Assembly: GCA_963779975.1 (NCBI GenBank)
Contig: CAWAAL010000024.1
Location: 57,153-121,152, forward strand
Source: an uncultured Planctomycetia bacterium
GTDB taxonomy: Bacteria; Planctomycetota; Planctomycetia; Pirellulales; Thermoguttaceae
Length of the DNA: 64,000 nucleotides
Direction of reading: 5' to 3'
This document shows positions 1 to 64,000 of this stretch, one piece after another (positions within the stretch are counted from its first letter, which is position 1; each line of letters starts with the position of its first letter). Made by a program: the position numbers and the translations under genes. The notes below the pieces were generated by a model. The model made no database searches and was not told where the DNA came from. It was given only the letters and a program-made list of their open reading frames with translations.

Positions 1-315
1 TGGAAACACTACGTGAAGGTCTATCCGTGGCTATGCGTGGGGGCGGCGGCCGCGCTGGGATTCCTGATCGTTCCCAAACGATCCAGGGCGACCGCCGCCG
101 ACCTGCCCGCCCCGACCGGACCGGCAAAGACCGACCGTCCGGTCGCCACTGTGGCGCCGTCCGCCGCGCGCGGGGTGGTCGATGCGCTCGTCGGCGCCGT
201 CGCCGGCATCGCGGTCCGCGAGGTAATTGCCTACTTGGGCCAAAACGCCGAGAGATTACTGGGAATAAGCAGGGATCCGGGGACAAACCATCATGATTCG
301 AATCCAACGTCCTGA
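1..315 (+). CDS. hypothetical membrane protein, 5' end probably off-window
   Basis: Frame is open from base 1 (WKHYVKVYPWLCVGAAAALGFLIVP...), with GTG at 13. One hydrophobic helix; no family recognised. First gene of a small membrane-protein cluster. Confidence 0.35.
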   Translation, partial: WKHYVKVYPWLCVGAAAALGFLIVPKRSRATAADLPAPTGPAKTDRPVATVAPSAARGVVDALVGAVAGIAVREVIAYLGQNAERLLGISRDPGTNHHDSNPTS

Positions 316-501
316 GTCATCGCATGACGGTGCCGGCCGCTCCTCGCTTGGGCTTGACCGCGGCGAGCATGTCGCCATGGCCCGAAAGGAACCATCACGA
401 ATCATCCGGGCCGTCGAGCGGTTCGTGGCCCGATGGCCGCGCATCTGCCTTGGGGCGGCACTATCCGTCGGAATCGTGCTAGGCTGGTGGGTGAAACGAC
501 G

Positions 502-963
502 ATGAATCAAAGCAACGGATCAACGCCGGCGCCGCCCAATGGGGTCGCCCAGGACATGGGCGATTTGACGCACGACATGGTTTCGCTCGCCGAGCTGCAG
601 TTCGAGCTCTTCAGAAACGACTGTCGCAAAGGCCTGAAAGGACTGCTGACCCCCTTCGCGCTGCTGCTGCTGGCGGGGATCGCGGCCGCCGGCACGGTGC
701 CGGTCGCACTGATTTGCGTCGCCGAACTGCTCGCGCAAGCCGCCGGCCTGTCGCGGGCGGCGGCTTTTTCGATCACGGCGCTGGGCGGGTTCAGCGCGGC
801 GGCGGCCCTGGGAGTCGCGGGGTGGTCCCACGTCCGTGGAGTGGGGCGCGTTTTCCGGCGTTCCCGCGAAGAATTGACCCGCAACATGACCTGGATCAAG
901 CAAGTTTTGAAACCGGCGGCGGCGCACGAAGCAGAGTCGCCGCGAGAACCTTCTAACTCATGA
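502..963 (+). CDS. phage-holin-3_6 / YqjE (DUF1469)-like inner-membrane protein
   Basis: ATG 502 lies inside track ORF 433..963. Two central TM helices are flanked by charged segments (SLAELQFELFRND..., RRSREELTRNMTWIKQ), as in this family. Confidence 0.5.
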   Translation: MNQSNGSTPAPPNGVAQDMGDLTHDMVSLAELQFELFRNDCRKGLKGLLTPFALLLLAGIAAAGTVPVALICVAELLAQAAGLSRAAAFSITALGGFSAAAALGVAGWSHVRGVGRVFRRSREELTRNMTWIKQVLKPAAAHEAESPREPSNS

Positions 964-972
964 GGAAGAACG

Positions 973-1240
973 ATGTCTGCCACAAGTGATCAGTTTGGCC
1001 AAGAGGCGAAAGAAGTGACTGAAAATCTTCAGGAAATGGGACGGACCGTCAGGGACACCGCCCAGGCGAAGCTCGAACAAGCGGGTGAACAGGCCGCGGA
1101 ATACTACGAGCAGGGGCGCAGACAAACTCCATGGCGTCGCGTGCGTCTGCGAGCAGTACATCCGCGAGCGGCCGCTGAGGTCGGTCTTGATGGCGGCCGG
1201 CATCGGCTGGCTGCTCGGTCGCTTTTGGAAACGCGGCTAG
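973..1240 (+). CDS. DUF883 (ElaB/YqjD-like) membrane-anchored stress protein, 1 frameshift in this sequence
   Basis: The frame from ATG 973 (...AAEYYEQGR) plus the +1 frame from 1121 (DKLHGVACVCEQYIRERPLRSVLMAAGIGWLLGRFWKRG, stop 1238-1240) gives the typical DUF883 C-terminal anchor. The shift follows a G4 run at 1113-1116. Track ORF 973..2793 is a read-through chimera. Confidence 0.55.
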
Positions 1241-1254
1241 CGGGAGATGGACCC

Positions 1255-2793
1255 ATGGCGCCCTTGGACCAGTTCGTCAAGTCGGTGTGGATGCTGGGGG
1301 CGACCGCCGTGGTCGTTGCCGCCCTTTACCTCGCCAAGGGCGTGCTCGTGCCCTTGACGCTCGCCGTGCTGCTGAGCTTCCTGCTCAGCCCGGTGTGTGA
1401 TTGGCTCGAGCGGCGCAGGCTGGGCCGGATCCCGGCGGTATTGCTTACGGCCATCCTGGGCTTCGCGGTGCTGGGCTTCGCGGCATGGACGACGGTGGGG
1501 CAAATGACCGCGCTGGCCCCCAAGATGCCCGAGTACCAAGACAACCTGCAAGCGAAACTCCATGCGGTGAACGACTACTTCGTGGCCGCGTTGAACAAGG
1601 CGACAAGAACCGCCGAGGACGTTGGCCAGGATCTTCCGCAAACCCAGCAGGCCAAGACGGCACTGGGAACCGACGAATGGCCCTATTCGGTCCGCGTGCT
1701 TTCCCCGCCCGCGAGTCCCCTGCAACTCCTGGGTCAGACCTTCGGTACGCTGATCGAGGTCTTGGGCCTGACCGGCATCGTCGTCATACTCGTGATTTTC
1801 TTCCTGGTGCGGCGCGAGGACTTGCGCGATCGCTTCATCCGGCTGGTGGGAAAAGGTCACGCGACCGTGACCACGCAGATGCTGGCGGACGCCGCCGCGC
1901 GGGTCAGCCGATACCTCTCGATGCTGTTTCTGATCAATGCCACTTTCGGCATCGTGGTCGGCATCGGGCTTTACCTGATCGGCATACCCAACGCCATCCT
2001 GTGGGGGATCCTGGCTGCAACCTTGAGGTTCGTTCCCTACATCGGCCCCTGGATTGCCGCGGCGCCGCCGATTTGCCTGGCAATGGCCATCTCGACGGGC
2101 TGGTTGGCGCCCATCCTCGCGCTTGCGCTGTTTGCGGGCCTGGAACTCTTCTGCGGGAATGTCCTGGAGCCATGGCTGTATGGCAAGGGCACCGGCGTGT
2201 CGGCGGTGGCGGTTCTGTTGGCGGCCGTCTTTTGGACATGGTTGTGGGGAATCGTCGGACTGCTGCTGGCGACCCCGTTGACCGTGTGCCTGTTGGTGAT
2301 TGGCAAGCACGTTCCCCAACTCTCCTTCTTGCACGTTCTGCTGGGGAACGAGCCGGTGTTCGAGCCCACGCGGCAAGTCTATCAGCGGCTTCTGGCCGGT
2401 GACCAGGAAGAAGCCGCCGAATTGGTCGACGATGATCTCGAGAACAGGCCGCTGGTGGAGGTCTACGACACGCTGCTCGTGCCGGCGCTGGCTTTGGCCG
2501 AAACCGACTGGCATCACGGCGAACTGGACGAGGGCCGGCACGCGTTCATCTTGCGGAGCCTGAAGGAGATGATTCAGGAAAGGGACGAGGGCCAGCCGGA
2601 AGTGAAAGCGAAAGAGGGTATCGAGGACGGGCCGGAAAAGGTGTCGGCCGGGTGGCGGCCGTACATCCTCTGCCTGCCCGCCCGCGACGAGGCGGATGAG
2701 ATCGCCGGAATGATGTTGGCGCAATTATTGGCGACGGGCGAGCGCCTCGTACAGTCGGTCTCGTTTACGGCCGCGGCCGGCGCAGTTGCTTGA
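1255..2793 (+). CDS. AI-2E family transporter (PerM/UPF0118) with cytosolic C-terminal extension
   Basis: In-frame ATG 1255 (MAPLDQFVKS...). Multi-pass membrane core typical of UPF0118, followed by a soluble tail (ILCLPARDEADEIAGMMLAQLL...). Confidence 0.7.
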   Translation: MAPLDQFVKSVWMLGATAVVVAALYLAKGVLVPLTLAVLLSFLLSPVCDWLERRRLGRIPAVLLTAILGFAVLGFAAWTTVGQMTALAPKMPEYQDNLQAKLHAVNDYFVAALNKATRTAEDVGQDLPQTQQAKTALGTDEWPYSVRVLSPPASPLQLLGQTFGTLIEVLGLTGIVVILVIFFLVRREDLRDRFIRLVGKGHATVTTQMLADAAARVSRYLSMLFLINATFGIVVGIGLYLIGIPNAILWGILAATLRFVPYIGPWIAAAPPICLAMAISTGWLAPILALALFAGLELFCGNVLEPWLYGKGTGVSAVAVLLAAVFWTWLWGIVGLLLATPLTVCLLVIGKHVPQLSFLHVLLGNEPVFEPTRQVYQRLLAGDQEEAAELVDDDLENRPLVEVYDTLLVPALALAETDWHHGELDEGRHAFILRSLKEMIQERDEGQPEVKAKEGIEDGPEKVSAGWRPYILCLPARDEADEIAGMMLAQLLATGERLVQSVSFTAAAGAVA

Positions 2794-3112
2794 TCTTGTC
2801 GAGAAGCGCACACCCGACGTGGTGTGCGTTTCCGCCACGCCGCCCGCCGCCGTGATGCATGCCCGCCACCTCTGCAGGCTCGTTCGCAGTCGATTTCCGG
2901 AAGTACGCGTGGTCGTGGGATTGTGGAACGCGCAAGGCGATCTGAGCAAGGCGCAGGCGCGCATCGGCGCGGGCGCCGCAACGCATGTCGTTGCGACCTT
3001 GGCGGAGGCGCAAGAACAGGTCCGCCTGCTGGTCCAGCCGCGCTTGCCGCCGTCCGAAAAAGAGGTACCGCCGGATAGCGGTCCCCTGGTCATGGAGGCG
3101 GCGCACGCGTGA
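2786..3112 (+). CDS. continuation of the AI-2E C-terminal Rossmann-like (B12-binding-fold-like) domain in another frame
   Basis: LLDLVEKRTPDVVCVSATPPAAVMHARHLCRLVRSRFPEVRVVVGLW continues the preceding tail. The junction near 2775-2785 implies a 1-nt frameshift. No DxHxxG motif is seen. Confidence 0.4.
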   Translation: MLDLVEKRTPDVVCVSATPPAAVMHARHLCRLVRSRFPEVRVVVGLWNAQGDLSKAQARIGAGAATHVVATLAEAQEQVRLLVQPRLPPSEKEVPPDSGPLVMEAAHA

Positions 3113-3164
3113 AACTACTCATCAAATCACCAGGTTCGATTGTTCTTTTGAAAGGAGAGCTGAA

Positions 3165-3329
3165 ATGCTCGGTACTATTTTGATCGTGTTGTTGGTTCTG
3201 ATGCTGCTGGGGTCGCTGGGTACGTTGCCCACGTGGTCGCACAGCAGAAGCTGGGGCTATGGCCCGAGCGGCGGGATGGGAGTGGTTGTGGTGATTCTGA
3301 TCGTCCTGCTGCTCGTGAGAGGCTTTTGA
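3165..3329 (+). CDS. DUF3309 family small membrane protein
   Basis: ATG 3165 follows RBS AAAGGAGAG. MLGTILIVLLVLMLLGSLGTLPTWSHSRSWGYGPSGG... fits the DUF3309 pattern. Confidence 0.6.
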   Translation: MLGTILIVLLVLMLLGSLGTLPTWSHSRSWGYGPSGGMGVVVVILIVLLLVRGF

Positions 3330-3340
3330 TCATTGCTGGG

Positions 3341-3912
3341 ATGCAGATCCTGCGGCTGCTGAAGCAAACGTCGTTGGAGTGGTATCAGTCCAGGGCTTTT
3401 GAGCTCGGCGCCGCCCTGGCCTTTTACGCCATTTTCTCGATCGCGCCGGTGATTGTGCTGGCCTTCACTGCCGCCAGCCTGGTTCTCGGTACAGAGGCGG
3501 CGCAGGGCCGGTTGACCGAGCAGATCGAAAGCACCGTCGGTCACACCGTGGCCGTTGCCATCCAGGCCACCGCGCAATACACGTACCAGAGCGGCTCGAG
3601 CGTCCCGGCGACGGTTCTCAGCATCGTCTTTTTCGGGCTTGGCGCCATCGGGCTTTTCAGCCAACTGCAAATCGCCCTGAACGCGATCTGGGAGGTCGAG
3701 CCCAAATCGGGGCGGGGACTGCGAGGAAACCTGCACGATCGGTTGGGATCATTCCTGGCCGTCCTGGGAATCAGCGCGCTCTTGCTGGCCGACCTGCTAG
3801 TCACGGCACTCCTCTCCGCGCTCGGCCGGGTGGTGCCCTCCTCGCCCGCGCCCCAAGGCTTCCCGTTCTGGTGGGCCGTCATGTTCACCGTCTCCTGGGC
3901 ATTCCTCACGCT
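3341..3912 (+). pseudogene. YihY/BrkB family membrane protein, 3'-truncated
   Basis: ATG 3341 (MQILRLLKQTSLEWYQSRAFELGAALAFYAIFSIAPV...). Family-like sequence stops near 3912, where a CCCCTA-tatat-TAGGGG hairpin and lower-GC unrelated sequence begin. The ORF runs on to 4093 without similarity. Confidence 0.5.
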
Positions 3913-4113
3913 GGATCACCACCCCTATATATTAGGGGGCGGAACCGGTAAACTTACAGTCGGACGATGTATTTCAGACTGTATGCTGCGCGTCCTACCG
4001 ATCGCCAGATCGCCCTTGGGCGATTGCCGGCGAACACGTCAAGTCGCGCCTTGCCCGAGTTGTCTACAAAGGCAATCTGGCCATAAGCGATAAGGCGGGG
4101 CCGCGTAGGAACG

Positions 4114-7100
4114 ATGCTTGCGAGCGCTGATTTGTCGCGCAGGAGGAGCAAGGTGTCGAATAGAAAGGTGAAAACCACCGTCAAGCGAGCGCCCACATCG
4201 CTAGAAAACGTAGAACCGGACATGCCAGCCGTCCCCCCGGTGGAGGAGAGGCCGGCTGTAGAGGCAGATTTGGGCGTGCATCCGAAGGCGGGCTTTCCCA
4301 TCGTCGGCATCGGTGCGTCGGCCGGCGGTTTGGCGGCGTTTGAGGCTTTCTTTTCCGGGATGCCTGCCGAGACCGATCCGGGCATGGCCTTTGTCCTGGT
4401 GCAGCATCTGGCCCCGGACCATAAAAGCATCCTCTCCGACCTGGTCAAACGATATACGCGCATGCAGGTCTTCGAGGTCGAGGACGGAATGCCGGTCAGG
4501 CCCAACTGTGCCTACATTATTCCACCCAATCGGGACATGGCCTTTCTGGACGGTACGCTCCAGTTGCTGGAGCCGGCTCGCGCCGCGCGGCCATCGCCTG
4601 CCGATTGACTTCTTCTTCCGCTCTCTGGCCCAGGACCAACACGAGCGGGCGATCTGCATCGTGCTCTCGGGCACCGGTAGCGATGGTACGCAGGGAGTGC
4701 GGGCGGTCAAGGGCGAGGGCGGCATGGTGATGGTACAGAACCCCGAATCCACCGAGTACGACGGTATGCCGCGCAGCGCCATCGCCACTGGACTGGTGGA
4801 CTACGTGCTGCCGCCCGCCGAGATGCCGCCCCAGATCATCGCCTACGTCGCCCATGCATTCGGCAAAAAACCCCGGCCGGTCTCTCCCCCGGCTCCCAAG
4901 GCCGGAGACGCGATGAAGAAGGTCTTTATCCTGTTGCGAGTCCAGACCGGCCACGATTTTTCGCAGTACAAACAAACCACGATCAACCGCCGCGTCGAGC
5001 GGCGCATGGCCGTCCACCAGATCGAACGGTTGAATGAGTACGTTCGTCACTTGCAGCAGACCCCGGCCGAAGTGGAGGCCCTCTTTCGCGATCTCTTGAT
5101 CGGCGTCACCAATTTCTTTCGCGACCCGGAGGCGTTCGCGGCGCTGAAAGGAACAGGTCATCCCGCGACTTTGTGCCGACAAGGACGCGGGGGCAGCGAT
5201 CCGCGTCTGGGTGCCTGGTTGCTCCACCGGCGAGGAAGCATTTTCCATCGCCATCCTGATCCAGGAGCAGATGGAACTGCTGAAGCAGAGTTGCAAAGTG
5301 CAGGTGTTCGCCACGGATATTGATCGCCAGGCCATCGAACAGGCCCGCACCGGTATCTATCCCGTCAGCATTGCCGCCGACATTTCACCGGAACGACTAT
5401 CGCGGTTTTTCGCCCAGGAGCCGGACGGCACGGCCTATCGCGTCAACAAAAGCCTCCGCGACCTATTGGTCTTTTCCGAGCAGGACGTGATCAAAGACCC
5501 GCCGTTTTCCAAACTGGACATGATCAGTTGCCGCAACCTGTTGATCTATATGGGCGGGGATCTCCAGAAGAAGCTCATGCCCCTGTTCCATTACGCACTA
5601 AAGCCGGGCGGCACGCTCTTCCTGGGAACCTCCGAGACCGTGGGCGAGTTCGCGGACCTGTTTTCCACGCTGGACCGCAAGTCGAAGCTGTATCAACGCA
5701 AAGAGAACGGTTCTGGCGCACAACGCCCGGCCATGGGAAAGTATCTTCCGCCCCTGACGGAAGGTGAAACCGCTTTACGGCCCTCCGCGAAGGCTCCCGG
5801 CGAAAGCACGTTCCGACTGCGCGAGTTGACCGAACGGGCGTTGCTGCAACAGTACGCCCCGGTCGCTGCGCTGATCAACCAACGCGGCGACATCCTGTAC
5901 CTCCACGGCCGTACCGGCTTGTACCTGGAACCAGCCCCAGGCGAACCCGGCATGAATATCCTGAAGATGGCCCGCGAAGGGTTGCGGCAAGAACTGACGA
6001 CTGCCTTGCACAAGGCTGTGGCCAGCAGAGATTTGGTGCGGCATCCGGGACTGCGGGTCAAAACCAACGGCGACTTCACCTTGGTCGATCTAACGATCCG
6101 GCCGGTAGCGGCAGGCCCCAGACGCCGCCACTGATTCGGCCCTGTTTCTGGTCATCTTTGAGGAATCGCCGCCGACAGTCCAGCAGCGGCCGGAAAAGGC
6201 CATAGCCGTGGATTCGGTGCAAGGCTCGGACTCCGGCGCCATGGATGTCGATGCGCGGATCGCGGCGCTCAAGCAGGAACTGCGGGCCAAGGAAGAATAC
6301 CTCCAGACCACGAACGAGGAATTGGAGACATCCAACGAAGAACTGAAATCCTCCAACGAGGAGATGCAGTCGGTCAACGAAGAGTTGCAATCCACGAACG
6401 AGGAACTGGAAACCTCCAAGGAGGAACTGCAATCGGTCAACGAGGAACTGGCCACGGTCAACGCCGAGTTGCAACAGAAGGTGCTCGATCTCTCGCGGGC
6501 CAACAACGACATGAACAATCTGCTGGCTGGTTCGGGCATTGGTACAATTTTCGTGGACTATCAACTGCACATCCAGCGATTTACTCCCGCTGTCACCCAG
6601 GTCATCAACCTGATCCTGACCGACGTGGGGCGGCCCGTGGGGCACATCGTATCCAACTTGGCTGGTTATGACCGCCTGGTGGAGGACGTGAAGGCCGTCC
6701 TGGACACCCTGGTTCCCAAGGAGGTTGAAGTGCAAACCAAGGCGGGTGCGTGGTATTTGCTGCGAATCCGGCCCTATCGTACCCTGGAGAACGTGATCGA
6801 AGGCGCGGTGATTACCTTCACGGAGATTACCGAAATGAGAAATGCCCAGGCAGCCCTGCGGGAATCCGAGGCCCTGCGCCGCCTGGCCGTCGTGGTGCGC
6901 GATGCGCAAGATGCCATCCTGATGCAAGACTTGGAGGGACGCATCCTGGCATGGAACCCGAGTGCGGAGGCAATGTACGGCTGGAGCGAAGCCGAGGCGC
7001 TGACGATGAATATCCGCGACCTGATCCCGGAAGGGCAGCGGGAGGGCACGTCCGCCATGGTGAAACAGATTGCTCGTGGTGGGATCTTGGAGCCCTATCA

Positions 7101-7272
7101 CACGCAACGGATCGCCAAGGACGGCCGGATCGTGGAGGTGCGGCTGTCTGCCACTGCCTTGATGAACGAAATCGGAAAAGTGTATGCCATCGCGACCACG
7201 GAGCGGGAGATACGCGGGCAAGATGAGGATAGGGCCTCTATGGTCACGAGAAGGAAGCCTGGCCATGACTAA
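4114..7272 (+). CDS. CheB methylesterase - CheR methyltransferase - coiled coil - PAS sensory protein, 3 frameshifts in this sequence
   Basis: Track ORFs 4114..4608, 4313..5323, 5211..6134 and 6208..7272 read as one protein. Motifs: GIGASAGGLAAFEAFF, LPIDFFFRSLA, VWVPGCSTGEEAFSIAILI, NEEL-repeat coiled coil, two PAS. Frame changes lie near 4575-4590, 5149-5152 and 6116-6121. Confidence 0.8.
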
Positions 7273-8995
7273 GAAACGACCTCGTGCAGACGATTTCGCC
7301 GATCTGCGTCGGCGGGCGGAGGAAAAGGCTCACGCCGACGAGGCCCAGGTTCAGAAACCGCTATCGCCCAAGGAATCCGGACGGCTGCTCCACGAGTTGC
7401 AAGTGCATCAGATCGAGCTGGAGATGCAGAACGAGGAACTGCGCCGGGCACAGGGCGAACTCGAAGCCGCGCGGGCGCGGTATTTCGACCTCTTCGACCT
7501 GGCGCCGGTGGGCTATTTCACCCTCAGCGAACAGGGGCTGATCCTGGAAGCAAACCTCACGGCGGCCAGTTTACTGGGCGTGGAGAGACGCGACTTGGTC
7601 AAGAAGCCGTTGACGCGCTTCATCCTTCCGGAGGACCAGGATATCTACTACCGGCATCGCAAGCAACTCTTTGAAACGGGCACGCCGCAGGTGTACGATC
7701 TGCGAGTGCTGCGTGCAGACACCGACCCCTTCTGGGCGCGTTGGGAGACGACCGAGGCGCAGGATGCTGACGGTGCGCCCGTGTGCCGGGCCGTGATGAG
7801 CGACATTACCGCGCGGAAGCAGGCAGAGGAGAAGTTGGCCGAACTGGACCGCCGCAAAGATCAATTTCTGGCGATGCTCAGCCATGAACTTCGCAACCCT
7901 CTTGCCCCCATCCTCAACTCCGTGCAACTGCTTCAACTCCAGAAAAGCCAGAACTCCGTTCAACAAAAGGCCCTGGCCATCATCGAGCGACAGGTGGGGC
8001 AACTGACGCACTTGGTTGGCGACCTGTTGGAAGTCTCCCGCGCGATCACCGGCAGGATTCAGCTTTGCCAAGAGCAAGTCGCCGTGAACAGCATCGTGGA
8101 ACGTGCCCTGGAGACGGCTCGTCCGCTGATCGACCAGCGCAAACATGAACTCACGGTGTCGCTGCCGCAAGACCCGATTTGGCTGTACGCCGACGCCTCC
8201 CGGCTGGAGCAAGTCGTGACGAACCTCCTCACCAACGCCGCCAAGTACACCAAGGAAGGCGGTCACATCTGGCTCTCCGCCGAGCAGGAGGGCGACAAAG
8301 CGGTGTTGCGCGTGCGGGATACGGGCCTCGGCATTGCTCCCGCGTTCCTGCCTCACGTCTTCGAATTGTTCACGCAAGCCGAGCGGTCATCCGACCGTTC
8401 GCAGGGCGGGTTAGGCATTGGATTGACCCTGGCGAAGCGGCTGGTCGAAATGCACGGAGGAACCATAGGGGTCTCCAGCACTTTGGGGCAAGGTAGCGAG
8501 TTCGTCGTGAGCCTTGTCGTCTGTCCGCCAGGAACGATCTCGGGCCGGGCCGGGTACCAGCGCAGCGGGTGGGCTTGCGGGTGGCAGCCGCCTGCAACGG
8601 AAATAGCCAGGCCGACCGAGTCAGTCTTGCGGGTCCTGGTGGTGGACGATAACCTGGATGCGGCGAATGCCTTGAAAATGCTGGTGGAGGAAGCGGGGCA
8701 TTTGGTGCGGATGGCTTACACCGGCCCGACGGCATTGGCAGCGGCCCTCGATTATCGGCCCGACGTGATGCTGCTGGACATCGGCCTGCCGGAGTTGGAT
8801 GGCCTTGAAGTGGCAAAGCGGATACGTCAGGAGCCCCTACTCCGCGACATCGTGCTAGTAGCCGTGACGGGGTATCGACAGGCGGCAGACCGGCAACGTG
8901 TGCTGGAAGCGGGGTTCGATCACTATTTGGTCAAGCCCGCCGACTTCGAGAAGGTGCGACAAATCTTGGCGGAGGTCGCGGAGAAGGCGACCTGA
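7265..8995 (+). CDS. hybrid sensor histidine kinase (PAS-HisKA-HATPase_c-REC)
   Basis: ATG 7265 overlaps the end of the upstream gene. LAMLSHELRNPLAPI (H-box), GLGIGLTLAKRLVEMHGG, and a C-terminal receiver (VLVVDDN...MLLDIGLPELDG). Confidence 0.85.
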   Translation: MTKKRPRADDFADLRRRAEEKAHADEAQVQKPLSPKESGRLLHELQVHQIELEMQNEELRRAQGELEAARARYFDLFDLAPVGYFTLSEQGLILEANLTAASLLGVERRDLVKKPLTRFILPEDQDIYYRHRKQLFETGTPQVYDLRVLRADTDPFWARWETTEAQDADGAPVCRAVMSDITARKQAEEKLAELDRRKDQFLAMLSHELRNPLAPILNSVQLLQLQKSQNSVQQKALAIIERQVGQLTHLVGDLLEVSRAITGRIQLCQEQVAVNSIVERALETARPLIDQRKHELTVSLPQDPIWLYADASRLEQVVTNLLTNAAKYTKEGGHIWLSAEQEGDKAVLRVRDTGLGIAPAFLPHVFELFTQAERSSDRSQGGLGIGLTLAKRLVEMHGGTIGVSSTLGQGSEFVVSLVVCPPGTISGRAGYQRSGWACGWQPPATEIARPTESVLRVLVVDDNLDAANALKMLVEEAGHLVRMAYTGPTALAAALDYRPDVMLLDIGLPELDGLEVAKRIRQEPLLRDIVLVAVTGYRQAADRQRVLEAGFDHYLVKPADFEKVRQILAEVAEKAT

Positions 8996-9046
8996 CGCCC
9001 ACGAATCGGGTAGAATGGCCTGCGATTCACAACAGGGTTCAAACCG

Positions 9047-9088
9047 TCCGACGTGGCCGAAGGCCTTGGAGTGTTCCGTCACGTCGGC
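9047..9088 (+). repeat. terminator-arm-only copy of the repeated module hairpin, no U-tract
   Basis: CCGACGTGGCCGAAGGCCTTGGAGTGTTCCGTCACGTCGG is ~85% identical to the module terminator hairpin but is followed by CGGGATT. It ends 26 nt before the REC-DUF2294 start codon. Confidence 0.55.
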
Positions 9089-9113
9089 GGGATTGGCGAA
9101 AGAGAGAAAACTT

Positions 9114-9974
9114 ATGCCAGGGACAGGGAAAGTTCTTCGGGTTCTCGTGGTCGATGACGACCGAGACGGTGCGGACACGCTTGGCCTGCTCGTTGAAGAA
9201 CTCGGCAACCAGGTACATGTGACCTATGGCGGGACGTCGGCACTCGACGTTGCGACCGTATTTCGGCCCGACCTGATGTTGATCGACCTGGCAATGCCTG
9301 ACATGGATGGATGTCATCTCGTTGGGCAATTTCGCCAGATTCCGGCCTTCGCGAAGACGCGAATCGTGGCGGTCACCGGCCATGCCAACGAGGGACATAG
9401 AACCTTGGCCATGAAGGCCGGGTTCGATAAGGTCCTCTTCAAGCCTGTTGCTCTGAAAGAAATCAAAGCGGTCTTAGCCAGTGTCGTTCAGGGGGGCGCA
9501 CTTGCGGGCCCATCGCCGCAACCGGCCAAGAAGCATGCGAGTTCCCAAGCAGAACGACGTTTGCCGATTAACGAAGCGCGTAGAATCAGGAAGGATCGCA
9601 AATCAGGAATCCTCACTCAAGCAGAAAGCGAAGCAGCCGTCTGCGAGGGGATCATTCGCTTTCAAGAGGACTATTTGGGAGGGGGGGCGGAGCAGATCCG
9701 CGTACACTTCATCAAAGACCTCCTCGTGATCCGCATTCTGGGTGCTTTGACGGTGGCCGAGCGGCAACTGGTCAAGTCCTTTTCGCCGGAGAAAGGGAGG
9801 GATCTCATCAAGCAGACACGGGAACAACTGCTGGAGTTGGCACGCCCGATGTTGGAATCGATGGTCCATGAGGTCGTGGGCGTGAAGGTGTTGAGCATGC
9901 ACCACGACATCAGTACTGTGACCGGGGAAGAAGTGGTCCTCTTCAGCTTGACCGAGGCACCTCGCTTTTCCTAA
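9114..9974 (+). CDS. response regulator: receiver domain fused to DUF2294 (MpsC-like) domain
   Basis: ATG 9114. REC (LVVDDDRDGADTL...MLIDLAMPDMDG...FKP), a linker, then a full DUF2294 pattern (ESEAAVCEGIIRFQEDYLGGG...LSMHHDISTVTGEEVVLFSL). Confidence 0.8.
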   Translation: MPGTGKVLRVLVVDDDRDGADTLGLLVEELGNQVHVTYGGTSALDVATVFRPDLMLIDLAMPDMDGCHLVGQFRQIPAFAKTRIVAVTGHANEGHRTLAMKAGFDKVLFKPVALKEIKAVLASVVQGGALAGPSPQPAKKHASSQAERRLPINEARRIRKDRKSGILTQAESEAAVCEGIIRFQEDYLGGGAEQIRVHFIKDLLVIRILGALTVAERQLVKSFSPEKGRDLIKQTREQLLELARPMLESMVHEVVGVKVLSMHHDISTVTGEEVVLFSLTEAPRFS

Positions 9975-10248
9975 GGTCGGCAAGCCGCCAGGGCAAAAGC
10001 CGCCAGGGCAAAAGTCGCCACAGACGCCGATCCCCGACACTTGGGAACTACTGTAGAGACCAAGGAGATTCCTCGTGGTCGGGGCAAATTGCATGCAGGA
10101 CATCCTGTTCCACCGCATCGTGACCATTAGGGCGTTTGGGTGGCGAGTCCTCTCTTGGGCTGTTTTCGAGAGCCAGGGCGACACATTCCTCTCCTTGGCT
10201 CCAAGGAGACGCGTTCTTTGAAGCGACGACTTCGCGAGAATAACTCTC

Positions 10249-10396
10249 TTGCCTTTGCCTCATAGCGGCATACAATGATGGCAGAGTCGCGATACACTCG
10301 ATCGCGACTCTGCAACAAGAATGTCGGATGACTAGATAGAGAGCAACCCGGCCGTACGGGGAGGCTCGTTAGTGAGTAAGCCGACGTGGTCGAATA
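10249..10396 (+). ncRNA. GTCGGATGACTAG-box RNA module, copy 1 (3'-truncated)
   Basis: -35 TTGCCT 10249-10254, 16 nt, -10 TACAAT 10271-10276. 13-bp P1 hairpin 10281-10313; box 10323-10335. The terminator 5' arm breaks at 10396 into an antisense gene relic. Confidence 0.7.
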
Positions 10397-10819
10397 GTCG
10401 TACAGCTCGCGCAGTTGCGTTTCCGGCAGTTCGACGGGCGCCAAATACGGGAAGAGCATCATGTGCTCCCAAGGCATCCAGACCAGTGGAAACGACGGAC
10501 GGATTGGCGCACGAGTGAAGGCGAACGGGTTGACGCCGGACAAGGCAATCGTGGACTCGGCCGTGAGTATGAGTTCCGTGTAGGGTTGGCTGATCTCGAA
10601 TCGACTGGCCGAATTGCCAAAGACATCTTCGAATTCCATGATCGGGACGGCGGGAACAATCTGCAAGCGATAGTTCAAGACGCTCTGATGGACGTCATTG
10701 ATCGGCCGCAGGTGGACGCAATGCTTGCTGTGCTGAACGGGCTGATTGTAACCAAACCGGGTCGTGTGCTTGACAGTCAAGCGACGGCTGCCAATCGTGG
10801 ACGGGACGGGCATGGTCAT
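10397..10819 (-). pseudogene. transglutaminase N-terminal-domain (Bact_transglu_N-like) protein, 3'-truncated by module copy 1
   Basis: RLTVKHTTRFGYNQPVQHSKHCVHLRPIND...FEDVFGNSASRFEI fits the family. Similarity ends at ...LRELYDY, after which the ORF translates the module antisense. Confidence 0.6.
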
Positions 10820-10836
10820 GATGAGGGTCTGAACGG

Positions 10837-11241
10837 CTACTTCTTCTTAACGTCGCGGAGCATCGGCGACTCGGCCAGGGTGAAGAGAACGACCTCCTCG
10901 CCGGTGACGGTGCTAATGTCGTGGTGCATGCTCCGCACCTTGATGCCGGTGATCTCCTGGACCAGCGTTTCCAAGATCGGACGGGCCGTTTCGATCAGAT
11001 GCGTCCGCACTTGCTTGAGCAGGTCGCGCCCCTTCTCGGCAGAGAGCGACTTGACGAGTTGCTGCTCGGCGGCGGTCAAAACGCCTTGCAGGCGGACCAC
11101 GAGCAGATCGCCGAGCAGGTGCGCGTGAATATCCTTGGGTCCCCGGCCCATATAGTCCTGCTCGAAGCGTGTCACTGCTTCGCAGACGGCGGATTCGATC
11201 TCTCCGTGGGTTCTCATGGCAATTTCTCGCTGGGTTCTCAA
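10837..11241 (-). CDS. DUF2294 (MpsC-like) family protein, stand-alone
   Basis: IESAVCEAVTRFEQDYMGRGPKDIHAHLLGDLLVVRLQGVLTAAEQQLVKS...MHHDISTVTGEEVVLFTLAESPMLRDVKKK. Divergent from module copy 2. Confidence 0.8.
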   Translation of the reverse strand: MRTQREIAMRTHGEIESAVCEAVTRFEQDYMGRGPKDIHAHLLGDLLVVRLQGVLTAAEQQLVKSLSAEKGRDLLKQVRTHLIETARPILETLVQEITGIKVRSMHHDISTVTGEEVVLFTLAESPMLRDVKKK

Positions 11242-11344
11242 GAAAGTGGATTATAGCAGATGAACGAAGTTGAGGAAAGCGGTCGAGTAACGCCCTTGAA
11301 CCAGTGGAAGGTCGATCGCCCCGGCGTTCTTGCCAGTCGGGTTA

Positions 11345-11530
11345 TAGCCAGTCGGCAAGGGATCGCTAAAATATAGATGTAACCGCTCCAAAGAGCTTGA
11401 ATGCTCGGATTACGATGAATGTTTGTCGGATGACTAGATGAAATACAACCCGGCCTTGCCGGGGGGTTCGTTGAAGAGTAAGCCGACGTGGCCGAATACC
11501 TGCGGGTGTTCCGCCACGTCGGCTTTTTTG
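11345..11530 (+). ncRNA. GTCGGATGACTAG-box RNA module, copy 2
   Basis: Divergent promoter region (TAGCCA, 16 nt, TAAAAT 11367-11372). Box 11425-11437; full terminator; T6 11524-11529. 75 nt to ATG 11605. Confidence 0.7.
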
Positions 11531-11604
11531 TTTCCGTGGTGCAAGACGGTCGGAATCCATTCACGGAAGGCTACTTCTCGGCCCAAGCATTGGAGGATAG
11601 GATC

Positions 11605-11883
11605 ATGTTGTTCTTGGCGCAATCACTACTCACGATGGCGGGCTTTGAGTACGACGAAATCGACGAAACCTGGGTAGCGCGAATGCCGTTGCGTCCTCTT
11701 GTGGCGGTCGAATGCGACGAGGATCGAGCTTACGTCCGGGAGGCGCTGAGGGAGGTCCAAGCGAGTCTTGACGCTATCGGCTGCGCCTACGACAACTACT
11801 TCGTGGTCAACGGCCGCTTCGTCTCCGTCCCAGGGCCTAGCGCCCGTGCGGCTACGGGTCTGGACGAACAGGATGACGGTTAA
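11605..11883 (+). CDS. hypothetical protein
   Basis: ATG 11605 follows RBS GGAGGA (MLFLAQSLLTMAGFEYDEIDETWVARMPL...). No family recognised. Confidence 0.4.
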   Translation: MLFLAQSLLTMAGFEYDEIDETWVARMPLRPLVAVECDEDRAYVREALREVQASLDAIGCAYDNYFVVNGRFVSVPGPSARAATGLDEQDDG

Positions 11884-12071
11884 AGTCGTCCCCATCCTGT
11901 GCAGGGCAGGATCGGATCGAGCCCGCTCAGCCAATGTCTCGTCAATCTGATGGATCATCCGGCAGGATCGGTCCATCAGGTCCCTCGCCTCCTGTTCATT
12001 GATCTTCAGGTTCCACTTCACGTCGTTGAGCCGCAGGTTACCACACAACTGAAGACCGTAATCGTGCGCGC

Positions 12072-12248
12072 CTACCCGGTCACGTTCTTCACGGCTTTCT
12101 TTACCGCGCAGGCAGCCTTTTGGACGGCCTGCTTCGCCTTCCCGACCACTTGGTCGGTCTTTCCTTCGTCACGAAGCTTGTCGTTGCCGGTCAGCGCCCC
12201 GGCGGCTTCCTTGATTCGACCCTTCACCACGTCTGTCTTGCCACCCAT
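12072..12248 (-). CDS. CsbD-like general stress protein (58 aa, below ORF-track cutoff)
   Basis: Hand translation: MGGKTDVVKGRIKEAAGALTGNDKLRDEGKTDQVVGKAKQAVQKAACAVKKAVKNVTG. ATG at 12248-12246, TAG at 12074-12072. Confidence 0.75.
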   Translation of the reverse strand: MGGKTDVVKGRIKEAAGALTGNDKLRDEGKTDQVVGKAKQAVQKAACAVKKAVKNVTG

Positions 12249-12585
12249 GATGGTGACTCCTTTCCTATAAAGCCCGGAATGGAGAATGCAACAGGTAGGG
12301 CCAATGCAGCGAATTTCGGACGTAAGTGCTTCAAAGTGAAGTGGTTCCGCCGATGGCTGCGGTCATTCTCTGTGCCTCGCTGGGGAACAAACTGTTTCCA
12401 GCCAAGATGAAACAGGCCCAGCAATTCGGTCCATGCCGTCTCGTTGGATGGCAGCGGCACGAAGGGCAGCGTAGCCGACAGGCAAGGCTTCCCTTTCATG
12501 AACAAATGCCCTATTGGTTGTATTTAATTACAGCAGCCAAAGCAGGGGCCCACAAGGGTCCGGCGCCAGGAAAGGACCTGAACGG

Positions 12586-12672
12586 CTACTTCTTCTTTAC
12601 GTCGCGGAGAATGAGCGACTCGGCGCGGGTGAAGAGAACGACCTCCTCGCCGGTGACGGTGCTGATGTCGTT
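12586..12672 (-). pseudogene. DUF2294 gene relic (last 28 codons + stop)
   Basis: The reverse strand reads NDISTVTGEEVVLFTRAESLILRDVKKK-stop. It lies 22 nt left of the copy 3 promoter. Confidence 0.7.
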
Positions 12673-12694
12673 TGAAAGAAAGCCAAAAGCTCTA

Positions 12695-12880
12695 TTGCCT
12701 TCGCCGCGTAGCGGCGTATGATAGTTGTATTGGGAGAATCGCGGCGCACTTGATCGCGACCTTTCAACGCAATTGTCGGATGACTAGATAGAGAGCAACC
12801 TGGATGTGCCAGGGGGCTCGTTGAAGAGTAAGCCGACGTGGTCGAATGCCTTCGGGTGTTCCGCCACGTCGGCTTTTTTC
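12695..12880 (+). ncRNA. GTCGGATGACTAG-box RNA module, copy 3
   Basis: TTGCCT 12695-12700, 16 nt, TATGAT 12717-12722. Box 12775-12787; P2 variant CCTGG/CCAGG; T6 12874-12879. 74 nt to ATG 12954. Confidence 0.75.
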
Positions 12881-12953
12881 GTTTTCGGTGTTGCGGGAAC
12901 AGTCGCAACGACCGAGCATGGTCCTTGGACAATCTCAAAAAGGGAGAGTTATC

Positions 12954-13028
12954 ATGTACATCGGTGGCGGATTGGTTACGCTTGTGATCATCGTCTTGGT
13001 TGTCATGTTCCTCGTTCGCGGCTCTTGA
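12954..13028 (+). CDS. possible 24-aa hydrophobic peptide
   Basis: RBS AAGGGAGAG, then ATG 12954: MYIGGGLVTLVIIVLVVMFLVRGS. The tail resembles the DUF3309 C-terminus (LLLVRGF at 3329). Confidence 0.35.
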   Translation: MYIGGGLVTLVIIVLVVMFLVRGS

Positions 13029-13075
13029 GCGTTCACGAAAGCAAGAACGAATCACAATTCACAAAGGATACTATC

Positions 13076-14764
13076 ATGACCGTACGTCACATTTGCCCAT
13101 GGTGCAGAGTCGCCGCACTGGCAACCCTGGGCGCAATAGTTGGCTTGCACAAGGCTACCGCCGTACCGCCGGGCCCGACGGATGCCGCGGATGGGATACA
13201 AGTGCTCACGCGCGGGCCGGTGCATGAGGCCTTCGCGGAAACGGTGACCTTCGATCCGCAACCGGGCATCGTGGCGCCGAAAGCGCCGCCGGCCGCCATC
13301 GAAGAACTTCCGCCGGACCAGAAACCGGAGGGGGCCAACATCGCCTGGATCCCCGGCTACTGGGCCTGGGACGACGAACGAAGCGACTTCCTTTGGGTCA
13401 GCGGCATCTGGCGCGACCTTCCGCCGAGCCGCCAATGGGTGCCCGGTTATTGGGACCAGTCCGGGCAAGGCTACCAATGGACTTCCGGGTACTGGGCGGA
13501 TGCCCAGGCGAGTAACGTGCAATATTTGCCCGAACCGCCTGTGACCGCCGAAGCCGGTCCCAACATTCCGTCGCCTTCGCCGGACGACACTTGGCTGCCG
13601 GGAAGTTGGCTGTGGCAGCAAAACCGCTATGCTTGGCGTCCCGGTCTCTGGGCCACCGCACATCCGGATTGGGAGTGGGTTCCCGCCCATTACCTATGGG
13701 CTCATCGCGGCTATGTTTTTGTCGACGGCTACTGGGATTACTCCATCGGCCGCCGCGGCGTACTGTTTGCGCCAGTGTATTTCAGTGCGGGCATGTATAC
13801 GCAGCCCCGTTTCTCCTATTCGCCCGCGACGGTGATCGATCTGGATGTTTTCACCAACTGTCTGTTCTTGAGGCCGCAATATCAACACTACTATTTCGGC
13901 GACTACTACGCCGACAATTATCAAGCAGCGGGGTTCTACCCGTCGTATTCGTACAACTCCGGCCGCCATGGCTACGATCCGATTTTCACCCACGAGCGCT
14001 GGCAGCATCGCCAGGACGGACAGTGGGAGCGTCGCATTGCGGCCGACTTCCAGAACCGCCGCGATCACGCGGATGCCCGACCGCCGCGGACGTTGGCGGC
14101 GCAAACAGCATTCAGGGCCGGCGAGGCGACGTCCGGAAAGAGGAGTCCCGTGCTGGCCGTGCCGTTCTCCCAATTCACGAAGAGTCAGAATAGTCCGCTG
14201 CGATTCCAGCCGGTCGATTCGTTGGAGCGACAAAAGCTGGTTCAGCACGTGCAAGCGGTGCAACGATTCCGCGAGCAGCGGCAGAAACTGGAGAACCAAG
14301 CAGCGGCGCCCTCAGCCGCCTCAGCGGCGAGACAATTCGCGCCGGCCAACGGGAGACTTCCCACCTCTCCGATCGCGACGAGGTCAAACACGGAACTCGG
14401 CAAGGATCACGTTCCACCCCAGATGCATGTAGCTCCCAAGCCGGATCTCACGGTCGAGGCCAAGCCGAGAGCGACTCCATCGCTGGAGAAACCGCAGCAA
14501 CGCACCGTGAACCGGCTGCCGCTCGATACGCCGAAACCTGAACCCCGGGCCGAACGGCCGGCACCGAAAGCGGAACCCCGGGTCGAACGGCCGGCACCGA
14601 AAGCGGAACCCCCGGTCGAACGGCCGGCACCGAAACCTGAACCCCAGGTCGAACGCCCAGCGCCGAAACCTGAACCCCAGGTCGAACGCCCAGCGCCGAA
14701 ACCGCCGGCAGAGCGACCGGCAGCGGGACCGAACCGAAATGGACAAAAGGAAAAGGGTAAATAG
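13076..14764 (+). CDS. secreted YXWGXW-repeat protein with Pro/Lys/Glu-rich repeat tail
   Basis: ATG 13076 with a signal-like N-terminus. Repeated GYWxW/WxPGxW aromatics (WIPGYWAWDD, WVPGYWDQSG, WTSGYWAD, WLPGSWLWQ). The tail is (PKxEPxVERPA)n. Confidence 0.6.
   Translation: MTVRHICPWCRVAALATLGAIVGLHKATAVPPGPTDAADGIQVLTRGPVHEAFAETVTFDPQPGIVAPKAPPAAIEELPPDQKPEGANIAWIPGYWAWDDERSDFLWVSGIWRDLPPSRQWVPGYWDQSGQGYQWTSGYWADAQASNVQYLPEPPVTAEAGPNIPSPSPDDTWLPGSWLWQQNRYAWRPGLWATAHPDWEWVPAHYLWAHRGYVFVDGYWDYSIGRRGVLFAPVYFSAGMYTQPRFSYSPATVIDLDVFTNCLFLRPQYQHYYFGDYYADNYQAAGFYPSYSYNSGRHGYDPIFTHERWQHRQDGQWERRIAADFQNRRDHADARPPRTLAAQTAFRAGEATSGKRSPVLAVPFSQFTKSQNSPLRFQPVDSLERQKLVQHVQAVQRFREQRQKLENQAAAPSAASAARQFAPANGRLPTSPIATRSNTELGKDHVPPQMHVAPKPDLTVEAKPRATPSLEKPQQRTVNRLPLDTPKPEPRAERPAPKAEPRVERPAPKAEPPVERPAPKPEPQVERPAPKPEPQVERPAPKPPAERPAAGPNRNGQKEKGK
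14531..14722 (+). repeat. 33-bp tandem repeat x ~5.8 (codes PKAEPRVERPA units)
   Basis: Units at 14531, 14564, 14597, 14630 and 14663, plus a partial unit at 14696, read directly from the sequence. Confidence 0.85.
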
Positions 14765-15041
14765 GTCGTCGTGGTTGAGCCTTGACGGCAAGAACACGAC
14801 CGGCTGTGTGCTCGGCGAGCAGTTCGGCAGGTCGAAGGAAGTGAAACGACTTGCCTTTGCCAGAAAGGCACGAGCAAAAACAAGACCGTGACGACGACCA
14901 CTCAGACCAAGGACGGTAAGACAGCAGGCGGGACGACCACGAACGACACGAAGACAAAAACCACTGCTCCTCCCGCTGGCGGCAAGGCGACTGAAAAGAC
15001 GACCGAAACGACCACCGAGACGACCAAGTAGGTTTTGCGAA

Positions 15042-15094
15042 AGCGTTTTCTGAATGCTAGGTATAACCCCTACGCATTCAGAAACGCTATTTTA
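15042..15094 (+). terminator. long hairpin, terminator-like
   Basis: AGCGTTTTCTGAATGCTAGG / CCTACGCATTCAGAAACGCT (about 19 bp, one bulge), followed by ATTTTAT. Confidence 0.5.
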
Positions 15095-16311
15095 TCCTTG
15101 CTTCGCCCGAAGAAATACGAGCTGGAGATTCACGGCGCGAAGGTGAAACCAGGCTTCGAGGTCGATCCCGATGTCCCGGCCTGTCATTCGGAGGTGCGGG
15201 AACGTGTCCATAGGGTCCGGTCAGATCGCCTGTCGCCTTGCGGTTTGAGTCCTTATGACACGCCTTGGCGGCGGAACGACACCGGCCTTGCTGTGCCCAG
15301 TCCCACCGGGCAACCGTCGCTGAACGCCGCACTTTCGCCTCAATCTTCAGCGCCGGAGTCCAATTTTCCCGAACTACAGGCCATTCCCGATCTCGGCCCC
15401 CCGTCGTTCCCCGAAACGAATGGGCGGGAAGGCACGAGCCCGGCCGAGCCAGCCCTTGACCTGACTCGCAGCGTCGGACGGCCGGTCGCGCTTCCGCAGC
15501 AAACGTACACCCGCTCGTCGGAGTTATCCGACCGCTTGACGCAGATCGCACGCGGCAAGGGCATGCTCCCCGGTCAGGGCATCAACGTCTGCTCATAAGC
15601 AACGGCATCGCCCTCATGCACGGCACCGTCCGCACGCCCGGCGACTGCGTCCTGCTGGCGAACGTCCTGGCTCTCGAACCGGAGGTGCGGCAGATTGACA
15701 ACCGCTTGGTCGCCTTCGGTCCTCGGTAGGCTTTTTGGGCGATCGCCGGTGGCCGTTCGGGGTTCCGTGGCATTGACGCTTTGCGGGCGCTATCGTCGCT
15801 TGTACGCACTCCAGGGGGTAACTGGACGGGATTTCGCTGGTGTCGGCCGGCAAGGCCGGGTTCAGGCGATTACCGGGTCGATCGAGATTGTTGGCTGCGG
15901 CACGAATTGACCCGCCGACCTGAAACAGGGCGCGTAGCGTCGGTCCTGCACCACGGCATCCGGTCGAACCACCACCAGACGGCGCCCATGGCCACGAATT
16001 TGGCGGACCACGAGCACGGATTCCGCATTAAGAAGTGGACACCGAATGAGAGTGATGCCCAGAGTGCTGGGCCGGATCAGAAGGACAATGGGCCATGGCA
16101 GAAAGTGAAACCTTCCGGGCGCTGCACGACAACAGTACGACACCAAAGACAAACAGTGCGGCGCTCGGAGGTTCCTCCCGCGCCGGAAAAGCCGAGCCGA
16201 CACCTGTGCCAATGGCGCCGCACGCATGCGCGCTACAGTACCTCATTTCCATCATCAAGAACTCGCAACGCAGGAGCCCGTCACAATAGAACGACTGAAG
16301 GATGGTGCCTC

Positions 16312-17763
16312 ATGGTAACAATGGACAAGTCCGAACCGGGGTCGATTCGCACCTATCTGATGCAAATGGGCGACATCCCTCTGCTCAGCCGGAGCGAGGA
16401 GTTGGCGACAGCTCGTCAAATCGACAAGACTCGCGGTCGGCTGCGGCGTGGCATGTTGTCCGCCCACTTTATCCTTCACGCGGCGATCGCCGCGGCGGAA
16501 GAAGTCCTGAGCGGCAAGCTGCGGTGGGACCAGGTGATCGAGTTATCGAACGATGATCCCAGGAAGGGGCAGATAACTCAGCTCTTGGAGACGAATTGCC
16601 GGACGCTCGGTCAGCTCCTGCGCTTGAACCGGAATGATTTCCGCATCGCCGTCGGTCATCGGAAGCATTCGCCGGACGATCGTCGGGCCGCACGGCGGCG
16701 GCTAGTCCATCGCCGTCGAAGGGCGGCGTCGTTGATCGAGGAAGTCGCGGTGCGAATGCCCTGCATGCAGTCGGCGCTGACCACGCTCAGGCAGATGTCC
16801 GAACGGATGACCGCCGTCGCCGTAGCGCGGGCGAAAGTGCAATCGGTTGCTGGCGAAGAACACCAACTTGAAGAGCTGCGCAAGGAAATGCGCTGCCTGA
16901 TGCGGGTCACGCAGGAAACCCCAGCCACGTTGCGCCGACACTTGACGCGGATCGCGGCGATGAGCAAAGAGCATGCAGCGGCCCGCCGCGACCTGGCGGC
17001 GGGCAACCTCCGTCTGGTCGTCTCGATCGCCAAGCGATACCGCAATCGCGGGCTGAGCTTGTTGGACCTGATCCAGGAAGGTAATACCGGCCTGATGCGG
17101 GCCGTCGATAAGTTCGAGTCCGCCCGCGGCTTCCGCTTCTCGACCTACGCTACCTGGTGGATCCGCCAGGCCATGAGCCGGGCGATCGCCGACCAGAGCC
17201 GGACCATCCGCGTGCCGGTCCACATGATCGAAAAGATGGGCAAGGTCCGCGACATCAATCGCGATCTGGTTCACAACGAGGGCCGCGAACCGACCCTGGA
17301 GGAAGTGGCCCAACTCAGCGGGCTGTCGATCGCCGACACGCAGCGGGCCTTGAAGATGAGCCGGCAACCGCTTTCCTTGGACCAACCCGTGGGCCATCAG
17401 GAAGAGAACTTCCTTGGCGACCTGCTCTTCGATCATCGCGAAGAAGATCCGCTGGCCGGCATGAACCAGGCCATGCTTCGTTCGAGCATCACCGACGTTT
17501 TGCAGACGCTCGACTATCGCGAGCGGGAGATCCTGCGGCTGCGCTACGGGCTGGCCGACGGCTACACCTCGACACTGCAGGAGATCGGCCGGATCTTCTC
17601 CGTCACCCGGGAGCGGGTCCGCCAGATCGAGTCCGAGGCGATCCGCAAGCTCCAGCGTCCGGCTCTGTCTCGCAAACTCGCAGGCTTTCTGGATGAGCAG
17701 ATCCCGCTGCTGAGCAACATCAACTTCGGTCTCAGCGGGATCGCCATGGCCGGGAATTTGTGA
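16312..17763 (+). CDS. RpoD-family sigma-70 factor (regions 1.2, 2, 3, 4)
   Basis: ATG 16312. [85 protein letters not shown]...[20 protein letters not shown]. Confidence 0.85.
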
Positions 17764-17801
17764 CGGCCTGCCGGGACCGACTGGCAGTGGTCCATCTCCG
17801 C

Positions 17802-17918
17802 TTCCTTGCCGGCGCAACCATCTTGGACGGCAGAGCCTTGGCGATAAATGGCGCGGTAACACTCGATGACAACACGATCACCGCGCCAAGTTCGGTTCCA
17901 GAACCCGTATCCCTAAGC
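17802..17918 (+). pseudogene. relic of a DUF3494 (ice-binding-like) protein C-terminus with start of a PEP-CTERM motif
   Basis: FLAGATILDGRALAINGAVTLDDNTITAPSSVPEPVSLS parallels ATILNGRALAQTGAVTMDTNTIS of the 18149 gene. It is cut at the -35 of module copy 4 and has no 5' part. Confidence 0.55.
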
Positions 17919-17922
17919 CCCA

Positions 17923-18105
17923 TTGCCTTTGCCCTTTGGCGGCGTAAAATGTGAGTGTTGGAAGAGTCGCATGGCAGATCGCGCTGCTCCAACGTAATTG
18001 TCGGATGACTAGAAAGAGGGCAACCCGGCCCTGCCGGGGGGCTCGTTAGCGAGTAAGCCGACGTGGTCGAATACCTCCGGGTGTTCCGCCACGTCGGCTT
18101 TTTTC
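17923..18105 (+). ncRNA. GTCGGATGACTAG-box RNA module, copy 4
   Basis: TTGCCT 17923-17928, 16 nt, TAAAAT 17945-17950. Box 18000-18012; T6 18099-18104. 44 nt to ATG 18149. Confidence 0.75.
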
Positions 18106-18148
18106 GTGCTTGGTTGCGCATCACAGTCACTTCACACGGAGACCCACG

Positions 18149-20779
18149 ATGTTCTGCCCGAGTTTCGCTCCCCTGTTCGGAAATTCCTGGTCTCGCAAGC
18201 GCACCCGCCGGACGCCGGTTGCGAAACGCCTCACTCGGCCGCTGTCGCTGCTTCGCCTGGAATACCTGGAAGATCGCCGAATGCTCACGAGTATTCTGGG
18301 CTCGGCGGGGAGTTTCGCGGTTCTGGGCGCCTCGACGGTGACCAATACCGGCCCGACCACCATCACCGGAAATCTGGGTGTGTACGCGGGTAGTTCGATC
18401 ACGGGCCTGGGGAGCATCACGATCACGGGAACGGTACACCAAACGGATGCGGTCGCGCAGTTGGCGCAGGCCGATAACACCACCGCGTACAATGGTCTGG
18501 CGAACATGCCGTTCAACAGCGACTTGACGGGCGAGGATCTGGGTGGACTCACGCTCGTGTCGGGCGTCTATCATTTTGACTCGGCGGCCCAGTTGACGGG
18601 AACACTCACGCTCAACGCCCAGGGCAACAACAATGCGTTCTGGGTTTTCCAGATAGGGAGCGGGCTGACGACCGCCAGCAACTCGGCGGTTCAGGTGATC
18701 AATTTCGGTTCGAATGGCGGTTCCGATGACGGCGTGTTCTGGCAGGTCGGCAGTTCCGCCACGCTCGGCACCGCCACTTCGTTCGAAGGGAATATTCTCG
18801 CGCTGGCGAGCATCACCCTCAACACCACCGCAACCATTCTGAACGGCAGGGCCTTGGCGCAAACCGGCGCGGTGACGATGGATACCAACACCATCAGTAA
18901 CGTCTGCCCGCTGGGCGGCCCCGGTAACGGCGGCCCCGGCTACAGCGGCGGCCTTGAGTTCAATCCCATTGGCAAAGTCGTGCCCGTTACCCCGGGCGTC
19001 ATCCCGCCAACCGGGCCAGGCGTCATCGGCGGCATGAAGTTCGACGACCTGAACGGGAGTGGGGTGCAGAATGCCGCCGATCCGGGCCTGGCGGGGTGGA
19101 CGGTTTACGTAGACTACAACGACAACGGCGTGTTCGACAGCGCCACGGAGCCGTCGGCAGTGACGGGCCCGGGGGGAACGTATACGATCACGGGCGTGAC
19201 GCCGGGCACCTGGAAGGTGCGGGAAGTCGGCCAGACAGGCTGGACGACCTCGCTTCCTGCGACAAGCGACGTCTACGGCGCCTACCAGCTAGTCACCGTG
19301 CCGGCGAACGGGTCGTTGGTAGGGGTCGAATTCGGCAATTATGAGCAGACCTCGATCCACGGCTACAAGTTCAACGACCTGAACGGCAACGGCGTGGACA
19401 ACAGCGAGCCGCGGCTTGCCGGCTGGACGATCGTGCTGGTCGGCACGACCGGCGCGGGCACTGCGGTCTCGACCACCACGACGACGGGAGCCGACGGCCA
19501 GTATTCGTTCACCGGCCTGGCGCCGGGAACCTACACCGTGAGCGAGCAGAACCAGACCGGCTGGACGCAATTGGCCGGCGGGGCGACGTTCACGCTCACC
19601 AGCGGCGAAGAGGCGGTGGCCTATACCGGTGAGGCGGGCACGCTGTTGCCCGGTCAGGCCGAGGTGCTCACTGCCGGGCTGGCCTTCGGCAACCATCATC
19701 GTAATGTGATCGTCATCGCGCAGGCCAAGAGTCCGAACACGCCGCAATTGGTCCGAGTGATCGACGAGGGGAGCGGGGCCGTGTTGTCGCAGTTCGCACC
19801 GTACGGCAAAACCTTCCAGGGCGGCATTCGGATCGCCACCGGCGATCTCATCGGCAATGGCGCCGACGAGATCGTTACGGCGCCCGGATGGAGCACGGTT
19901 GCGGTCGTCAAGGTGTACAGCCAGACGGGCGTTCTGCTGACGTCCTTCGATCCGTACGGCCCGACGTTCACGGGCGGCGTCCAGGTGGCGATCGCCGACG
20001 TCGATGGCGACGGGTTGAACGACATCATCACGGTTCCCAGCTACGGGCCTGCCGAGATGAAGGTGTTCCGGAACCTGGGCGTCGTGGGTGGAGTGCCCAC
20101 GTTCAATGCATCGCTGCCCTACAGGGAATTCCTCGCCTTTCCGTCGTCGTTCATCGGCGGCGCGGTGGTTACCGCGGCCGACATGGGAAGCACCCCGCTG
20201 GCAAACGGACCGTTCGTCCCCGGGCTGCTGGACGGGAAGGCGGAAATCGTCGTCGGGAGCGGCGCCGGCATGAAGACCACGGTGAAGGTGTTCGACGTTA
20301 GCCGCATGACCACACTCATGCCCAACAGTGTGGCCGCGGCCGTTGCGAGTTTCACTCCTTTCAGCACAGCCACTTTCACTTATAAAGGGGGGGTGTCGCT
20401 CAGCGTGGCGAGGATCAGCGCCAGTCTCACCCCGGACATCATCGTGGGGGCCGGCGTCGCCGGCAATTCCCTGGTGGACGTTTGGGCCTGGAACACTCCT
20501 TCCCCCACGTTGTCCAGTTTATCGGCCAATGGCATGGGCTTTGCCGCGTTCACCGGTCCGAGTCAAACCGCGCCGGTTGAGGTAGCGGCAATGGACACTG
20601 CCGGTAACGGCATCGCGGATACGATTATTGCCGTGCAGGGACCTGGTGGGACCACGGGCCAGATCCGCGCGTTCAAGATTACCAGCGTCTCGCCGCTCCA
20701 GGTTTCGCCACCCACGACAGTCCCCGGCAGCTATCTGCAACCCTATTTCATCGATCAGGTTTTCGCGGCATACGTGTGA
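18149..20779 (+). CDS. large secreted surface protein: DUF3494 ice-binding-like domain + 2 SdrD-B/Cna-B-like domains + FG-GAP/VCBS-like region
   Basis: ATG 18149. N-terminal LRLEYLEDRRMLTS leader, then ILGSAGSFAVLGASTVTNTGPTTITGNLGV..., GxKFxDLNGxGV repeats, and DVDGDGLNDIIT-type repeats. Confidence 0.7.
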   Translation: MFCPSFAPLFGNSWSRKRTRRTPVAKRLTRPLSLLRLEYLEDRRMLTSILGSAGSFAVLGASTVTNTGPTTITGNLGVYAGSSITGLGSITITGTVHQTDAVAQLAQADNTTAYNGLANMPFNSDLTGEDLGGLTLVSGVYHFDSAAQLTGTLTLNAQGNNNAFWVFQIGSGLTTASNSAVQVINFGSNGGSDDGVFWQVGSSATLGTATSFEGNILALASITLNTTATILNGRALAQTGAVTMDTNTISNVCPLGGPGNGGPGYSGGLEFNPIGKVVPVTPGVIPPTGPGVIGGMKFDDLNGSGVQNAADPGLAGWTVYVDYNDNGVFDSATEPSAVTGPGGTYTITGVTPGTWKVREVGQTGWTTSLPATSDVYGAYQLVTVPANGSLVGVEFGNYEQTSIHGYKFNDLNGNGVDNSEPRLAGWTIVLVGTTGAGTAVSTTTTTGADGQYSFTGLAPGTYTVSEQNQTGWTQLAGGATFTLTSGEEAVAYTGEAGTLLPGQAEVLTAGLAFGNHHRNVIVIAQAKSPNTPQLVRVIDEGSGAVLSQFAPYGKTFQGGIRIATGDLIGNGADEIVTAPGWSTVAVVKVYSQTGVLLTSFDPYGPTFTGGVQVAIADVDGDGLNDIITVPSYGPAEMKVFRNLGVVGGVPTFNASLPYREFLAFPSSFIGGAVVTAADMGSTPLANGPFVPGLLDGKAEIVVGSGAGMKTTVKVFDVSRMTTLMPNSVAAAVASFTPFSTATFTYKGGVSLSVARISASLTPDIIVGAGVAGNSLVDVWAWNTPSPTLSSLSANGMGFAAFTGPSQTAPVEVAAMDTAGNGIADTIIAVQGPGGTTGQIRAFKITSVSPLQVSPPTTVPGSYLQPYFIDQVFAAYV

Positions 20780-20790
20780 CGTGCAATGTC

Positions 20791-22065
20791 TTACCACCGC
20801 GCCTCCAGGCCGACGTTCACCCCATGCAGGAACATGGCCCCGCCATTTTGCAATTGGTTGCCGCTGGGCGACGTCGCGAAGTTGAAATCGAGTTGATCCG
20901 GGGCGAGGGCCAGACCATCGATCCACATCAGGTTGTAGCCGGCCTTCAGGTTCCAGACGTCCGTCAGGCGATAGAGGGCCGAGAGGTTGATCTCGCCGAC
21001 AAAGGCCACTTCGTCGCCGCTAGCCGACACCGACGGCCGTAAGGGGAAACTAGGAAAATCAGTCACCGATTGCGTCTCTTTTGCTGCGTTGCCGAAGATG
21101 CCGGCCTTGCCAGTCGCCTCGCAGCCGAAGCGACTCCACGTGCGTCGCCACCTTGCCCCGGCCTGGGCGCCGAAGAGGTTATTGGTGGTGTGAATGTCGT
21201 AGGCCCCGTCCTCGACTGCCCCGGAAACCGTTTTCTGAACTGCAATGTCGAGTTCTTCGCCGAGGTCGATGTAGCGAAAGCCGGCAAACCACTCGAAAGA
21301 TCGGCAGCGCGCCGCGCCGCCGCCACATTCGTCGTTGACCTCGCCGCCGCCGCAGTCGCCGCCGCCGCAGTCGCCGCCGCCGCAGTCGTCGCGACGCTCG
21401 TCGCAGCACCCGCGACAGCAGACCAAATTCATCTCGAAACTATGCACCCAGGAAGTATAATTCACCTGAGCACTGTCCATGCCGACAAATACATTTCCAA
21501 AGAAGTTACCCGGGAAAATAAGGGCCCCGTTGGGATTGGGAACAGGTGCTACGGTACTCGCGGACGCATTTCCTTGAAAGAGGCCGAAATAGGAGAATTC
21601 GAGCGCCCGGCAACCGCAAAGCCGCACGCCAACCGTTACTTGCAAGCCGGGATCGAAGTTGAAATCGAGATCCGACGTCGACAGCAACGTCGTGCTCGTG
21701 TGGTCGACCTCGTTGTAGTTGACGACGATCGGCTGGCGAGCGAATTGGGGCTCCTGCTTCATGACCAGAGCCTCGACCTGGCCGTAGAACCGGGGACATG
21801 CGTCGTTGCAAGAGGGAAGGCAACACCCACCGAGACCATTGTCCTGCGACTTCGTGGACGGCGCCGTAGATCCCTGCTGGGGGGGCATTGGCGATGTTGC
21901 GTCGCTGGCGGGAACCGTCGCGTTCGATTCGGGCGCATCCGTCTGGCAAATACTCGTCGCCGAGGGTTGCTCGACATCCTTTGCAATCACCAGGGTGGTG
22001 GTTGTCGCGGCGAAGACCACGAACAAGATTCCGACCGTCAATCTCATGCGATTCATGCTCTTCAC
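20791..22065 (-). CDS. BBP7-type outer-membrane beta-barrel protein with Cys-rich insert
   Basis: Signal peptide, alternating beta-strand pattern, C-terminal ...GVNVGLEARW. Insert CCRGCCDERRDDCGGGDCGGGDCGGGEVNDECGGG. Confidence 0.6.
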   Translation of the reverse strand: MKSMNRMRLTVGILFVVFAATTTTLVIAKDVEQPSATSICQTDAPESNATVPASDATSPMPPQQGSTAPSTKSQDNGLGGCCLPSCNDACPRFYGQVEALVMKQEPQFARQPIVVNYNEVDHTSTTLLSTSDLDFNFDPGLQVTVGVRLCGCRALEFSYFGLFQGNASASTVAPVPNPNGALIFPGNFFGNVFVGMDSAQVNYTSWVHSFEMNLVCCRGCCDERRDDCGGGDCGGGDCGGGEVNDECGGGAARCRSFEWFAGFRYIDLGEELDIAVQKTVSGAVEDGAYDIHTTNNLFGAQAGARWRRTWSRFGCEATGKAGIFGNAAKETQSVTDFPSFPLRPSVSASGDEVAFVGEINLSALYRLTDVWNLKAGYNLMWIDGLALAPDQLDFNFATSPSGNQLQNGGAMFLHGVNVGLEARW

Positions 22066-22242
22066 TCCGGTTTGCTGATAGGAACCGCTCGTATCGGGAA
22101 GGCCCTATAAACAAATACCCCATTGGTTATAATTAATTACAATCGCGGTGGGTGATGGTGGATGACATCCTCGTCTCTCGTTGACAATCGCGGCGACCAG
22201 GCATGGTCCCACTAAAAGACGGAGGAAGGCAATGTTTCTGTT

Positions 22243-22296
22243 GTCGCTATGATCCATTTTCTTACTATAGTCGCTATGATCCATTTTCTTACTATA
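22243..22296 (+). repeat. 27-bp perfect tandem duplication inside an AT-richer 250-bp insert
   Basis: GTCGCTATGATCCATTTTCTTACTATA occurs twice in direct succession. Confidence 0.85.
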
Positions 22297-22455
22297 TTCG
22301 ATCGGACCCGCGCAATTGGAAATTGCAACAAACTGCGACACGTCGGCACAAACAGCATAACCGTCAAACTTTGCCAACTCGCGGGTGCAAGGTCGCCAAC
22401 AAGCAGCCAAAGCAGGGCCCGACAAGGGTTCGGCGCCACGAAAGGACCTGAACGG

Positions 22456-22543
22456 CTACTACTTCTTTACGTCGCGGAGAATGGGCGACTCGGCGCGGGT
22501 GAAGAAGAACGACCTCCTCGCCGGTGACGGTGCTGATGTCATT
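22456..22543 (-). pseudogene. DUF2294 gene relic (frameshifted 3' end)
   Basis: The reverse strand reads NDISTVTGEEVVL, then is out of frame through one extra T relative to relic 12586-12672. It lies 22 nt left of the copy 5 promoter. Confidence 0.65.
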
Positions 22544-22565
22544 TGAAAGAAGGCCAATAGCCCTA

Positions 22566-22748
22566 TTGCCTTTACCCTTTGGCGGCGTACAATGTGACTG
22601 TTGGAAGAGTCGCATCGCAGATCGTGCTGCTCCAACGAAGTTGTCGGATGACTAGAAAGAGGGCAACCCGGCCCTGCCGGGGGGCTCGTTGACGAGTAAG
22701 CCGACGTGGTCGAATACCTCCGGGTGTTCCGCCACGTCGGCTTTTTTC
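22566..22748 (+). ncRNA. GTCGGATGACTAG-box RNA module, copy 5
   Basis: TTGCCT 22566-22571, 16 nt, TACAAT 22588-22593. Box 22643-22655; T6 22742-22747. 30 nt to ATG 22778. Confidence 0.75.
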
Positions 22749-22777
22749 ATTTTCTGCCAGGTTCGGAGTACCCTCCC

Positions 22778-23791
22778 ATGTCGATCTTACCACACTTTCA
22801 CCAACCCCTGCAGACCGCGACAAAACAGCAGATTTTCCAGCAACATCGCCATGGCGACTCGGCGGAGTCGCTGGCCCGGCGTTTTTGTCGGTCCTGCACC
22901 CGCATTTACGGCATCATCAAGGAGATCCGGGCCGCACGGATCATGGAACTGCCGCTGGACTCCATGGGCAACGAGCAGTTTGCCCGCCTGTGCTCGGAGA
23001 AGAAGGAACGCGAGATATTACAGCCACCGCCGGAAGGCGATCTGGCGGCGAAGAAGTCGCGCGTGCCCGCCGGCATGCCCGCGTATCTGGCCAACCTGTA
23101 CGACGTGCCCCTGCTGACGCACGAGGAGGAGGTCCATCTCTTTCGGAAGATGAACTATCTCAAGTTCAAGGCGAGCGGGCTCCGCGACGCCCTCGACGTG
23201 AACCGGCCCAAGAGTTGCCTGATGGACCAGATCGAGGATCTGTACGACGAATCGGTCGCAGTCCAGAATCAGATCATCCGCGCCAACCTGAGGTTGGTGG
23301 TCGGGATTGCCAAGCGGTACGTCGGTCCGGCGGAAGACTTCTTCGAACTGGTCAGCGACGGGAACATGTCGTTGATCCGCGCCGTGCAGAAGTTCGATGT
23401 TTCGCGGGGCAACAGGTTCAGTACGTACGCAACTTGGGCGATCATGAAGAATTTCGCCCGCACGATCTCCGACGTGCTCCGTCAGCGGGGCCGTTTTTGC
23501 ACGAACCACGCGGAAACGTTCGGCGGCGCCGAGGATGACCGCACGGACCAGTACGAGCAGGCGTCGGCCCAAATCCAGCGGGAATCGCAAGTCGAGGGGA
23601 TCCTCGAGCGACTCGACGAGCGGGAGCGGCAGATTGTCACGAGCCGTTTCGGCCTGGCGCGCGGCCAGGAACCGCTGACCTTGAAGCAGGTCGGGGCTGC
23701 GATCGGCGTAACCAAAGAGCGGGTCCGTCAGATCCAGTGCCGGGCGATGAGCAAATTGAGAACGGCTGCCGAGGAGGACGGAATCGAGTGA
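22778..23791 (+). CDS. alternative sigma-70 family factor (regions 2-4, long N-terminal extension)
   Basis: ATG 22778. [72 protein letters not shown]...TLKQVGAAIGVTKERVRQIQ. Confidence 0.8.
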   Translation: MSILPHFHQPLQTATKQQIFQQHRHGDSAESLARRFCRSCTRIYGIIKEIRAARIMELPLDSMGNEQFARLCSEKKEREILQPPPEGDLAAKKSRVPAGMPAYLANLYDVPLLTHEEEVHLFRKMNYLKFKASGLRDALDVNRPKSCLMDQIEDLYDESVAVQNQIIRANLRLVVGIAKRYVGPAEDFFELVSDGNMSLIRAVQKFDVSRGNRFSTYATWAIMKNFARTISDVLRQRGRFCTNHAETFGGAEDDRTDQYEQASAQIQRESQVEGILERLDERERQIVTSRFGLARGQEPLTLKQVGAAIGVTKERVRQIQCRAMSKLRTAAEEDGIE

Positions 23792-23811
23792 TTCCAAGGG
23801 AAAGGGACAAC

Positions 23812-24195
23812 ATGACACTGAGTGAATATTTCGAGAATGCCAGAGGTTTCGGCGTCTTGGCGACAACCGACGCCGCCGCCCAAGTGAATCAGGCGATCTA
23901 CGCCAAGCCTCTCTTTTTGGACAAGGACGACGACGGGACTTGCTCCTTCATCATGAGCAACCGCCTCACCCACGACAACGTCGAACATAACCCAAGCGCA
24001 TCGTATCTCTTTATCGAAGATGGCGGAGGCTTCGTCGGCAAGCGGCTATCGCTGGTGATCATCGACGAGGAGACCGATCCCGAGAAGATCGAGGCGATCC
24101 GCCGCCGCGTCGAACTGCCGATGAGCGAAGAGGAATGCAAGTACCTCGTCCATTTCCACATCGAGGGCGTGCGCCCGCTGCGCGGCAACGCATGA
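23812..24195 (+). CDS. pyridoxamine 5'-phosphate oxidase-like (split-barrel flavin-binding) family protein
   Basis: ATG 23812 (MTLSEYFENARGFGVLATTDAAAQVNQAIYAKPLF...). Pattern-level match only. Confidence 0.45.
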   Translation: MTLSEYFENARGFGVLATTDAAAQVNQAIYAKPLFLDKDDDGTCSFIMSNRLTHDNVEHNPSASYLFIEDGGGFVGKRLSLVIIDEETDPEKIEAIRRRVELPMSEEECKYLVHFHIEGVRPLRGNA

Positions 24196-24349
24196 TGCAG
24201 CAGATTCGTCTGCCGGACGAGCAAGGCCCGCAGACGAATTCGCAAACAAGACGCAACCGTAAGGGAATCAACGGCTTGCGAAATCGGCCCTTGAATTCCC
24301 CGGTGAGGGCAATAGAATTGGCTCGAACCCTAGGGTACCGATAACGATC

Positions 24350-24979
24350 ATGGAAAACGCGATCCCGATTACGACTTTGTTCCTGGACGTCGGCGGCGTG
24401 TTGCTCACCAACGGGTGGGGCCGTCAATCCCGGGCACTGGCCGCCAAGACGTTCGAACTGAACCTGGACGAGTTGGAAGACCGGCATCACCTGACCTTCG
24501 ATACCTACGAAGTGGGCAAACTGACGCTGGAGGAATACCTGGACCGGACCGTTTTCTATGAGGACCGGCCGTTCACGCAGGACCAGTTCCGGGAATTCAT
24601 GTTCGCGCAGTCGCAACCTTATCCTGAGATGATCGAGCTGGTCCGCAATCTCAAGGCGCAGCACGAACTGAAGATCGCCGTAGTCAACAACGAAGCCCGC
24701 GAACTGAATTCGCATCGGATTCGAACCTTCAAGCTGGAGCAGTTCGTAGACTTCTTCATTTCCTCCTGCTTTGTCCACTTTCGCAAGCCCGACGCGGACA
24801 TCTTTCGGCTCGCGCTGGACATTGCCCAGGTGCCAGCCGAGCAAGTCGTCTATATCGACGACCAGCCGCTGTTCGTTCAGGTCGCGGACGGTCTGGGGAT
24901 TCGCGGCATCCGTCACGCGGGTTACCAGTCGACGAGCGCACAACTGGCCTCGTTCGGCCTGAAGCATGACGGGAATTAG
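24350..24979 (+). CDS. HAD-superfamily hydrolase (subfamily IA-like)
   Basis: LFLDVGGVLLTNGW (DxG variant motif I), VVNNEARE, FRKPDADIF, VYIDD. Confidence 0.7.
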   Translation: MENAIPITTLFLDVGGVLLTNGWGRQSRALAAKTFELNLDELEDRHHLTFDTYEVGKLTLEEYLDRTVFYEDRPFTQDQFREFMFAQSQPYPEMIELVRNLKAQHELKIAVVNNEARELNSHRIRTFKLEQFVDFFISSCFVHFRKPDADIFRLALDIAQVPAEQVVYIDDQPLFVQVADGLGIRGIRHAGYQSTSAQLASFGLKHDGN

Positions 24980-24981
24980 CT

Positions 24982-26214
24982 ATGGAACCCGCGAAAGCCG
25001 CTAGCCCGCGCATCCTGACGATCAACGGCGGCTCGTCGAGCATCAAGTTCGCGCTTTTCGAGGCCGGTGCCCCGCCGAAGCGGGTTCTTTCGGGCGGGAT
25101 TGAGCGGATCGGAACGCCGGATGCCACCTTCCAGGTGAAAGGCTTCGGCCAGATGGAGAATTTCTCGCGGCGAATTGCCGCGCCGGATCACACCGCGGCC
25201 GTGGGCGCTCTGATGGATTGGATCGAGGAACAAATCGGTAGTGGCGCCTTGACCGCGGTGGGGCATCGCGTCGTGCATGGCGGGCCGAAGTACAGCGACC
25301 CGGCGTTGATCACCAAGGAAATGGTCGAGGAGTTGCGTCAACTCAAACCATTCGATCCGGAGCACCTGCCGGAAGAGATCCAGTTGACCGAGGCATTTCA
25401 TCGCCGATTCCCTGACCTGCCGCAAGTGGCCTGTTTCGATACGGCCTTTTACCATGACCTGCCGCGCGTGGCCCAGTTGCTGCCGATCCCGCGCCGCTAC
25501 GAGGCGCAGGGCGTGCGCCGGTACGGCTTTCACGGGCTGTCGTATGCGTTTCTGATGGAAGAGCTGGCCCGCCTGGCGGGAGCGGAAGCGGCACAAGGCC
25601 GGATCATCCTCGCCCACCTTGGCAATGGCGCAAGCCTGGCGGCAGTGCATCACGGCAAAGCCGTGGACACGAGCATGAGTTTCACCCCGACCGCCGGCGT
25701 GCCGATGAGCACCCGCTCAGGCGATCTCGATCCCGGACTCGTTTGGTATCTGGCACGCACGGAGAAAATGAGCGCAAAGCAATTCAACGAGATGGTCAAT
25801 TTCCAGTCCGGGCTGCTCGGCGTGTCGGAGACCAGTTCCGACATGCGCGACCTGCTCGACCAGGAGACGCAGGACGTGCGGGCGGCGGAAGCGGTCTCGC
25901 TGTTTTGCTACCAGGTCAAGAAATGGATCGGCGCATTCGCGGCGGCGCTCGGTGGATTGGACACGCTGGTGTTCGCGGGAGGCATCGGCGAAAACGCTCC
26001 CGCGGTCCGCGCCCGGATTTGCCAAGGGCTGGAATTCCTGGGGATCGAACTCGAAGAAAAACACAACGCGGCCAACGCAGGCGTGATTTCCGCGTCCGCC
26101 AGGCGGGTAAGCGTCCGCGTCATTCGCACCGACGAAGAACTGATGATCGCCAAGACGGCTTGCCGCGTTCTTGGTCTGAGCGGACCCCAACCCGCTTGCG
26201 GTTTGTCGATTTAA
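24982..26214 (+). CDS. ackA: acetate kinase
   Basis: ILTINGGSSSIKFALFE, VGHRVVHGG, RRYGFHGLSY, AHLGNGASL, FAGGIGENAPAVR. Confidence 0.9.
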   Translation: MEPAKAASPRILTINGGSSSIKFALFEAGAPPKRVLSGGIERIGTPDATFQVKGFGQMENFSRRIAAPDHTAAVGALMDWIEEQIGSGALTAVGHRVVHGGPKYSDPALITKEMVEELRQLKPFDPEHLPEEIQLTEAFHRRFPDLPQVACFDTAFYHDLPRVAQLLPIPRRYEAQGVRRYGFHGLSYAFLMEELARLAGAEAAQGRIILAHLGNGASLAAVHHGKAVDTSMSFTPTAGVPMSTRSGDLDPGLVWYLARTEKMSAKQFNEMVNFQSGLLGVSETSSDMRDLLDQETQDVRAAEAVSLFCYQVKKWIGAFAAALGGLDTLVFAGGIGENAPAVRARICQGLEFLGIELEEKHNAANAGVISASARRVSVRVIRTDEELMIAKTACRVLGLSGPQPACGLSI

Positions 26215-26302
26215 TCGAAAACTGACCAAAGAATAAGGACTTACGCCGACAGCATTGACGTACTCCGTATTTATCGGTGCATCCCGGCCTTAAATCGACA
26301 GA

Positions 26303-26541
26303 CCGCTTGCCGGGCTGGTGAAGAAGTCTTTCTAGCGAGTAAGATCCGCAACAACCGATCAACGACCCCTGCCAGCTTGTCTGGCAGGTGAAGGAGTTTT
26401 GTTAGCGACTCGACAGGATCCCAACGATCCTCTTGTCGCGTCCGGTCCGGCACCCGGAGGGTGCCGGACCGGACGCGAAATGCGTTGGGGAGACGGCACC
26501 GTTCTCGCTAATAAAACTCGTTCACCAGCCCGGCAAGCGGG
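26303..26541. repeat. three ~41-nt related repeats (two direct, one inverted) in the ackA-xfp spacer
   Basis: 26303-26343 CCGCTTGCCGGGCTGGTGAAGAAGTCTTTCTAGCGAGTAAG; 26373-26413 CAGCTTGTCTGGCAGGTGAAGGAGTTTTGTTAGCGACTCG; 26501-26541 is the reverse complement of a third copy. Confidence 0.7.
26437..26477. repeat. perfect 19-bp inverted repeat, 3-nt loop
   Basis: CGCGTCCGGTCCGGCACCC-gga-GGGTGCCGGACCGGACGCG. No U-tract on either strand. Confidence 0.85.
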
Positions 26542-26743
26542 CTGGGGTCCCGAATAGATGCTGGAGACGCGTATCCGCCAATTCAGTTTGTGAGTTGCCC
26601 GTGCGATTTATATAATTGATGCGATCGCAGAGAAACCGGATGTATTGAGAGAGCAAACCCTGGATCATCCGCCTGATCGTCCTTGGCAGTTGAGTTTCCT
26701 TTGAGTTGCAAAACATGAAACGAAGAAGAGGGAGCCTTGATCC

Positions 26744-29150
26744 ATGACGACAAAAGCCCTTTCCCCCGAACTGCTCCAGAAGATGGACGCTTATTGGCGC
26801 GCCGCGAACTATCTCTCGGTCGGCCAGATTTACCTTTATGACAATCCCCTCCTGAAGCGGCCGCTTGCGCTTGCCGACGTGAAGCACATGCTGCTGGGAC
26901 ACTGGGGCACGACCCCCGGACAGAACTTCATCTACGCACACCTGAACCGGGTCATCAAGAAATACGACCTCGACATGATTTATGTCTCCGGTCCGGGGCA
27001 CGGCGGCCCGGCCGTCGTGGCCAACACGTACCTCGAAGGCACGTACAGCGAGGTCTATCCCGACATCAGCCAGGACGAGGCCGGGCTGCGGAAGCTCTTT
27101 CTGCAGTTCTCGTTTCCCGGAGGAATTCCCAGCCACGCATCGCCCGAGTGCCCGGGCTCGATCCACGAGGGCGGCGAGTTGGGCTATTCGCTCAGCCATT
27201 CGTTCGGAGCGGTGTTCGACAATCCCGGTCTCATCGTCGCCTGCGTCGTCGGCGACGGCGAGGCGGAGACGGGACCGCTGGCCACGGCGTGGCATTCGAA
27301 CAAGTTCCTCGATCCGGCCACCGATGGCGCGGTGCTGCCGATCTTGCATCTCAACGGCTACAAGATTTCCAACCCGACCATCCTGGCCCGCATCGAGCAC
27401 GAGGAATTGGAGCAGTTGCTCCGCGGCTACGGGTGGACGCCCTACTTCGTCGAGGGGCACGAGCCCGAACTGATGCACGAGGCGATGGCCGCGACGCTCG
27501 ACGCGGCGGTGGAGCAGATCCGACAAGTCCAGGACAACGCCCGCCGACCATCGGTAGATGGCGCCCCCTACAGCCTGACGCGTCCGCGCTGGCCGATGAT
27601 CGTGCTGAACTCGCCCAAGGGCTGGACGGGGCCGAAGATGATCGATGGATTGCAAGTGGAAGGCACCTTCCGGGCGCACCAGGTGCCGCTCTCCGATCCG
27701 GCGACGCATCCGGAACACCTCAAGCTGCTGGAAGACTGGCTGAGGAGCTACCGGCCGGAGGAACTCTTCGACGATTCAGGCCGCCTGAAAGCGGAGTTGG
27801 CCGAACTGGCGCCCCAAGGCCAGCGGCGCATGGGCGCCAATCCCCACGCCAACGGCGGCCTGCTGCTCCGCGACCTGCGGATGCCGGACTTCCGCGACTA
27901 CGCGGAAGCCGTACCCTCGCCGGGCGCGCGCGGCATCGGCGAACGTCCACGTGCTCGGGCCTTTCCTCCGCGACGTGGCGAAGCTCAACGCCGAGCCGAC
28001 CATGGGTACACGGTGCCCGAACTTTCGCGTCTTCGGCCCTGACGAGACGCTCTCCAACGGCCTGGAGGCCCTTTTCGAAGTGACGCAGCGCCAATGGGAC
28101 GCCGCAACCGTGCCCAACGACGAATTCCTCGCGCCCGCGGGGCGGGTGATGGAAATGCTCAGCGAACATCAATGCGAGGGCTGGCTCGAAGGCTACCTGC
28201 TCACCGGGCGGCATGGACTCTTCAACTGCTACGAGGCCTTCATCCACATCGTCGATTCGATGTTCAACCAGCACGCCAAGTGGCTGAAGGTCACGTCGCG
28301 CTTGCCGTGGCGGCGGAAGATCGCCTCGCTGAACTACCTGCTGGCCTCGCACGTCTGGCGCCAGGACCACAACGGTTTCACGCACCAGGACCCCGGTTTC
28401 ATCGATCACGTCCTGAACAAGAAGGCCGAAATCGTCCGCGTTTACCTCCCCCCGGACGCCAACTGCCTGCTCTCCGTGATCGACCACTGCCTCCGCAGCC
28501 GGCATTACGTGAACGTCGTGGTCGCGGGCAAACACCCCGCGCCGCAGTGGCTGACGATGGACGCCGCCGTCAAGCACTGCACCGAGGGCATCGGCATCTG
28601 GCCGTGGGCGAGCAACGACCAGGGCGTCGCCCCCGACGTGGTCATGGCCTGCTGCGGCGACGTGCCCACGCTGGAGACGCTCGCCGCCGTCTCGATCCTC
28701 CGCGAGCATCTGCCGGAGTTGAAGATCCGGGTGCTCAACGTCGTCGACCTCATGCGGCTGCAACCGCAAAGCGAACACCCGCACGGGCTGAGCGACATGG
28801 ATTTCGACGAGCTTTTCACCAAGGACAAGCCGGTCATCTTCGCGTTCCATGCCTACCCATGGCTGGTCCACCGGCTGACCTACCGCCGCACCAACCACCG
28901 CAACATCCACGTCCGCGGCTACAAGGAAGAGGGCACCATCACCACGCCCTTCGACATGACGGTGCTGAACGATCTGGACCGCTTCCATCTTGTGATGGAC
29001 GTCATCGACCGCCTGCCGCAGACCGGCGACAAGGGCATCTATCTCAAGCAGCAACTCAAGGACAAGCTCATCGAGCACAAGCAATACATCGAGAAGTACG
29101 GCCAGGACCTGCCGGAAATCCGCAACTGGAAGTGGGACAACCTCAAATGA
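26744..29150 (+). CDS. xfp: phosphoketolase (xylulose-5-P/fructose-6-P), 1 frameshift in this sequence
   Basis: Track ORFs 26744..28042 and 27951..29150 together cover a full ~800-aa Xfp ([62 protein letters not shown]). The shift is near 27941-27946. Confidence 0.9.
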
Positions 29151-29367
29151 ATGCACAAGCGCTTATGGACTGCCCGCGCTGTCCAGCAACCGGCATTGGA
29201 GACTTGGCAAGGCAAGGAGGCCCACGTAACGGCGGCACGGCAAGCCCTGGTTCATCGGGCCCGGTGCAACCGGGCAGCGCGTCGCGGCGAATATGATGCC
29301 GCGATGGAACGAATACGAGCGTCACAACAAGTGTCCGGCAACTCATGTAACTTGTGAAACTGAAGGG

Positions 29368-30237
29368 ATGACGATGAAAGTCAATTTGAACGATTTCCGC
29401 GTGCGGCCCGGAAAGAAGACCGCACTCGAAGAGTGGCCGACGATCGTCAAGCCCTTCTGCACGTCGAAAAAGCGGTATCGAAAACTGCTGGAAAAGCACG
29501 TCGAGGAGCTGAGCGCGCTGCAGAATCTTCACTACGCGTCCAGTCGCTATGCATTGCTGCTGATTTTCCAGGGAATGGACGCTGCCGGCAAGGACGGCGC
29601 CGTCCGGCACGTCATGTCCGGGGTCAATCCGGAGGGCTGCGAGGTTTTCAGTTTCAAACAGCCCAGCGCCGAGGAATTAAAACACGATTTTCTATGGCGC
29701 TCGACCTGCCGCCTGCCGGAGCGCGGGCGGATCGGCATCTTCAATCGTTCCTACTACGAGGAGGTGCTCGTCGTTCGCGTGCATCCGGAGATCCTCCGCA
29801 ACCAAGGGCTTCCGCATGAGCTTGTCGACGAAAAGAACCTTTGGAAGGAGCGGTATCGTTCCATCGTTGACTTTGAGGAGCATCTCCACCGTAACGGTAC
29901 CCGGATCATCAAGGTTTTCCTCCACCTGTCGAAGGACGAACAGCGAAAGCGGTTCCTGGAGCGCATCGACGAATCGGACAAAAATTGGAAATTCAGCCTC
30001 GCCGACATCCAGGAGAGGAAATACTGGAAACAATACACGAAGGCCTTTGAGGCCTGCCTGACCGCGACGAGCACGCGCCACGCGCCGTGGTACGTCGTTC
30101 CCGCCGACGATAAGGAGAATGCCCGGTTGGTTGTTTCCCAAATCGTTCTCGATGCGCTCAATGACCTTAAGATGGCCTATCCCAAGACCACCGCCAAACG
30201 CCGGCGGGAACTGAAATCGATCCGCAAACGGCTCTGA
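29368..30237 (+). CDS. ppk2: polyphosphate kinase 2 family protein
   Basis: ATG 29368. [20 protein letters not shown] (Walker A), [24 protein letters not shown]. Confidence 0.85.
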
Positions 30238-30247
30238 GTCAGCCCCG

Positions 30248-30349
30248 CTATTTCTTCTTCGCGTCGCGGAGCATCGGCGACTCGGCCAGGGTGAAAAGAA
30301 CGACCTCCTCGCCAGTGAGGGTGCTTATGTCATGGCGCATGCTCAACGC
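30248..30349 (-). pseudogene. DUF2294 gene relic (last 33 codons + stop)
   Basis: The reverse strand reads LSMRHDISTLTGEEVVLFTLAESPMLRDAKKK-stop. It lies 47 nt left of the copy 6 promoter. Confidence 0.7.
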
Positions 30350-30396
30350 AATCCAGGCAATCATCATATCAAGGTTAGAAAAAGGGCAATAGTCGC

Positions 30397-30581
30397 TTGC
30401 CTTTTTTGCGTGGCTGGTTACAATGACCGGTGGGAAGAGTCGCGGCGGACTAGACTGTGGCTTTTCACTGGAATTGTCGGATGACTAGATAGAGGGCAAC
30501 CCGGCCGTGCCGGGGGGCTCGGTAGCGAGTAAGCCGACGTGGTCGAATACCTGCGGGTATTCCGTCACGTCGGCTTTTTTC
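30397..30581 (+). ncRNA. GTCGGATGACTAG-box RNA module, copy 6
   Basis: TTGCCT 30397-30402, 16 nt, TACAAT 30419-30424. Box 30476-30488; T6 30575-30580. 56 nt to ATG 30637. Confidence 0.75.
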
Positions 30582-30636
30582 GTTTTCTGCCAGTTTTGGT
30601 CCAAGCCCCACTTGTTACCCAATGAGGAACTGAATC

Positions 30637-31170
30637 ATGTCCGAGAAGAAGTCCGTTGTCGCTATTTTTGAAACCCACGATCAAGCCGAGGACGCTGTTC
30701 GCGAACTCCAGAAGGACGGCTTCGACATGAAGAAGCTGTCGATCGTCGGCAAGGCTTACCTCACGGACGAGCACGTCGTCGGCTACTACAACACGGGCGA
30801 CCGCATGATGTATTGGGGCAAGCTGGGGGCCTTCTGGGGCGGCTTCTGGGGACTGCTCTTCGGCTCCGCGTTCTTCTGGGTGCCGGGCATCGGTCCGCTC
30901 GTCGTGGCGGGACCGTTGGTGACCTGGATCGTCGCCGGGCTCGAAGGCGCCGTCATGACAGGATCGCTCACCGCTCTCGGCGCAGGACTCTACAGCATCG
31001 GGATTCCCAAGAACAGCATCGTAGAATACGAGACCGAGGTGAAGAGCGGCAAGCTTCTCCTGGTTGCCCACGGAACGGCCGACGAAGTGGAACACGCCCG
31101 GGACCTCCTGCATCAGACGGGAGTGGAGACAGCAACGGTTCATGCGGAGCGGGTCGCAGTCGGCGTCTAA
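30637..31170 (+). CDS. YflT/general-stress-protein-17M-like domain membrane protein
   Basis: VVAIFETHDQAEDAVRELQKDGFDMKKLSIVGK, then glycine-zipper TM segments, then LLLVAHGTADEVEHARDLL. Confidence 0.5.
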   Translation: MSEKKSVVAIFETHDQAEDAVRELQKDGFDMKKLSIVGKAYLTDEHVVGYYNTGDRMMYWGKLGAFWGGFWGLLFGSAFFWVPGIGPLVVAGPLVTWIVAGLEGAVMTGSLTALGAGLYSIGIPKNSIVEYETEVKSGKLLLVAHGTADEVEHARDLLHQTGVETATVHAERVAVGV

Positions 31171-31181
31171 GGTCAGGAACC

Positions 31182-31391
31182 ATGGAAGACCACCACGAGC
31201 ATGGCCACCAACACGAGCATGACCACCACCACGGGCCGCCGCGCAGGAAACTGCATCGCGATTGGCGCCTGTGGCTGGTGGTCGGCCTGATGCTGGCCGC
31301 GATGCTCATGTACGTTTTGTCAGACAACGAGCGATTCGGTCTGGGACGAGGTACGGGAAAGATCTCCCCGCCCGTCCCGGCGATGCCGTGA
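31182..31391 (+). CDS. His-rich small membrane-anchored protein
   Basis: ATG 31182: MEDHHEHGHQHEHDHHHGPPRRKLHRDWRLWLVVGLMLAAMLMYVL... No family recognised. Confidence 0.4.
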   Translation: MEDHHEHGHQHEHDHHHGPPRRKLHRDWRLWLVVGLMLAAMLMYVLSDNERFGLGRGTGKISPPVPAMP

Positions 31392-31421
31392 TCCTCGGGG
31401 AGCCAGGGGGGAGGATATCGG

Positions 31422-32579
31422 ATGGACAAGATTAGGCCGGAAACACATGGTCCCGAACATCATTCGTACAGGGCGAAGCCGTTGACGGTGATCCTCGTCG
31501 CGCTGGCCGGCGGCGCAGTGCTGTATTTTGGCGTCATGGCATGGTATTTCACGGGGGTCGATCCGGGCGGCGGGCCGCCGGGCCTCGATGAGGCCGCGAC
31601 GGAGTCGTCTTCCGCCGGCGAGGGCCAGGGCAACTTGGCCCTTCCTTCTTTTTCAGCAAGACTATTTTCGGAGGTTCAAGTCATGTGGATGCACTATACT
31701 GCAATTGGCCTGGGGGTCGCCCTGGTATTGGTCGCCTTGTACCTGGCGAGTTGTATCCGTGTTCTCAACGAATACCAGCGCGGCGTCATCTTCCGCCTGG
31801 GCCGGGCCATGCCCGCGCCCAAGGGACCGGGGCTGATCATGGTCTTCTCGCCGGTCGACAGCATGGTGCGAGTCGACTTGCGGACCATAACAAGAGTCAT
31901 CGAGCCCCAGGACATCATCACCCGGGACAACGTCTCGGTCCGCGTCAATGCCGTGCTCTATTTCCGGGTCGTGGACCCCATGCGGTCCGTGTTGGAAGTG
32001 GCCGACTTCTTGTTCGCCACTTCCCAGGTGGCGTTGACGACGTTGCGCAGCACGCTGGGGCAGGCGGAACTCGACGACCTCCTGACGGAGCGGGACAAAG
32101 TGAACCGCCGCTTGCAAGAGATCATCGATAAGCACACCGAGCCGTGGGGAGTGAAAGTCTCCGTCGTGGAGGTCAAGGACGTGGACCTGCCCGAGCCGAT
32201 GAAGCGGTCCATGGCCCATCAGGCGGAGGCCGAACGCGACCGGCGTGCGAAGGTCATCAACGCGGAAGGGGAGTTCCAGGCCGCGGACAAACTCCGCCAG
32301 GCTGCCCAGATCATGACGCCCTATCCCATGGCGATGCAGATGCGCTACCTCCAGGCCCTGGCCGAGGTAGCCTCCGAAAAGAACTCCACCATCATCTTTC
32401 CGCTGCCGTTGGAACTGTTGGCGCCGTTCCTGAAAAGCGGCCGGGACGGCGCGAGCAGCGCCGTGCCAACCAGCACGCGACTCGAGAATGCAACCCTTGG
32501 TGTAAATGATTCTTTAGAACCGGCGCAAGTTATCGGATCGGGAGCAATGCCAGCGACGATCGGCGGGAACGGCCGGTAG
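31422..32579 (+). CDS. SPFH/band-7 (stomatin-like) protein
   Basis: LNEYQRGVIFRLGR..., DLRTITRVIEPQDIITRDNVSVRVNAVLYFRV, AEAERDRRAKVINAEGEFQAA. Confidence 0.8.
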   Translation: MDKIRPETHGPEHHSYRAKPLTVILVALAGGAVLYFGVMAWYFTGVDPGGGPPGLDEAATESSSAGEGQGNLALPSFSARLFSEVQVMWMHYTAIGLGVALVLVALYLASCIRVLNEYQRGVIFRLGRAMPAPKGPGLIMVFSPVDSMVRVDLRTITRVIEPQDIITRDNVSVRVNAVLYFRVVDPMRSVLEVADFLFATSQVALTTLRSTLGQAELDDLLTERDKVNRRLQEIIDKHTEPWGVKVSVVEVKDVDLPEPMKRSMAHQAEAERDRRAKVINAEGEFQAADKLRQAAQIMTPYPMAMQMRYLQALAEVASEKNSTIIFPLPLELLAPFLKSGRDGASSAVPTSTRLENATLGVNDSLEPAQVIGSGAMPATIGGNGR

Positions 32580-32582
32580 CAT

Positions 32583-32732
32583 GTTCAGTTGGAGCACGAT
32601 GGCGCCACTTATGCTGTCGGCAAAGGCGACGTGTTGCTCTTGCCGGCCGTGGTCGGAGCGTGTTTCTGCCGACCGCGTGGCGCCATTGGCTTGTTGGAGA
32701 TTTCGCTGCCGGCAAAGAACCCGACCCCATGA
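32583..32732 (+). pseudogene. possible cupin / mannose-6-phosphate-isomerase-like 3' relic
   Basis: VQLEHDGATYAVGKGDVLLLPAVVGACFCRPRGAIGLLEISLP ends in an ATGA overlap with the next gene. It has no 5' part and lies in frame behind the SPFH stop codon. Confidence 0.3.
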
Positions 32733-33512
32733 AAAAGCTCATTGTCTTCGATCTTGATGGCACGCTTGCCGAAAGCAAGGCATCTCTCGACGCCGAGATG
32801 GCCACACTGCTCACCACTCTCCTAGGCATCGTGAAGGTGGCTGTCATTTCCGGTGGCAACTGGCCGCAATTCGAAAAACAAGTTCTCTCTCAATCTTCCC
32901 CACGACGAACGTCTGAAGAACTTGTCTCTCCTTCCTACCTGTGGAACAAAGTTCTACCAATACGCAGGCGATTGGAAAAAGCTCTATTCCGAAGATTTCA
33001 CCGCAGCGGAGAAAGACAAAATCATCAGCTCTCTCAACAAGGCGATCGGGGCAGCGGGCTGCAAGGTCGAAAAAGTCTGGGGAGAGGTCATTGAAGACCG
33101 GGGAAGCCAGATTACGTTCTCCGCACTAGGCCAGCAGGCTCCGCTCGATGAAAAGAAGAAATGGGACCCTGACTTCGCCAAGCGGAAGAAGATGAAAGCA
33201 CTCCTCGATAAGCTTATCCCCGAGTTTTCCGTGCGATTGGGCGGCGCGACATCCGTTGACGTCACCAAGCCCGGCATCGACAAAGCCTACGGGATTCGAA
33301 AACTCCGCGACACCCTGGGCATTGCAATTCATGACATGATTTATGTCGGGGATGCCTTGTTTCCTGGCGGGAACGACTATCCGGCTGAAGAAGCGGGTGC
33401 GGTTTCGATCCAGGTCCGAGATCCCCACGAGACGAAACGCGTGATTGAAGCGATCATCGCTTGTTTGGATGGCGATGAACCGGCACAACCTCGCAAGGAG
33501 GAGAGTCGATGA
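32729..33512 (+). CDS. HAD-IIB family sugar phosphatase/phosphomannomutase-like, 1 frameshift in this sequence
   Basis: MKKLIVFDLDGTLAESK...ISGGNWPQFEKQVLS continues in another frame (NLPHDERLKNLSLLPTCGTKFY...GGATSVDVTKPGIDKAYG...VGDALFPGGNDYP). The shift is near 32890. Confidence 0.7.
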
Positions 33513-34619
33513 ACGGCTTTCAATTGCAGCGGCTCGGGCTGATGATGGAGCCGGAACCGGGCAATCCGCATGGAGGCTGAAGGCGTCCTGAATCCGGCGG
33601 CCGTTCGCGGCCCTGACGGCAAGCTTTACCTGTTTCCACGGCTCGTCGCGCGAGGCAATTATTCGCGCATCGGCATTGCCCGCGTAAAATTCAACGAAGC
33701 CGGCGATCCGTGTGGAGTCCAACGGCTCGGCATCGCACTGGAGCCGGAAACCGATTATGAGCGTCGGCCCGACGGCAGCGGTGGCTGCGAGGATCCGCGT
33801 GTCACGTTCGTCGAACCGCTTCAGTGCTACATGATGACTTACGCGGCGCTCTCGCCCATCGGCCCACGGATTGCCGTGGCCGTATCGGAGGATCTGTTTC
33901 ACTGGAAGCGACTGGGGCTCGCGACCTTTGCTCCGTATGACGGCATCGATTTCGTTCACGTGGACAACAAGGATGCCAGCCTCTTCCCCGTCGCCATCCC
34001 CAATCACGCCGGGAAAATGCAGATGGCCATGCTCCATCGTCCCCTTTTCCCCGGCACTCGTCCCGAGGAAACCGCCTGCCAGGCCGCGTCGCGCGAGGTG
34101 GATCTCGATCATGAGAGCATCTGGATTTCCTACTGTCCGATGGCCTTGGAGGGTCCCGAACCGTCACACCTCGGCCTGTTTAATTCGCATCACCGGCTGG
34201 CGACTCCGGTGTCGCCCTGGGAGCGGCTCAAGATCGGTGCGGGCACTCCGCCCGTCATGACCCGGCACGGCTGGCTGATCCTTTACCACGGCGTGAGCGA
34301 AATGGCGGAGGCAAGTAACGACGGACATCATTTGTGCTACTCGGCCGGGGTGATGGTGCTCTCGAAGGAACATCCGCGCGTGATCCGCTATCGTTCGGCG
34401 GAGCCTGTGTTGACGCCGGAATTGCCTCAAGAGCGCTGCGGGACCATTGCCAACGTCGTGTTCCCCACCGGCATCGACCGCCGCGACGACATCGGCTTGC
34501 CGGACCGCTTCGACGTTTACTACGGGATGGCCGACAACCGGATTGGCGCGGCACGCCTGGATGTGCCGGATTTCCTGCCGCCGGGACGAGTCGTCGATCC
34601 GCCGGAAGCAAAGGTGTAG
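33509..34619 (+). CDS. GH130-like glycosidase/phosphorylase family protein, 1 frameshift in this sequence
   Basis: ATG 33509 (ATGA overlap). MNGFQLQRLGLMMEPEPGNPH, then a shift at 33569-33573 into EAEGVLNPAAVRGPDGKLYLFPR...CEDPRV...GWLILYHGV...VYYGMADNRIG. Confidence 0.65.
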
Positions 34620-34654
34620 CGTGCCCGATTTCGGGAAAGAACAGGAGGATAGTC

Positions 34655-37153
34655 ATGTTGAAACCAAATGCAGATAAGCCGGGATCGAAGGACGATCTAA
34701 AATCCCTGCCGCTGGCGGAGGTGGAGAAACGATTGGGCTCGTCGCCGGACGGCCTCAGTCAAGCCGAGGCGCAGAAACGGCTGACCCAATATGGGCCTAA
34801 CGAGATTGAAGAAAAGAAGACCAATCCGCTCCTGAAATTCCTCGCCTATTTTTGGGGTCCCATCCCGTGGATGATCGAAGTGGCGGTGATTCTGTCGGGT
34901 GCGGTCCAGCACTGGCCGGATTTCTTCATCATCCTCCTCTTGCTGGTGACCAACGCCGTGGTCGGATTCTGGGAAGAACACCAGGCGGGCAACGCCATCG
35001 CCGCCCTGAAGGCCAAGCTGGCGATCAAGGCGAGGGTGAAACGTGATGGGAAGTGGGTCAACCCGGCGGCGCGTGAGTTGGTGCCGGGCGACGTCATCCG
35101 CATGCGCCTGGGCGACATCGTGCCGGCCGATGCACGGCTGTTGGACGGCGACCCGGTGGAGGTGGATCAATCCGCGCTGACGGGAGAGTCGTTGCCCGCC
35201 GAGCGCAAACCGGGCGAGGCGGTGTTTTCCGGTTCGATCATTCGTCAGGGTGAAATCGGCGCACTGGTCTACGCCACGGGGGCAAACACCTACTTCGGCA
35301 AGACGGCGCAACTGGTGCAGGAGGCACACACCGTCAGCCATTTTCAAAAGGCGGTCTTGAAGATCGGCGATTACCTGATCATCCTCGCGGCGGCTCTGGT
35401 GGCAGTGATCGTCGTGGTTGCGCTGTTCCGCGGCGATCCGATGCTTTACGCAGAGCCCGGCCGGGAGCCCGTACTGTTGTTTGCGCTGGTCCTCACGGTG
35501 GCCGCGATTCCCGTGGCAATGCCCACGGTGTTGTCGGTGACGATGGCGGTCGGCGCCCGCCTGCTCGCCAGGAAAAAGGCGATCGTGAGCAAGCTGGTGG
35601 CCATCGAGGAACTGGCGGGCGTGGACGTGCTGTGCGCGGACAAGACCGGCACCCTGACCCAGAACAAGCTGACGCTGGGCGATCCGTTCAGCGTACACAA
35701 CGTCGCCGCCGATCAAGTGATCCTGGATGGCGCGCTGGCGTCGCGTGCGGATAATAACGACACCATCGATCTGGCCGTCCTGGGCGGACTGAAAGACAAG
35801 GATTCGTTAAAGGCTTATGAGGTGCTTCATTTCCAGCCGTTCGACCCGGTGCATAAACGCACCGAGGCCACCGTCAAAGCCAAAGACGGAAAGACGTTCA
35901 AGGTGACGAAGGGTGCGCCGCAGGTGATTTTGGCGTTGTCGGCCAATGCCGGGCAGGTGAAGCCCGCCGTCGAGAAAGCCGTCAATGAATTTGCGGCGCG
36001 CGGCTTCCGTTCGTTGGGCGTGGCGCGGGCCGAGGGCGACGGGCCATGGCAGTTTGTCGGCGTGTTGCCCTTGTTCGATCCCCCGCGGGAAGATGCCAAG
36101 GCAACCATCGCGACCGCGCTGGCCATGGGCGTAAAGGTCAAGATGGTTACGGGGGACGCGCTGGCCATCGCCAAGGAAACCGCCAAGAAGCTGGACATGG
36201 GCACGAATATCCTCGATGCCGGCGGCCTGGGCGACACGAAGCATCACGAGACGGCGCAGTCGGCGGAGGCAATTGAAAAAGCGGACGGCTTCGCCCAGGT
36301 GTTCCCCGAACACAAGTTCCACATCGTGGACGTCCTGCAGCAACGCGGCCACATCGTCGGCATGACGGGCGACGGGGTGAACGATGCCCCCGCGCTGAAG
36401 AAGGCCGACTGCGGCATCGCCGTTTCCGACGCGACGGACGCGGCCCGCGCGGCGGCGGCCATCGTGCTGCTGACGCCGGGCCTATCGGTGATTATCGACG
36501 CCATCAAGGAGAGCCGGAAGATCTTCCAGCGGATGAACAGCTACGCGATCTACCGCATCGCCGAGACGCTGCGCGTGCTGTTCTTCATGACGCTGGCGAT
36601 CCTGGTGTTCAACTTCTATCCGTTGACGGCGGTGATGATCGTGATGCTGGCGTTGCTCAACGACGGGGCGATCCTCTCCATTGCCTATGACAACGTTCAT
36701 TACAAGGACAAGCCCGAGGCCTGGAACATGCACATGGTGCTGGGGGTCGCCACGGTGCTGGGCCTGATCGGGGTCGTCTCCGCGTTCCTTCTGTTTTATC
36801 TTGGCGAGCGTGTCTTCGGCCTCGACCGCGCGCACATCCAGACGCTGATGTACTTGAAGCTCTCCGTGGCGGGACATCTGACGATCTTCCTGACGCGGAC
36901 GCGCGGCCCGTTCTGGTCGATCCGCCCCGCGCGAATTCTATGGGTGGCCGTGCTCGGCACGCAAATCGTGGCGACGTTGATCGCCGTTTATGGACTGTTC
37001 ATGACGCCCCTTGGCTGGGGTTGGGCGATGTTTGTTTGGGGTTATGCCCTGGCTTGGTTCCTCGTGAATGACCGCCTGAAATTGCTCGCGTATCGGATTT
37101 TCGATCCAACTACCTTGCCCCTATTGGCCAAGAAACACTGCCATGCCGGATGA
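34655..37153 (+). CDS. P3A-type (plasma-membrane H+-ATPase-like) P-type ATPase
   Basis: ATG 34655 follows RBS AGGAGGA. LSQAEAQKRLTQYGPNEIEEKKTNPLLKFLAYFWGPIPWMIE, LTGESLP, CADKTGTLTQNKL, MTGDGVNDAPALKKADCGIAV. Confidence 0.85.
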   Translation: MLKPNADKPGSKDDLKSLPLAEVEKRLGSSPDGLSQAEAQKRLTQYGPNEIEEKKTNPLLKFLAYFWGPIPWMIEVAVILSGAVQHWPDFFIILLLLVTNAVVGFWEEHQAGNAIAALKAKLAIKARVKRDGKWVNPAARELVPGDVIRMRLGDIVPADARLLDGDPVEVDQSALTGESLPAERKPGEAVFSGSIIRQGEIGALVYATGANTYFGKTAQLVQEAHTVSHFQKAVLKIGDYLIILAAALVAVIVVVALFRGDPMLYAEPGREPVLLFALVLTVAAIPVAMPTVLSVTMAVGARLLARKKAIVSKLVAIEELAGVDVLCADKTGTLTQNKLTLGDPFSVHNVAADQVILDGALASRADNNDTIDLAVLGGLKDKDSLKAYEVLHFQPFDPVHKRTEATVKAKDGKTFKVTKGAPQVILALSANAGQVKPAVEKAVNEFAARGFRSLGVARAEGDGPWQFVGVLPLFDPPREDAKATIATALAMGVKVKMVTGDALAIAKETAKKLDMGTNILDAGGLGDTKHHETAQSAEAIEKADGFAQVFPEHKFHIVDVLQQRGHIVGMTGDGVNDAPALKKADCGIAVSDATDAARAAAAIVLLTPGLSVIIDAIKESRKIFQRMNSYAIYRIAETLRVLFFMTLAILVFNFYPLTAVMIVMLALLNDGAILSIAYDNVHYKDKPEAWNMHMVLGVATVLGLIGVVSAFLLFYLGERVFGLDRAHIQTLMYLKLSVAGHLTIFLTRTRGPFWSIRPARILWVAVLGTQIVATLIAVYGLFMTPLGWGWAMFVWGYALAWFLVNDRLKLLAYRIFDPTTLPLLAKKHCHAG

Positions 37154-38045
37154 AGTCACGTTTGATCATGAAGCAGGCGTCTTGCGGGTCTTGCAGACCA
37201 AGAGCGAGACGAAGGCATTCTACGACAAGATCGCCATGGTCTATGATCTCTTGGCGGAGCATTCCGAGCGGCCCGTGCGTGAAACCGGGCTGCGGCTGCT
37301 CGCTGCTGCCCCAGGTGAGCGCGTTCTGGAAATCGGCTTCGGGACCGGCCATATCTTGGCCGAACTTGCCCGTGCCGTCGGGCCGACGGGAAAGGTCTTC
37401 GGCATCGACATCTCGGAGAACATGTTGGACCACGCAAGAGGCGTTCTGAGCAACAAGGGCCTCATTGACCGCGTTTCCCTTGATTGCGGCGATGCCCAAA
37501 GCCTCCCCTACGGTGACGACTCGCTGGACGGGATATTCATGTGCTTCACCCTGGAACTGTTCGACACGCCGGACATTCCCAAGGTGCTGGCAGAGTGCAA
37601 GCGGGTCCTGCGGCCGCGCGGGCGCATCGTCGTCGTGGCCATTTCCAAGGAGTGTAAAGACGGCAAAGAAGGCAAGGACGGGTTCATCATTCACGCCTTC
37701 GAGTGGACACATCGCCACTTTCCCAATTTGATGGACTGCCGGCCGATCTATGTCCGCCGAGCGCTGGAGGCGGCGGGCTTTGCCATCGAGGACTCGCGGA
37801 CGGAATCTATGTGGATTCCCGTGGAGATTGTGCTGGGCAGGAGGGCCGTCTTCTTGCCTTTGCCCCGAAGCTGGACTCCATGGGCGACGAGCAAATTGCG
37901 AACGGCTGCCGAGGAGGACGGAATCGAGTGCTTTCCAGCGGTGGAGGCGAAGGACCACGAGTCGAGCAGCGAGGCCAGAACATGCCCCCACAGCCCCATG
38001 CCCATAAACATTTCACCGGCACGGCAACCGTCCGCGACATCGTGA
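37143..38045 (+). CDS. class I SAM-dependent methyltransferase; ORF tail reads through unrelated relic sequence
   Basis: VLEIGFGTGHILAELA (motif I), VFGIDISENML, GIFMCFTLELF, LRPRGRIVVV. Family-like sequence ends about 37850. Confidence 0.7.
   Translation: MPDEVTFDHEAGVLRVLQTKSETKAFYDKIAMVYDLLAEHSERPVRETGLRLLAAAPGERVLEIGFGTGHILAELARAVGPTGKVFGIDISENMLDHARGVLSNKGLIDRVSLDCGDAQSLPYGDDSLDGIFMCFTLELFDTPDIPKVLAECKRVLRPRGRIVVVAISKECKDGKEGKDGFIIHAFEWTHRHFPNLMDCRPIYVRRALEAAGFAIEDSRTESMWIPVEIVLGRRAVFLPLPRSWTPWATSKLRTAAEEDGIECFPAVEAKDHESSSEARTCPHSPMPINISPARQPSATS
37854..37930 (+). pseudogene. collapsed relic of a module + alternative-sigma paralog
   Basis: TTGCCTTTGCCC (module -35 region), then GCTGGACTCCATGGGCGACGAGCA (matches 22954-22977, 23/24) joined to AATTGCGAACGGCTGCCGAGGAGGACGGAATCGAGTG (matches 23754-23790, 36/37). 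Confidence 0.55.
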
Positions 38046-38308
38046 TCGGCATGTCCGATGGTTTGACCGTTCCCTTCGCCCTCGCAGCTGGGCTTTCGGG
38101 GGCCGTGGACGCGACGAGCATCGTGATTACGGCCGGGCCGGCCGAGGTTGCGGCTGGTTCGATTGCGATGGGCCTGGGCGGCTACTTGGCCGCAAGGACC
38201 GATTCCGAACATTACGTCACGGAGCGGGCTACCGAAAAAGAGGCAACGATCGAGATGCCGGAACCGGAGGCCGAAGAAGTGGCCTCAGTATTCCGGCACT
38301 TATCTTAG
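37982..38308 (+). pseudogene. VIT1/CCC1 family iron/manganese transporter, 3'-truncated before module copy 7
   Basis: ATG 37982. VRDIVIGMSDGLTVPFALAAGLSGA...AGSIAMGLGGYLAARTDSEHY...EPEAEEVASVF, then stop. The C-terminal TM half of the family is missing. Confidence 0.6.
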
Positions 38309-38336
38309 CGAAGATGCTTGGCTAAAACCACGAGTA

Positions 38337-38522
38337 TTGCCTTTTCCCTTCGGCGGCGTACAATTTCAGTGTTGGAAGAGTTGCGGGGCACTTGTTCGCG
38401 GCTCTCCAGTGAAATTGTCGGATGACTAGATAGAGGGCAACCTGGCTGTGCCGGGGGGCTAGTTGAAGAGTAAGCCGACGTGGTCGAACACCTTAGGGTA
38501 TTCCGCCACGTCGGCTTTTTTG
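38337..38522 (+). ncRNA. GTCGGATGACTAG-box RNA module, copy 7
   Basis: TTGCCT 38337-38342, 16 nt, TACAAT 38359-38364. Box 38417-38429; T6 38516-38521. 84 nt to ATG 38606. Confidence 0.75.
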
Positions 38523-38605
38523 TTTTCTGTGACGCCAAACGGTCGGAATCCAGCACGGAAGACTTCCAGGTTCAAAATCCTGGAGTTGAGCGGAGGTGAC
38601 GAACC

Positions 38606-39052
38606 ATGAGTCGAGATGCAATTGACAGAATGGAAATCCTCATGGTCGAGGATAACTTGCAGAATGCCAACGGCACGATACAGGCCCTCAAATGGGGCAA
38701 CGTGCAATGCCGAGTGAGCCTGGTCTGCGATGACGAGGAAGCGATCCGCTTTCTCTACCGTAAGGGTGAATTCGCCAAGGCGCCGACGCCCAACCTGATC
38801 CTGCTGGACATGCAGTTGCCCAAGGAGGAAGGTCAGCGCTTGCTTGCGGAAATCCGCGCCAACGAAGAACTCAAGGACATTCCCGTTGTGGTCCTCACCG
38901 GTTCACTGGATCACCGAGCGGGTCTTCACGTCCAAGAGATTCAGGTGGACGGCTTGATCACGCACCCCGTGGAGTTGGACAAGTTCATCGGTGTGGTCAA
39001 GTCGCGTCGCCGGTCTTGGTTGACCGACCTTGCGCTGTCCTCCATTGCCTGA
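38606..39052 (+). CDS. single-domain response regulator (receiver only)
   Basis: ILMVEDNLQNA, LILLDMQLPKEEG, PVVVLTGS, and K in DGLITHPVELDKF. Confidence 0.8.
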   Translation: MSRDAIDRMEILMVEDNLQNANGTIQALKWGNVQCRVSLVCDDEEAIRFLYRKGEFAKAPTPNLILLDMQLPKEEGQRLLAEIRANEELKDIPVVVLTGSLDHRAGLHVQEIQVDGLITHPVELDKFIGVVKSRRRSWLTDLALSSIA

Positions 39053-39099
39053 CGGACACGACCTGGAACACAACCGTTACGAAGACAATCATCCTTTTT

Positions 39100-39432
39100 T
39101 GCAGCACCGTTCTGGCCGTCGGCGAATTCGGCATGGGTTTCACAATCGGGGTGTTGAGAACCCTGGCTTTTGTCGTCATCGTGTTCGGCAATCAGGCGAC
39201 GACCTATGCCAACCGCGAATGCCGGCGACTCCGGTCCTCTCACCCCAGCTTCTGGCTGGCAATGTCATCGGTTGCCGATATCCTGATCGCCTCGATGTTG
39301 GCCATCGGGGGAATCTCCATGACTCTTTTGCCGGCTCTTGTCGTGGCCGGCACGCTTGCCGCGGCGGTGGTCTTCGCCTTGGTCGTGGATGCGGCCAAAG
39401 TGCCGGTATTCGGGCGACTCGGGATCGCGTGA
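39100..39432 (+). pseudogene. relic of a P-type ATPase C-terminus (last TM helices)
   Basis: LRTLAFVVIVFGNQATTYANRECRRLRSSHPSFWLAMSSVADILIASMLAIGG...VVDAAKVPVFGRL parallels the C-terminus of the 34655 ATPase (TIFLTRTRGPFWSIRPARILWVAVLGTQIVATLIAVYG). No start or upstream domains. Confidence 0.5.
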
Positions 39433-39441
39433 TCACTAATC

Positions 39442-39717
39442 CGCATCCTGGACGGCGTGGGGGCGGGAGTATTCGGCGTTGTCTCGGTCCTCGTGATCGC
39501 CGACCTCACGCGGGGCTCGGGCCGCTTTAATCTCACGCTCGGGGCCATCAGCACGGCGGTCGGCATTGGTGCTTCGCTCAGCCAGGTCATTGCCGGCTCC
39601 ATCGTGCATCACTTTGGCTCCAACGTCGGCTTTCTCTTCCTTGCCGCGGTCGCGTCGGCCGCATTGGGCATCCTTTACTTCTTCATGCCGGAGACACACA
39701 ATAAAGGGTTTGCCTGA
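39442..39717 (+). pseudogene. relic of an MFS transporter C-terminus
   Basis: ILDGVGAGVFGVVSVLVIADLTRGSGRFNLTLGAISTAVGIGASLSQVIAGSIVHHFG...LGILYFFMPET. Only the last ~3 TM helices are present. Confidence 0.5.
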
Positions 39718-39740
39718 CCAACCCCACGAGCATCAACCCT

Positions 39741-40091
39741 ATGAACACCGTCCTTCTGCTGGTTCTGTCGAATGTCTTCATGACTTTCGCCTGGTACGGG
39801 CACTTGAAATACGGTCACGAGTGGCCGCTATGGAAAGCGATCCTGGTCTCCTGGGCGATCGCGCTCTTGGAATACTGCCTGGCGGTGCCGGCAAACCGCC
39901 TCGGTTACGGCCAGTTCTCCGGATTCCAGCTCAAGATCATTCAAGAGGTCGTCACGCTCCTCGTCTTCATCGTATTCGCGATCGCGTTTCTGAAGGAGAA
40001 AGTTGCGTGGAATTATCTCGTGGCCTTTGTGTTTCTCGGCGTTGCCGCGTTCTTCGCCTTTGCGTTCAAGGCGCCCGGACCGGCCGCCTGA
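39741..40091 (+). CDS. DMT-superfamily small membrane protein (DUF486-like)
   Basis: MNTVLLLVLSNVFMTFAWYGHLKY...FQLKIIQEVVTLLVFIVFAIAFLKE. Confidence 0.65.
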   Translation: MNTVLLLVLSNVFMTFAWYGHLKYGHEWPLWKAILVSWAIALLEYCLAVPANRLGYGQFSGFQLKIIQEVVTLLVFIVFAIAFLKEKVAWNYLVAFVFLGVAAFFAFAFKAPGPAA

Positions 40092-40134
40092 ACGACTGGA
40101 TGGGAAGGCATGAACCTGGCGCGGAGCAATCCCC

Positions 40135-40200
40135 ATTTTCTCTTTACGTCGCGGAGAATTGGCGACTCGACCGGGAGACCTCCTCGCGGCTGACGGCGCC
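40135..40200 (-). pseudogene. strongly decayed DUF2294 3' relic
   Basis: TTCTCTTTACGTCGCGGAGAATTGGCGACTCGACC...CCTCCTCGC aligns with the other relics (CTTCTTTACGTCGCGGAGAATGAGCGACTCGGC...CCTCCTCGCC). Confidence 0.4.
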
Positions 40201-40257
40201 GAACACCACGGCCCATGCCTCAACAGCTTGATACTGTGGGAAAAAGCAATGGGCCTA

Positions 40258-40444
40258 TTGCCTTTGTACCCTCATGACGTACAATGATGGTGTTGGAAGA
40301 GTCGTGGCGCGATTGATCTCGACTCTCCAGCGAACGTGTCGGATGACTAGATGAAGAGCAGCCCGGCTGTGCCGCGGGGGCTCGTTAGTGAGTAAGCCGA
40401 CGTGGTCGAATACCTTGGGGCATTCCGCCACGTCGGCTTTTTTC
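40258..40444 (+). ncRNA. GTCGGATGACTAG-box RNA module, copy 8
   Basis: TTGCCT 40258-40263, 16 nt, TACAAT 40280-40285. Box 40338-40350; T6 40438-40443. 101 nt to ATG 40545. Confidence 0.75.
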
Positions 40445-40453
40445 GTTTTCCTA

Positions 40454-40525
40454 AGAACGTTCGGAAGAAATTGGTGCCAGTCACACGTTTGTCCCGGGCT
40501 TCCGCTCATTTCTTCCGAACGTTCT
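40454..40525 (+). repeat. second hairpin element (IR2), copy A
   Basis: AGAACGTTCGGAAGAAAT ... ATTTCTTCCGAACGTTCT (18-bp arms, 36-nt interior), immediately after the copy 8 U-tract. Confidence 0.75.
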
Positions 40526-40544
40526 AACATGAAAGGCTGAACCC

Positions 40545-41531
40545 ATGCGTAGTGTTTTGATCATGACAGGCGTGGCTCTCGCGCTGGTCGCGATGGCGGT
40601 TGCCCAAGGACCACTGAAGAGCGTATCGGGCGACTTGCCCGACAAGCCCGCCGCGTCCGATACGGCAACGACGGCAACCGCCGCGTTTGTGGCCAGCCTG
40701 GCGCAGCCGCAAGACGAGAAGTCGATCCGGCTCGCCGCCGAGGCGTTTGCCAAGGCGTATAATGCGGGCAATGCCCAGACGATCGCGCAACTGTTCATAC
40801 CCAGCGGGGAGATAGTCAGCGAAGAAGGCCAATCTACTCAGGGCCGCGAAGCGATCGAGCAAGAGTTCGCAGGAATCTTCAAGGAACATCCCAAGACCCA
40901 CATGGTTCTGGCCATCGGCTCCATTCGGTTCATCGGTCCGGACATGGCCGTCGAGGACGGGACGGCGACCGTGACCCATGGGCCCGACGAGCCCGCCCAG
41001 CGCAGTCCCTACTCGGTGACCTACGCCAGGCAGGACGGCAGGTGGCTGACGGCCAGCTCGCGAGACCTTCCCGATGACACGCCCACGCCCGAGGAGCAGC
41101 TCAAGCAACTCCAGTGGATGATCGGCGAATGGGTGGACGAAAGCCCGGAAGCCCTGATCATGACCTCCTACCGCTGGACCGACAATCAATGCTACATCTT
41201 GAGCGAATTCAAGGTCCAGGTCGGCGGCCGGCCGGTGATGACCGGTACCCAGCGCATCGGCTGGGACCCCTTGGCAAAGAAGATCCGTTCCTGGGTCTTC
41301 GACTCGGAAGGCGGGTTTGGCGAAGGTCTCTGGACGCGGGAAGGCAACCAATGGATCGTGAAAAGGACCGGCGTGACGCGTGACGGAAAGACCGCCTCGG
41401 CGACCAACATCATCGCCCGAGTATCCAAGGACCGAATGACGTGGCAACAACGGGACCGCATCGTCGGCGGGGAGAAGACGCCCGACATCGCGGAAACCCC
41501 GATCACGCGTAATCCGCCCGCCCCCAAATAA
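40545..41531 (+). CDS. secreted protein with two NTF2-like (SnoaL/DUF4440-type) domains
   Basis: Signal peptide. IRLAAEAFAKAYNAGNAQTIAQLF...GREAIEQEF, and a second unit LKQLQWMIGEWVDES...WTREGNQWIVK. Confidence 0.55.
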   Translation: MRSVLIMTGVALALVAMAVAQGPLKSVSGDLPDKPAASDTATTATAAFVASLAQPQDEKSIRLAAEAFAKAYNAGNAQTIAQLFIPSGEIVSEEGQSTQGREAIEQEFAGIFKEHPKTHMVLAIGSIRFIGPDMAVEDGTATVTHGPDEPAQRSPYSVTYARQDGRWLTASSRDLPDDTPTPEEQLKQLQWMIGEWVDESPEALIMTSYRWTDNQCYILSEFKVQVGGRPVMTGTQRIGWDPLAKKIRSWVFDSEGGFGEGLWTREGNQWIVKRTGVTRDGKTASATNIIARVSKDRMTWQQRDRIVGGEKTPDIAETPITRNPPAPK

Positions 41532-41576
41532 CACGCCAACTTCGCAGCTTGATCTGCATAGACCGGAGAAATACCA

Positions 41577-43228
41577 ATGAATACGAGATCGAAAACAGTC
41601 GTGACCTTCGTGCTGGTTGTCGTGTTGTCAGCGGGCCTGGCCATGGCGGGCCGGGGCGGAGGCGGCGGTGGAGGCGGGGGCGGCCGTGGCGGCGGCGGGG
41701 GCGGCGGTGGATTCCACAGTGGAGGCGGCGGTGGCGGATACCAAGGTGGAGGCGGCGGATACCACGCGCCTTCTTTCAGCACCCCGCGCAGAGTTTTAGC
41801 GAGCCGCGCCAGAGTTTTAGCGAGCCGCGCCAGAGTTTCAGTGCGCCGCATCAGAATTTCAATGCCCCGCGTCAGACTTTCAACACGGCGCGTCCCGGCG
41901 AGACGTCGGCGTCGCGGCCATCGTTGCCGCAGAATGCCGGGGCCAACCGCGCGGCCTTTACGCCAAGCAACCGGTCTGGAACCGGCGAGCGGCCAGGAAT
42001 TGCCAACATGCCCAATTGGGACAACCGCCTGAACACCGGGAATCGCGCGAACGCCGGGAATCGCGCGAACATCGACAATCGTGCGAATATTGGGAACCGG
42101 GCCTACGTCGCAAACCGTCCGAACCTCGGTAACAACTTCAACATCAACCGGACGAACAACTTCGTCCGACCGACACATGGCGATTGGAACCGCGGCGGTT
42201 GGTATCACGGGGATTGGCACGGCAACTGGAATAACTCTTGGAATTATGGGCCGGTGGGCTGGTGGGGCACCGGCTACTGGGCCGGTGACGCTCTTTCCGC
42301 GACCCCCTGGTCCTGGGGATATTGGCCGTACTACAACCCCTACTACGGCGGGTCGTTCGTCGCCGGCAGTGCCTTCGATTACTCGCAGCCGATCGTGGTG
42401 GCCCAGGCGGCCGTCGCGCCGGCCGGCGCTCCAGCGGGTCTGACCGCCGAGCAACAGGCAACTCCCTTGCTCGATGCGGGGCGCAATGCCTTCATGCAAG
42501 GCGACTATGCAACCGCGCTGGCCCAGGTGGACCAGGCCATTGCGCAAGTGCCCAACGACACCGTGCTCCACGAGTTCCGCGGCCTGGCGCTGTTCGCACT
42601 GGGGCGTTACAAGGAAGCGGCTGCCACCGACTATGCCGTGCTGTCTGCCGGTCCTGGCTGGGATTGGACGACGCTCAGCGGCCTCTATCCGGACGTGGAC
42701 GTCTACACGACACAACTCCGCGCCCTGGAGCAGTACGCAAACTCGCACCCGGCCGACTCGGAGGCGAGATTCCTGCTGGCCGAAAATTACCTGACTTGCG
42801 GCCACACCGCTGCTGCCGCCGCACAGTTCCAGGAAGTCGTACAACTGGATCCCAAGGACCAGTTGTCCGCCCAACTACTCAAGAGCATTTCCGGAGCGGA
42901 TACTGCCACGCCCGATACTGCCCAACCGGCGCCAACGAAGCCGGCCGATGCGGCGGGCCTCGTGGGCAACTGGACCGCGACGCGCGCCGACAGTGCCACG
43001 ATCAAACTGGCCCTGGCCGGCGATGGAAAGTTCACCTGGGCCCTGGATCAGAACGGCAAGCCGCAACAGTTCAGCGGCACGTATACCGTTGCCGACAACC
43101 TCCTGGTCCTTAAGCAGGGCAACAATCCCATGATGGTGGGCCAGGTCGCCCCGCTTGCCAGCAACCGTTTCAATTTCAAGCTGGCGGGAGACAACCCCAG
43201 CGACCCCGGCCTGACCTTCGTGCGATAA
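41577..43228 (+). CDS. secreted Gly-rich / Asn-rich repeat / TPR-like protein, 1 frameshift in this sequence
   Basis: Signal peptide plus poly-Gly in frame 41577. The rest lies in the frame of track ORF 41549..43228 (PRQSFSE repeats, GNRANx repeats, WxGxW aromatics, TPR-like LDAGRNAFMQGDYATALAQVDQAI). The shift is near 41789. Confidence 0.6.
41784..41887 (+). repeat. 21-bp tandem repeat x5 (PRQSFSE units); first unit is 20 nt
   Basis: Units at 41784 (20 nt, lacks one C), 41804, 41825, 41846 and 41867. Confidence 0.85.
42039..42110 (+). repeat. 18-bp tandem repeat x4 (GNRANx units)
   Basis: GGGAATCGCGCGAACGCC / GGGAATCGCGCGAACATC / GACAATCGTGCGAATATT / GGGAACCGGGCCTACGTC. Confidence 0.8.
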
Positions 43229-43339
43229 GGATCGGCGGGCTCGAGATTCGGACCACCCGACCCCATCTTGACCTGCGCGGCCGCGGGTGCGACAATGCTG
43301 TCGTACTTGGTCCTAAGGCCATTGGTGAGTCGGACGGCC

Positions 43340-43918
43340 ATGAAATCGAGCCGATCTTCTCGTGTCACGCAACTCCTGGAGAAACCCGGACCGGGGGACC
43401 GCCCTGCCGCAGAGCAGTTGTTTGCGGACGTCTACGGCGAACTGCGATCGCTTGCCGCGCGATACCTGCACCGGGAACGAAAGAGCCATACGCTTCAGCC
43501 GACCGCGCTGGTTCACGAAGCCTACTTGAAGCTCGTCGGTCAAACGCGCGTGGATTGGCAGGGCCGGGCCCATTTCCTGGCCATTGCCGCTCACGCCATG
43601 CGAGAGATCCTCGTCGATCATGCTCGGCGGCATAAGGCAAAAAAGCGGGGTGGCAATCGGCATCGCATCGCGCTGGACGACAACCTGGCCGTCGAGTCCA
43701 ATCGCGACGTGGACCTGTTGGCGCTGGAAGACGCCTTGGCCAAGCTCGCAAAGCTCGACCCGCGCCAGGCCCAAATGATCGAACTCCGATTCTTTGGCGG
43801 CCTGGACATCGCGGAAGTCGCGAAGGTGATGGGGATGTCCAAACGATCGGTGGAGCGGGAATGGACCATGGTTCGCGCCTGGTTGCGGCGGGAACTCGGC
43901 AGGAGCGGCACGCCATGA
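43340..43918 (+). CDS. ECF sigma factor (HTLQPTALVHEAYLKL type; TIGR02999-like from memory)
   Basis: ATG 43340. VTQLLEKPGPGDRPAAEQLFADVYGELRSLAARYLHRERKSHTLQPTALVHEAYLKLV; region 4 LDIAEVAKVMGMSKRSVEREW. Confidence 0.8.
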   Translation: MKSSRSSRVTQLLEKPGPGDRPAAEQLFADVYGELRSLAARYLHRERKSHTLQPTALVHEAYLKLVGQTRVDWQGRAHFLAIAAHAMREILVDHARRHKAKKRGGNRHRIALDDNLAVESNRDVDLLALEDALAKLAKLDPRQAQMIELRFFGGLDIAEVAKVMGMSKRSVEREWTMVRAWLRRELGRSGTP

Positions 43919-45002
43919 ATGCGGAGCGCTATGCGCAGGTCCGAAGACTGTTCCTGGCCGCGTGCGAGCTTGCCGAAAGTGAGATGGGCGCGTTTCTCGA
44001 TCACGCCTGCGCGGGCGATCCCGAGCTTCGCGAGGAACTGGAATCCCTGCTGAAGCAACCTCGCGCGACGACCATCATCGGCACGTCAAGCGAAGACGCC
44101 GCCCGCGGCAAGGTCCTTTCCCCCCTCGCCCATCTTCCGCAGTGAACTTGTTCCCGCCGATATCCCCCTTGAGGCGGCACGGGCTGGGAATCCGTGGCGT
44201 TTTTCGCCGGGTGAAATCATTGCCGCCCAGCGCTACAAGATTCTGGGGCCGCTGGGCGGAGGCGGCGCCGGCGAGGTCTACAAGGCGCACGATCAGATCA
44301 TGGATCAAGACGTGGCGTTGAAGTTTCTCGCCCCCGGGCAGAGCGGCGGCGACCCGACGTGCAGCCGTTTCGTGAGCGAAGTCGCGATGGCCCGTGAAGT
44401 TGCCCATCCGAACGTGGTCAGGGTCTACGACGTCGGCCAACTTGCCGACGGCGAGGTGTTTCTGTCGATGGAGTTCATCGACGGCGAAGACCTTGCGTCG
44501 TTGCTCCGCCGCGCCGGCAGGCTCTCGCCTGAAAAGACCGTGCAAATCGCCCGGGAACTGTGCGCCGGGCTGGGCGGCCGCGCACGATCATGGCGTGTTG
44601 CACCGGGACCTGAAGCCGTCCAATATCTTGATCGACGGAGACGGTCACGTGCATATCGCCGATTTCGGCATTGCGGCTTTCGTTCCCACTGCCGCAGGCG
44701 AGATTCCTTTGGCCGGGACACCCGCTTTCATGGCCCCCGGGTTGTTTCACCACAAGCAACCCTCGAAACAAAGCGACCTCTATGCGCTGGGGATCGTGCT
44801 GTATGAAGTGGCCACGGGAAGGGAGCCCTTCGGCGGCGTGCCGGCCGACGGCCTCCAAGCCGCTGCCGAACTGGTTCCGCCTTCGGTGCTGTGTCCCGAA
44901 ATCGGGCCTGCCCTGGAACGGGCCATCCTGCGGTGCTTGGAAGAAGATCCGGGCCGGCGGCCCGAATCCGCGGAAGCTGTTGCGGCCCTTCTGCCGCGAT
45001 AG
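43915..45002 (+). CDS. Ser/Thr protein kinase with sigma-associated N-terminal domain, 2 frameshifts in this sequence
   Basis: ATG 43915 (ATGA overlap with the sigma stop): MNAERYAQVRRLFLAACELAESEMGAFLDHACAGDPELREELESLL. Kinase motifs GPLGGGGAGEVYKA, VALKFL, HRDLKPSNILID, DFGIA. Shifts lie near 44117-44126 (C6 run) and 44570-44580. Confidence 0.75.
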
Positions 45003-45007
45003 GTTCC

Positions 45008-46570
45008 CTAGTTGTCCACGTCCTTCCGGAGGGGCAATTGGACCACGATCCGGGTTCCCTTGCCCAAGCTGCTCGTGATGGTCGCGGATCCCCCAAACAA
45101 CTTTGCGCGTTTCTGAATTCCTTCCAAGCCAAAGTGGCCGTCGCCGACTTCACGGGGATTGAAGCCGATGCCCCAGTCTTGGACCTCAATCAGAACGTGC
45201 CGGTTCCGCCGGGTCAACCTGACGAGCACGCGCTCGCTCTGGCTGTAGCGGCGGGCGTTGGCAAGGCCCTCTTGCAGGATCCGATAAATGGTATTTTCCG
45301 ACGCGGGCTCCCACCGCTCGCCGTCGAGGTTATGGACGAACTCGATCTCTGGTTTGCCCGGAGCGCTGCCTTGGGAGATAAGGTCCTCGATGGCAGCCAC
45401 CACGCCGCATTCGTCCATGAGCGGTGAACGCAGTCCACGGATCAACCGGCGTGCTTCCCGCATACAGTCGTCAAGCGCTCTTAGTCCAGTCTCGAAACTC
45501 GTCCAGACCTCGCCGTCTCCCTCTCCTTTGAACCGGCTGAACGCCGCAAAGTGCGTGATCGCGGCGGCGAGTTGCTGGACGAATCCGTCGTGGATTTCGC
45601 AGGAAACCACTTGTCGATCCCGGTCCTGCAATTCCAGCAAGTGGCGGAGATACTGCTGCTCCTTGAGCGACTGTTCCTCTGTCTGCCGACGCTCCTTGAT
45701 CTCCGGCCTCGACGGTTCGGCGGCTTGATCGCGGCCAAGCCCGGCGGCGTGCCCAGGGACGGGATCGGTATCCAGGCCCAGGAACTGCGGACCTTGCGAC
45801 GCCCACTCGGTCGGGTCCAAGGGCCCCGTGACCCTAGTAAGACCGAGATCCAGCGTGCGGAGTTGTCTCAACCCCTTGAGGTGCTCCATGCCGGCGTCGC
45901 TGACCTCGGTGCCGCGGAGGCCCAGCGACTGGAGTTGCCTCAATCCCTTGACGTGTTCCAGGCCGGCGTCCGTGACCTTGGTGCCGCCGAGGTCGAGTTC
46001 TCGAAGTCGGGGCAGACCCCTGAGGTGCTTCAGATCGGCGCCGGTAGCCCAGAAGCACAATTCTTCGAGTTCGGGCAGACCGCGGAGGTGCTGCAAACCG
46101 GCATCGGTGACTTCGGTGCCGCCGAGCCCCAGTTCTTGGAGTTGCCGCAACGCCTGGAGGCGCTTCAGACCGGCGTCGGTGACCTTGGCGCCGCTGAGGT
46201 CCAGCGTCTGGAGTTGGGGCAGATCCTCAAGGTGCTCCAGGCCGGCGTCGCTGACCTCGGCGCCGCCGAGGTCCAGCGTCTGGAGTTGGAACAGACCCTT
46301 GAGGTGTTCCAGACCGGCGTCGCTGACCTTGGTGCCGCCGAGGTCCAGCGTTTGGAGTTGCGTCAGCCCCTTCAGGTGTTCCAAACCGGCGTCGCCGACT
46401 TCCGTGTGGGAGAGATACAACTCTCGGAGCAGGGGCAAGTCCTTGAGGCACTCCAAGGCGTCGTCGTCGAGCAGGCACCAGGAGAGGTCAACGGATATCG
46501 CAACGTCGCCTCGCAACAACTGGATCTTGGCAATCGCCTCTGCGCAATCCGGGTAATCTGGCTTCATCAT
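45008..46570 (-). CDS. cytoplasmic leucine-rich-repeat domain fused to HisKA_3/HATPase_c histidine kinase
   Basis: About 9 repeats of TxVSDAGLEHLKGLxQLQTLDLGG (24 aa), a coiled coil, then SCEIHDGFVQQLAAA (H-box, NarX/DegS type) and LEGIQKRAKLFGGSATITS. Confidence 0.75.
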   Translation of the reverse strand: MMKPDYPDCAEAIAKIQLLRGDVAISVDLSWCLLDDDALECLKDLPLLRELYLSHTEVGDAGLEHLKGLTQLQTLDLGGTKVSDAGLEHLKGLFQLQTLDLGGAEVSDAGLEHLEDLPQLQTLDLSGAKVTDAGLKRLQALRQLQELGLGGTEVTDAGLQHLRGLPELEELCFWATGADLKHLRGLPRLRELDLGGTKVTDAGLEHVKGLRQLQSLGLRGTEVSDAGMEHLKGLRQLRTLDLGLTRVTGPLDPTEWASQGPQFLGLDTDPVPGHAAGLGRDQAAEPSRPEIKERRQTEEQSLKEQQYLRHLLELQDRDRQVVSCEIHDGFVQQLAAAITHFAAFSRFKGEGDGEVWTSFETGLRALDDCMREARRLIRGLRSPLMDECGVVAAIEDLISQGSAPGKPEIEFVHNLDGERWEPASENTIYRILQEGLANARRYSQSERVLVRLTRRNRHVLIEVQDWGIGFNPREVGDGHFGLEGIQKRAKLFGGSATITSSLGKGTRIVVQLPLRKDVDN

Positions 46571-46670
46571 TCACTATTCCTTAATTCGCTCCCTACTGTT
46601 AATGCGAAATCCGCGCTGTGCGTCCGCCAGATTCCGAAAATCGCAGACGCGGAAAAAGACGACAATCCAC

Positions 46671-46862
46671 TTGCTTTCCTCATGCCGCGCCATACAATGG
46701 TTAATGGAGGGGTGGCGAAGTCGAAAGCCGCTCGCCCCAGAAGTGAATTGGAAGTCGTCGGACGACTAGATAAAGAGCAAGCCGGCCGTGCCGGGGGGCT
46801 CGTTAGTGAGTAAGCCGACGTGGCGGAATACCTCCGGGTGTTCCGCCACGTCGGCTTTTTTC
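46671..46862 (+). ncRNA. GTCGGATGACTAG-box RNA module, copy 9 (box variant GTCGGACGACTAG)
   Basis: TTGCTT 46671-46676, 16 nt, TACAAT 46693-46698. Box 46757-46769; T6 46856-46861. 38 nt to ATG 46900. Confidence 0.7.
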
Positions 46863-46899
46863 GTTCTTGATCGTTTCTTAACCAATACAGAGGATCGTC

Positions 46900-47115
46900 A
46901 TGAGAAGGCTGATGTTCGTGGTCGTTTTGCTCGTGATCGGCATCGCCGGCTTCGGGTATTACCGCGGTTGGTTCGCTTTCACGGTGGACAAAGACAAGTT
47001 CCACCAAGATGAACAAACAACCAGGGAAAGGGTGCAAGGCGCCGGGCAAGAGGCCAAGGAAAAGGTCGACAATCTGACTGGCGGCAAGGTCAAAGAACCC
47101 CAGCGCCAACCCTGA
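46900..47115 (+). CDS. small N-terminally anchored membrane protein
   Basis: MRRLMFVVVLLVIGIAGFGYYRGWF, then a charged tail (KDKFHQDEQTTRERVQGAGQEAKEKVDNL). RBS GAGGA. Confidence 0.5.
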   Translation: MRRLMFVVVLLVIGIAGFGYYRGWFAFTVDKDKFHQDEQTTRERVQGAGQEAKEKVDNLTGGKVKEPQRQP

Positions 47116-47200
47116 GACTTTACACTTTGTGGATGCTAATCACGGACCATGTTGGCATTTCGCCAACTTGGGCACACTATACGTGAAGGAGAATTTGATC

Positions 47201-47377
47201 ATGTTACGGCTTGCTATCGTGTTCCTCGTCATCGCCCTGATCGCCGGGTTCCTCGGCTTTGCAGGAGTGGCACAATTATCCTGGGACGGAGCGAAGATCC
47301 TCTTCGTTGTCTTCCTGATCCTCGCCGTGCTCTCTTTCGTGGGGCACGGTTTCCGGAGGCGACCCTACTGGGGGTAA
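47201..47377 (+). CDS. DUF1328 (UPF0391/YtjA-like) small membrane protein
   Basis: ATG 47201 follows RBS GAAGGAG. MLRLAIVFLVIALIAGFLGFAGVAQLSWDGAKILFVVFLILAVLSFV. Confidence 0.7.
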   Translation: MLRLAIVFLVIALIAGFLGFAGVAQLSWDGAKILFVVFLILAVLSFVGHGFRRRPYWG

Positions 47378-47384
47378 CGCATAG

Positions 47385-47571
47385 TTGCCTTTTTCCCCTT
47401 GCGGCGTATAATGATGGTGCTGGCAGAACCGCGACGCACTTCATCGCGACTCTGGCAGTGAAATTGTCGGATGACTAGATAGAGAGCAACCCGGCCGTGC
47501 CGGGGGGCTCGTTAGCGAGTAAGCCGACGTGGTCGAATACCTGCGGGTGTTCCGTCACGTCGGCTTTTTTG
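47385..47571 (+). ncRNA. GTCGGATGACTAG-box RNA module, copy 10
   Basis: TTGCCT 47385-47390 (8 nt after the DUF1328 stop), 16 nt, TATAAT 47407-47412. Box 47466-47478; T6 47565-47570. 29 nt to ATG 47600. Confidence 0.75.
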
Positions 47572-47599
47572 TTTTCTTACCCGAAAGGAAGGTGCCACA

Positions 47600-48010
47600 A
47601 TGTCGGAAAACCGCATCAAGATCGCTCCCGAGACAGTAGCGTATGCTGACTCGGAGACGCGCAAGCTCGTGGTGGAATTCGCCATCCCGGGAGCGCCCAC
47701 GGATTCCATCGACGTGAAGATCCTGGGAGACAGCATCCACCTGACGGCGCCCGCAAGGGACATCGAGTATGTTTCGGCCCTGGCTTTAGCCTGGCCGGTG
47801 AAACCGGACAAAGCCGAAGCGATCTACGAGCACGGACTGCTCCGCATCGAGGTGCCCTTCAAAGATCCGATGGAGGATGCCGTGAAGGTTGCCATCAAGA
47901 CAGCCGGTACCGAAACCAAGCCCGCAGTAATCGCGACTCCAGCGGTTCCGCCGGCGGTTGGACGCGGCAGTAGCAAGCCGCTGGCCGTCGAACCGGCCTT
48001 AACGGTCTGA
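47600..48010 (+). CDS. Hsp20/alpha-crystallin family small heat-shock protein
   Basis: KLVVEFAIPGAPTDSIDVKILGDSIHLTA...AIYEHGLLRIEVPFK. Confidence 0.7.
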   Translation: MSENRIKIAPETVAYADSETRKLVVEFAIPGAPTDSIDVKILGDSIHLTAPARDIEYVSALALAWPVKPDKAEAIYEHGLLRIEVPFKDPMEDAVKVAIKTAGTETKPAVIATPAVPPAVGRGSSKPLAVEPALTV

Positions 48011-48138
48011 GCCGCGGGCCTTAACGGCCTGAGCCACGCCAGGGCACGCGTTGCCCCAGGCCTCGGTTTCTCAGCGGCGACAGGCTGTTGATCACGCTAA
48101 CTGCCGTGCCAACTTGCACGGCCATTTGGAAAGGCCGC

Positions 48139-48339
48139 TTGTGCTTCTCTTTCCGTACGGTATAATTGGAGTGTGCTGCGAGGCGGCGGAGAGCTCCGCG
48201 CGACTTGCTGACGCAGTGGATTTGAATTCGTCGGATGACTAGATAAAGAGCAACTCGGCCGGAATGGCCGGGGGGCGCGTTGAAGAGTAAGCCGACGTGG
48301 GCGAATGCCTTTGGGTGTTCGGCTACGTCGGTTTTTTTG
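48139..48339 (+). ncRNA. GTCGGATGACTAG-box RNA module, copy 11 (most divergent)
   Basis: TTGTGC 48139-48144, 16 nt, TATAAT 48161-48166. Box 48230-48242; P2 variant CGGCC-ggaat-GGCCG; T7 48332-48338. 109 nt to ATG 48448. Confidence 0.7.
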
Positions 48340-48349
48340 TTTTCTGCTT

Positions 48350-48421
48350 AGAACGTTCGGAAGAAATTGGTGCGAGTCCCGCGTTTTTCCAGGGCTTCCG
48401 CCCATTTCTTCCGAATGTTCT
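48350..48421 (+). repeat. second hairpin element (IR2), copy B
   Basis: AGAACGTTCGGAAGAAAT ... ATTTCTTCCGAATGTTCT, same position relative to the module U-tract as copy A. Confidence 0.75.
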
Positions 48422-48447
48422 TGGGAAACCACCACAGGAGGTGATCA

Positions 48448-49683
48448 ATGAATAATGTTCGGCCGCTTTTCGTATCGACCTATCCGCCGGAAGCCTGCGG
48501 ACTGGCGACCTTCACCCGCGACTCGGCCGACGCCGTGGACATGGCGGCGGGCGCGCGCGTCTCGTCGATTGCGGCGATCCGGAAGACCGCCGCGCTTTGC
48601 TACGACGATCCGCGCGTAGTCCACGTCATCGACAATGGCCGCCCGGACGCATACCGCCTCGCCGCGGAGGCGGCCAACGACGGCCCCTGGGACGTGGTGA
48701 GCTTGCAGCACGAATTCGGCCTTTATCCCGACGATTGGGGCCGACGCGTGCTGGACTTCGTGCGCGACTGCCATAAACCGATCGTCACCACGTTCCACAC
48801 GCTCCTGACCGAGCCCACCGCGCTGCCGCGATACATCATTCAGAAATTGGCGGCCCGCAGCCAAGGCGTCATCGTGATGACGAGAGTCGCGGCGCGGCTG
48901 TTGGAGCAGATCTACCAGGTGTCCGGGGCAAAGGTACAGGTGATTCCCCATGGCGTGCCGGAGGTTCCCTATCAACGCGACGGCTCGCACAAGACACGGT
49001 TGGGGTTCGCCGGCCGGCAGGTGATATGCACCTTCGGACTGATCAATCGAGGCAAGGGACTCGAATACATGATTGGGGCCATGCCGCGGATCGTCGCCGC
49101 TTGCCCGGACGCCTTGTACTTGATCGTGGGCGTTACCCACCCGCAGGTCAAACGGCAGGAGGGCGAGGTCTACCGAGAAAGCCTGGTCGCGATGACCGAG
49201 AAACTGGGCGTTGCCGCCAACGTCCGTTTCGTCAACAAGTATCTCAGCCTGGCCGACCTGCTGGTGCATTTGCAGGCGTGCGACGTGTACGTTACACCCT
49301 ATCCGGGCAAAGACCAGATTGCCAGCGGCACCTTGGCCTATGCCTTGGCAGCCGGCGGCGCGGTGGTCAGCACCCCCTACCTCTATGCCGAAGAAGTCCT
49401 GGCCAACGGGCGCGGTCTGCTCGTGCCGTTTGGTGAAAGCCGTGCCATGGCCGACGCCACGTTGCGGTTCCTGACAGACCCCGTGTTCCAAATGGAGACT
49501 CGACGCAAAGCGTACCGCTACGCAAAACCCATGTTCTGGCCGAACGTGGGCCTCAGGTACTTGGACTATTTCACGCGTGTTTCCGCCCGCAGAACGGCGG
49601 TCGTCCCCCCATACCACCGAGAGTTTGTGACGTCAGGCAGCGAGCGCGAGCCCGTGCAGGTCGTACAAGCAGGAGGCATCTGA
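48448..49683 (+). CDS. GT4-family glycosyltransferase
   Basis: ATG 48448 follows [25 protein letters not shown]..., [44 protein letters not shown]. Confidence 0.75.
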
Positions 49684-50780
49684 TGTTCGTCCGTGACGCC
49701 GTCGTCTTGAACCACCTCGACCACATGACCGACTCGACCGGGTTGGTTCAACACGCCATTTTCAGCCTCCCCAGGCGCGAGAGCGGCTACACGACCGACG
49801 ACAACGCCCGGGCCTTGCGGCTCTGCGTTCGTCTCTGGAACCAGCATCCCCACGAGAAGATGTTGAAGCGGGTGACCAACTACCTGAGCTTTCTCGAATT
49901 TGCGCGTGGCATCGGCCGCGGATTTCACAATTTCCTCAGCTACGATCGGCGTTGGCTCGATGCCGAAGGCTGCGGTGATTGCCAGGGCCAAGCAGTCCGT
50001 GCCCTGGCGGAAGTGCTCGGCAGCAACTTGCCCGATGGCTACCGGGCGTTGGGTCGCGAGTTGATCGAAGCGGTTTTGCCCACCCTCGCCGATCTGCGGA
50101 GCCTGCGTGCCCAATCCTACGTGATCCTGGCTTACGGGCATTTGTGGAGCAAGGGGGCAGAAGACATCGAACCTCTGGAAAGCGTAGCCTGGTCGGCGGC
50201 GCGGCGGCTGGCCGAATGCTACGACCACGCCCGGCGGCCGGATTGGCAGTGGTTCGAGTCGCGCATGACCTATGCCAATGCGGTCTTGCCGCACGCCTTG
50301 TTCGTCGCTGCCAAGCGTTGGCCGCAGGAAAACTTCCTCGACATCGCGCGGGCCTCGTTTTCCTTCCTCGACCGGAAGACGACGGTCGTGAGCCAGAGTA
50401 CTGGGTGCTCCGTCTTCTGGCCGATCGGGAACGAGGGCTGGCATCCCCGCGGGGAGGAAAAGGCGCCCTACGATCAACAGCCCGTGGAAGCCGTCACGAT
50501 GGCCGAAACCGCGCTGGCCGCGCTGGACCTGCTTGGCGACGAGGAGTACTTGGCGAGTTTCCGCCGTGCCCACGGTTGGTTCCATGGCCGCAATAGCCTG
50601 GGCCAGTCGCTCATCGATGTCCGGGCCGGTGCCTGCTACGACGGCCTGCAGGCCACCGGCGTGAATTACAACCAGGGGGCCGAATCGACGCTCGCGTATT
50701 TGTGGGCGGAAATGAGCAAACACGAAATCCTGCACTTGCTTGGCGAAAACTGCCCCACGCTTGCCGGCGCGGAGGCCTGA
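49683..50780 (+). CDS. conserved hypothetical, possibly (alpha/alpha)6-barrel-like
   Basis: TGATG overlap with GT4. TTDDNARALRL..., repeated helical W/Y-rich segments. Family not recognised with certainty. Confidence 0.4.
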   Translation: MFVRDAVVLNHLDHMTDSTGLVQHAIFSLPRRESGYTTDDNARALRLCVRLWNQHPHEKMLKRVTNYLSFLEFARGIGRGFHNFLSYDRRWLDAEGCGDCQGQAVRALAEVLGSNLPDGYRALGRELIEAVLPTLADLRSLRAQSYVILAYGHLWSKGAEDIEPLESVAWSAARRLAECYDHARRPDWQWFESRMTYANAVLPHALFVAAKRWPQENFLDIARASFSFLDRKTTVVSQSTGCSVFWPIGNEGWHPRGEEKAPYDQQPVEAVTMAETALAALDLLGDEEYLASFRRAHGWFHGRNSLGQSLIDVRAGACYDGLQATGVNYNQGAESTLAYLWAEMSKHEILHLLGENCPTLAGAEA

Positions 50781-50812
50781 AGGTATTCCAGTGACGACAA
50801 ATCCCTACGATC

Positions 50813-51943
50813 ATGGCAGCAAACCAGAAAATTAGCGCAACCAGTTCGGTTCTCCCGAGGACCTCCGCCGTGTTGAAGTTCGGCCCGGGTGACGAGTTTC
50901 ATCAGGAGCTTCGACGCCGCATCGATCGGTATTTCACGCGCACCGGGCTGGGGCGCCGCGACTGCCCGCAGATGTACCTGAAGACGGCGGTTGTTCTCGG
51001 CTGGCTGGCGGCATCCTACGTGCTGTTGGTGTTTGTCGCAGGATCGTGGTGGTTGGCCTTGTTGCTGGCGATTTCGCTGGGCCTGGCGATGGCCGCGGTC
51101 GGGTTCGATATCCAGCACGATGGCGGACATCATGCCTACTCGGACCGTCCTTGGATCAACCGCCTCATGGCGAGATCCCTCGATCTGCTGGGCGGCAGTT
51201 CGTACTTCTGGGCCAGGAAGCACAACGCGATGCACCACAGCAACACCAACATCACCGGCCACGACGACGACATCGACCTCGGCTATTTCGGTCGGCTCTC
51301 GCCACACCAGAAGCGACTCACCATTCACCGTTTCCAGCAGTATTATCTCTGGGTGTTGTATGGCTTTCTGCCTCTGAAGTGGCAACTCTACGACGACTTT
51401 CATGACTGGGCGGCCGGCCAGATCGGCGGGCGCCAGTTCGCGCGACCCAAGGGGTGGGATTTGGCGGTGTTTCTCGGCGGCAAGGCGTTTTTTTTTTCGC
51501 TGGCCCTGCTGCTCCCGCTGCTCGTGCATCCGTTGTGGGCCGTAGTGTTGTTCTACCTCACCGCGTCGCTGGTCCAGGGAGTTACGCTGAGTGTCGTGTT
51601 TCAGTTGGCGCATTGCGTGGAGGAGGCCGCTTTTCCCCTGCCGCGGCCGGATACCGGCCGGATGGAGACGGGCTGGGCCGAACACCAGGTCGAAACGACC
51701 GTCGATTTCGCCCGCCGGAACCGGCTGCTCTCCTGGTTCATCGGGGGGCTGAACTTCCAGATCGAGCACCACCTCTTCCCCCGCCTTTGCCACGTCCATT
51801 ACCCGGCGATCGCGCCGCTGGTGGAAGAGACCTGCCGGGAGTTCGGGCTGTTCTACATGGCGCACGAGACCTTTCGGGCGGGTGTCGGTTCCCATTTCCG
51901 CTGGCTGCGGCGGATGGGCGCGTCAAACACCGTCTTGGAATGA
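50813..51943 (+). CDS. membrane fatty-acid desaturase family protein
   Basis: His boxes HDGGHH, HNAMHH and QIEHHLFP, with four TM segments. Confidence 0.85.
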   Translation: MAANQKISATSSVLPRTSAVLKFGPGDEFHQELRRRIDRYFTRTGLGRRDCPQMYLKTAVVLGWLAASYVLLVFVAGSWWLALLLAISLGLAMAAVGFDIQHDGGHHAYSDRPWINRLMARSLDLLGGSSYFWARKHNAMHHSNTNITGHDDDIDLGYFGRLSPHQKRLTIHRFQQYYLWVLYGFLPLKWQLYDDFHDWAAGQIGGRQFARPKGWDLAVFLGGKAFFFSLALLLPLLVHPLWAVVLFYLTASLVQGVTLSVVFQLAHCVEEAAFPLPRPDTGRMETGWAEHQVETTVDFARRNRLLSWFIGGLNFQIEHHLFPRLCHVHYPAIAPLVEETCREFGLFYMAHETFRAGVGSHFRWLRRMGASNTVLE

Positions 51944-53467
51944 ATGGAGAAGATCTTGCACGACGCCTCCGGCCACGATCTTGCGCCTCGATCCAACCAC
52001 CGAAAAGGAAACGACGGTTCCCTGAAAGTCCGACGTTTGCCGGTCACCTTCCGCAGCGATTTTCGCCGCGTCATTACTCGCTTCTTTAACCCCGGCGGGG
52101 GGGCGCGGATCTGCCGCGTCATCGACCGCGTGCGCACCCTGAACGACGAACAGGTCGACCGCTTGCTCGACGAGGTGTTCGTCAAGTTCCGTACCCGCCA
52201 CGGCAACATTGCCTCAGTGATTGACGAGAACTACCGGACGGCCCTGGGCATAGCCGGCCAACCGGACGAGTGCTCGCGCAATCGCCGCATGCTGATCGGA
52301 GCTTACTTGACCGCGGAGTATTCGCTCGAATCCGCGGCGCTGTTCAATCCCTCGATCGTCCCGCATCACGACCAGCGTAACCTTCCCACCGGCGCGGTGC
52401 GGATCATCATGAGCCTGCGGGCGACCGGCAAGGGGCACGTCTCCTCCATCGTCTTTCGCACCGGCGTCATCTATTCCGATCACCAGATCCAAATCGACGC
52501 TTGCAGCCGCTTCAGTAATCCTGTTCGGGTTGTGCGCGACAAGCAATATGAGAAGTCTCTGTTCCGCCGCAAGCTCAAAGACATCGGCGTGAACGATGCG
52601 GTGACGGACGTCGTCCTGGATCGCCTCGGCGACTTTTTCACTTTGGCCCAGCTCGAGCAGGCCATTGCGGAATCGCAGGCTGCGGCGCCCGAGAAGCTTC
52701 AACTCGATGAATCGCTCCAGGACATCCATTGGTTGGCCGACTCGAACTACCAGTTGGAGCTGCCGCGGGATGCGGAAGCCTCGGAGTTGGTGATTTTTCC
52801 GCTGACCAGCAACGAAAGCCACGGCATCGAGGACCTCCGCCTGGTCCGCTTCGTGGACGACGACGACACGGTCACCTACTACGGCACCTGTACGGCCTTC
52901 GACGGTTATCGCCTGCTTCCGCAATTGATCGAGACCCGCGACTTCCTGCGGATCGGCGTCCACACGATCAACGGCGCCTGCGCATTGAACAAGGGCATGG
53001 CGATTTTCCCCCGGCGGATCAGCGGGCACTACGCGATGTGTTCGCGAATCGACGGCGAGAACCTGTACATCATGTACTCCGACATCGTCCACTTCTGGGA
53101 GACTGCCGAGTTGCTCCAGACGCCGCGCCCGCCCTGGGGTTTGGTGCAGATCGGCAACTGCGGTTCACCCCTGGAAACGCCGGAAGGCTGGCTGTTGCTG
53201 ACGCACGGCGTGGGCCCCATGCGCACCTATTGCATCGGCGCCATGCTGCTGGACCTGAACGACCCGCTGAAGGTGATCGGCTGCCTCGACGAACCGCTCA
53301 TCACGCCCACCGAACGGGAACGCGACGGCTACGTCCCCAACGTGGCCTATTCCTGCGGGGCAATGATCCACGCCGGGAACCTCTACCTCCCCTTCGCCAC
53401 GTCCGACATGATAACCCGCTTCGCCATCGTGTCGCTCGAAGCCCTGCTGAACCGACTGGTCGGCTAG
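51944..53467 (+). CDS. GH130-like glycosidase family protein with long N-terminal extension
   Basis: ATG directly after the desaturase stop. GIEDLRLVRFVDDD...YYGTCTAFDG, GWLLLTHGVGPMRTYCIGAMLLD, VPNVAYSCG. Confidence 0.65.
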   Translation: MEKILHDASGHDLAPRSNHRKGNDGSLKVRRLPVTFRSDFRRVITRFFNPGGGARICRVIDRVRTLNDEQVDRLLDEVFVKFRTRHGNIASVIDENYRTALGIAGQPDECSRNRRMLIGAYLTAEYSLESAALFNPSIVPHHDQRNLPTGAVRIIMSLRATGKGHVSSIVFRTGVIYSDHQIQIDACSRFSNPVRVVRDKQYEKSLFRRKLKDIGVNDAVTDVVLDRLGDFFTLAQLEQAIAESQAAAPEKLQLDESLQDIHWLADSNYQLELPRDAEASELVIFPLTSNESHGIEDLRLVRFVDDDDTVTYYGTCTAFDGYRLLPQLIETRDFLRIGVHTINGACALNKGMAIFPRRISGHYAMCSRIDGENLYIMYSDIVHFWETAELLQTPRPPWGLVQIGNCGSPLETPEGWLLLTHGVGPMRTYCIGAMLLDLNDPLKVIGCLDEPLITPTERERDGYVPNVAYSCGAMIHAGNLYLPFATSDMITRFAIVSLEALLNRLVG

Positions 53468-53497
53468 ACAAGATGCCGTAGAATTGGCGGCGTCGAG

Positions 53498-54492
53498 TTA
53501 CGACAGTTGCAGGCCCAACTCGAGCCGGCCGGCATTTTCCAGGGCTTTCGCCGCCGCGCATAAATCCTGAATTGCCACGCCGACGGACTTGAACAAGGTG
53601 ATCTCGTCCGCATGTCCTCGGCCCGGCGACCGACCCAGCACAACGTCGCCCAACTCCGTGGCGAAGTGCGACTCCTCGATCAAGCCTTGCCGCAATGGTT
53701 GGAGCAAATCACCTGCTTCTTCCAGCGCTGCTGCGAGGTGATCCACCACGACGTGCGCTCGGCAGACCGTGGCGGGAGGGATCTCGCTCACGTGCGGCTG
53801 GTAGGAACCGATCGCGTTGACGTGGACGCCATGCTTGAGATCGGAGTCTTCGAAGATGGGCTCCGACGAAGTGGTAGCCGTGCAAACGACGTCGGCGTCT
53901 TTCAGAGCTTCAACCGGGCTGGCCGCGCGTTCGACGGGCCGGCCGAGGCGCCGGGTCATTTCGGCCGCAAACCGATCCGCGGCAGACGGGGCCGCGTCAT
54001 AGATGTATGCCCGGTGGATCGTGCGCACGCAACAAACTGCTTCCAGTTGAGTGCGTGCCTGCGCGCGGCGCCAAACACAGCTACCACCGCGGCATCGGGT
54101 CGGGCCAGGAGATCCGTGGCCAGACCGGACGCGGCACCGGTGCGGATGGCGGTGAGGCTCGTACCGTCCATCACCGCCAGATGCGCACCGGTCGTGCCGT
54201 CGGTCAGGATCACCAGTGACTGAATCGTCGGCAGCCCGCACCGCGGGTTATCAGGAAATATCGTGATGGTCTTCAATGAGAACATCCGCAACGCGATGGA
54301 ATGGCAGGGCATGACAAGCGCCACGCCACGCTCGTCCGGCGTTTGCAGACTTGCGCGGGCAGGCAACGTCACCTGCCCGTCGGCTAACTGGGCGAACGCC
54401 TCGCGCATCGCCGCAATCGCGTCGGTCATCGGCAGCGCGCGGCATACGTCGGCAGCGGAAAGATAGAGCCATGGAGCGGTTCTCATCGTCAT
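53498..54492 (-). CDS. ornithine cyclodeaminase/mu-crystallin family protein, 1 frameshift in this sequence
   Basis: MTMRTAPWLYLSAADV...DGTSLTAIRTGAASGLATDLLAR...AVVAVFGA, then a shift near 54070 (a missing G) into AQARTQLEAVCCVRTIHRAYIYD...HVNAIGSY...FKSVGVAIQD. Confidence 0.75.
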
Positions 54493-54880
54493 TTGCAACC
54501 GGTGCCTCCGGGGCGGCAGCAACCAGGTTTCAATGCCTGGGCCGACGGCGTGACGGCAATGCCTCCCTTGGACGTACAACGTAATGCCGAGGGCATCGCG
54601 AGCCCTACGGCGTAAACGGCGTCGATCGTCTCGTCCAACGGAATGAAGTTCGTGTAACCGCCGAGTACGAGATCCGCATTGACAAAGGCAGCGGCGGCGG
54701 CGGCCGCGTTGCGCGTATGGCACGGTATCTCGACCATGCCGTGCAGAAGGTCGCAGACGGTCCCCGAGGTGTCTTGGAACGGGCCATGCAGCCGACGTGG
54801 AACGCGCCCGCCGTGTGGGAGCTGGAGGGGCCGCGCATCACGGGTCCGAGGACATGATTGAGGATACTGACGGCTTTCAT
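54489..54880 (-). pseudogene. L-serine dehydratase relic with large internal deletion
   Basis: N-terminus MKAVSILNHVLGPVMRGPSSSHTAGAFHVG is joined, out of frame, to a C-terminus-like GTVCDLLHGMVEIPCHTRNAAAAAAAFVNADLVLGG...TSKGGIAVT. Total length is 392 nt. ATGA overlap with the OCD start. Confidence 0.5.
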
Positions 54881-54931
54881 GGCTTGGGAACCTCGGGTTC
54901 TCATGGTTGTTTCTCGTTTGCGATTGCCTGC

Positions 54932-56221
54932 TCAGACGATTTCTTCCCGAGCGGCATCCCAGCGCACCTGGCGCCGCTGTCGGTACGAAACCAGCGACAT
55001 GAGGAATGTCGCCGTTTCGACGAACGCTTCGTCGGTCGAGCATTTTGGCGTGCCGCGGTTTTGGATGCAATTCACCCAGTCGGCCACGTGGTTCGGCTGC
55101 TTAGGCGTCTTGTTCCACTCGTAGCCCTTGGGCAGGTTCGTTCGCGTGTCGTGCTCTTCGGGGAGTATTTGGAAACGCGTCACGTCGTGCGCGGTGTCGT
55201 CGAAACGAAGGGTGGCGTCTCGACCGCAGATTTCCACGGGCTGCTTCGCCTGGCTGGTGTTCATGCTCCCGGAAAAAGTCACGGTCCGGCCGAGCTTCTC
55301 AAACTCGTAGGTCGCCGACCACGTATCCGGCACCTCGCGATCGTCGCGAAGTTGCGAGGTCAGGCCTGTACAACAGCAGGTGTCTGGAATGCCATGGCCG
55401 AGAAGATACTGCACGAAGTCCATCTCGTGCGACAGCAGATCTCCGGCATAACCGGTGCCGTAGGCCCAGTAACAGCGCCAGTGCCAGAAGTGGCGTTCGT
55501 TCCAAGGGATCTTCCGCGCCGGCCCCAACCACAGGTCCCAATTCACTTCCTTCGCGACCTTTGCCGGGTCCGGCCGGTCCCACTGATCGTAATAGCCGTA
55601 CCAGCGCCAATTGGGATGCCCGGGCTCGGATGCCTTGAAGCGCCCCATGGGCACCAGCGTGACGGGGCCCAGGATGTCCTTGGCGAGCAGTCCCTTCGCC
55701 TGCAAAGCGCAAGCGGCTTGGCGCGCATGGTGGCCGAGTTGGAACACGACCCGGCTCCGTTTCAGCGCGTCGCGCATCAGCTTCGCCTCGGCCAGGGTCC
55801 GCGAGAATCCCTTCTCGCAATAAATGTCCTTCCCCGCTTTTACGGCATCGAGCACCATCTGGCAGTGCCAGTGGTCCGGCGTGCCGATGACTACCGCATC
55901 GACATTCGGGTCGGCCAGCAGTTCACGGTAGTCGATGTAGGCTTTCACCACCGGGTTCAGGCTCCGCTCGATGCCTTTCTGCCGATGCGGCCCATAGACG
56001 TCGCAGACCGCCGTTACCTTGACGTTGGGGACATTGACAACCGCATTGATGAGGTCGCCGCCGCGGGTGCCCAACCCGATGCAACCCACGCCAATGGTCT
56101 TGGCAGGAGATGGAGCGGAGAGAACTGCCGGAGCGAACGTGGAGACGGCTGCCAGGGCTGTCGCCGCGCGGCCGGTAGTGCGGAGAAATCGCCGACGGTT
56201 CCAGGTGGAGTTGTCCTTCAT
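54932..56221 (-). CDS. Gfo/Idh/MocA family oxidoreductase with twin-arginine signal
   Basis: MKDNSTWNRRRFLRTTGRAATALAAV (Tat motif), GVGCIGLGTRG, VVIGTPDHWH, EKGFS. Confidence 0.85.
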   Translation of the reverse strand: MKDNSTWNRRRFLRTTGRAATALAAVSTFAPAVLSAPSPAKTIGVGCIGLGTRGGDLINAVVNVPNVKVTAVCDVYGPHRQKGIERSLNPVVKAYIDYRELLADPNVDAVVIGTPDHWHCQMVLDAVKAGKDIYCEKGFSRTLAEAKLMRDALKRSRVVFQLGHHARQAACALQAKGLLAKDILGPVTLVPMGRFKASEPGHPNWRWYGYYDQWDRPDPAKVAKEVNWDLWLGPARKIPWNERHFWHWRCYWAYGTGYAGDLLSHEMDFVQYLLGHGIPDTCCCTGLTSQLRDDREVPDTWSATYEFEKLGRTVTFSGSMNTSQAKQPVEICGRDATLRFDDTAHDVTRFQILPEEHDTRTNLPKGYEWNKTPKQPNHVADWVNCIQNRGTPKCSTDEAFVETATFLMSLVSYRQRRQVRWDAAREEIV

Positions 56222-56294
56222 GGATTTGCGCCTTTCTTTCGTCTAGAGTGTCTTTTTTACCCGGGCAACGTACCAATCCCTCATTGTAGCGAAG

Positions 56295-56507
56295 TTGCGT
56301 GTGCATGGTCGAACGGCCGGAGAGGCGAAGGTGGTAGCCGTGGAGCTGGCCTGCCGGCCGACCGGGCGTGCCATCAGCGCCCATTACGGCAAGATCAGCT
56401 CGGCAGCGGTCAGCACGACGCACTGCAAGGTGCGGCAAGGGAATTGCACGATCACTCCCGTCGTTGATTCCCTGCTCAGTCAATTGACGGCCCAGCGGCA
56501 AAGATAA
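56295..56507 (+). pseudogene. possible relic of a DnaA-C-like HTH domain (as at the C-terminus of some Y1 transposase-like proteins)
   Basis: VVAVELACRPTGRAISAHYGKISSAAVSTTHCKVRQ has the r.va.yl...g.s..eIa..fg.vs.saVs pattern. No catalytic part is present. Confidence 0.25.
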
Positions 56508-56707
56508 TGAAAGTTGAAAGTTAATATTCAAAGTCTGATCGCCATGCTAAGTCTGACCGCCATGCTGAAAAACGGGCAGTTGGGGCTGAATCTGGCGTCG
56601 TAGCGGCGGTTCCAGCGGCTCGGAAGTGGGCCGTTACGTCGCTTCTTGGGATCTGCGGTGCAAAACTTCGGCAGCGACGGAAACCATTACCTAGGAAGGC
56701 CCGACGA

Positions 56708-57157
56708 ATGAACAACGACAACAAGACCGCTGGCAGGCCGAAACTCGCAGGGATGGCGAGAACCAGCAACGCCAGGGCGATCAAGGCCGTCACCGCCAGG
56801 AAAGCTGCGGCCAGAAAAGCCTATCGGGCCAAGATCGAGTCTCTGCTCGGAAAGTCGGAAGACGGGCCGTTGGCCGGCGTTTGGCAACAAGTTTGCCCAT
56901 TCTCCTTTGACGGAGCCTGCGAATTACCGAATCGCCGAGCGATCATTAAGGACCTGGCCGACTTCGCCGAGGTACTTCAGCCGAGTCTGGACGGCATGCA
57001 GGTCCAGCGCTTGTGTCGGCTGATTGAGAAGTATGCCGCCTCCAAGCCTCGTCCATCGGACCTGTCGGTCTCCCGGCCGGCCCGACAGACCGGGACGCCG
57101 AACTACCGCGGCCAGGAAGAAAGTCGCGGCAAAGAGCTCGCCTCGCTACGCGGATGA
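56708..57157 (+). CDS. hypothetical protein
   Basis: ATG ORF with a basic N-terminus. No family recognised. Confidence 0.3.
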   Translation: MNNDNKTAGRPKLAGMARTSNARAIKAVTARKAAARKAYRAKIESLLGKSEDGPLAGVWQQVCPFSFDGACELPNRRAIIKDLADFAEVLQPSLDGMQVQRLCRLIEKYAASKPRPSDLSVSRPARQTGTPNYRGQEESRGKELASLRG

Positions 57158-57423
57158 GATATTGTCCGCCCGCTGACAACCAACTCGGGCTGGCTGACAG
57201 GAATCGGAATCGTCATCTGGCCGGTGGCTACCCGTTCCGTTCCGCGAAGCATGAACCGGGCGAGCGAAGTTCTCTTCAAACCGCTGGTAACTGGGCGATT
57301 CTCGCCGCAATCTGGCATATTCCCAAGTCCTGGTCGTCGCCACCTTGACATTCCGGCGGGTGGTTGAAAAATATCTCGTGACGTTTTCCGGCCGGCGGCA
57401 ACTGATCGATTGTGGGAATCTCG

Positions 57424-58008
57424 ATGGCAGCGTTCAAAGAGACCGAAGAGGCCGTGCTGCTCCGCCAGGCGGCCGGCGGATCGCCGGAGGCGTTTGCGCT
57501 GCTGGTGCGCCTCCACCAGGCCGCGGTTCGCTGGCGCCTGGTCCGTTACGTTCGCGATCCGGCAACCGCCGACGATCTCGCCCAGGAGGTGTTCTTGGCG
57601 GCCTACCAGAATCTCGCGACGTGCCGGTCGGCTGGCAGTCTGCGGGGATGGCTGCTGGGCATTGCCCGCAACGTGGCGATCCAGCACGTTCGCGGCGATG
57701 CCCGCCGCCGGCTCAGGGAAACAGGGCCGCTAGCAACGCAATTGGCCCAATGGCGGATCGAGCAACTGGAGCAAGACCCGGCGGACAGCCTGGACCATGA
57801 GCGAAAATTGGCGAGCCTGCGAGAGTGTGTCGAGCATTTGGCGCCGGAAAGCCGGCGGGTGGTCGAGGAACACTATTTTCAGCGCCAGACGGTGGAATCG
57901 ATCGCCCAACGCCAGGGCCGGGGCGCGGGGACCGTGCGGATGATGCTCCTCCGCATTCGAAAGGTTCTGGGCGAGTGCATTCGCAAGAATTTGCGGCAGG
58001 ACAGGTGA
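57424..58008 (+). CDS. ECF sigma factor
   Basis: ATG 57424. AFALLVRLHQAAVRWRLVRYVRDPATADDLAQEVFLAAY (region 2); VESIAQRQGRGAGTVRMMLLRIRKVL (region 4). Confidence 0.8.
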   Translation: MAAFKETEEAVLLRQAAGGSPEAFALLVRLHQAAVRWRLVRYVRDPATADDLAQEVFLAAYQNLATCRSAGSLRGWLLGIARNVAIQHVRGDARRRLRETGPLATQLAQWRIEQLEQDPADSLDHERKLASLRECVEHLAPESRRVVEEHYFQRQTVESIAQRQGRGAGTVRMMLLRIRKVLGECIRKNLRQDR

Positions 58009-58013
58009 GCGAA

Positions 58014-59099
58014 ATGGACACCCAATTGTTCAGTGAATTGGTCTCGCGCTGGGTCTCCGGCGATCGGCTTGCGCCGGCCGAACAGCAGAGCTTGCTCGAC
58101 TGGCTGGAAAACCACCCCGAAGCCCGCCGTGAGCTGCTGGAGGACGAGACGCTGGACAGCCTGCTGCATTGTTGGCCCCGACTGGAAGGCACGGCCGAGG
58201 ATTTCGTGCAGGACTGCCTGCGTCGCGCGGCCGGCCAACGGGCGGATCACCACGAACCGGTTTCCGCGGTGACGGCTCCGCCGATCGTCGCGCTGCCCGT
58301 GACGGTGGTTCGGCCGCCGAAGACTGCAGACGACGCCCGGCGCGGCCGAAGGCTGTTTGCAGGCAGCGCTGGCCGGTGGGTGGCGGCCGTGGCCGGCTGC
58401 GGCGCGGTCCTCGTGCTCGGCGCAATCGGTTGGCGGTGGCTGACGCACGGGCCACGGGCAGTCGAGATGAACCAGCCCGCGTTGCCTTTGGCCGAAAACC
58501 AGGATTCGCGGCCGGAACCGGACCGGACCTTCGCCACACTGGCGCAAAGCGCCGGCGCCGCGTGGGAAACGCCGCGGTCCGCGGGTGACCGGCTCGCGGC
58601 GGGCGTCTTGAAGCTGACCGCTGGAACGGCGGAGTTGCACTTCGACAAAGGGAGCATCGCTCGCCTGACCGGGCCCGCGGTGCTGGAGCTTCGCAACGGG
58701 GACGAAGTATTTCTGAAACGTGGCAGTCTGGCAGCCAGGGTCCCGCCGCCGGCGGTCGGCTTTCTCGTCGCCACCCCGCTATCGCAGATCGTCGACCTGG
58801 GCACCGAATTCGACGTGGTCGTGGAAGATTCGGGAGTCACGCGGACCGTGGTACGTCAGGGGCGCGTGTCGCTCAGGCCGCAAAGGGGCCAGGAAGAGTT
58901 CGGATCACCCATCGAATTGGCGGCGGGGGCCTTGGACCACGCCACGGTCTCGGTCCCGGACATCGCCGCCGCCGTGCTGCCGGTCACAACCGTTGCCCAC
59001 GGGAGTCAAGGCCGGTTCCTGGGCCGTTTGAGCGCCAACGGCAAGACTGCGGAGTTCCACTCGCGACCGGCTTTCCGCGAGTTCCGCGCCTGGCGCTGA
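58014..59099 (+). CDS. FecR-domain anti-sigma factor
   Basis: ATG 58014, 5 nt after the sigma stop. N-terminal zinc-free anti-sigma helix region, one TM (WVAAVAGCGAVLVLGAIGW), FecR-like GTAELHFDKGSIARLTGPAVLEL...VATPLSQIVDLGTEFDV. Confidence 0.7.
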   Translation: MDTQLFSELVSRWVSGDRLAPAEQQSLLDWLENHPEARRELLEDETLDSLLHCWPRLEGTAEDFVQDCLRRAAGQRADHHEPVSAVTAPPIVALPVTVVRPPKTADDARRGRRLFAGSAGRWVAAVAGCGAVLVLGAIGWRWLTHGPRAVEMNQPALPLAENQDSRPEPDRTFATLAQSAGAAWETPRSAGDRLAAGVLKLTAGTAELHFDKGSIARLTGPAVLELRNGDEVFLKRGSLAARVPPPAVGFLVATPLSQIVDLGTEFDVVVEDSGVTRTVVRQGRVSLRPQRGQEEFGSPIELAAGALDHATVSVPDIAAAVLPVTTVAHGSQGRFLGRLSANGKTAEFHSRPAFREFRAWR

Positions 59100-59162
59100 A
59101 GCAATTGCGCGAGGCCCCTGGCCAGTTCGGTCAGAAGTGGCCCGCTCTCGCTGACGGGGCTC

Positions 59163-59513
59163 ATGGGGCCAACGGGGGCCTCACGGGCCAGAACAATGGC
59201 AACCATGGTGCCGCCGAGCGCCGCTCCGGTTCGGAGGCAGACGCTGCCGCCGGAACCCATGGGAATGGTCGCGCCCGCCGCGGTCGCGGATGGCCAAACC
59301 GTCGATGTCCAGGAGAACGGAAAGGTAATTTCGATCACCGATTCCAAAGAATCGGGCATCACCGTCACGATCACCGAATCGGTGGGCGGGAAGAAGAAAA
59401 TGACCAAGGTGCAGGCCGCCGATTTGCCGGAACTGGCCAGGAAGAACCCCGAGGCACACCACCTCTACGGGAAATACTTCCACCTCCGACCGAAAAGCGG
59501 CAAGCCCAAATAG
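59163..59513 (+). CDS. hypothetical protein
   Basis: ORF only. The C-terminal part is ...VDVQENGKVISITDSKESGITVTITESVGGKKKMTKV... The start is uncertain. Confidence 0.3.
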   Translation: MGPTGASRARTMATMVPPSAAPVRRQTLPPEPMGMVAPAAVADGQTVDVQENGKVISITDSKESGITVTITESVGGKKKMTKVQAADLPELARKNPEAHHLYGKYFHLRPKSGKPK

Positions 59514-59523
59514 CTGCCGAGTG

Positions 59524-59573
59524 GGCTTTAGCCCGGCTTTGTATTACTATTGTAGAGGAGGCGGGCTAAAGCC
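59524..59573 (+). repeat. 12-bp-stem hairpin
   Basis: GGCTTTAGCCCG ... CGGGCTAAAGCC with a 26-nt loop. A T7 run follows at about 59674. Confidence 0.5.
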
Positions 59574-59753
59574 TGCCCTACGGAACCGGAAGATTCGCAA
59601 AAAACCTTGTGACGATTCTCGCTTGGCGGCAACTAGCTATCGAGAGGTCTTTTGGCGGCCGTTCAGCGGGCCTTTTTTTGGCCAGCGGTTCTGCTTGCGT
59701 CCGTGCCGGAAAACTGTTTTTAATTTTTTTAGAAGCAAGATAGGAGAATGAAC

Positions 59754-60241
59754 ATGCGTCGGAATTTGTTTGGTGGCCTTGGCTTGTCGATCTCGGTCTT
59801 CCTAGGTGCGCTCAGCCTGGCTTCGTTGGCCTCGGCCCAGGCAACCACCACCCCCGCGACGCCATCGGCCCATGCACAACTGCTCAAGACACTCAGGCAG
59901 GCCCACCATCTCCTGGTCAATGCCGACCACGACTACGATGGTCATCGGGCCAAGGCCGCCGAAGAGGTCCACAAGGCGATCAAGGAACTGGAAGGTAAGC
60001 ATCACGGCAAGAAGGCCCAGTCGGCCACAACCCCCTCCACCGGCGGCATCGGCCCGCGCAGGCCGGCCAGGGGGGCAAAGGCAAAATGCATGAAGCCCAG
60101 GCAAGCTCGGATGCGCAGTTGCAGCAGGCCCTGCAACTTCTGCAAGGGACCTCGACGCATTTAAGCGGCAAGCACCCCAAGGCGAGCACCAACGTAAGTA
60201 ATGCGATTGCCGAAATCAACACGGCACTTAAGATCAAGTAA
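59754..60241 (+). CDS. secreted two-repeat helical His/Lys-rich protein, 1 frameshift in this sequence
   Basis: RBS AGGAG, then ATG 59754, signal peptide. HAQLLKTLRQAHHLLVNADHDYDGHRAKAAEEVHKAIKELE repeats after a shift in a G6 run (60070-75) as DAQLQQALQLLQGTSTHLSGKHPKASTNVSNAIAEINTALK. Confidence 0.45.
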
Positions 60242-60248
60242 ACGTCGA

Positions 60249-61295
60249 TCATTCGAAAACCGTGTTGTGGGTGGCCGTGCAGCGGATAAAGGTGCAGCAC
60301 TTGCAAAGGTCCTTGAGGCGATCGGCGCCGACGTAGGCACAAGCCGATCGCAGACCCCCGGCGACGTCCTGCAGCACCCCTTTCACCGGGCCCTTGCAGG
60401 CCACCTCCACGCACTTTCCCTCAGCCGCACAGTAGTCCTTCACCCCCTCGTGGTGTTTCTCTTGGGCTTCCCGACTGGACATGCCGTAGAACTTCAGCGA
60501 CTTTTTCTCGCCGTTGTCGGTTGTCCACTCCCCGTCGCATTCCTCGGTTCCCGCCAGCATCCCGCCCAGCATCACGAAGTCGGCGCCCGCTCCGAATGCC
60601 TTGGCAATGTCGCCCGGCATCCGGCAGCCGCCGTCGGCACAGATGTGTCCCTTGTTGCCATGAGCGGCGTCGGCACATTCGATGATCGCGGACAGTTGCG
60701 GGTATCCCACGCCGGTCATCATCCGGGTCGTGCAGACGCTTCCGGGGCCGATCCCCACTTTCACGATATCGGCCCGGCCCTCGATCAAGAGTTCCTGGAC
60801 CATTTCCGGGGTCGCCACGTTTCCGGCCATGATGCTCGCCGTGGGGCACAACTCGCGGACGTGTTTCACCCGATCCACGAAGAACTTGGTGTAGCCGTTG
60901 GCGGCATCGATACAGATCAGGCCGGCCCCCTCCGGCGCCCGCTCCACGAATGCCTTGAGCTTGTCGAAGTCTTCGTCCCGTATTCCCAGCGTGTAGAACG
61001 TGGACGTGCGGGCCGGGTTTGCGGTGAAGAAACGGACCAGGTCCTCCAAGGGGTAGTACTTGTGCAGGCAGGTGAGCATGTTCAAGTCGTGCAAGGCCGC
61101 TGCCATGCGCATCGTTCCGGTGGTGTCGAGATTGGCGGCGATGATGGGGATGCCCGTCCAGCCCGCCCGTGGCGCGGCGGCCCGAAAGCGATGGCTCCGT
61201 TTCAGATCGACGCTCGCCCGGCTGGGAGCGACCGAGCGCTTGGGTCGGATCAACACGTCGTCGAAATCGAGCCTCAGTTCGGATTCAACTCTCAT
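60249..61295 (-). CDS. guaC: GMP reductase
   Basis: [66 protein letters not shown]. Confidence 0.85.
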
Positions 61296-61316
61296 CGCTT
61301 TCGCCCTCTACGGCAT

Positions 61317-61400
61317 TTCCCCGTCAGGAAGCAATACTTCCCCGTCAGGAAGCAATGTTTCCCTATCAGGAAGCAATGTTTCCCTATCAGGAAGCAATCG
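61317..61400. repeat. 21-bp tandem repeat x4 upstream of guaC
   Basis: TTCCCCGTCAGGAAGCAATAC / TTCCCCGTCAGGAAGCAATGT / TTCCCTATCAGGAAGCAATGT / TTCCCTATCAGGAAGCAATCG. Each unit carries TTCC-N6-GGAA. Confidence 0.85.
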
Positions 61401-61956
61401 ACCTCGGCCACAGGAAGAGGTAAACGCCGATGCCGACTAGCAGCAGGATCAGCGCCCATCGCCAGACCTGCGGCATGCGGTCCAGGCGCAGCGGTTGGCC
61501 AGGACTGGCCTGCCATCCCCAACGCACTCCTATTCCCAGGGCGACGGCGGCGAGCAGCACCAGACCGTTGCACATCTGGTAGCCGAACTTGAGGTTGTAG
61601 AGCCAGGTGGCGGCGCCCGCTGTATGGCCCAGCACGACGGCGACACTCACGATCAGGGCCAAAGTATCAGGCAGCAAGAGCAGCACCATGACGAAGATGG
61701 CGGCCCACGCCGCCATGCCGGCGGCGAACGCCGCGGGGTGAGCCGTTAGCAGGTGGTGCCAGGTGGGCGAGATTTCGTTGGCATAGGCCCGTTGGCCTTG
61801 CCAATACTCGGCGGATTGGCCGATCAAGGTGAGAGTGGTATCCAACGCACAGAACACAAGCGGCGGCAGGCATAAGCCGAGGAACCGCTGACGAAGGCCG
61901 CTAATCACGATCGCATCTCCCATCGCTTCTACGCCGAACCCTTGAACTTCTTCCAA
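61387..61956 (-). CDS. hypothetical multi-pass membrane protein
   Basis: Four or five hydrophobic helices. No family recognised. The 3' end overlaps the 21-bp repeats. Confidence 0.45.
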   Translation of the reverse strand: MEEVQGFGVEAMGDAIVISGLRQRFLGLCLPPLVFCALDTTLTLIGQSAEYWQGQRAYANEISPTWHHLLTAHPAAFAAGMAAWAAIFVMVLLLLPDTLALIVSVAVVLGHTAGAATWLYNLKFGYQMCNGLVLLAAVALGIGVRWGWQASPGQPLRLDRMPQVWRWALILLLVGIGVYLFLWPRSIAS

Positions 61957-62168
61957 CTTCCGCCATTATCCCCCGGAATGGAAACCGGAGCAAGTGGCTG
62001 TCGGAGCAAGTGGCGCAAGGCGGAGCGGCGGGAGAGAGGGGGGCGCGGACCCCCCATGCGACTCGGCAGTATTTCCCTTTGCCGTCGTATGGGGGTGGCC
62101 GGCCTCCCTCTCTCCGCGGACCAAGAATCAAGGAAGGAAGCGTTTGGGACTAGCCGAAATGGATCGGG

Positions 62169-64000
62169 TCAGACCGGGATTGGCGACTTCCCCACCCACG
62201 TTCCGATCACTTCGACCAGTTTTTTCGGGTCGATCGGCTTGCTGATGTAATCGTCGCAGCCGGCATTGATGCACTTCTGGCGATCTCCCGACATGGCGTG
62301 GGCGGTCAAGGCGATGATCGGCTCCCGGCAGCCGGCGTCTCGCAGTTTCCGCGTTGCTTCGTAGCCGTCCATCACGGGCATCTGGATATCCATGAGAATC
62401 GCGTCGAAGGGATTTCCCGCCTGCCGTGCGGCCAAAGCGAGGCCCAAGGCGATCCGTCCATCTTCCGCCAGTTCCACGTCGGCCCCCGCCTTGCGGAGAA
62501 AGAAAGCAATCAATCGCCGGTTGTCGGCGCCATCCTCGGCCAAGAGAATGCGGCAGTCGAGTTTCCGCCAGCCATTCCCCGCGAATTCCCTGGCGGTCAC
62601 CGCTTCACCCGACTCCGGCGGCGACGCCGGTCCATCACACGGGACGATGCTGATACTGAGGCTGAACGTACTGCCCATGCCGGGGCTGCTCCTAACGACA
62701 AGATCGCCGCCGAGTGTCCCCGCCAACCGCTTGCTGATTGCCAAGCCCAGGCCGGTGCCGCCGAATCGACGACGAGCGGAACCGTCCACCTGGGAAAACG
62801 GGCGGAACAACTGGCCCATGTCTTCCGCCGATATGCCGATGCCCGTGTCGATCACGTCGCATAGCAACTTGTTGTCGCCCTCGCCCGTGGAGTCCAGCCG
62901 CATGACGATCCGGACGCCGCCAACCTCGGTGAACTTGACGGCATTGCCGATGAGGTTGACAAGGATTTGCCGCAAATGGACCGGATCGGTCTTGACTGCC
63001 ATCGGCACGTCGGGCTCGCACTCGGCGGTCAGTCGCAGCCCCTTGGCTTCCGCTCGCACGCGCATCGTGCCGAGGACATCCGCCGCAACCTGCCGTGGAG
63101 AGCAGGTCTGGACATGCAATGTGTGCTTGCCGGCCTCGATCTTCGACAAGTCAAGGATGTCGTTGATGAGATTGAGCAGGTGGTGTCCATTGCGTTTGAT
63201 GATCTGGACGGCTTCCAGCGTGTCTTGGTCCTGGGCGCTGTCCAGGAGGACATCGGCATAGCCGATGATGGCAGTCATCGGCGTGCGGATTTCGTGGCTC
63301 ATGTTCGCCAGGAACTCGCTCTTGGCGCAGTTGGCGGCCTCGGCCCGGGCGCAGGCTTCTTCCAGTTTCTGGTTGGCTTGCCGCAAGGCTTCCGAGTATT
63401 GTCGCAACGTCTGCTCGGCGTTCCTTCTTGCGGTGACGTCCACGCAGAACGCAACCGTCTTGTCTTTCTGCACCTTGACGGCATGGACCGACATGAAGAA
63501 TCTCGAACCGTCCTTGCGCACGAAGCAGAATTCGCCGCTGACCGCGGAGCCGGTCTGCATCACTTCGTGGAACGCCGTGATTGCCGCCGTCGCGTGCTCG
63601 GGCGCGACAATGTCGGGAATTGCCATTTGCGTCAATTCTGCTTCCGAGTATCCGAGGAGGCGGCACGCCGACGCATTGACCTCCAAGTACCGCCCGGTTG
63701 AATCCGTCACGAACACGCCGGTGGGAGAGTTGTTGACGTAGGTCCGATATTTTTCCTCGCTGGCCCGCACCATCTCCTCGGCCCGCTTGCGGTCGGTAAT
63801 GTCGCGGGCGAAGGCACAGTTGTACTCTTTCCCGTCGCGCGTCATGTAATTGACCGCGATCTCCACCGGGAAGGTCCGGCCGGTCTTCGTGCGATGGCGA
63901 CTTTCAACGACAAACGACTTCTTTTCCCGAATCGCCTCCCAGTGAGGCCCCCAAAACTCTCGGCTGACGATCGTGTCGATATCGAACACCGTCATGGCCT
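62169..64000 (-). CDS. hybrid sensor histidine kinase (PAS-PAS-HisKA-HATPase_c-REC), 5' end off-window
   Basis: FLANMSHEIRTPMTAIIGY (H-box), GTGLGLAISKRLAGTLGG, ILLAEDGADN...ILMDIQMPVMDG...ISKP. The N-terminal PAS is cut by the window edge. Confidence 0.85.
   Translation of the reverse strand, partial: AMTVFDIDTIVSREFWGPHWEAIREKKSFVVESRHRTKTGRTFPVEIAVNYMTRDGKEYNCAFARDITDRKRAEEMVRASEEKYRTYVNNSPTGVFVTDSTGRYLEVNASACRLLGYSEAELTQMAIPDIVAPEHATAAITAFHEVMQTGSAVSGEFCFVRKDGSRFFMSVHAVKVQKDKTVAFCVDVTARRNAEQTLRQYSEALRQANQKLEEACARAEAANCAKSEFLANMSHEIRTPMTAIIGYADVLLDSAQDQDTLEAVQIIKRNGHHLLNLINDILDLSKIEAGKHTLHVQTCSPRQVAADVLGTMRVRAEAKGLRLTAECEPDVPMAVKTDPVHLRQILVNLIGNAVKFTEVGGVRIVMRLDSTGEGDNKLLCDVIDTGIGISAEDMGQLFRPFSQVDGSARRRFGGTGLGLAISKRLAGTLGGDLVVRSSPGMGSTFSLSISIVPCDGPASPPESGEAVTAREFAGNGWRKLDCRILLAEDGADNRRLIAFFLRKAGADVELAEDGRIALGLALAARQAGNPFDAILMDIQMPVMDGYEATRKLRDAGCREPIIALTAHAMSGDRQKCINAGCDDYISKPIDPKKLVEVIGTWVGKSPIPV

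Follow-up and report, generated by a model that had tools for sequence, protein, structure and literature searches.

Among described regulatory RNAs, CsrB/RsmZ-type sponges have many GGA sites, and riboswitches of the pbuE adenine type follow an ON logic. The module analyzed here has a single GGA site, unlike the former, and would share the logic of the latter if it were read as a riboswitch. It is conserved across the phylum Planctomycetota and is in none of the RNA databases searched. A search of Rfam 15 matches it to no family, as an earlier reading made from the letters alone (the sequence-only reading) had supposed, and a literature search did not find it described. The module is also present in related planctomycete genomes; more than 118 loci are found among the matches listed, in Pirellulales, Gemmataceae, Isosphaeraceae, Thermoguttaceae, Tepidisphaeraceae and Phycisphaerae.

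The window, i.e. the whole 64,000 nt stretch of DNA analyzed, has eleven module copies, ten complete and one truncated at the 3′ end, all on the + strand (Table 1). Searches with the box GTCGGA(T/C)GACTAG (11 sites on the + strand) and with a profile (ten full-length copies, E 1e-27 to 1e-31, and one copy cut at 10396) both recover the set listed by the sequence-only reading. The start coordinates given there for the −35 elements are correct in all eleven copies, but the U-tracts stop one base before most of the ends given (e.g. 11529, not 11530). The eleven copies lie within 38 kb, and other genomes have similar clusters. The 3′ 105 nt are about 80–88% identical between copies of the window and to loci of other genomes. 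Recurrence of the module in the window is far beyond chance.

Table 1. Module copies and associated features of the window (window positions; gap is the distance in nt from the U-tract to the downstream gene).
Feature	Position	Strand	Parts or evidence	Downstream gene	Gap
PAS-HisKA-HATPase-REC hybrid histidine kinase	7184-8995	+	adjoins REC-MpsC gene		
Orphan hairpin, 5′ UTR of REC-MpsC gene	9048-9088	+	profile positions 60-100, E 5.6e-4		
REC + MpsC/DUF2294 response regulator	9115-9974	+	Pfam REC 1.4e-21, MpsC 5.5e-28; start ATG 9115		
Copy 1	10249-10396	+	TTGCCT, N16, TACAAT; P1; box 10323-10335; P2; terminator 5′ arm		
Stand-alone MpsC/DUF2294 gene	10837-11241	-	Pfam MpsC 9.1e-36		
Copy 2	11345-11529	+	box 11425-11437; P2 11433-11479; terminator 11482-11529	conserved hypothetical	
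Copy 3	12695-12879	+	box 12775-12787; terminator 12832-12879	WXXGXW-repeat protein (ORF 12806-14764)	~196 (likely start)
csrA fragment, decayed, C-terminal half	15122-15208	+	reads ...KVKPGFEVDPDVPACHSEVRERV; tblastn with planctomycete CsrA		
Copy 4	17923-18104	+	box 18000-18012; terminator 18057-18104	ice-binding-like / SdrD-B protein (ORF 18110-20779)	44
Copy 5	22566-22747	+	box 22643-22655; terminator 22700-22747	sigma-70-family factor with Mor-like N-terminus (ORF 22706-23791)	30
Copy 6	30397-30580	+	box 30476-30488; terminator 30533-30580	YflT-type general stress protein (30637-31170), then SPFH/Band 7	56
Copy 7	38337-38521	+	box 38417-38429; terminator 38474-38521	single-domain response-regulator receiver (38606-39052)	84
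Copy 8	40258-40443	+	box 40338-40350; terminator 40396-40443	SnoaL/DUF4440 protein (40545-41531), then TPR protein	101
Copy 9	46671-46861	+	box variant (T to C) GTCGGACGACTAG 46757-46769; terminator 46814-46861	small ORF and DUF1328 (47129-47377)	
Copy 10 (exemplar)	47385-47570	+	−35 47385-47390; −10 47407-47412; P1 ~47419-47461; box 47466-47478; P2 47474-47520; linker AA; terminator 47523-47570	HSP20-like (ATG at 47600)	29
Copy 11	48139-48338	+	box 48230-48242; terminator 48291-48338	GT4-family glycosyltransferase (48448-49683)	109

Copy 1 lacks the terminator 3′ arm and the U-tract and matches profile positions 1–75 only. It abuts a truncated transglutaminase-N open reading frame on the minus strand, and this boundary suggests a rearrangement junction.

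The promoter had been described as TTGCCT, 16 nt and TA(C/T/A)AAT. The 16 nt spacer is found in all eleven copies; the TTGCCT hexamer is present in eight, the exceptions being copy 2 (TAGCCA), copy 9 (TTGCTT) and copy 11 (TTGTGC). These promoters are the best sigma-70-like sites of the region scanned, and a promoter is at the fixed distance in 128 of 175 copies. Copy 2 also deviates in its −10 (TAAAAT) and in its P1, a P1 type that recurs together with the downstream gene family in other loci (L065, L093). In copy 11 both P1 and the P2 loop are longer. The variable P1 hairpin, which the sequence-only reading took as its main evidence, is present; however in a minority of copies elsewhere only 7–8 nt separate the −10 from the box, and thus P1 is dispensable.

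The near-invariant box, GAGTAAG and the two-part terminator hold as described, and so does the C:G to U.G to U:A series of the GC hairpin in copies 4, 7 and 3. Helices P2b, P2c, P2d and the terminator covary, with 27 of 35 pairs changed on both sides among 95 sequences. Pairing is possible in 94.9% of the cells of these helices versus 31–48% in slid controls, and none of 500 shuffles matches. P2a shows two compensatory cases. RNAalifold arrives at the same fold independently. The module is a real RNA under selection, with two formal tests supporting P2 and the terminator, and the proposal of a unit of promoter, structured RNA and intrinsic terminator selected for its structure is borne out. 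Conserved nucleotides are concentrated in internal loops and at helix bases, and the apical loops of the covarying stems differ in length. The box and GAGUAAG are near-invariant across the phylum and lie outside of the promoter and terminator stems. The terminator is a perfect helix of about 19 bp followed by U6–9. Once the terminator has formed, the box is either unpaired or in a small hairpin with a GGA loop; its flanks can close a short stem around the loop GUCGGAU in 69% of cells, versus 19–35% in controls.

Same-strand open reading frames begin a median of 53 nt past the U-tract. In the set of loci ascertained by protein the median to the same-strand gene start is 47 nt, and in the exemplar copy the distance is 29 nt. 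Gaps of this size leave no room for a separate promoter, thus the downstream genes would depend on readthrough. The module had been taken for a stand-alone structured RNA gene; its context makes a 5′ leader and transcription attenuator the best reading, rather than an RNA gene standing on its own.

The downstream proteins fall into recurrent families across the phylum. These include HSP20, YflT, CsbD, DUF3309, DUF1328, PRC-barrel, ferritin-like, KaiC and DnaK proteins and sigma factors, and the regulated genes are of the general-stress type. In L029 and L072 the module also precedes a sigma factor of the copy 5 cluster, and in L032, L088 and L091 a glycosyltransferase of the copy 11 family. 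In 33 of 137 instances the gene directly after the module is MpsC-like. Conversely, when loci are picked by the MpsC-like protein alone, 51 of 62 (82%) have a module within 400 nt upstream, and csrA is the next gene in 36 of 49. The commonest operon order is module, MpsC/DUF2294-like gene, csrA. The module is most likely a shared on/off switch before stress-response genes. The sequence-only reading did not link it to stress genes, csrA or MpsC-domain proteins.

The GUCGG of the box duplicates the terminator 3′ arm and is complementary to CCGAC in the 5′ arm. The box, previously taken as unpaired, thus appears to provide the 5′ strand for an alternative pairing with the 5′ arm, the antiterminator. 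In minimum free energy folds of the nascent transcript all five box:CCGAC pairs form in 149 of 165 copies, versus 17 of 165 when the 5′ segment is shuffled, and copy 1, without the 3′ arm, folds with its box paired to the 5′ arm. When folded at full length the RNA forms the terminator, and forcing the antiterminator costs +8.4 kcal/mol. The box:CCGAC helix is 97.5% pair-compatible versus 2–41% in slid controls. No statistical covariation is found for this helix (214 of 500 shuffles match); it is compatible with the alignment but unproven, because both strands are nearly invariant. In the part of the terminator stem that overlaps the antiterminator, changes on both sides are only A-U to G-C (12 sequences) and C-G to U-A (5), and all of these keep wobble pairing with the box. 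As a point against the best explanation given below, pairing of the RNA by itself can explain all of the box conservation.

The best explanation, slightly more likely than not, is an attenuator leader with three competing strands and stress genes behind it that are reached by readthrough. Each module would begin a transcription unit: a leader of about 150 nt is transcribed from a sigma-70-type promoter (TTGCNT, N16, TAnAAT) up to a strong intrinsic terminator, and expression of the stress genes would require that this terminator be read through. The strands would be the box, (G)UCGG; the terminator 5′ arm, CCGA(C); and the 3′ arm, (G)UCGG. During transcription the box:5′ arm pairing would come first and would lengthen the P2 hairpin across a conserved 3x3 internal loop (AUG/AAG) to form the antiterminator. 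The emerging 3′ arm could then displace the box and form the terminator, predicted to be about 8 kcal/mol more stable. A trans-acting factor may set the balance: one that keeps the box off the 5′ arm would give termination, and one that stabilizes the box:arm helix would give readthrough. The analysis shows the structure and its conservation, the position as a leader, the competing pairings and the gene associations. Regulated readthrough is a step that we infer, since the antiterminator has only five canonical pairs and the terminator always wins thermodynamically, and this applies above all to the effector, which may be CsrA, an MpsC protein or a small ligand.

The best effector candidates come from the operon with the closest tie to the module: its MpsC/DUF2294-like protein and CsrA. 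A freed box could form a small hairpin that has GGA in its loop, which is CsrA-like. Several observations count against CsrA. About 12% of unselected copies have another base in place of the A of the box GGA. Each leader has a single conserved GGA, which lies over 100 nt away from the ribosome-binding site. Downstream there is no enrichment of a second UCGGA (17 occurrences versus 11 expected), and the spacer element that is conserved reads RRGAC instead of GGA.

It is possible, if doubtful, that the module is a metabolite or ion riboswitch of the ON type. The aptamer would be a long irregular hairpin in which the box:CCGAC helix is followed by the 3x3 loop, P2a and the P2 inner loops, and a ligand that is a global stress signal, e.g. 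an alarmone, a cyclic dinucleotide or an ion, would stabilize the closing helix and hold the terminator 5′ arm, giving readthrough. The overlap of that helix with the 5′ arm and the distribution of conserved nucleotides and covarying stems agree with this, many copies per genome before functionally related genes are like other multi-copy riboswitches, and conservation would be explicable without any protein; the fold matches no known class. However the regulon covers stress genes broadly, sigma factors and csrA among them, without a transporter or biosynthetic theme to suggest a ligand. The pocket that a ligand would occupy is small and simple, and a tight link to an operon of two small regulatory proteins is more typical of protein-mediated autoregulated leaders. 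Ranked after it, and likewise improbable, is a free-standing multi-copy trans-acting sRNA whose functional product is the terminated transcript of about 150 nt, either a base-pairing RNA with the box as seed or a single-site CsrA sponge effective through copy number, with downstream genes expressed by leaky readthrough or weak promoters of their own. The anatomy is classic for an sRNA (own strong promoter, 5′ protective hairpin, conserved single-stranded segment, strong terminator with a long U tail), the box of the terminated fold is unpaired or in the small GGA-loop hairpin, many copies have an identical “seed”, and csrA is nearby in many genomes; the attenuator and sRNA readings are also not mutually exclusive. 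Against it, the module keeps one orientation and position right before genes, at distances that cannot accommodate a promoter, the same downstream families recur across the phylum, and the single GGA is unlike a sponge. The + strand of the window has no match to the box complement under 3 mismatches, and total matches are near chance.

A passive, unregulated cassette with a strong promoter, stabilizing 5′ structure and leaky terminator, setting a fixed low expression or insulating operons, is very unlikely; regulation would then all be at initiation, e.g. by a dedicated sigma factor for TTGCNT, N16, TAnAAT. The promoter does belong to the conserved unit and its fixed 16 nt spacer is unusual, a sigma-70-family gene is recurrent downstream, as expected of an autoregulated stress sigma factor, and the antiterminator lacks covariation. 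Yet such a cassette leaves unexplained the phylum-wide near-invariance of the box and GAGUAAG, the duplication of the terminator 3′ arm by the box and the confinement of 5′ arm substitutions to those still pairing with the box, and the terminator itself is a poor design for constitutive expression. The high copy number and clustering would suit a mobile or selfish intergenic repeat (MITE, REP or Correia type) or a phage-derived one, with promoter- and terminator-like sequences by chance. This reading, the least probable, is effectively refuted by conservation across classes of the phylum and not just within species, by the constant position upstream of and co-oriented with genes, by covariation that preserves RNA helices, and by viral contigs, of which 2.9 million yield just one match. 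The alignments show neither terminal inverted repeats nor target duplications.

Under the attenuator reading, the REC-MpsC regulator, whose gene directly precedes the array, may be a trans-acting partner or supply the signal input. The adjoining PAS kinase is its presumed cognate sensor, and the two may serve as the stress input. Orthologues of the regulator are found in L119 and L120. The kinase arrangement is kept in L119. No module is found there within 10 kb on either side of the orthologue, which counts against the attenuator reading. The stand-alone MpsC gene lies between copies 1 and 2, divergent from copy 2, and is 59% identical to the REC-fused MpsC domain. The window MpsC genes have 27% identity to the module-linked MpsC-like proteins and are of a different subfamily, a further point against the attenuator reading. 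The decayed csrA fragment has 62% identity over 29 aa to planctomycete CsrA. The orphan hairpin before the REC-MpsC gene, without U-tract, box or P2, closely resembles the module terminator stem (CCGACGTGGCCGAAGG...GTTCCGTCACGTCGG).

All eleven copies of the module in the window (copies 1–11) are located by the box sequence GTCGGA(T/C)GACTAG, which is found eleven times, on the + strand only, and at the positions assigned by the sequence-only reading. A profile built from the conserved core gives ten full-length copies with E-values of 1e-27 to 1e-31, and a profile search places the -35 element where that reading had put it in 11 of 11 copies. The core profile match to copy 1 ends at position 10396, within the terminator, i.e. 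this copy is 3′-truncated as described earlier. The spacer between the -35 and -10 elements is exactly 16 nt in every window copy, as claimed. The -35 element had been given as TTGCCT throughout; this is true of eight copies, however copy 2 has TAGCCA, copy 9 has TTGCTT and copy 11 has TTGTGC.

With small corrections of this kind, the anatomy first proposed for the module is accurate. Alignment of the window copies shows a variable P1 hairpin and a nearly invariant 3′ two-thirds. Each complete window copy folds into P1, an unpaired box, a long segmented hairpin (P2a–d) and a strong terminator of ~19 bp with U6–7. The terminator stem has 10 + 9 pairs, with a GC-rich hairpin directly before a U-tract of U6–9. 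The terminator is the minimum free energy (MFE) structure in all complete copies, and a consensus scan also picks up the terminator of copy 9. The apical loop of P2 varies and measures 3–4 nt, that of the terminator 4 nt. At three loci in other genomes (L080:3441–3599, L093 at ~5864–6010 and L091:6394–6578) the apical loop of P2d or of the terminator hairpin carries an insertion of 20–40 nt with the core intact, so these loops are not under constraint.

Since the first set of copies had been chosen by an exact pattern, the fetched DNA was also searched with a profile, and 43 further copies outside the pattern were recovered. In these pattern-independent copies UCGG, GAC(U) and GAGUAAGCCG are at least 95% conserved, and box positions 6–7 vary most. 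The structure test was performed on an alignment of 95 sequences (A4) that includes the pattern-independent copies. P2 and the terminator are 94.9% paired in A4, compared with 31%–48% when the partners are slid. Changes on both sides are found in 27 of the 35 pairs, and the observed values are reached by none of 500 shuffles, whichever measure is used. The same helices come out of an independent RNAalifold prediction, and separate counts on 170 sequences agree with the A4 result. The proposal of a structured RNA under selection is therefore supported by pairing, both-side changes, shuffle test and independent prediction alike with respect to P2 and the terminator. P2a (ACU/AGU) is almost invariant and shows two compensatory cases. 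P1, where present, is well supported by its folding energy, with a median of -16 kcal/mol (z of about -2). A minority of copies in other genomes have no P1, and in these the -10 element is only 7–8 nt ahead of the box; the functional conserved core is thus the box, P2, the AA linker and the terminator.

The RNA family is real and strongly selected, and is apparently undescribed. Rfam 15 (4,227 models) gives no match in the window at gathering thresholds, which agrees with the initial view that the module belongs to no known family. A scan of copy 10 at a permissive E-value yields only hairpin-shaped chance matches (miRNA precursors, ctRNA) of 20 bits or less against thresholds of 37–100. Full-text literature searches that covered the box sequence, DUF2294, and the structured RNAs, sRNAs and CsrA of planctomycetes gave no account of the module. 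The sole earlier candidate for a planctomycete cis-regulatory RNA in the searchable literature is the Rhodopirellula-1 motif (Weinberg et al. 2010, PMC2864571). Similar to the module, it is a multi-copy candidate 5′ regulatory RNA of Planctomycetes found 5′ of short hypothetical genes (PMC2864571). However, its published Stockholm alignment displays a single bulged hairpin with AAC..GAUGAAC...GUUAUC..CGUU at the base (PMC2864571), and it has neither the GUCGGAUGACUAG box, nor GAGUAAGCCGAC, nor an attached terminator. The module is not a Rhodopirellula-1 RNA; the sequence blocks of that motif are absent from it and the architectures differ.

A strong promoter of the form TTGC(A/T/C)T, N16–17, TA(C/T/G)AAT is present at a fixed distance in 128 of 175 copies, and the module promoters are the best sigma-70-type sites in the part of the window scanned. 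Of 140 instances, 137 have a co-oriented open reading frame downstream. The gap after the U-tract has a median of 53 nt and a lower quartile of 32 nt; in the window it is 29 nt for copy 10, 30 nt for copy 5, 44 nt for copy 4 and 56 nt for copy 6. This space appears too short for a further promoter and an untranslated region, thus the downstream genes are presumably transcribed through the terminator. The module had been taken for a free-standing RNA gene, however the same-strand open reading frames at short gaps and the recurrent downstream families point to a 5′ leader. The recurrent families (Pfam) are HSP20, YflT, CsbD, DUF3309, DUF1328, PRC-barrel, ferritin-like, KaiC and DnaK, and in addition sigma-70-family factors, GT4 glycosyltransferase, SnoaL/DUF4440 and ice-binding-like proteins. 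This gene set is of the general-stress type. The rest of the window encodes acetate kinase, phosphoketolase, PPK2, GH130 and HAD enzymes, a P-type ATPase, a desaturase, an ECF sigma factor and several sensor kinases, which is consistent with a stress or dormancy island.

The core of the box, GUCGG, is the same sequence as the 3′ arm of the terminator and is complementary to the 5′ arm, CCGAC. In copy 1, where the 3′ arm is missing, the MFE structure pairs the box with the 5′ arm and extends P2. To model nascent transcripts, the RNA was cut off immediately ahead of the lower 3′ arm. The five pairs between the box and CCGAC all form in the MFE structure of 149 of 165 such transcripts, compared with 17 of 165 when the 5′ 14 nt are shuffled. 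In the full-length RNA the terminator is favored by a median of 8.4 kcal/mol. The box had been described as near-invariant and unpaired, and this holds for the folds of complete copies; however, we read the box as an antiterminator strand. The box:CCGAC helix is 97.5% pair-compatible (2%–41% in slid controls). Statistical covariation is absent from this helix (214 of 500 shuffles match), as there is hardly any variation in either strand. In the part of the terminator that overlaps this helix, only two kinds of both-side change occur, A-U to G-C in 12 sequences and C-G to U-A in 5, and both retain wobble pairing with the unchanged box, whereas swaps of all kinds occur higher in the stem. As a sequence pattern this is suggestive of a strand held by two alternative partners. 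Between the box:CCGAC helix and P2a there is a conserved 3x3 loop (AUG/AAG) in which the outer A.G and G.A are kept and the middle position is free. By inspection its strands do not fit the consensus of the K-turn, sarcin-ricin or UAA/GAN motifs. Where the terminator has formed, the released box tends to fold into a short hairpin that places GUCGGAU in its loop; the flanks are 69% paired compared with 19%–35% in controls, and the changes are all one-sided. A leader peptide (AUG-ACU-AGN-stop) in the box was rejected: ACG variants have no AUG, and P2b pairing is a better explanation of the apparent stop-codon pattern, in which UGG and UUG are also seen. On balance we lean toward the reading that the module serves a phylum-wide stress regulon as its common 5′ leader and attenuator.

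A scan of one genome per species with two conserved blocks at the observed spacing places the module at a minimum of 118 loci, as had been anticipated for other planctomycete genomes. These are in Pirellulales, Gemmataceae, Isosphaeraceae, Thermoguttaceae, Tepidisphaeraceae and Phycisphaerae; among the matches listed, both major classes of Planctomycetota are represented. In several genomes module-bearing loci are clustered within tens of kilobases, as in the window. Two kinds of mobile sequence were considered as the source of these copies. A repeat of the MITE/REP type would account for multiple copies, however the module is phylum-wide and always located 5′ of genes in the same orientation; the module alignments show no terminal repeats. 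A phage or other mobile origin was rejected, as 2.9 million viral contigs contain one match to the two-box pattern (L121, IMGVR_UViG_3300032397_001619, positions 2877–2936, minus strand), a contig that may be a prophage flank or mis-called as viral. Six module contigs (L081, L108, L115, L029, L064 and L044) are from metagenome-assembled genomes (MAGs) labeled Methanomassiliicoccaceae archaeon, Bacillota, Gammaproteobacteria, Deltaproteobacteria or Victivallales. Five of these also carry an MpsC-like gene or csrA, and L044 has modules only. The neighboring genes are planctomycete-like and the contigs are probably mis-binned planctomycete DNA. As such contamination of bins is likely, the module could serve as a taxonomic marker.

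The commonest gene directly 3′ of the module encodes an MpsC/DUF2294-like protein of ~140 aa (33 of 137 instances), and a canonical csrA usually follows this gene after 20–40 nt. To remove ascertainment through the RNA, 80 metagenomic loci were fetched through the MpsC-like protein alone, and 62 of these have enough upstream DNA. The module is found within 400 nt upstream on the same strand in 51 of the 62, at a median gap of 47 nt, and in four more it is 740–1,050 nt upstream. csrA is next after the MpsC-like gene in 36 of 49 protein-ascertained loci. Since the linkage persists in loci chosen by protein, the module, the mpsC-like gene and csrA are a conserved unit. Together with the MpsC genes and the csrA fragment in the window (see table), this makes MpsC-domain proteins and CsrA the obvious candidates for a trans-acting factor. 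No intact csrA was found in the window. The csrA remnant is just upstream of a large sigma-70 gene (15781–17763).

Window features related to the candidate effectors
Feature	Position	Strand	Description
Terminator-like hairpin	9048–9088	+	In the 5′ UTR of the REC-MpsC gene; almost identical to the module terminator stem-loop; no U-tract, box or P2
REC-MpsC response regulator (receiver + MpsC)	9115–9974	+	Directly before the array; PAS hybrid kinase in front
Stand-alone MpsC gene	10837–11241	-	Between copies 1 and 2
Decayed csrA remnant	15122–15208	+	In ORF 15035–15598; only the C-terminal half recognizable (...KVKPGFEVDPDVPACHSEVRERV)

We class the module with the terminator/antiterminator leaders or with the orphan riboswitch candidates. 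PyrR-pyr, BglG/LicT-RAT, HutP-hut and EutV/AmiR (REC-ANTAR) are systems of terminator/antiterminator leaders in which the gene for the RNA-binding regulator is in the regulated operon. The module resembles these leaders in its constitutive-looking promoter, short leader, intrinsic terminator and predicted alternative pairing that uses the 5′ arm of the terminator, and in being a single cis element repeated before several operons; here too, the downstream gene with the tightest linkage is that of a small protein from a candidate regulator family. REC-MpsC parallels REC-ANTAR as a response regulator with a candidate regulator domain. By analogy with PyrR and BglG, MpsC-domain proteins or CsrA could act as autoregulated RNA-binding (anti)terminators; on other analogies they might be REC-ANTAR-like regulators, or a FliW-like partner of CsrA. 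However, the module sequence and fold are unrelated to RAT, PyrR-binding loops, UAG repeats and the ANTAR dual hexaloop hairpins. ANTAR substrates consist of a tandem pair of hairpins, each with a hexanucleotide loop in which A1 and G4 are conserved, and the second hairpin overlaps the terminator; the small loops of P2 and the terminator provide no dual hexaloop, and an ANTAR-type leader was rejected. RNA binding is not known for MpsC/DUF2294. A sequence search of solved structures found no relative of MpsC, and a fold search with predicted models gave weak, generic matches only, which lend no support to RNA binding. The AlphaFold model of REC-MpsC had a pLDDT of 37 from the single sequence and was redone with an alignment. 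The window MpsC proteins are of a different subfamily from the module-linked MpsC (27% identity). A general linkage of REC-MpsC to the module in orthologous contigs was rejected: there is no module within 10 kb on either side of the orthologous REC-MpsC locus L119, and two modules are present in L120.

With respect to CsrA, known high-affinity CsrA/RsmE sites are that of hcnA, UUCACGGAUGAA, and the SELEX consensus RUACARGGAUGU. The box, UUGUCGGAUGAC, resembles these sites, with GGA in a short hairpin loop, and a canonical csrA is second in the most tightly module-linked operon. CsrA also controls termination in the E. coli pgaA leader. Leaders regulated by CsrA typically have two or more GGA sites in hairpin loops, one of them over the Shine-Dalgarno sequence. 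The module has one conserved GGA, which is in the box (the P2 and terminator loops have none), >100 nt from the Shine-Dalgarno sequence and with no overlap. The adenine is not invariant either, being replaced in ~12% of unselected copies (GGA is present in ~88%), and a second UCGGA site after the terminator is not enriched (17 compared with 11.2 expected). A sponge of the CsrB/RsmY/RsmZ type, with ~5–20 GGA per RNA, mostly in hairpin loops, is rejected on the single conserved GGA. A small-molecule ligand that stabilizes the closing helix, in the style of an ON riboswitch, would explain the RNA data equally well. Similar to the pbuE/ydhL adenine riboswitch, the predicted closing helix of the module shares its 3′ strand with the terminator 5′ arm, and stem covariation, conserved loops and multiple copies per genome are also in keeping with ON riboswitches; however the candidate aptamer consists of one irregular hairpin, the regulon holds no metabolic clue and there is no Rfam match. 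The lambda PR′-tR′ region (6S RNA) also has a strong promoter, an RNA of 150–200 nt terminated by default and downstream genes that need antitermination. However, lambda Q uses a DNA site and a promoter-proximal pause where the module has a predicted alternative RNA pairing, and the module is chromosomal, in many copies and not phage-associated. Any particular effector, taken singly, is thus far an unlikely choice.

There is a substantial chance that the module represents either a new riboswitch class or a new DUF2294/CsrA protein–RNA antitermination system. The fuller proposal is more tentative than the attenuator role itself: the module might be the cis element of an unrecognized phylum-wide system of stress control by conditional termination, either as a new riboswitch class or as the RNA target of MpsC/DUF2294 antitermination or partner-switch proteins (including the phosphorylation-controlled REC-MpsC) acting with or on CsrA. 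If the MpsC option is true, it would give DUF2294 its first function and present an ANTAR-like or FliW-like module in a new fold; the protein collection has >1,500 relatives of the window MpsC domain. An RNA element tied to csrA and to the uncharacterized DUF2294/MpsC family provides concrete testable hypotheses. To our knowledge, the regulation of the general stress response in Planctomycetota is essentially unknown. The module marks a regulon that can be read from the genome, i.e. chaperones, CsbD/YflT-type proteins, Dps-like ferritin, KaiC, sigma factors and compatible-solute enzymes. It is a large and deeply conserved RNA family of hundreds of examples for which Rfam has no entry. With a covariance model of the core, stress operons and their transcription starts would be flagged in any planctomycete genome or MAG, and mis-binned contigs would be easier to expose.

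The spacer between the U-tract and the start codon of mpsC-like operons (e.g. at loci L011, L081 and L087 of other genomes) has a semi-conserved element, GUUCUUGGC..RRGACGUUCRC. The element is also present at window positions 11530–11560 and 38522–38550; its RRGAC is often in a small hairpin loop, and GGAAGAC is common to the element and some box variants. The spacer before mpsC-like genes yielded no consensus fold, and the motif conserved there is RRGACGUUC, not GGA. The terminator-like hairpin ahead of the REC-MpsC gene may be either the remnant of a module or a binding site in its own right.

Directly 3′ of copy 5, positions 22706–23791 (+) encode a sigma-70-family protein with regions 2 and 4 and a weak Mor-like match at the N-terminal end. 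A sigma-70-family gene is also directly 3′ of the module at loci L029 and L072. The window protein is possibly an autoregulated stress sigma factor for TTGCNT, N16, TAnAAT promoters. Two other genes of the window look split. CheB/CheR is represented by open reading frames 4313–5323 and 5211–6134; the orthologous contig L119 encodes it as one protein of 899 aa. The phosphoketolase (26744–29296) looks split into XFP_N at 26744–28042 and a 400-aa open reading frame with no Pfam match. These may be frameshifts, pseudogenes or assembly errors.

A transglutaminase-like open reading frame at 10127–10819 (-) is truncated to its N-terminal domain and runs into the truncated copy 1. These two truncations, together with the inverted stand-alone MpsC gene, suggest an inversion or deletion junction at ~10397. 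As copy 1 has the promoter and lacks the terminator, it would drive antisense transcription into neighboring minus-strand genes. The ~55 nt upstream of copies 3 and 5 (12640–12700 and 22510–22570) are near-identical, i.e. CCTCGCCGGTGACGGTGCTGATGTC.TTTGAAAGAA.GCCAA.AGC.CTATTGCCT. The 3′ ends of the upstream open reading frames 12326–12721 and 22249–22527 are thus paralogous and the duplication unit exceeded the module.

Follow-up and report, generated by a model that had tools for sequence, protein, structure and literature searches.

The truncated genes beside the copies of a repeated module in this DNA are probably scars of deletion and of recombination between paralogues, left in tightly packed cassettes and filtered by selection on the leader that heads each cassette, with no mobile element involved. 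The window, i.e. the whole 64,000-nucleotide stretch that was analysed, carries a repeated unit of 190 bases that combines a promoter with a structured, terminator-containing leader. An A-rich zone lies upstream of its sigma-70-type promoter; a P1 hairpin follows, then the structured, conserved core, and an intrinsic terminator closes the unit. The covariance model R1 recovered 10 full copies with scores of 103-123 bits, and the truncated copy 1 as a match of 59 bits at 10315-10422. All 11 copies have the + orientation and fall within 10.3-48.3 kb, and each of the 10 intact ones stands directly upstream of a + strand gene. The copies, and one partial look-alike, are as follows.

10249..10396, + strand: copy 1, truncated and dead, with promoter, P1 hairpin, core and half of the terminator (self-BLAST, alignment and covariance model)
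11332..11533, + strand: copy 2, a variant in its promoter region (alignment and covariance model; the L100 ortholog has the same downstream gene)
12691..12883, + strand: copy 3 (self-BLAST, covariance model)
17916..18108, + strand: copy 4 (self-BLAST, covariance model)
22559..22751, + strand: copy 5, a mosaic (identity comparisons with copies 3 and 4)
30392..30584, + strand: copy 6 (covariance model; the L039 ortholog has the same downstream gene)
38333..38525, + strand: copy 7, its -35 at 38337, 12 nt past the native VIT1 stop (covariance model)
40254..40447, + strand: copy 8 (covariance model)
46673..46865, + strand: copy 9 (covariance model)
47382..47574, + strand: copy 10, its -35 8 nt past the stop of the upstream DUF1328 gene (covariance model; the L028 ortholog has the same downstream gene)
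48133..48342, + strand: copy 11, heading a glycosyltransferase / desaturase / GH130 operon (covariance model; ortholog in L098)
9048..9088, + strand: look-alike of the terminator hairpin only, without T run (24 bits, model positions 67-106; repeat family D5), between a histidine-kinase gene and the REC-DUF2294 gene

Many pairs of modules are 80-90% identical over 110-200 nt by self-BLAST. The genes downstream of them, as assigned with Pfam and NCBIfam, encode DUF3494, sigma factor, YflT-like, response regulator, SnoaL-like, Hsp20-like and glycosyltransferase proteins, and their coding sequences gave no mutual self-BLAST alignment, except for an 88-nt element common to copies 8 and 11. The upstream coding sequences are non-homologous for most module pairs; four copies (3, 5, 6 and 8) share upstream a 3' stump of a DUF2294 (MpsC-like) gene.

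The core of the leader was found in more than 118 loci of Pirellulales, Gemmataceae, Isosphaeraceae, Thermoguttaceae and Phycisphaerae, gathered with an exact pattern in which two sequence blocks were fixed, the invariance of those 26 bases being thus by construction. In a 133-sequence alignment, with the two blocks fixed by the search pattern, 24 of the 34 predicted pairs show compensatory double changes. The promoter and P1 consensus recur in other genomes among the relatives examined and, since core, promoter and P1 are conserved in relatives, the sharp edges of similarity between copies coincide with functional edges. A divergent DUF2294 gene is paired with the module core in 44 of 113 cores of other Planctomycetota. 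The nascent RNA is predicted to fold into a domain closed by GUCGG:CCGAC, while in the full transcript the terminator forms and takes CCGAC; terminator and closing helix are predicted to be mutually exclusive, the terminator being favoured by 5-10 kcal/mol in each of the 10 copies. Considering that the terminator captures CCGAC in the full transcript, we infer from these predicted folds that the leader would be a default-off attenuator, switched on by some ligand or protein.

In this respect the module resembles terminator/antiterminator leaders, with its position in the 5' UTR, a covarying structured domain and a closing helix that competes with an intrinsic terminator. Unlike them, it is present in multiple copies (10 intact in 38 kb), heads very diverse stress genes, frequently has a DUF2294 gene diverging from it, and lacks a match in Rfam: the whole window searched against Rfam 15 (4227 families) at gathering thresholds gave none, and copy 4 searched in E-value mode gave solely chance-level hairpin matches of 20 bits or less. 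The Rhodopirellula-1 motif (Weinberg et al. 2010) was considered as the identity of the leader and rejected, its sequence being different. Our literature search on DUF2294 and on planctomycete leader RNA returned nothing relevant, and we found no published description of a multi-copy promoter-plus-attenuator leader heading diverse stress genes across a phylum.

The initial annotation had described three borders of the module as cuts into unrelated genes. The truncated genes are real, but the first break lies inside a module and the third is not a cut by the module. The features at the first junction are the following.

10397..10819, - strand: transglutaminase-like stump, codons 1-141 of about 300 (Pfam Bact_transglu_N; intact orthologs at L100:3737-4639 and in L097)
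10837..11217, - strand: intact DUF2294/MpsC-like gene, divergent from copy 2 (Pfam MpsC, E 9e-36)

The fusion at 10396/10397 of a transglutaminase-N gene to the terminator of copy 1, with loss of the 3' part of the gene, was borne out by the intact orthologs in L100 and L097, which extend beyond this position, where the window turns into module sequence. The open reading frame from 10819 to 10127 (- strand) contains a complete Bact_transglu_N domain (Pfam, E 1e-19) and corresponds to residues 1-141 of the intact 300-aa L100 ortholog with 92% amino acid identity; the remainder of the gene is absent from the whole window. The break falls in the 5' arm of the upper terminator stem, inside copy 1, and is therefore no module border; copy 1 was destroyed as well. 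The joined sequences share only 2-3 nt. The block formed by the transglutaminase-like gene, the DUF2294 gene and copy 2 is also contiguous in L100. A degenerate 26-mer spanning the junction gave no match in metagenome contigs.

At the second junction, upstream of copy 4, a gene is truncated on both sides.

17778..17916, + strand: DUF3494/Ice_binding PEP-CTERM C-terminal relic (Pfam, self-comparison and phmmer homologs)

This relic lacks about 90% of the gene on its left side. It covers positions 183-208 of 208 of the Ice_binding profile (Pfam) and is 56% identical to the intact gene of the window at 18797-18898 (E 4e-6). In its homologs, collected by exhaustive phmmer search, the (V/I)PEP motif is followed by 14-20 hydrophobic residues and an RRR cluster. 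The relic keeps just VPEPVSLS, so the cut lies about 4 codons after VPEP; truncation after this motif, as initially annotated, is thus right, and the distance of 2 codons is not. Its in-frame tail, IAFALWRRKM followed by a stop, is encoded by the copy 4 promoter, and copy 5 encodes the identical peptide. A word-indexed protein search with the 48-aa relic returned no candidates, the NCBIfam PEP-CTERM model did not match it, and the relic is absent from the orthologous site in L098.

The third junction was said to be a VIT1/CCC1 gene cut by the module at copy 7.

37982..38325, + strand: VIT1/CCC1 pseudogene with codons 1 to about 108, a deletion, and then about 9 final codons ending in the native stop (Pfam; intact gene at L024:305-1009)

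The pseudogene is intact to about codon 105-108, with 89% amino acid identity to the 234-aa L024 ortholog, and matches positions 1-90 of 214 of the VIT1 profile (Pfam). However, the stretch 38294-38338 aligns with the native 3' end of the L024 gene, taking in its TAA stop (38323-38325) and some 12 nt of the 3' UTR. The native end thus precedes the module, and the lesion is an internal, frameshifting deletion of about 117 codons, in contradiction with a cut by copy 7.

Additionally, scars were found by self-BLAST, alignment and Pfam at other modules and away from any module.

12586..12671, - strand: DUF2294 3' stump, copy 3, 92.6% identical to the intact gene, with the same breakpoint as the copy 5 stump
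22456..22540, - strand: DUF2294 3' stump, copy 5 (self-BLAST and alignment)
30248..30372, - strand: DUF2294 3' stump, copy 6, with a differing breakpoint (self-BLAST and alignment)
40133..40235, - strand: DUF2294 3' stump, copy 8, degraded, with a third breakpoint (self-BLAST and alignment)
37882..37933, + strand: stump of a group-2-type sigma-factor gene, its last 50 nt or so, fused to a methyltransferase ORF (94% identical to 23742-23793)
39457..39717, + strand: MFS transporter fragment, with no adjacent module (Pfam profile positions 97-181 of 347, E 6e-6, below the gathering score)

The DUF2294 stumps have three distinct breakpoints, which nevertheless all fall in a zone of about 17 nt, 28-45 nt ahead of the -35. 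A rough estimate, with endpoints taken as even over a spacer of about 100 nt, gives a probability of about 0.003-0.02 for this clustering, which hints either at a hotspot in the AT-rich zone between back-to-back promoters or at one old scar that was spread by conversion and then eroded. The sigma-factor stump adjoins no module; in L024, VIT1 directly follows the sigma gene. Native stops and terminators survive in the stumps, ordered as expected. None of the nine junctions was spanned by an alignment in a BLAST comparison with 173 related loci. Since no junction was seen in these loci or, for the first one, in metagenome contigs, the polarity and the age of the events are ones that we infer. 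Separately, a frameshift at about 27951-28042 divides a phosphoketolase gene, which suggests sequence errors or decay.

The cassettes occupy a hypervariable island, whose left edge is the stop of the following gene.

9114..9974, + strand: REC-DUF2294 (MpsC-like) response-regulator gene (Pfam Response_reg and MpsC)

Synteny ends at 9974/9975 in the 94%-identical contigs L120 and L123 and in the 84-88%-identical L121, L122, L125, L127 and L146. To the right of 9975, the content is wholly different in the 94%-identical contigs, which are the closest relatives compared there. Pairs of module and downstream gene nevertheless recur with 82-87% nucleotide identity in L025, L039, L070, L028, L100, L122 and L098, while the order of the cassettes differs in every relative and their content varies too. 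In L098, a truncated promoter with half a P1 hairpin comes after the sigma gene, and the copy 11 ortholog stands next. The GC content is uniform across the window (0.57-0.64), and no tRNA was found in it.

Copy 5 is a mosaic. It is about 94.3-94.7% identical to copy 4 over exactly the module (190 nt; 17916-18105 versus 22559-22748), the flanks and downstream genes of the two being unrelated, whereas its left flank, made of the DUF2294 stump and the terminator of that gene, is 94.8% identical to the flank of copy 3, the modules of copies 3 and 5 being 84.5% identical. These identities point to recombination or gene conversion among the copies. In the L025 ortholog of the copy 5 (sigma) cassette, the DUF2294 gene is intact and the promoter form is different.

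The hallmarks of transposition are absent, as the initial annotation had stated. Searches for terminal inverted repeats gave just words of 5-7 nt, mostly between the A-rich zone and the T run and within the range of random pairs; the longest words common to both flanks, which would be target-site duplications, are 4-5 nt with a random mode of 5; and no transposase or integrase domain was detected in about 55 ORFs across the window. The same annotation took the borders as a sign that the module itself is mobile, which they do not show: the core is phylum-wide, module-gene pairs recur, and scars also occur away from modules. Its suggestion that the spread may be recombinational finds support in exchange among copies, in view of the copy 5 mosaic; capture of promoter cassettes is not supported, no de novo gain having been seen in the relatives compared, of which those covering the island are at most about 94% identical.

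We therefore favour deletion and paralogous recombination under selection as the probable origin of the stumps. A regulon of planctomycete stress genes would have the module as its conserved 5' control region; in this genome, the 10 intact leader-headed cassettes and one dead copy are arranged head to tail in the island that starts at 9975. Illegitimate deletions, with a microhomology of merely 2-4 nt, would leave the gene stumps, and homologous recombination or gene conversion would act between paralogous leaders and also between the DUF2294 genes that normally lie divergent upstream of them. Purely homologous crossover between leaders was rejected as the source of the stumps, because it puts junctions within the repeat and leaves the neighbours whole. 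The gap from an upstream stop to the next -35 is 8-12 nt in two cases in the window and roughly 35-90 nt in relatives, and with such tight packing any deletion that reaches the end of the upstream gene lands at the edge of a leader. With the leader presumably under strong purifying selection and neighbouring genes ending only tens of bases ahead of the -35, surviving endpoints would gather at the 5' edge of the leader. They would lie 12-45 nt upstream of the -35, or inside the leader, killing the copy, as in copy 1.

In bacterial pseudogene decay by deletion, junctions likewise have microhomology only, some deletions are internal and frameshifting, and native stops and terminators are kept. 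Unlike ordinary decay, the scars are here unusually dense, at least 9 in 30 kb, and lie within one island of paralogous, recombining cassettes.

Alternatively, the promoter-leader may have been captured by duplication within this lineage, a unit of 190 nt, or of about 350 nt with stump and module, being copied by recombination without transposase before unrelated genes, taking the place of the sequence there and truncating the neighbours. In the operational definition of putative mobile promoters (Matus-Garcia, Nijveen and van Passel 2012, PMC3488235), regions longer than 50 nt that are at least 80% identical stand before genes without homology to each other, and the module copies have both this upstream similarity and such non-homologous downstream genes. 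Riboswitches were found among such families, with recombination-mediated duplication proposed as one route of spread, and how riboswitch families grow or shrink was called unknown (PMC3488235). The near identity of copies 4 and 5 over exactly the module, the stump-plus-module unit of about 350 nt common to copies 3 and 5, the different form of the sigma cassette in L025 and the clustering of breakpoints at the left edge of the module all agree with such copying. Nevertheless, orthologous genes in several relatives already carry the leader and no de novo gain of a leader was seen, so gene conversion between pre-existing leaders suffices. Conservation of the module across genomes also accounts for the sharp edges, and one alleged border cut, in VIT1, is an internal deletion. 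The likeness to putative mobile promoters lies in the highly similar regions before non-homologous genes of one genome; unlike them, the repeat is a complete promoter with a structured attenuator, found phylum-wide, and its pairs with genes are shared with other genomes. The similarity is thus largely one of constraint and conversion, and we regard duplicative capture as rather unlikely.

A doubtful, more speculative reading is that the conserved leader serves, besides regulating, as a portable anchor for recombination, and that Planctomycetota maintain a stress regulon as an array of leader-headed cassettes, which are swapped, duplicated and deleted at or beside the leader. If true, the system would amount to an integron analogue that works without integrase, with the AT-rich zone of back-to-back promoters as a hotspot of breakage, and the divergently encoded DUF2294 protein, which is highly conserved, would be a component of that control system too. 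Integron arrays also consist of short cassettes in tandem and in the same orientation, with a repeated separator element and a content that varies among close relatives. In contrast to them, no integrase was found in the ORFs of the window, the repeat stands at the 5' end of the cassette and carries its own promoter, and the junctions are imprecise and leave gene stumps, which is a poor fit to site-specific recombination.

An improbable origin of the stumps is a horizontal flux of cassettes by homology-facilitated illegitimate recombination, in which DNA arriving from other planctomycetes would recombine within a leader as the homologous anchor and its far end would be joined illegitimately, truncating genes. 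The core is nearly identical across families and offers a potential anchor of about 110 nt, the content right of 9975 is wholly different even in the 94%-identical contigs, and the first junction combines a break within a leader with a truncated, foreign-looking block that is contiguous in L100. By this model, however, illegitimate junctions should fall where the insert ends away from its anchor, with no preference for the 5' edge of the leader. The uniform GC content, and the 80-90% identity of the cassette genes to the same relatives as the flanks, leave no foreign signature visible. Besides, these organisms are not known to undergo natural transformation.

Chimeric joins in a metagenome with many near-identical leader copies are very improbable as the cause of the junctions. 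Repeats such as the leader, 110-190 nt long and 85-97% identical, are well known to induce mis-joins, no junction was seen in any other assembly compared, as described above, and the phosphoketolase frameshift suggests errors or decay. However, mis-joins at repeats fall within the shared sequence, whereas 8 of the 9 junctions lie in unique sequence outside it and the sequences joined at the first share too little; the DUF2294-stump junction is present twice in the window, 5% diverged, and the order of native stops and terminators in the stumps is as expected. A MITE-like, non-autonomous element moved in trans by a transposase from another part of the genome is hardly credible: the many sharp-edged copies of about 190 nt agree with it, as do the 6-7 nt over which the A-rich left zone is weakly complementary to the T run of the terminator, and against it stand terminal inverted repeats and target-site duplications not above chance, the uniform orientation and placement of the copies, the conservation of sequence and structure across the phylum with compensatory changes, and a window without transposase.

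With deletion and paralogous recombination as the preferred origin, the border phenomenon is mostly ordinary, made of pseudogene scars and exchange between paralogues. For annotation, several ORFs of this region call for caution, being stumps or artefacts of read-through; one tail that resembles PEP-CTERM is in fact promoter sequence. The content of the island turns over faster than 6% sequence divergence, and the multi-copy leader system offers a natural case for studying how a regulon expands and shrinks.

The module is a repeated unit of ~190 nt made of five parts: an A-rich zone, a promoter with a -35 box (TTGCCTTT) and an extended -10 box (GGCGTACAAT), a variable yet recognisable hairpin (P1), a highly conserved core (GTCGGATGACTAGA ... 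CCGG hairpin ... GAGTAAG) and a strong intrinsic terminator (GCCGACGTGG ... CCACGTCGGC then T6). Using a covariance model trained on 133 examples, 10 full copies (103-123 bits) and one truncated copy (59 bits) were detected, all on the + strand between 10.3 and 48.3 kb, with none in the rest of the window. Each intact copy has a + strand gene behind it. Copies 1, 4 and 7, whose borders the initial annotation had read as signs of mobility or recombination of the module (junctions 1, 2 and 3), have their cores at 10321, 17998 and 38415. Core and terminator of the ten full copies are located as follows.

11417-11530, + strand, copy 2
12767-12880, + strand, copy 3
17992-18105, + strand, copy 4
22635-22748, + strand, copy 5
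30468-30581, + strand, copy 6
38409-38522, + strand, copy 7
40330-40444, + strand, copy 8
46749-46862, + strand, copy 9
47458-47571, + strand, copy 10
48222-48339, + strand, copy 11

A short form, with a TTGCAT...TATAAT promoter 8-12 nt 5' of the core and no P1 hairpin, occurs at related loci of other assemblies (L025:2760-2950; L070; L024:2330-2524; L100:7700-7888), with an intact DUF2294 gene upstream in three of the four (L025, L024, L070). A 41-nt look-alike of the terminator hairpin (9048-9088, 83-88% identical, without the T run) sits between the hybrid histidine-kinase gene and the REC-DUF2294 gene. Immediately 3' of the terminators of copies 8 and 11 there is an 88-nt element (40438-40525 and 48334-48421, 85% identical) with an internal inverted repeat of ~18 bp (AGAACGTTCGGAAGAAAT / ATTTCTTCCGAACGTTCT), which may be a second control site.

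The exact core pattern matched more than 118 loci in genome assemblies (L001-L118 among them), from Pirellulales, Gemmataceae, Isosphaeraceae, Thermoguttaceae, Phycisphaerae and others. Of the 34 pairs predicted, 24 show compensatory double changes in the 133-sequence alignment. Until the terminator's 3' strand has been transcribed, every window copy is predicted to fold into a domain closed by GUCGG:CCGAC, while in the full transcript the terminator, which captures CCGAC, is favoured by a predicted 5-10 kcal/mol; these two alternative predicted folds are arranged as in a default-off attenuator or riboswitch. No family of Rfam 15 matches the module, and no description of it was found in the searchable literature. 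Core and terminator form a structured leader RNA across Planctomycetota, a candidate new attenuator or riboswitch class. The genes behind the leaders are stress-related: group-2-type sigma factors, YflT-like, SPFH and Hsp20-like genes and a response regulator immediately behind, and PPK2, acetate kinase, phosphoketolase, P-type ATPase, glycosyltransferase, desaturase and GH130 further along the cassettes (leader plus the genes behind it).

At junction 1, a minus-strand ORF (10819 to 10127) encodes a complete Bact_transglu_N domain, and its residues 3-143 correspond to residues 1-141 of the intact 300-aa L100 ortholog (92% identity). The DNA of L100 (90% identical) and of the Gemmataceae locus L097 (80%) matches the window down to 10397; past this point both run on jointly into the remaining gene while the window turns into module sequence, and the missing part is absent from the whole window. 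The truncation of this transglutaminase-like gene is therefore real, as the initial annotation had stated for 10396/10397, but the break is not a module border, since it sits inside copy 1, in the 5' arm of the upper terminator stem, and copy 1 is destroyed as well. The two sides have only 2-3 nt in common. The deletion at junction 1 took away half the terminator, the gene that originally followed copy 1 and the convergent gene's 3' half. Copy 1 has kept its promoter and lost its terminator, so that its transcripts would run antisense via the transglutaminase stump into the intact DUF2294 gene (region 10249-11217 as a whole).

At junction 2, bases 17778-17916 code for the last part of a DUF3494/Ice_binding domain and, behind it, VPEPVSLS; this relic is 56% identical (E 4e-6) to the matching segment of the intact DUF3494 gene a short way downstream. 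Homologs from an exhaustive phmmer search extend beyond (V/I)PEP by 14-20 hydrophobic residues and a cluster of arginines; the relic's PEP-CTERM anchor is therefore truncated, although ~4 codons after VPEP and not 2 as first proposed. The in-frame tail IAFALWRRKM* comes from the module promoter (17917-17954), not from the relic gene, and the copy 5 promoter (22559-22594) encodes the near-identical IAFTLWRRTM. This tail is a coincidence that mimics a short PEP-CTERM, and thus an annotation trap. On the left, too, the relic is truncated, a few bases past the stop of the 660-aa sigma-70 gene. It is absent from the orthologous site in L098 (sigma gene 90% identical), where the module promoter comes straight after the stop.

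At junction 3, VIT1 agrees with the intact 234-aa L024 ortholog to about codon 108. From there, 45 nt (38294-38338) can be aligned to the native 3' terminus of the L024 gene, namely its last ~9 codons, the TAA stop (38323-38325) and ~12 nt past it. The proposed truncation is thus an internal, frameshifting deletion of ~117 codons and not a cut by the module, the -35 box of copy 7 starting 12 nt past the natural stop. Immediately 5' of VIT1, a stump of the last ~50 nt of a sigma-factor gene (37882-37933) is joined to the methyltransferase ORF. As L024 has the sigma gene followed by VIT1, which is the ancestral adjacency, the 450-nt piece is a remnant of another cassette, with one scar on its left side and one internal.

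Further scars were found. Upstream of copies 3, 5, 6 and 8 lie opposite-strand 3' stumps of a DUF2294/MpsC-like gene that keep the native stop. One breakpoint is common to copies 3 and 5, and copies 6 and 8 have two others; compared with intact arrangements in other genomes, all three fall 28-45 nt upstream of the -35 box, in an AT-rich zone holding an A tract and the apparent -10 box of the divergent DUF2294 promoter. This clustering, tighter than an even spread predicts, may reflect an AT-rich hotspot or an older scar spread by conversion and eroded. Of the 113 module cores from other genomes, 44 have a DUF2294 gene no more than 600 nt upstream, mostly ~200 nt away and always divergent; because of this recurrence, DUF2294 is the normal partner gene of the module and the four stumps are its remains. 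Its protein is extremely conserved (82-91% identity in the best 120 of at least 8000 homologs), and the left neighbour of the hypervariable island is itself a REC-DUF2294 response regulator, behind a hybrid histidine kinase. There is also an MFS fragment (39457-39717), and the phosphoketolase gene (26744-29150) is split by a frameshift into two frames (XFP_N in 26744-28042; XFP and XFP_C in 27951-29150), being either a genuine pseudogene or an assembly indel error. An ornithine cyclodeaminase-family ORF (53498-54241, minus strand) matches only profile positions 139-309 of 314; at the right end of the cassette array, it may be one more gene that has lost its 5' part. Three tandem repeat arrays are present: 33-nt repeats within the gene behind copy 3 (14498-14737), 72-nt leucine-rich-repeat units in an LRR histidine-kinase gene (45828-46466) and 21-nt repeats at 61.3 kb (61316-61398).

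In agreement with the initial annotation, neither terminal inverted repeats nor target-site duplications exceeded chance at the module copies, and no transposase, integrase or tRNA was found in the window. Module-gene pairs recur in relatives (sigma gene, L025; YflT-like gene, L039; response regulator, L070; Hsp20-like gene, L028; 92-aa gene, L100; gene after copy 3, L122; glycosyltransferase operon, L098), with a different cassette order in each. The promoter and P1 consensus is also found again in other genomes, so the sharp left edge of the similarity coincides with a functional edge. The borders do not demonstrate that the module is mobile.

The REC-DUF2294 stop (9975) is a sharp synteny break: the metagenome contigs L120 and L123, 94% identical in this gene, have nothing in common with the window past it, and in L123 the next 10 kb contain no match, modules included. 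In ~85%-identical contigs, the copy 3 ortholog follows ~55-90 nt past the stop, a place taken up in the window by 2.7 kb of other sequence. L098 carries a scar (6380-6813, minus strand) in which the promoter and half of the P1 hairpin are fused directly to the copy 11 ortholog, thereby joining the 660-aa sigma gene ortholog to the glycosyltransferase operon without the ~30 kb of cassettes of the window. No independent assembly confirmed a junction: none of the nine was found among 173 related loci, and the sequence across junction 1 had no match in metagenome contigs.

Copies 4 and 5 match at 94% over precisely the length of the module, and their flanks are unrelated. The left flank of copy 5 (DUF2294 terminator and stump) matches the left flank of copy 3 at 95%, the modules of copies 3 and 5 being only 84.5% identical. 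In L025, the cassette orthologous to that of copy 5 carries an intact DUF2294 gene and the short promoter form lacking P1. These mosaics are compatible with gene conversion or crossing-over, with one exchange point in the conserved core or terminator and the other in the conserved 3' end of DUF2294.

The stumps are therefore real, yet they do not demonstrate movement of the module. The most economical account is a leader-cassette array subject to illegitimate deletions and paralogous recombination. Old, tightly packed leader-headed cassettes would be kept by selection, with frequent illegitimate deletions, and paralogous recombination also at work, within the array. A deletion entering a leader would kill it, as in copy 1 and L098, while one halting short of the leader would survive, so that endpoints would pile up at the leader's 5' edge.

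Follow-up and report, generated by a model that had tools for sequence, protein, structure and literature searches.

A repeated promoter-leader-terminator module in front of stress genes of Planctomycetota, a candidate transcription attenuator

A repeated candidate cis-regulatory RNA has been described before in Planctomycetes: the Rhodopirellula-1 motif (Weinberg et al. 2010, PMC2864571), which lies in front of short hypothetical genes and whose alignment reads AACnA..CGGAUGAAC..stem..GUUAUCC..CGUU, with a long variable loop. The module analyzed here is composed of a promoter, a 5' hairpin, an invariant box, a hairpin P2, the motif GAGUAAG, a 19-bp terminator and a U-tract, in that order, and has a leader RNA of ~110-165 nt. 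It is a different element: it departs from Rhodopirellula-1 in sequence and in architecture, the latter having no terminator, no GACUAGA and no GAGUAAG (PMC2864571). Repeated elements directly 5' of hsp20, dnaK and other stress genes are also known in the form of the ROSE and fourU thermometers and the CIRCE and HAIR operators, and the module shares that placement. Unlike in ROSE and fourU, SD and start codon lie outside the element, past the terminator, so that it is not a translational thermometer, and unlike RNA thermometers it has 10 GC-rich basal pairs that are expected to stay closed at physiological temperature; unlike for CIRCE and HAIR, the covariation points to an RNA element and not to a DNA operator.

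The searches of reference resources returned the following. Rfam 15 gave 0 matches at the gathering threshold over the whole window (i.e. the complete 64-kb stretch of DNA that was analyzed), and at E <= 10 positions 17900-18160 yielded chance-level hits only: mir-662 (15 bits) and PhotoRC-I (11 bits). A full-text literature search with the conserved module strings recovered no paper, keyword searches on sRNAs, riboswitches and attenuation in Planctomycetes gave nothing relevant, and a 2025 review on the Planctomycetota does not contain the terms sRNA, small RNA, riboswitch, non-coding/noncoding or stress response.

Architecture of the module and its copies in the window

The fourth copy in the window was taken as reference (all features on the + strand). 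Its promoter (17923..17950) is formed by a -35 element TTGCCT (17923-17928), a 16-nt spacer and a -10 element TAAAAT (17945-17950), and a sigma-70-type scan described the module promoters of the window as TTGCCT-16-TAcAAT. Then follows the 5' hairpin P1 (17958..17994; MFE fold and alignment), the sequence of which differs among copies, and the conserved box GUCGGAUGACUAGAnAGAG (18000..18018), which is single-stranded and has the phylum-wide core UCGGA(U/C/A)GACUAGA; an invariant stretch of 14-19 nt is unpaired in the mature MFE structure. The hairpin P2 (18015..18047) consists of two helices with a conserved AA/GG internal loop between them and a terminal loop of 3-7 nt, and is enclosed by a short closing helix, ACU:AGU (18008-18010 with 18052-18054), that is present in both the MFE and the RNAalifold structures. 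The invariant segment GAGUAAG + GCCGAC (18051..18062) is the putative partner of the box, and its last 6 nt begin the terminator stem. The intrinsic terminator itself (18057..18104) has a 19-bp stem (18057-18098) with a UCCG loop and a U6 tract (18099-18104); the stem holds a recurrent C-C mismatch plus G-U pairs, and such a 19-bp stem followed by 6-9 U, as expected of an attenuation leader, was found in nearly all copies. At the DNA level the box is a GTCG-GA-CGAC quasi-palindrome in ~35% of the copies, namely those with C at box position 7.

The window contains 10 complete copies and one truncated copy, all on the + strand. The box GTCGGATGACT has 11 sites on that strand, 10 exact and one, at 46757, with a single mismatch (~1.1 matches being expected by chance), and a string scan of the window found 11 exact + strand sites of AGTAAGCCGAC. 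A covariance model (R1) recovered the 10 full copies at 106-126 bits and the truncated one at 10318-10422, and no further copies in the whole window. Two minus-strand matches to the box with 1 mismatch (8385 and 15522) were rejected as chance hits, their surrounding sequence being unrelated to the module.

The truncated copy 1 (10249..10396) ends after GUGGUCGAAUA and has no terminator 3' arm. The others are each followed by a coding region, the distance between U-tract and start codon being given here as the gap: copy 2 (11345..11529) by a 92-aa ORF at 11605 (gap 75 nt); copy 3 (12695..12879) by a short ORF at 12954 (74 nt) and next a WXXGXW-repeat protein; copy 4 by a gene at 18149..20779 for an 876-aa protein with ice-binding-like, SdrD-B and FG-GAP domains, the ATG of which lies 44 nt past the U-tract; copy 5 (22566..22747) by a sigma-70-family gene at 22778 (30 nt); copy 6 (30397..30580) by a gene for a YflT-domain stress protein at 30637 (56 nt); copy 7 (38337..38521) by one for a stand-alone receiver-domain protein at 38606 (84 nt); copy 8 (40258..40443) by one for a DUF4440/SnoaL-like protein at 40545 (101 nt); copy 9 (46671..46861), with the deviating box GUCGGACGACU, by a 71-aa ORF at 46900 (38 nt); copy 10 (47385..47570) by an Hsp20-like gene at 47600 (29 nt); and copy 11 (48139..48338) by a glycosyltransferase gene at 48448 (109 nt). 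All ten distances that had been listed in an earlier note on this DNA were thus reproduced. As in transcription attenuation, all 10 complete copies (10/10) occupy a 5' UTR position, co-oriented with and close to a gene (gaps of 29-109 nt).

The earlier note had also claimed that the spacers leave no room for a second promoter. The sigma-70-type scan bears this out in that no promoter-like site was found within the spacers, with the exception of a site at 12926-12955, downstream of copy 3.

Distribution and linkage to downstream genes

A genome scan located the module on at least 118 DNA stretches, which are spread over more than 100 different contigs of Pirellulales, Planctomycetaceae, Gemmataceae, Isosphaeraceae, Thermoguttaceae and Phycisphaerae. 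Among the matches listed, 181 distinct copies were gathered, on which the conservation and covariation counts are based; the search patterns demanded part of the terminator 5' arm and variants that lack a terminator may have escaped them. Between 2 and 4 copies are present in 44 of the 118 8-kb loci listed, while the density in the window is 11 per 64 kb. Of 180 homologs, 151 have a TTGC-N16-TAnAAT promoter at a fixed distance 5' of the box, and the promoter-to-box distances fall into two classes, 5-14 nt or 45-70 nt. The short-leader class of other genomes misses P1 and has the box at the very 5' end of the transcript.

Throughout the Planctomycetota, the first downstream coding region is co-oriented with the module in at least 131 of the 160 testable copies (≥ 82%); some 15-20% of the modules have no confidently called co-oriented gene, the calling being heuristic. 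A start codon that is preceded by an SD sequence and opens a coding-type ORF occurs within 150 nt of 54% of the copies, versus 14% for random positions. The median gap between U-tract and SD-preceded start is ~48 nt, and start codons sit 16-110 nt past the module. Moreover, particular module-gene pairs recur in different genomes at similar spacing: with Hsp20 (28-29 nt), with a sigma factor (22-30 nt) and with MpsC (45-50 nt). The pairing of copy 5 with a sigma-70-family gene was found again in loci L014 and L017, and the spacer of copy 10 together with its Hsp20-like gene in L021 and L090. The downstream genes encode Hsp20, DnaK, CsbD, YflT, GlsB-like/Transgly_assoc, SPFH and ferritin-like proteins, members of the sigma-70 family, REC/PAS kinases and MpsC/DUF2294, the last being the commonest gene behind the module. 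In the window a REC-MpsC fusion gene is present at 8898-9974.

An independent sRNA gene would be expected to have a position and orientation unrelated to its neighbor; what was found instead is a strong co-orientation bias and short spacing to start codons. The comparison of copies therefore supports the view that the module is probably a cis-linked 5' leader and not a randomly placed sRNA gene.

Proposed alternative pairing and the attenuator reading

The earlier note had proposed that the box can pair with the 5' side of the terminator, by 9 Watson-Crick pairs in 12 positions around a GUCGG:CCGAC core. The complementarity is real and the 9 pairs are there, although out of 11 positions: it consists of GUCGG:CCGAC and ACU:AGU, with a 3x3 loop (AUG/AAG) between the two. 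That GUCGG is common to the box and the terminator 3' arm (CGUCGGC) was likewise found to be correct.

The homolog alignment distinguishes the various helices. In P2, 11 of the 12 pairs have changed on both sides, and its internal loop shows non-Watson-Crick covariation. The terminator stem displays A:U to G:C covariation, and in its upper part the NN and YR positions covary too. Within ACU:AGU, the pair C15:G59 passes in metagenomic variants from C-G to U-G (11 cases) and on to U-A (2 cases, in independent lineages; Fisher p = 0.005). A mutual-information scan of the 181 copies returned P2, the terminator and one internal-loop pair only, and no partner or pseudoknot of the box. For the GUCGG:CCGAC core, none of the pairs was doubly compensated among the 181 copies. 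The strands of box, 5' arm and 3' arm are almost invariant, with identical triplets in 173-177 of the 181 copies. Where the arm has changed from A to G the 3' arm compensates (18-20 cases) and the box keeps its U, leaving a U-G wobble, and 4 of the 6 U-to-C changes in the box give C-A mismatches. Some 10 of the 181 copies have a mismatch at box position 1, and position 7 (the middle U:A pair) is paired in only 104 of them all; the core as a whole can pair in ~95% of the copies. We infer from its invariance that the core is at most compatible with the modelled pairing. A metagenome scan for a compensated G:C variant at arm position 18060 recovered none, whereas the scan for a control variant gave 14 matches; this, together with a lower stem that is more invariant than pairing needs, fits a strand that serves two partners. 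In the internal loops, the strand on the box side is conserved and the opposite linker variable.

Folding predicts the box:arm helix to be the MFE structure of the nascent RNA in ~88% of 130 homologs. Once the RNA is complete, the energies favor the terminator by 7.5 kcal/mol, which suggests that the default state is OFF and that read-through would need an effector.

The reading that we prefer, and to which we assign a probability of roughly one half, is that the module acts as an ON-type transcription attenuator that is switched by a putative effector. In that case, each module would be a self-contained transcription start: a sigma-70-type promoter close to the consensus, followed by a leader RNA that ends in a strong intrinsic terminator. 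On the emerging RNA, the box (GUCGG...ACU) would pair with AGU...CCGAC and so close a rod-like hairpin around P2 with its conserved internal loops. Normally, the 3' arm (CGUCGGC, which repeats the box) would displace the box once it has been made, upon which the 19-bp terminator would form and a short RNA would be released. Under inducing conditions, an effector (a protein, small ligand or ion) might recognize the conserved loops and the box strand and hold the closing helix, thereby blocking the lowest 5-6 pairs of the terminator and allowing RNA polymerase to read into the stress gene. To the conditional-termination leader that the earlier note had envisaged, the cis linkage, the compensation in ACU:AGU and the predicted fold of the nascent RNA lend support, while the GUCGG:CCGAC core lacks true covariation; that this core forms, that termination is conditional and that there is an effector is what we infer. 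The phylum-wide conservation of the terminator sequence counts against the attenuator. Conserved terminator sequences are unusual for riboswitch expression platforms and commoner in sRNAs or protein-binding sites.

Two candidates for the switch were set aside. MpsC/DUF2294, considered as an RNA-binding antiterminator, shows no RNA-binding fold, and no solved homolog could be found by sequence; the literature search on DUF2294 brought up unrelated 'mPSC' papers only. As to a thermosensor, the energy gap between terminator and antiterminator, 9.7 kcal/mol at 20 C, still amounts to 6.3 kcal/mol at 55 C.

The attenuator reading has to be weighed against several others. One of them takes the copies for stand-alone multicopy (sibling) sRNAs, with the box as seed for mRNAs elsewhere and the downstream genes transcribed by incidental read-through or from unrecognized promoters. 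Such an RNA would explain why every copy comes with a promoter of its own and with a strong terminator that ends in 6-9 U, why an invariant stretch is left unpaired in the mature structure, why the sequence of the terminator hairpin is conserved and why the box covaries with nothing; the short-leader class even puts the box at the extreme 5' end, as in many Hfq-type sRNAs. We nevertheless consider it unlikely, as at least 82% of the copies are co-oriented with the next gene where ~50% is expected for independent genes, the SD-containing spacers of 16-50 nt are too short for a promoter, orthologous module-gene pairs have been kept between genomes, and box-complementary sites in the window do not exceed chance (1 extra match versus ~4 expected). 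Distinctly unlikely, in our view, is a constitutive leader with control at the promoter, by a stress sigma factor or a DNA-binding regulator, in which a fixed fraction of polymerases would get past the terminator and the RNA would serve as 5' stabilizer, processing site or translation-coupling element. The promoter does belong to the conserved unit, sigma-70-family and two-component genes are themselves found behind the module, and an A-rich partial inverted repeat overlaps the -35 in some of the window copies. Yet this upstream repeat is limited to ~4-5 of 11 copies, the hexamers resemble ordinary strong sigma-70 sites, a 19-bp GC-rich stem with U6-9 should be a very efficient terminator and would be odd in front of chaperones unless it can be overridden, and the extreme conservation of box and GAGUAAG would be left unexplained.

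The box might also sequester a global RNA-binding regulator, which would make the module a protein-titrating RNA or a dual-function leader with read-through as a secondary matter. The high copy density in the window and in the multi-copy loci would suit titration, and the conserved box strand opposite a variable linker suggests sequence-specific recognition of one strand; against this, each RNA carries a single GGA site, no candidate protein was found, and the cis linkage to downstream genes speaks here as it does against the sRNA, so that we hold titration to be very unlikely. The GGA of the box lies within a potential GUC-GGAU-GAC mini-hairpin, and GUCG-GA-CGAC is self-complementary. Hardly credible, finally, is an element that acts at the DNA level, as operator for a DNA-binding repressor or as mobile promoter-terminator cassette. 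It is suggested by the repetition of the element and by the quasi-palindromic DNA of the box in about a third of the copies (~35%), but the compensatory changes in P2, terminator and ACU:AGU indicate selection on RNA, the box occurs at two distances from the promoter, terminal repeats and target duplications are lacking, and P1 and flanks have diverged among copies.

Returning to the attenuator, it is tempting to go one step further, although we regard this extension as tentative and rather doubtful: the module may represent a previously undescribed class of RNA sensors, in which the rod-like hairpin closed by the box:arm helix binds either a dedicated protein or a small molecule or ion that is linked to stress, and antitermination switches on a phylum-wide general-stress/heat-shock regulon (chaperones, CsbD/YflT/GlsB-type proteins, sigma factor, MpsC). 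The terminated leaders might then double as a pool of trans-acting RNA.

To our knowledge, little is known about gene regulation in Planctomycetota. In several of its orders, dozens of stress genes per genome lie behind copies of one conserved RNA element and its promoter. If the terminator is regulated, this would show that a phylum has wired its general stress/heat-shock response at the RNA level, and the module would be a new attenuator or riboswitch-like class. The module may furthermore serve as a marker of the regulon, any gene behind it being a candidate stress gene, and it could be used as a compact promoter-leader part in genetic tools for Planctomycetota.

Comparison with known systems

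The module has features in common with three types of systems. With sibling sRNAs (Qrr1-5, LhrC1-5, csRNAs, NsiR1 arrays) it shares the presence of several near-identical copies per genome, each with a promoter, a Rho-independent terminator and an invariant unpaired stretch. Unlike those, it lies 16-110 nt in front of a gene of the same direction, with which it forms conserved pairs, and its copy number is much larger.

The leaders that are controlled by RAT (BglG/SacY/LicT) and ANTAR (EutV/NasR/AmiR) proteins likewise have an irregular looped hairpin that overlaps the first nucleotides of the terminator; the terminator of the module is, as in these, thermodynamically dominant, such that read-through would need a bound protein, and regulator-type genes (receiver domains, sigma factor) are found behind it. 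In contrast, the module does not have the RAT consensus (a hairpin of ~29 nt), it forms one long hairpin with internal loops and has neither the second small hairpin nor the hexaloop pair of ANTAR targets, and no PRD or ANTAR protein is implicated.

In its predicted logic, the module is similar to ON-type riboswitches (pbuE adenine) and T-box leaders: it is a 5' leader that starts from a promoter of its own, the 3' strand of the closing helix is predicted to double as terminator 5' arm, the default is predicted to be termination, and a single element is placed before many different genes. The segment GAGUAAGCCGAC would have two alternative partners to serve, as does the T-box sequence. The combination of a conserved aptamer with variable expression platforms that characterizes riboswitches was not found, as the terminator sequence is conserved in 181 of 181 copies, all recovered with patterns that require part of its 5' arm. 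Unlike riboswitches and T-box leaders, moreover, the module matches no Rfam family, a single rod-like hairpin interrupted by internal loops would be its sensor, and its regulon comprises general stress and heat shock functions instead of a metabolic pathway.

Copies and downstream genes of the module in the window

The region 17923-18151 (copy 4) is one copy of a repeated module, whose anatomy was read from an alignment of the 11 window copies and comprises: a promoter (TTGCCT-16 nt-TAcAAT), a 5' hairpin that is variable in sequence between copies (P1), the box GUCGGAUGACUAGAnAGAG, a two-part hairpin (P2), the motif GAGUAAG, a 19-bp terminator stem (GCCGACGUGGUCGAAUACC / GGUGUUCCGCCACGUCGGC) and, at the 3' end, a tract of six U. 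A search of the window yielded 11 occurrences of the box GTCGGATGACT on the + strand (10 exact; a single mismatch at 46757) against a chance expectation of ~1.1, as well as 11 exact occurrences of AGTAAGCCGAC on the same strand; minus-strand near-matches to the box at 8385 and 15522 are chance matches. A covariance model that was built later recovered 10 complete copies (106-126 bits) and a truncated one at 10318-10422, and no further copies in the window. The earlier note's observation is confirmed, with the small correction here that copy 1 has no terminator. The complete module RNA (-72.7 kcal/mol, z = -4.9) is much more stable than shuffled controls.

Copy 1 (10249-10396) stops after GUGGUCGAAUA, without the terminator 3' arm, and is overlapped by a minus-strand ORF (10127-10819) whose sole domain is an N-terminal transglutaminase-like one (residues 14-91), so that the junction near 10397 has the look of a scar left by a deletion or rearrangement. 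Copies 3, 5, 6 and 8 carry, some 30 nt ahead of the -35 element, an A-rich stretch with a partial inverted repeat that overlaps the -35 (GAAAGAAGGCCAATAGCCCTATTGCCTTT; for example 22540-22571), which is missing at copies 4, 7 and 10; copies 3 and 5 have ~45 nt of additional upstream identity in common. The stretch could be an UP element, an operator or a mere trace of duplication.

The genes found behind the copies encode: a 92-aa ORF (copy 2), a short ORF and, after it, a WXXGXW-repeat protein (3), an ice-binding-like surface protein (4), a sigma-70-family factor (5), a YflT-domain stress protein (6), a stand-alone receiver domain (7), a DUF4440/SnoaL-like protein (8), a 71-aa ORF (9), an Hsp20-like protein (10) and a glycosyltransferase (11). 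The distances from U-tract to start codon in the earlier note were reproduced exactly, and a search for sigma-70-like promoters detected none in the spacers, with the exception of 12926-12955 after copy 3. The spacers of copies 8 and 11 are long (101 and 109 nt) because a second repeated element sits between terminator and start codon (40454-40525 and 48350-48421): a hairpin of 72 nt whose 18-bp stem is near-perfect (AGAACGUUCGGAAGAAAU ... AUUUCUUCCGAACGUUCU; -37 kcal/mol, z = -4.8). It may be a further hairpin with a regulatory role, or else a small repeat that was inserted. Elsewhere the window encodes two PAS hybrid kinases, a REC-MpsC fusion and a 660-aa sigma-70, together with acetate kinase, phosphoketolase, an SPFH protein, a P-type ATPase and a fatty-acid desaturase. 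Neither acetate kinase nor phosphoketolase (XFP), both encoded amid the module-rich region (24982-28042), has its own module.

Distribution, covariation and linked genes

A scan of one genome per species, in which the box core and the CCGAC arm (the terminator 5' strand) were left unspecified, recovered at least 118 stretches of DNA on more than 100 different contigs. Among the matches listed nearly all were from Planctomycetota (Pirellulales, Planctomycetaceae, Thermoguttaceae, Gemmataceae, Isosphaeraceae, Tepidisphaeraceae and Phycisphaeraceae), the few contigs with other taxon labels being metagenome bins, and 44 of the 118 fetched 8-kb loci held 2-4 copies. An nhmmer search of the fetched loci yielded at least 181 distinct full copies; among the matches listed, 151 of 180 have a TTGC-N16-TAnAAT promoter that precedes the box by a fixed distance. 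Two leader classes occur, a short one without P1 (-10 element 5-14 nt upstream of the box) and a long one with P1 (45-70 nt).

In 130 aligned homologs, P2 shows both-side changes in 11 of its 12 pairs, and the terminator covaries at its fifth pair (A:U to G:C) and at NN and YR positions of the upper stem; all measures for both helices were above shuffled and slid controls. A mutual-information scan of 181 copies returned only these two helices plus a non-Watson-Crick covariation within the AA/GG internal loop of P2 (18022-18023 opposite 18039-18040 in copy 4), and no covarying partner of the box. In the alignment of 181 homologs the covarying loop position is A-G in 113, A-A in 17, G-A in 12 and C-G in 12, next to an invariant A-G, which suggests tandem purine-purine pairs forming a structured recognition site. 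No matching family was found in Rfam 15 at gathering or permissive thresholds, nor were the conserved strings found in any paper by full-text search of the searchable literature, where the only planctomycete cis-regulatory RNA motif that we found, Rhodopirellula-1, is a different RNA. The module is a real and ancient RNA element that Rfam does not list and that the search of the literature did not turn up.

The modules are linked to the genes that follow them. In 54% of modules an ATG or GTG with a Shine-Dalgarno sequence before it begins, no more than 150 nt from the U-tract, an ORF whose GC pattern is of the coding type, versus 14% for random positions and 29% on the divergent upstream side (median gap in the homolog set 48 nt). 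In a looser test the first downstream feature was a co-oriented coding region in 131 of 160 cases, and of the 23 calls of 'opposite' several can be shown to be wrong, such as that for the Hsp20 gene of fetched locus L090. The spacers form recurrent families that match orthologous genes across genomes: Hsp20 (28-29 nt; window, L021, L090), a 337-aa sigma factor (22-30 nt; window, L014, L017), YflT (50-56 nt), glycosyltransferase (36 nt in L022 and L064, 109 nt in the window) and MpsC/DUF2294 (45-50 nt; more than 10 genomes). Certain start codons follow the U-tract by merely 16-22 nt, which leaves no room for a promoter. The downstream Pfam families include MpsC (20/92), Hsp20, ferritin-like, CsbD, Transgly_assoc, SPFH/Band 7 and DUF1003, and the 642-aa product of L015 is presumably DnaK, its N-terminal sequence having been recognised by eye; the set resembles a general-stress or heat-shock regulon. 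The spacer before MpsC genes, which comprises the first 40-50 nt after the U-tract, is itself conserved across genomes (GUUCUUGGCGACG..AGACGUUCGCAAUCACUGCGGGAGG; L034, L037, L050, L059, L063 and L111), with a small hairpin immediately upstream of the Shine-Dalgarno sequence.

The proposed alternative helix between box and arm

The earlier note had proposed an antiterminator pairing of box and arm with 9 Watson-Crick pairs in 12 positions; the 9 pairs hold, the positions number 11 (GUCGG:CCGAC and ACU:AGU around a 3x3 loop). The core GUCGG:CCGAC is pairable in ~95% of copies, for no other reason than the near-invariance of its two strands. Where the arm has its common variant CCGGC, the 3' arm carries a compensating change and the box accommodates it only as a U-G wobble; box U-to-C variants give a C-A mismatch in 4 of 6, and 104 of 181 copies retain the central U:A pair. 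Since ACU and AGU had been fixed by the search pattern, a metagenome collection was scanned for boxes in which C15 is not C. This gave 14 copies, one with G opposite G and 13 with U; the U faces G in 11 of these and A in 2, which belong to independent lineages. The sister copies L119 and L131 differ solely in G versus A at this partner, and A occurs there in 0 of 179 canonical copies (p = 0.005). From this covariation we take the ACU:AGU helix to be real, and with it in place GUCGG faces CCGAC directly.

A parallel forced-variant scan of the metagenome collection found no compensated change of the arm G:C pair, and the triplets of arm, box and 3' arm are invariant in 173-177 of 181 copies, a conservation pattern which shows that the lower terminator stem is under sequence constraint beyond pairing. 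Such constraint would be expected for a strand with two alternative partners, and equally for a protein-binding site. In ~35% of copies the box (18000-18010 and homologs) has C at position 7 and reads GUCG-GA-CGAC, which is self-complementary with a central tandem G-A, so that two RNAs could form a dimer there; at the DNA level it is a short palindrome.

When the transcript is cut off ahead of the 3' arm, 109-114 of 130 homologs have the full GUCGG:CCGAC helix in their minimum free energy structure, together with ACU:AGU and P2. Once the RNA is complete, the predicted terminator conformer is more stable than the forced antiterminator by 7.5 kcal/mol at 37 C, a preference that makes termination the predicted default outcome. 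Its advantage narrows from 9.7 kcal/mol at 20 C to 6.3 kcal/mol at 55 C, and on this modelling a switch flipped by temperature alone is unlikely.

Reading of the module and related systems

We read the module, with a probability of about 0.5, as an ON-type transcription attenuator that gates stress genes: the box:arm helix would act as antiterminator upstream of these genes, and read-through would require a putative effector that stabilises the closing helix. The copy number and self-contained promoter-terminator layout could also belong to a multicopy sRNA acting in trans, which we consider improbable next to the gene linkage, sequences complementary to the box showing no excess within the window. 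Somewhat less probable still is a constitutive leader controlled at its promoter, which would leave the strong conservation of box and GAGUAAG without an explanation. An RNA that titrates a protein, or has a dual function, is doubtful beside the same gene linkage, and an element acting at the DNA level, given the covariation of P2 and terminator, is very improbable.

As candidate effector of the attenuator, MpsC/DUF2294 was tested as an RNA-binding output domain, because it is the commonest gene behind the module and a REC-MpsC fusion lies beside a hybrid kinase in the window (7184-9974: PAS hybrid histidine kinase, then receiver-MpsC/DUF2294). Homologs of MpsC number in the thousands, with many REC-MpsC proteins of ~223 aa among them, and since the close homologs have this length the true start of the window fusion is probably later than 8898. 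No related solved structure was found by sequence, the confident AF2 model (pLDDT 88.6) gave only weak matches (V4R, H-NOX and BcsD-like), and neither sequence relatives nor model supported RNA binding. The module resembles in mechanism the antiterminator/terminator leaders known from ON riboswitches, the T-box and RAT/ANTAR, and is a member of none of these families.
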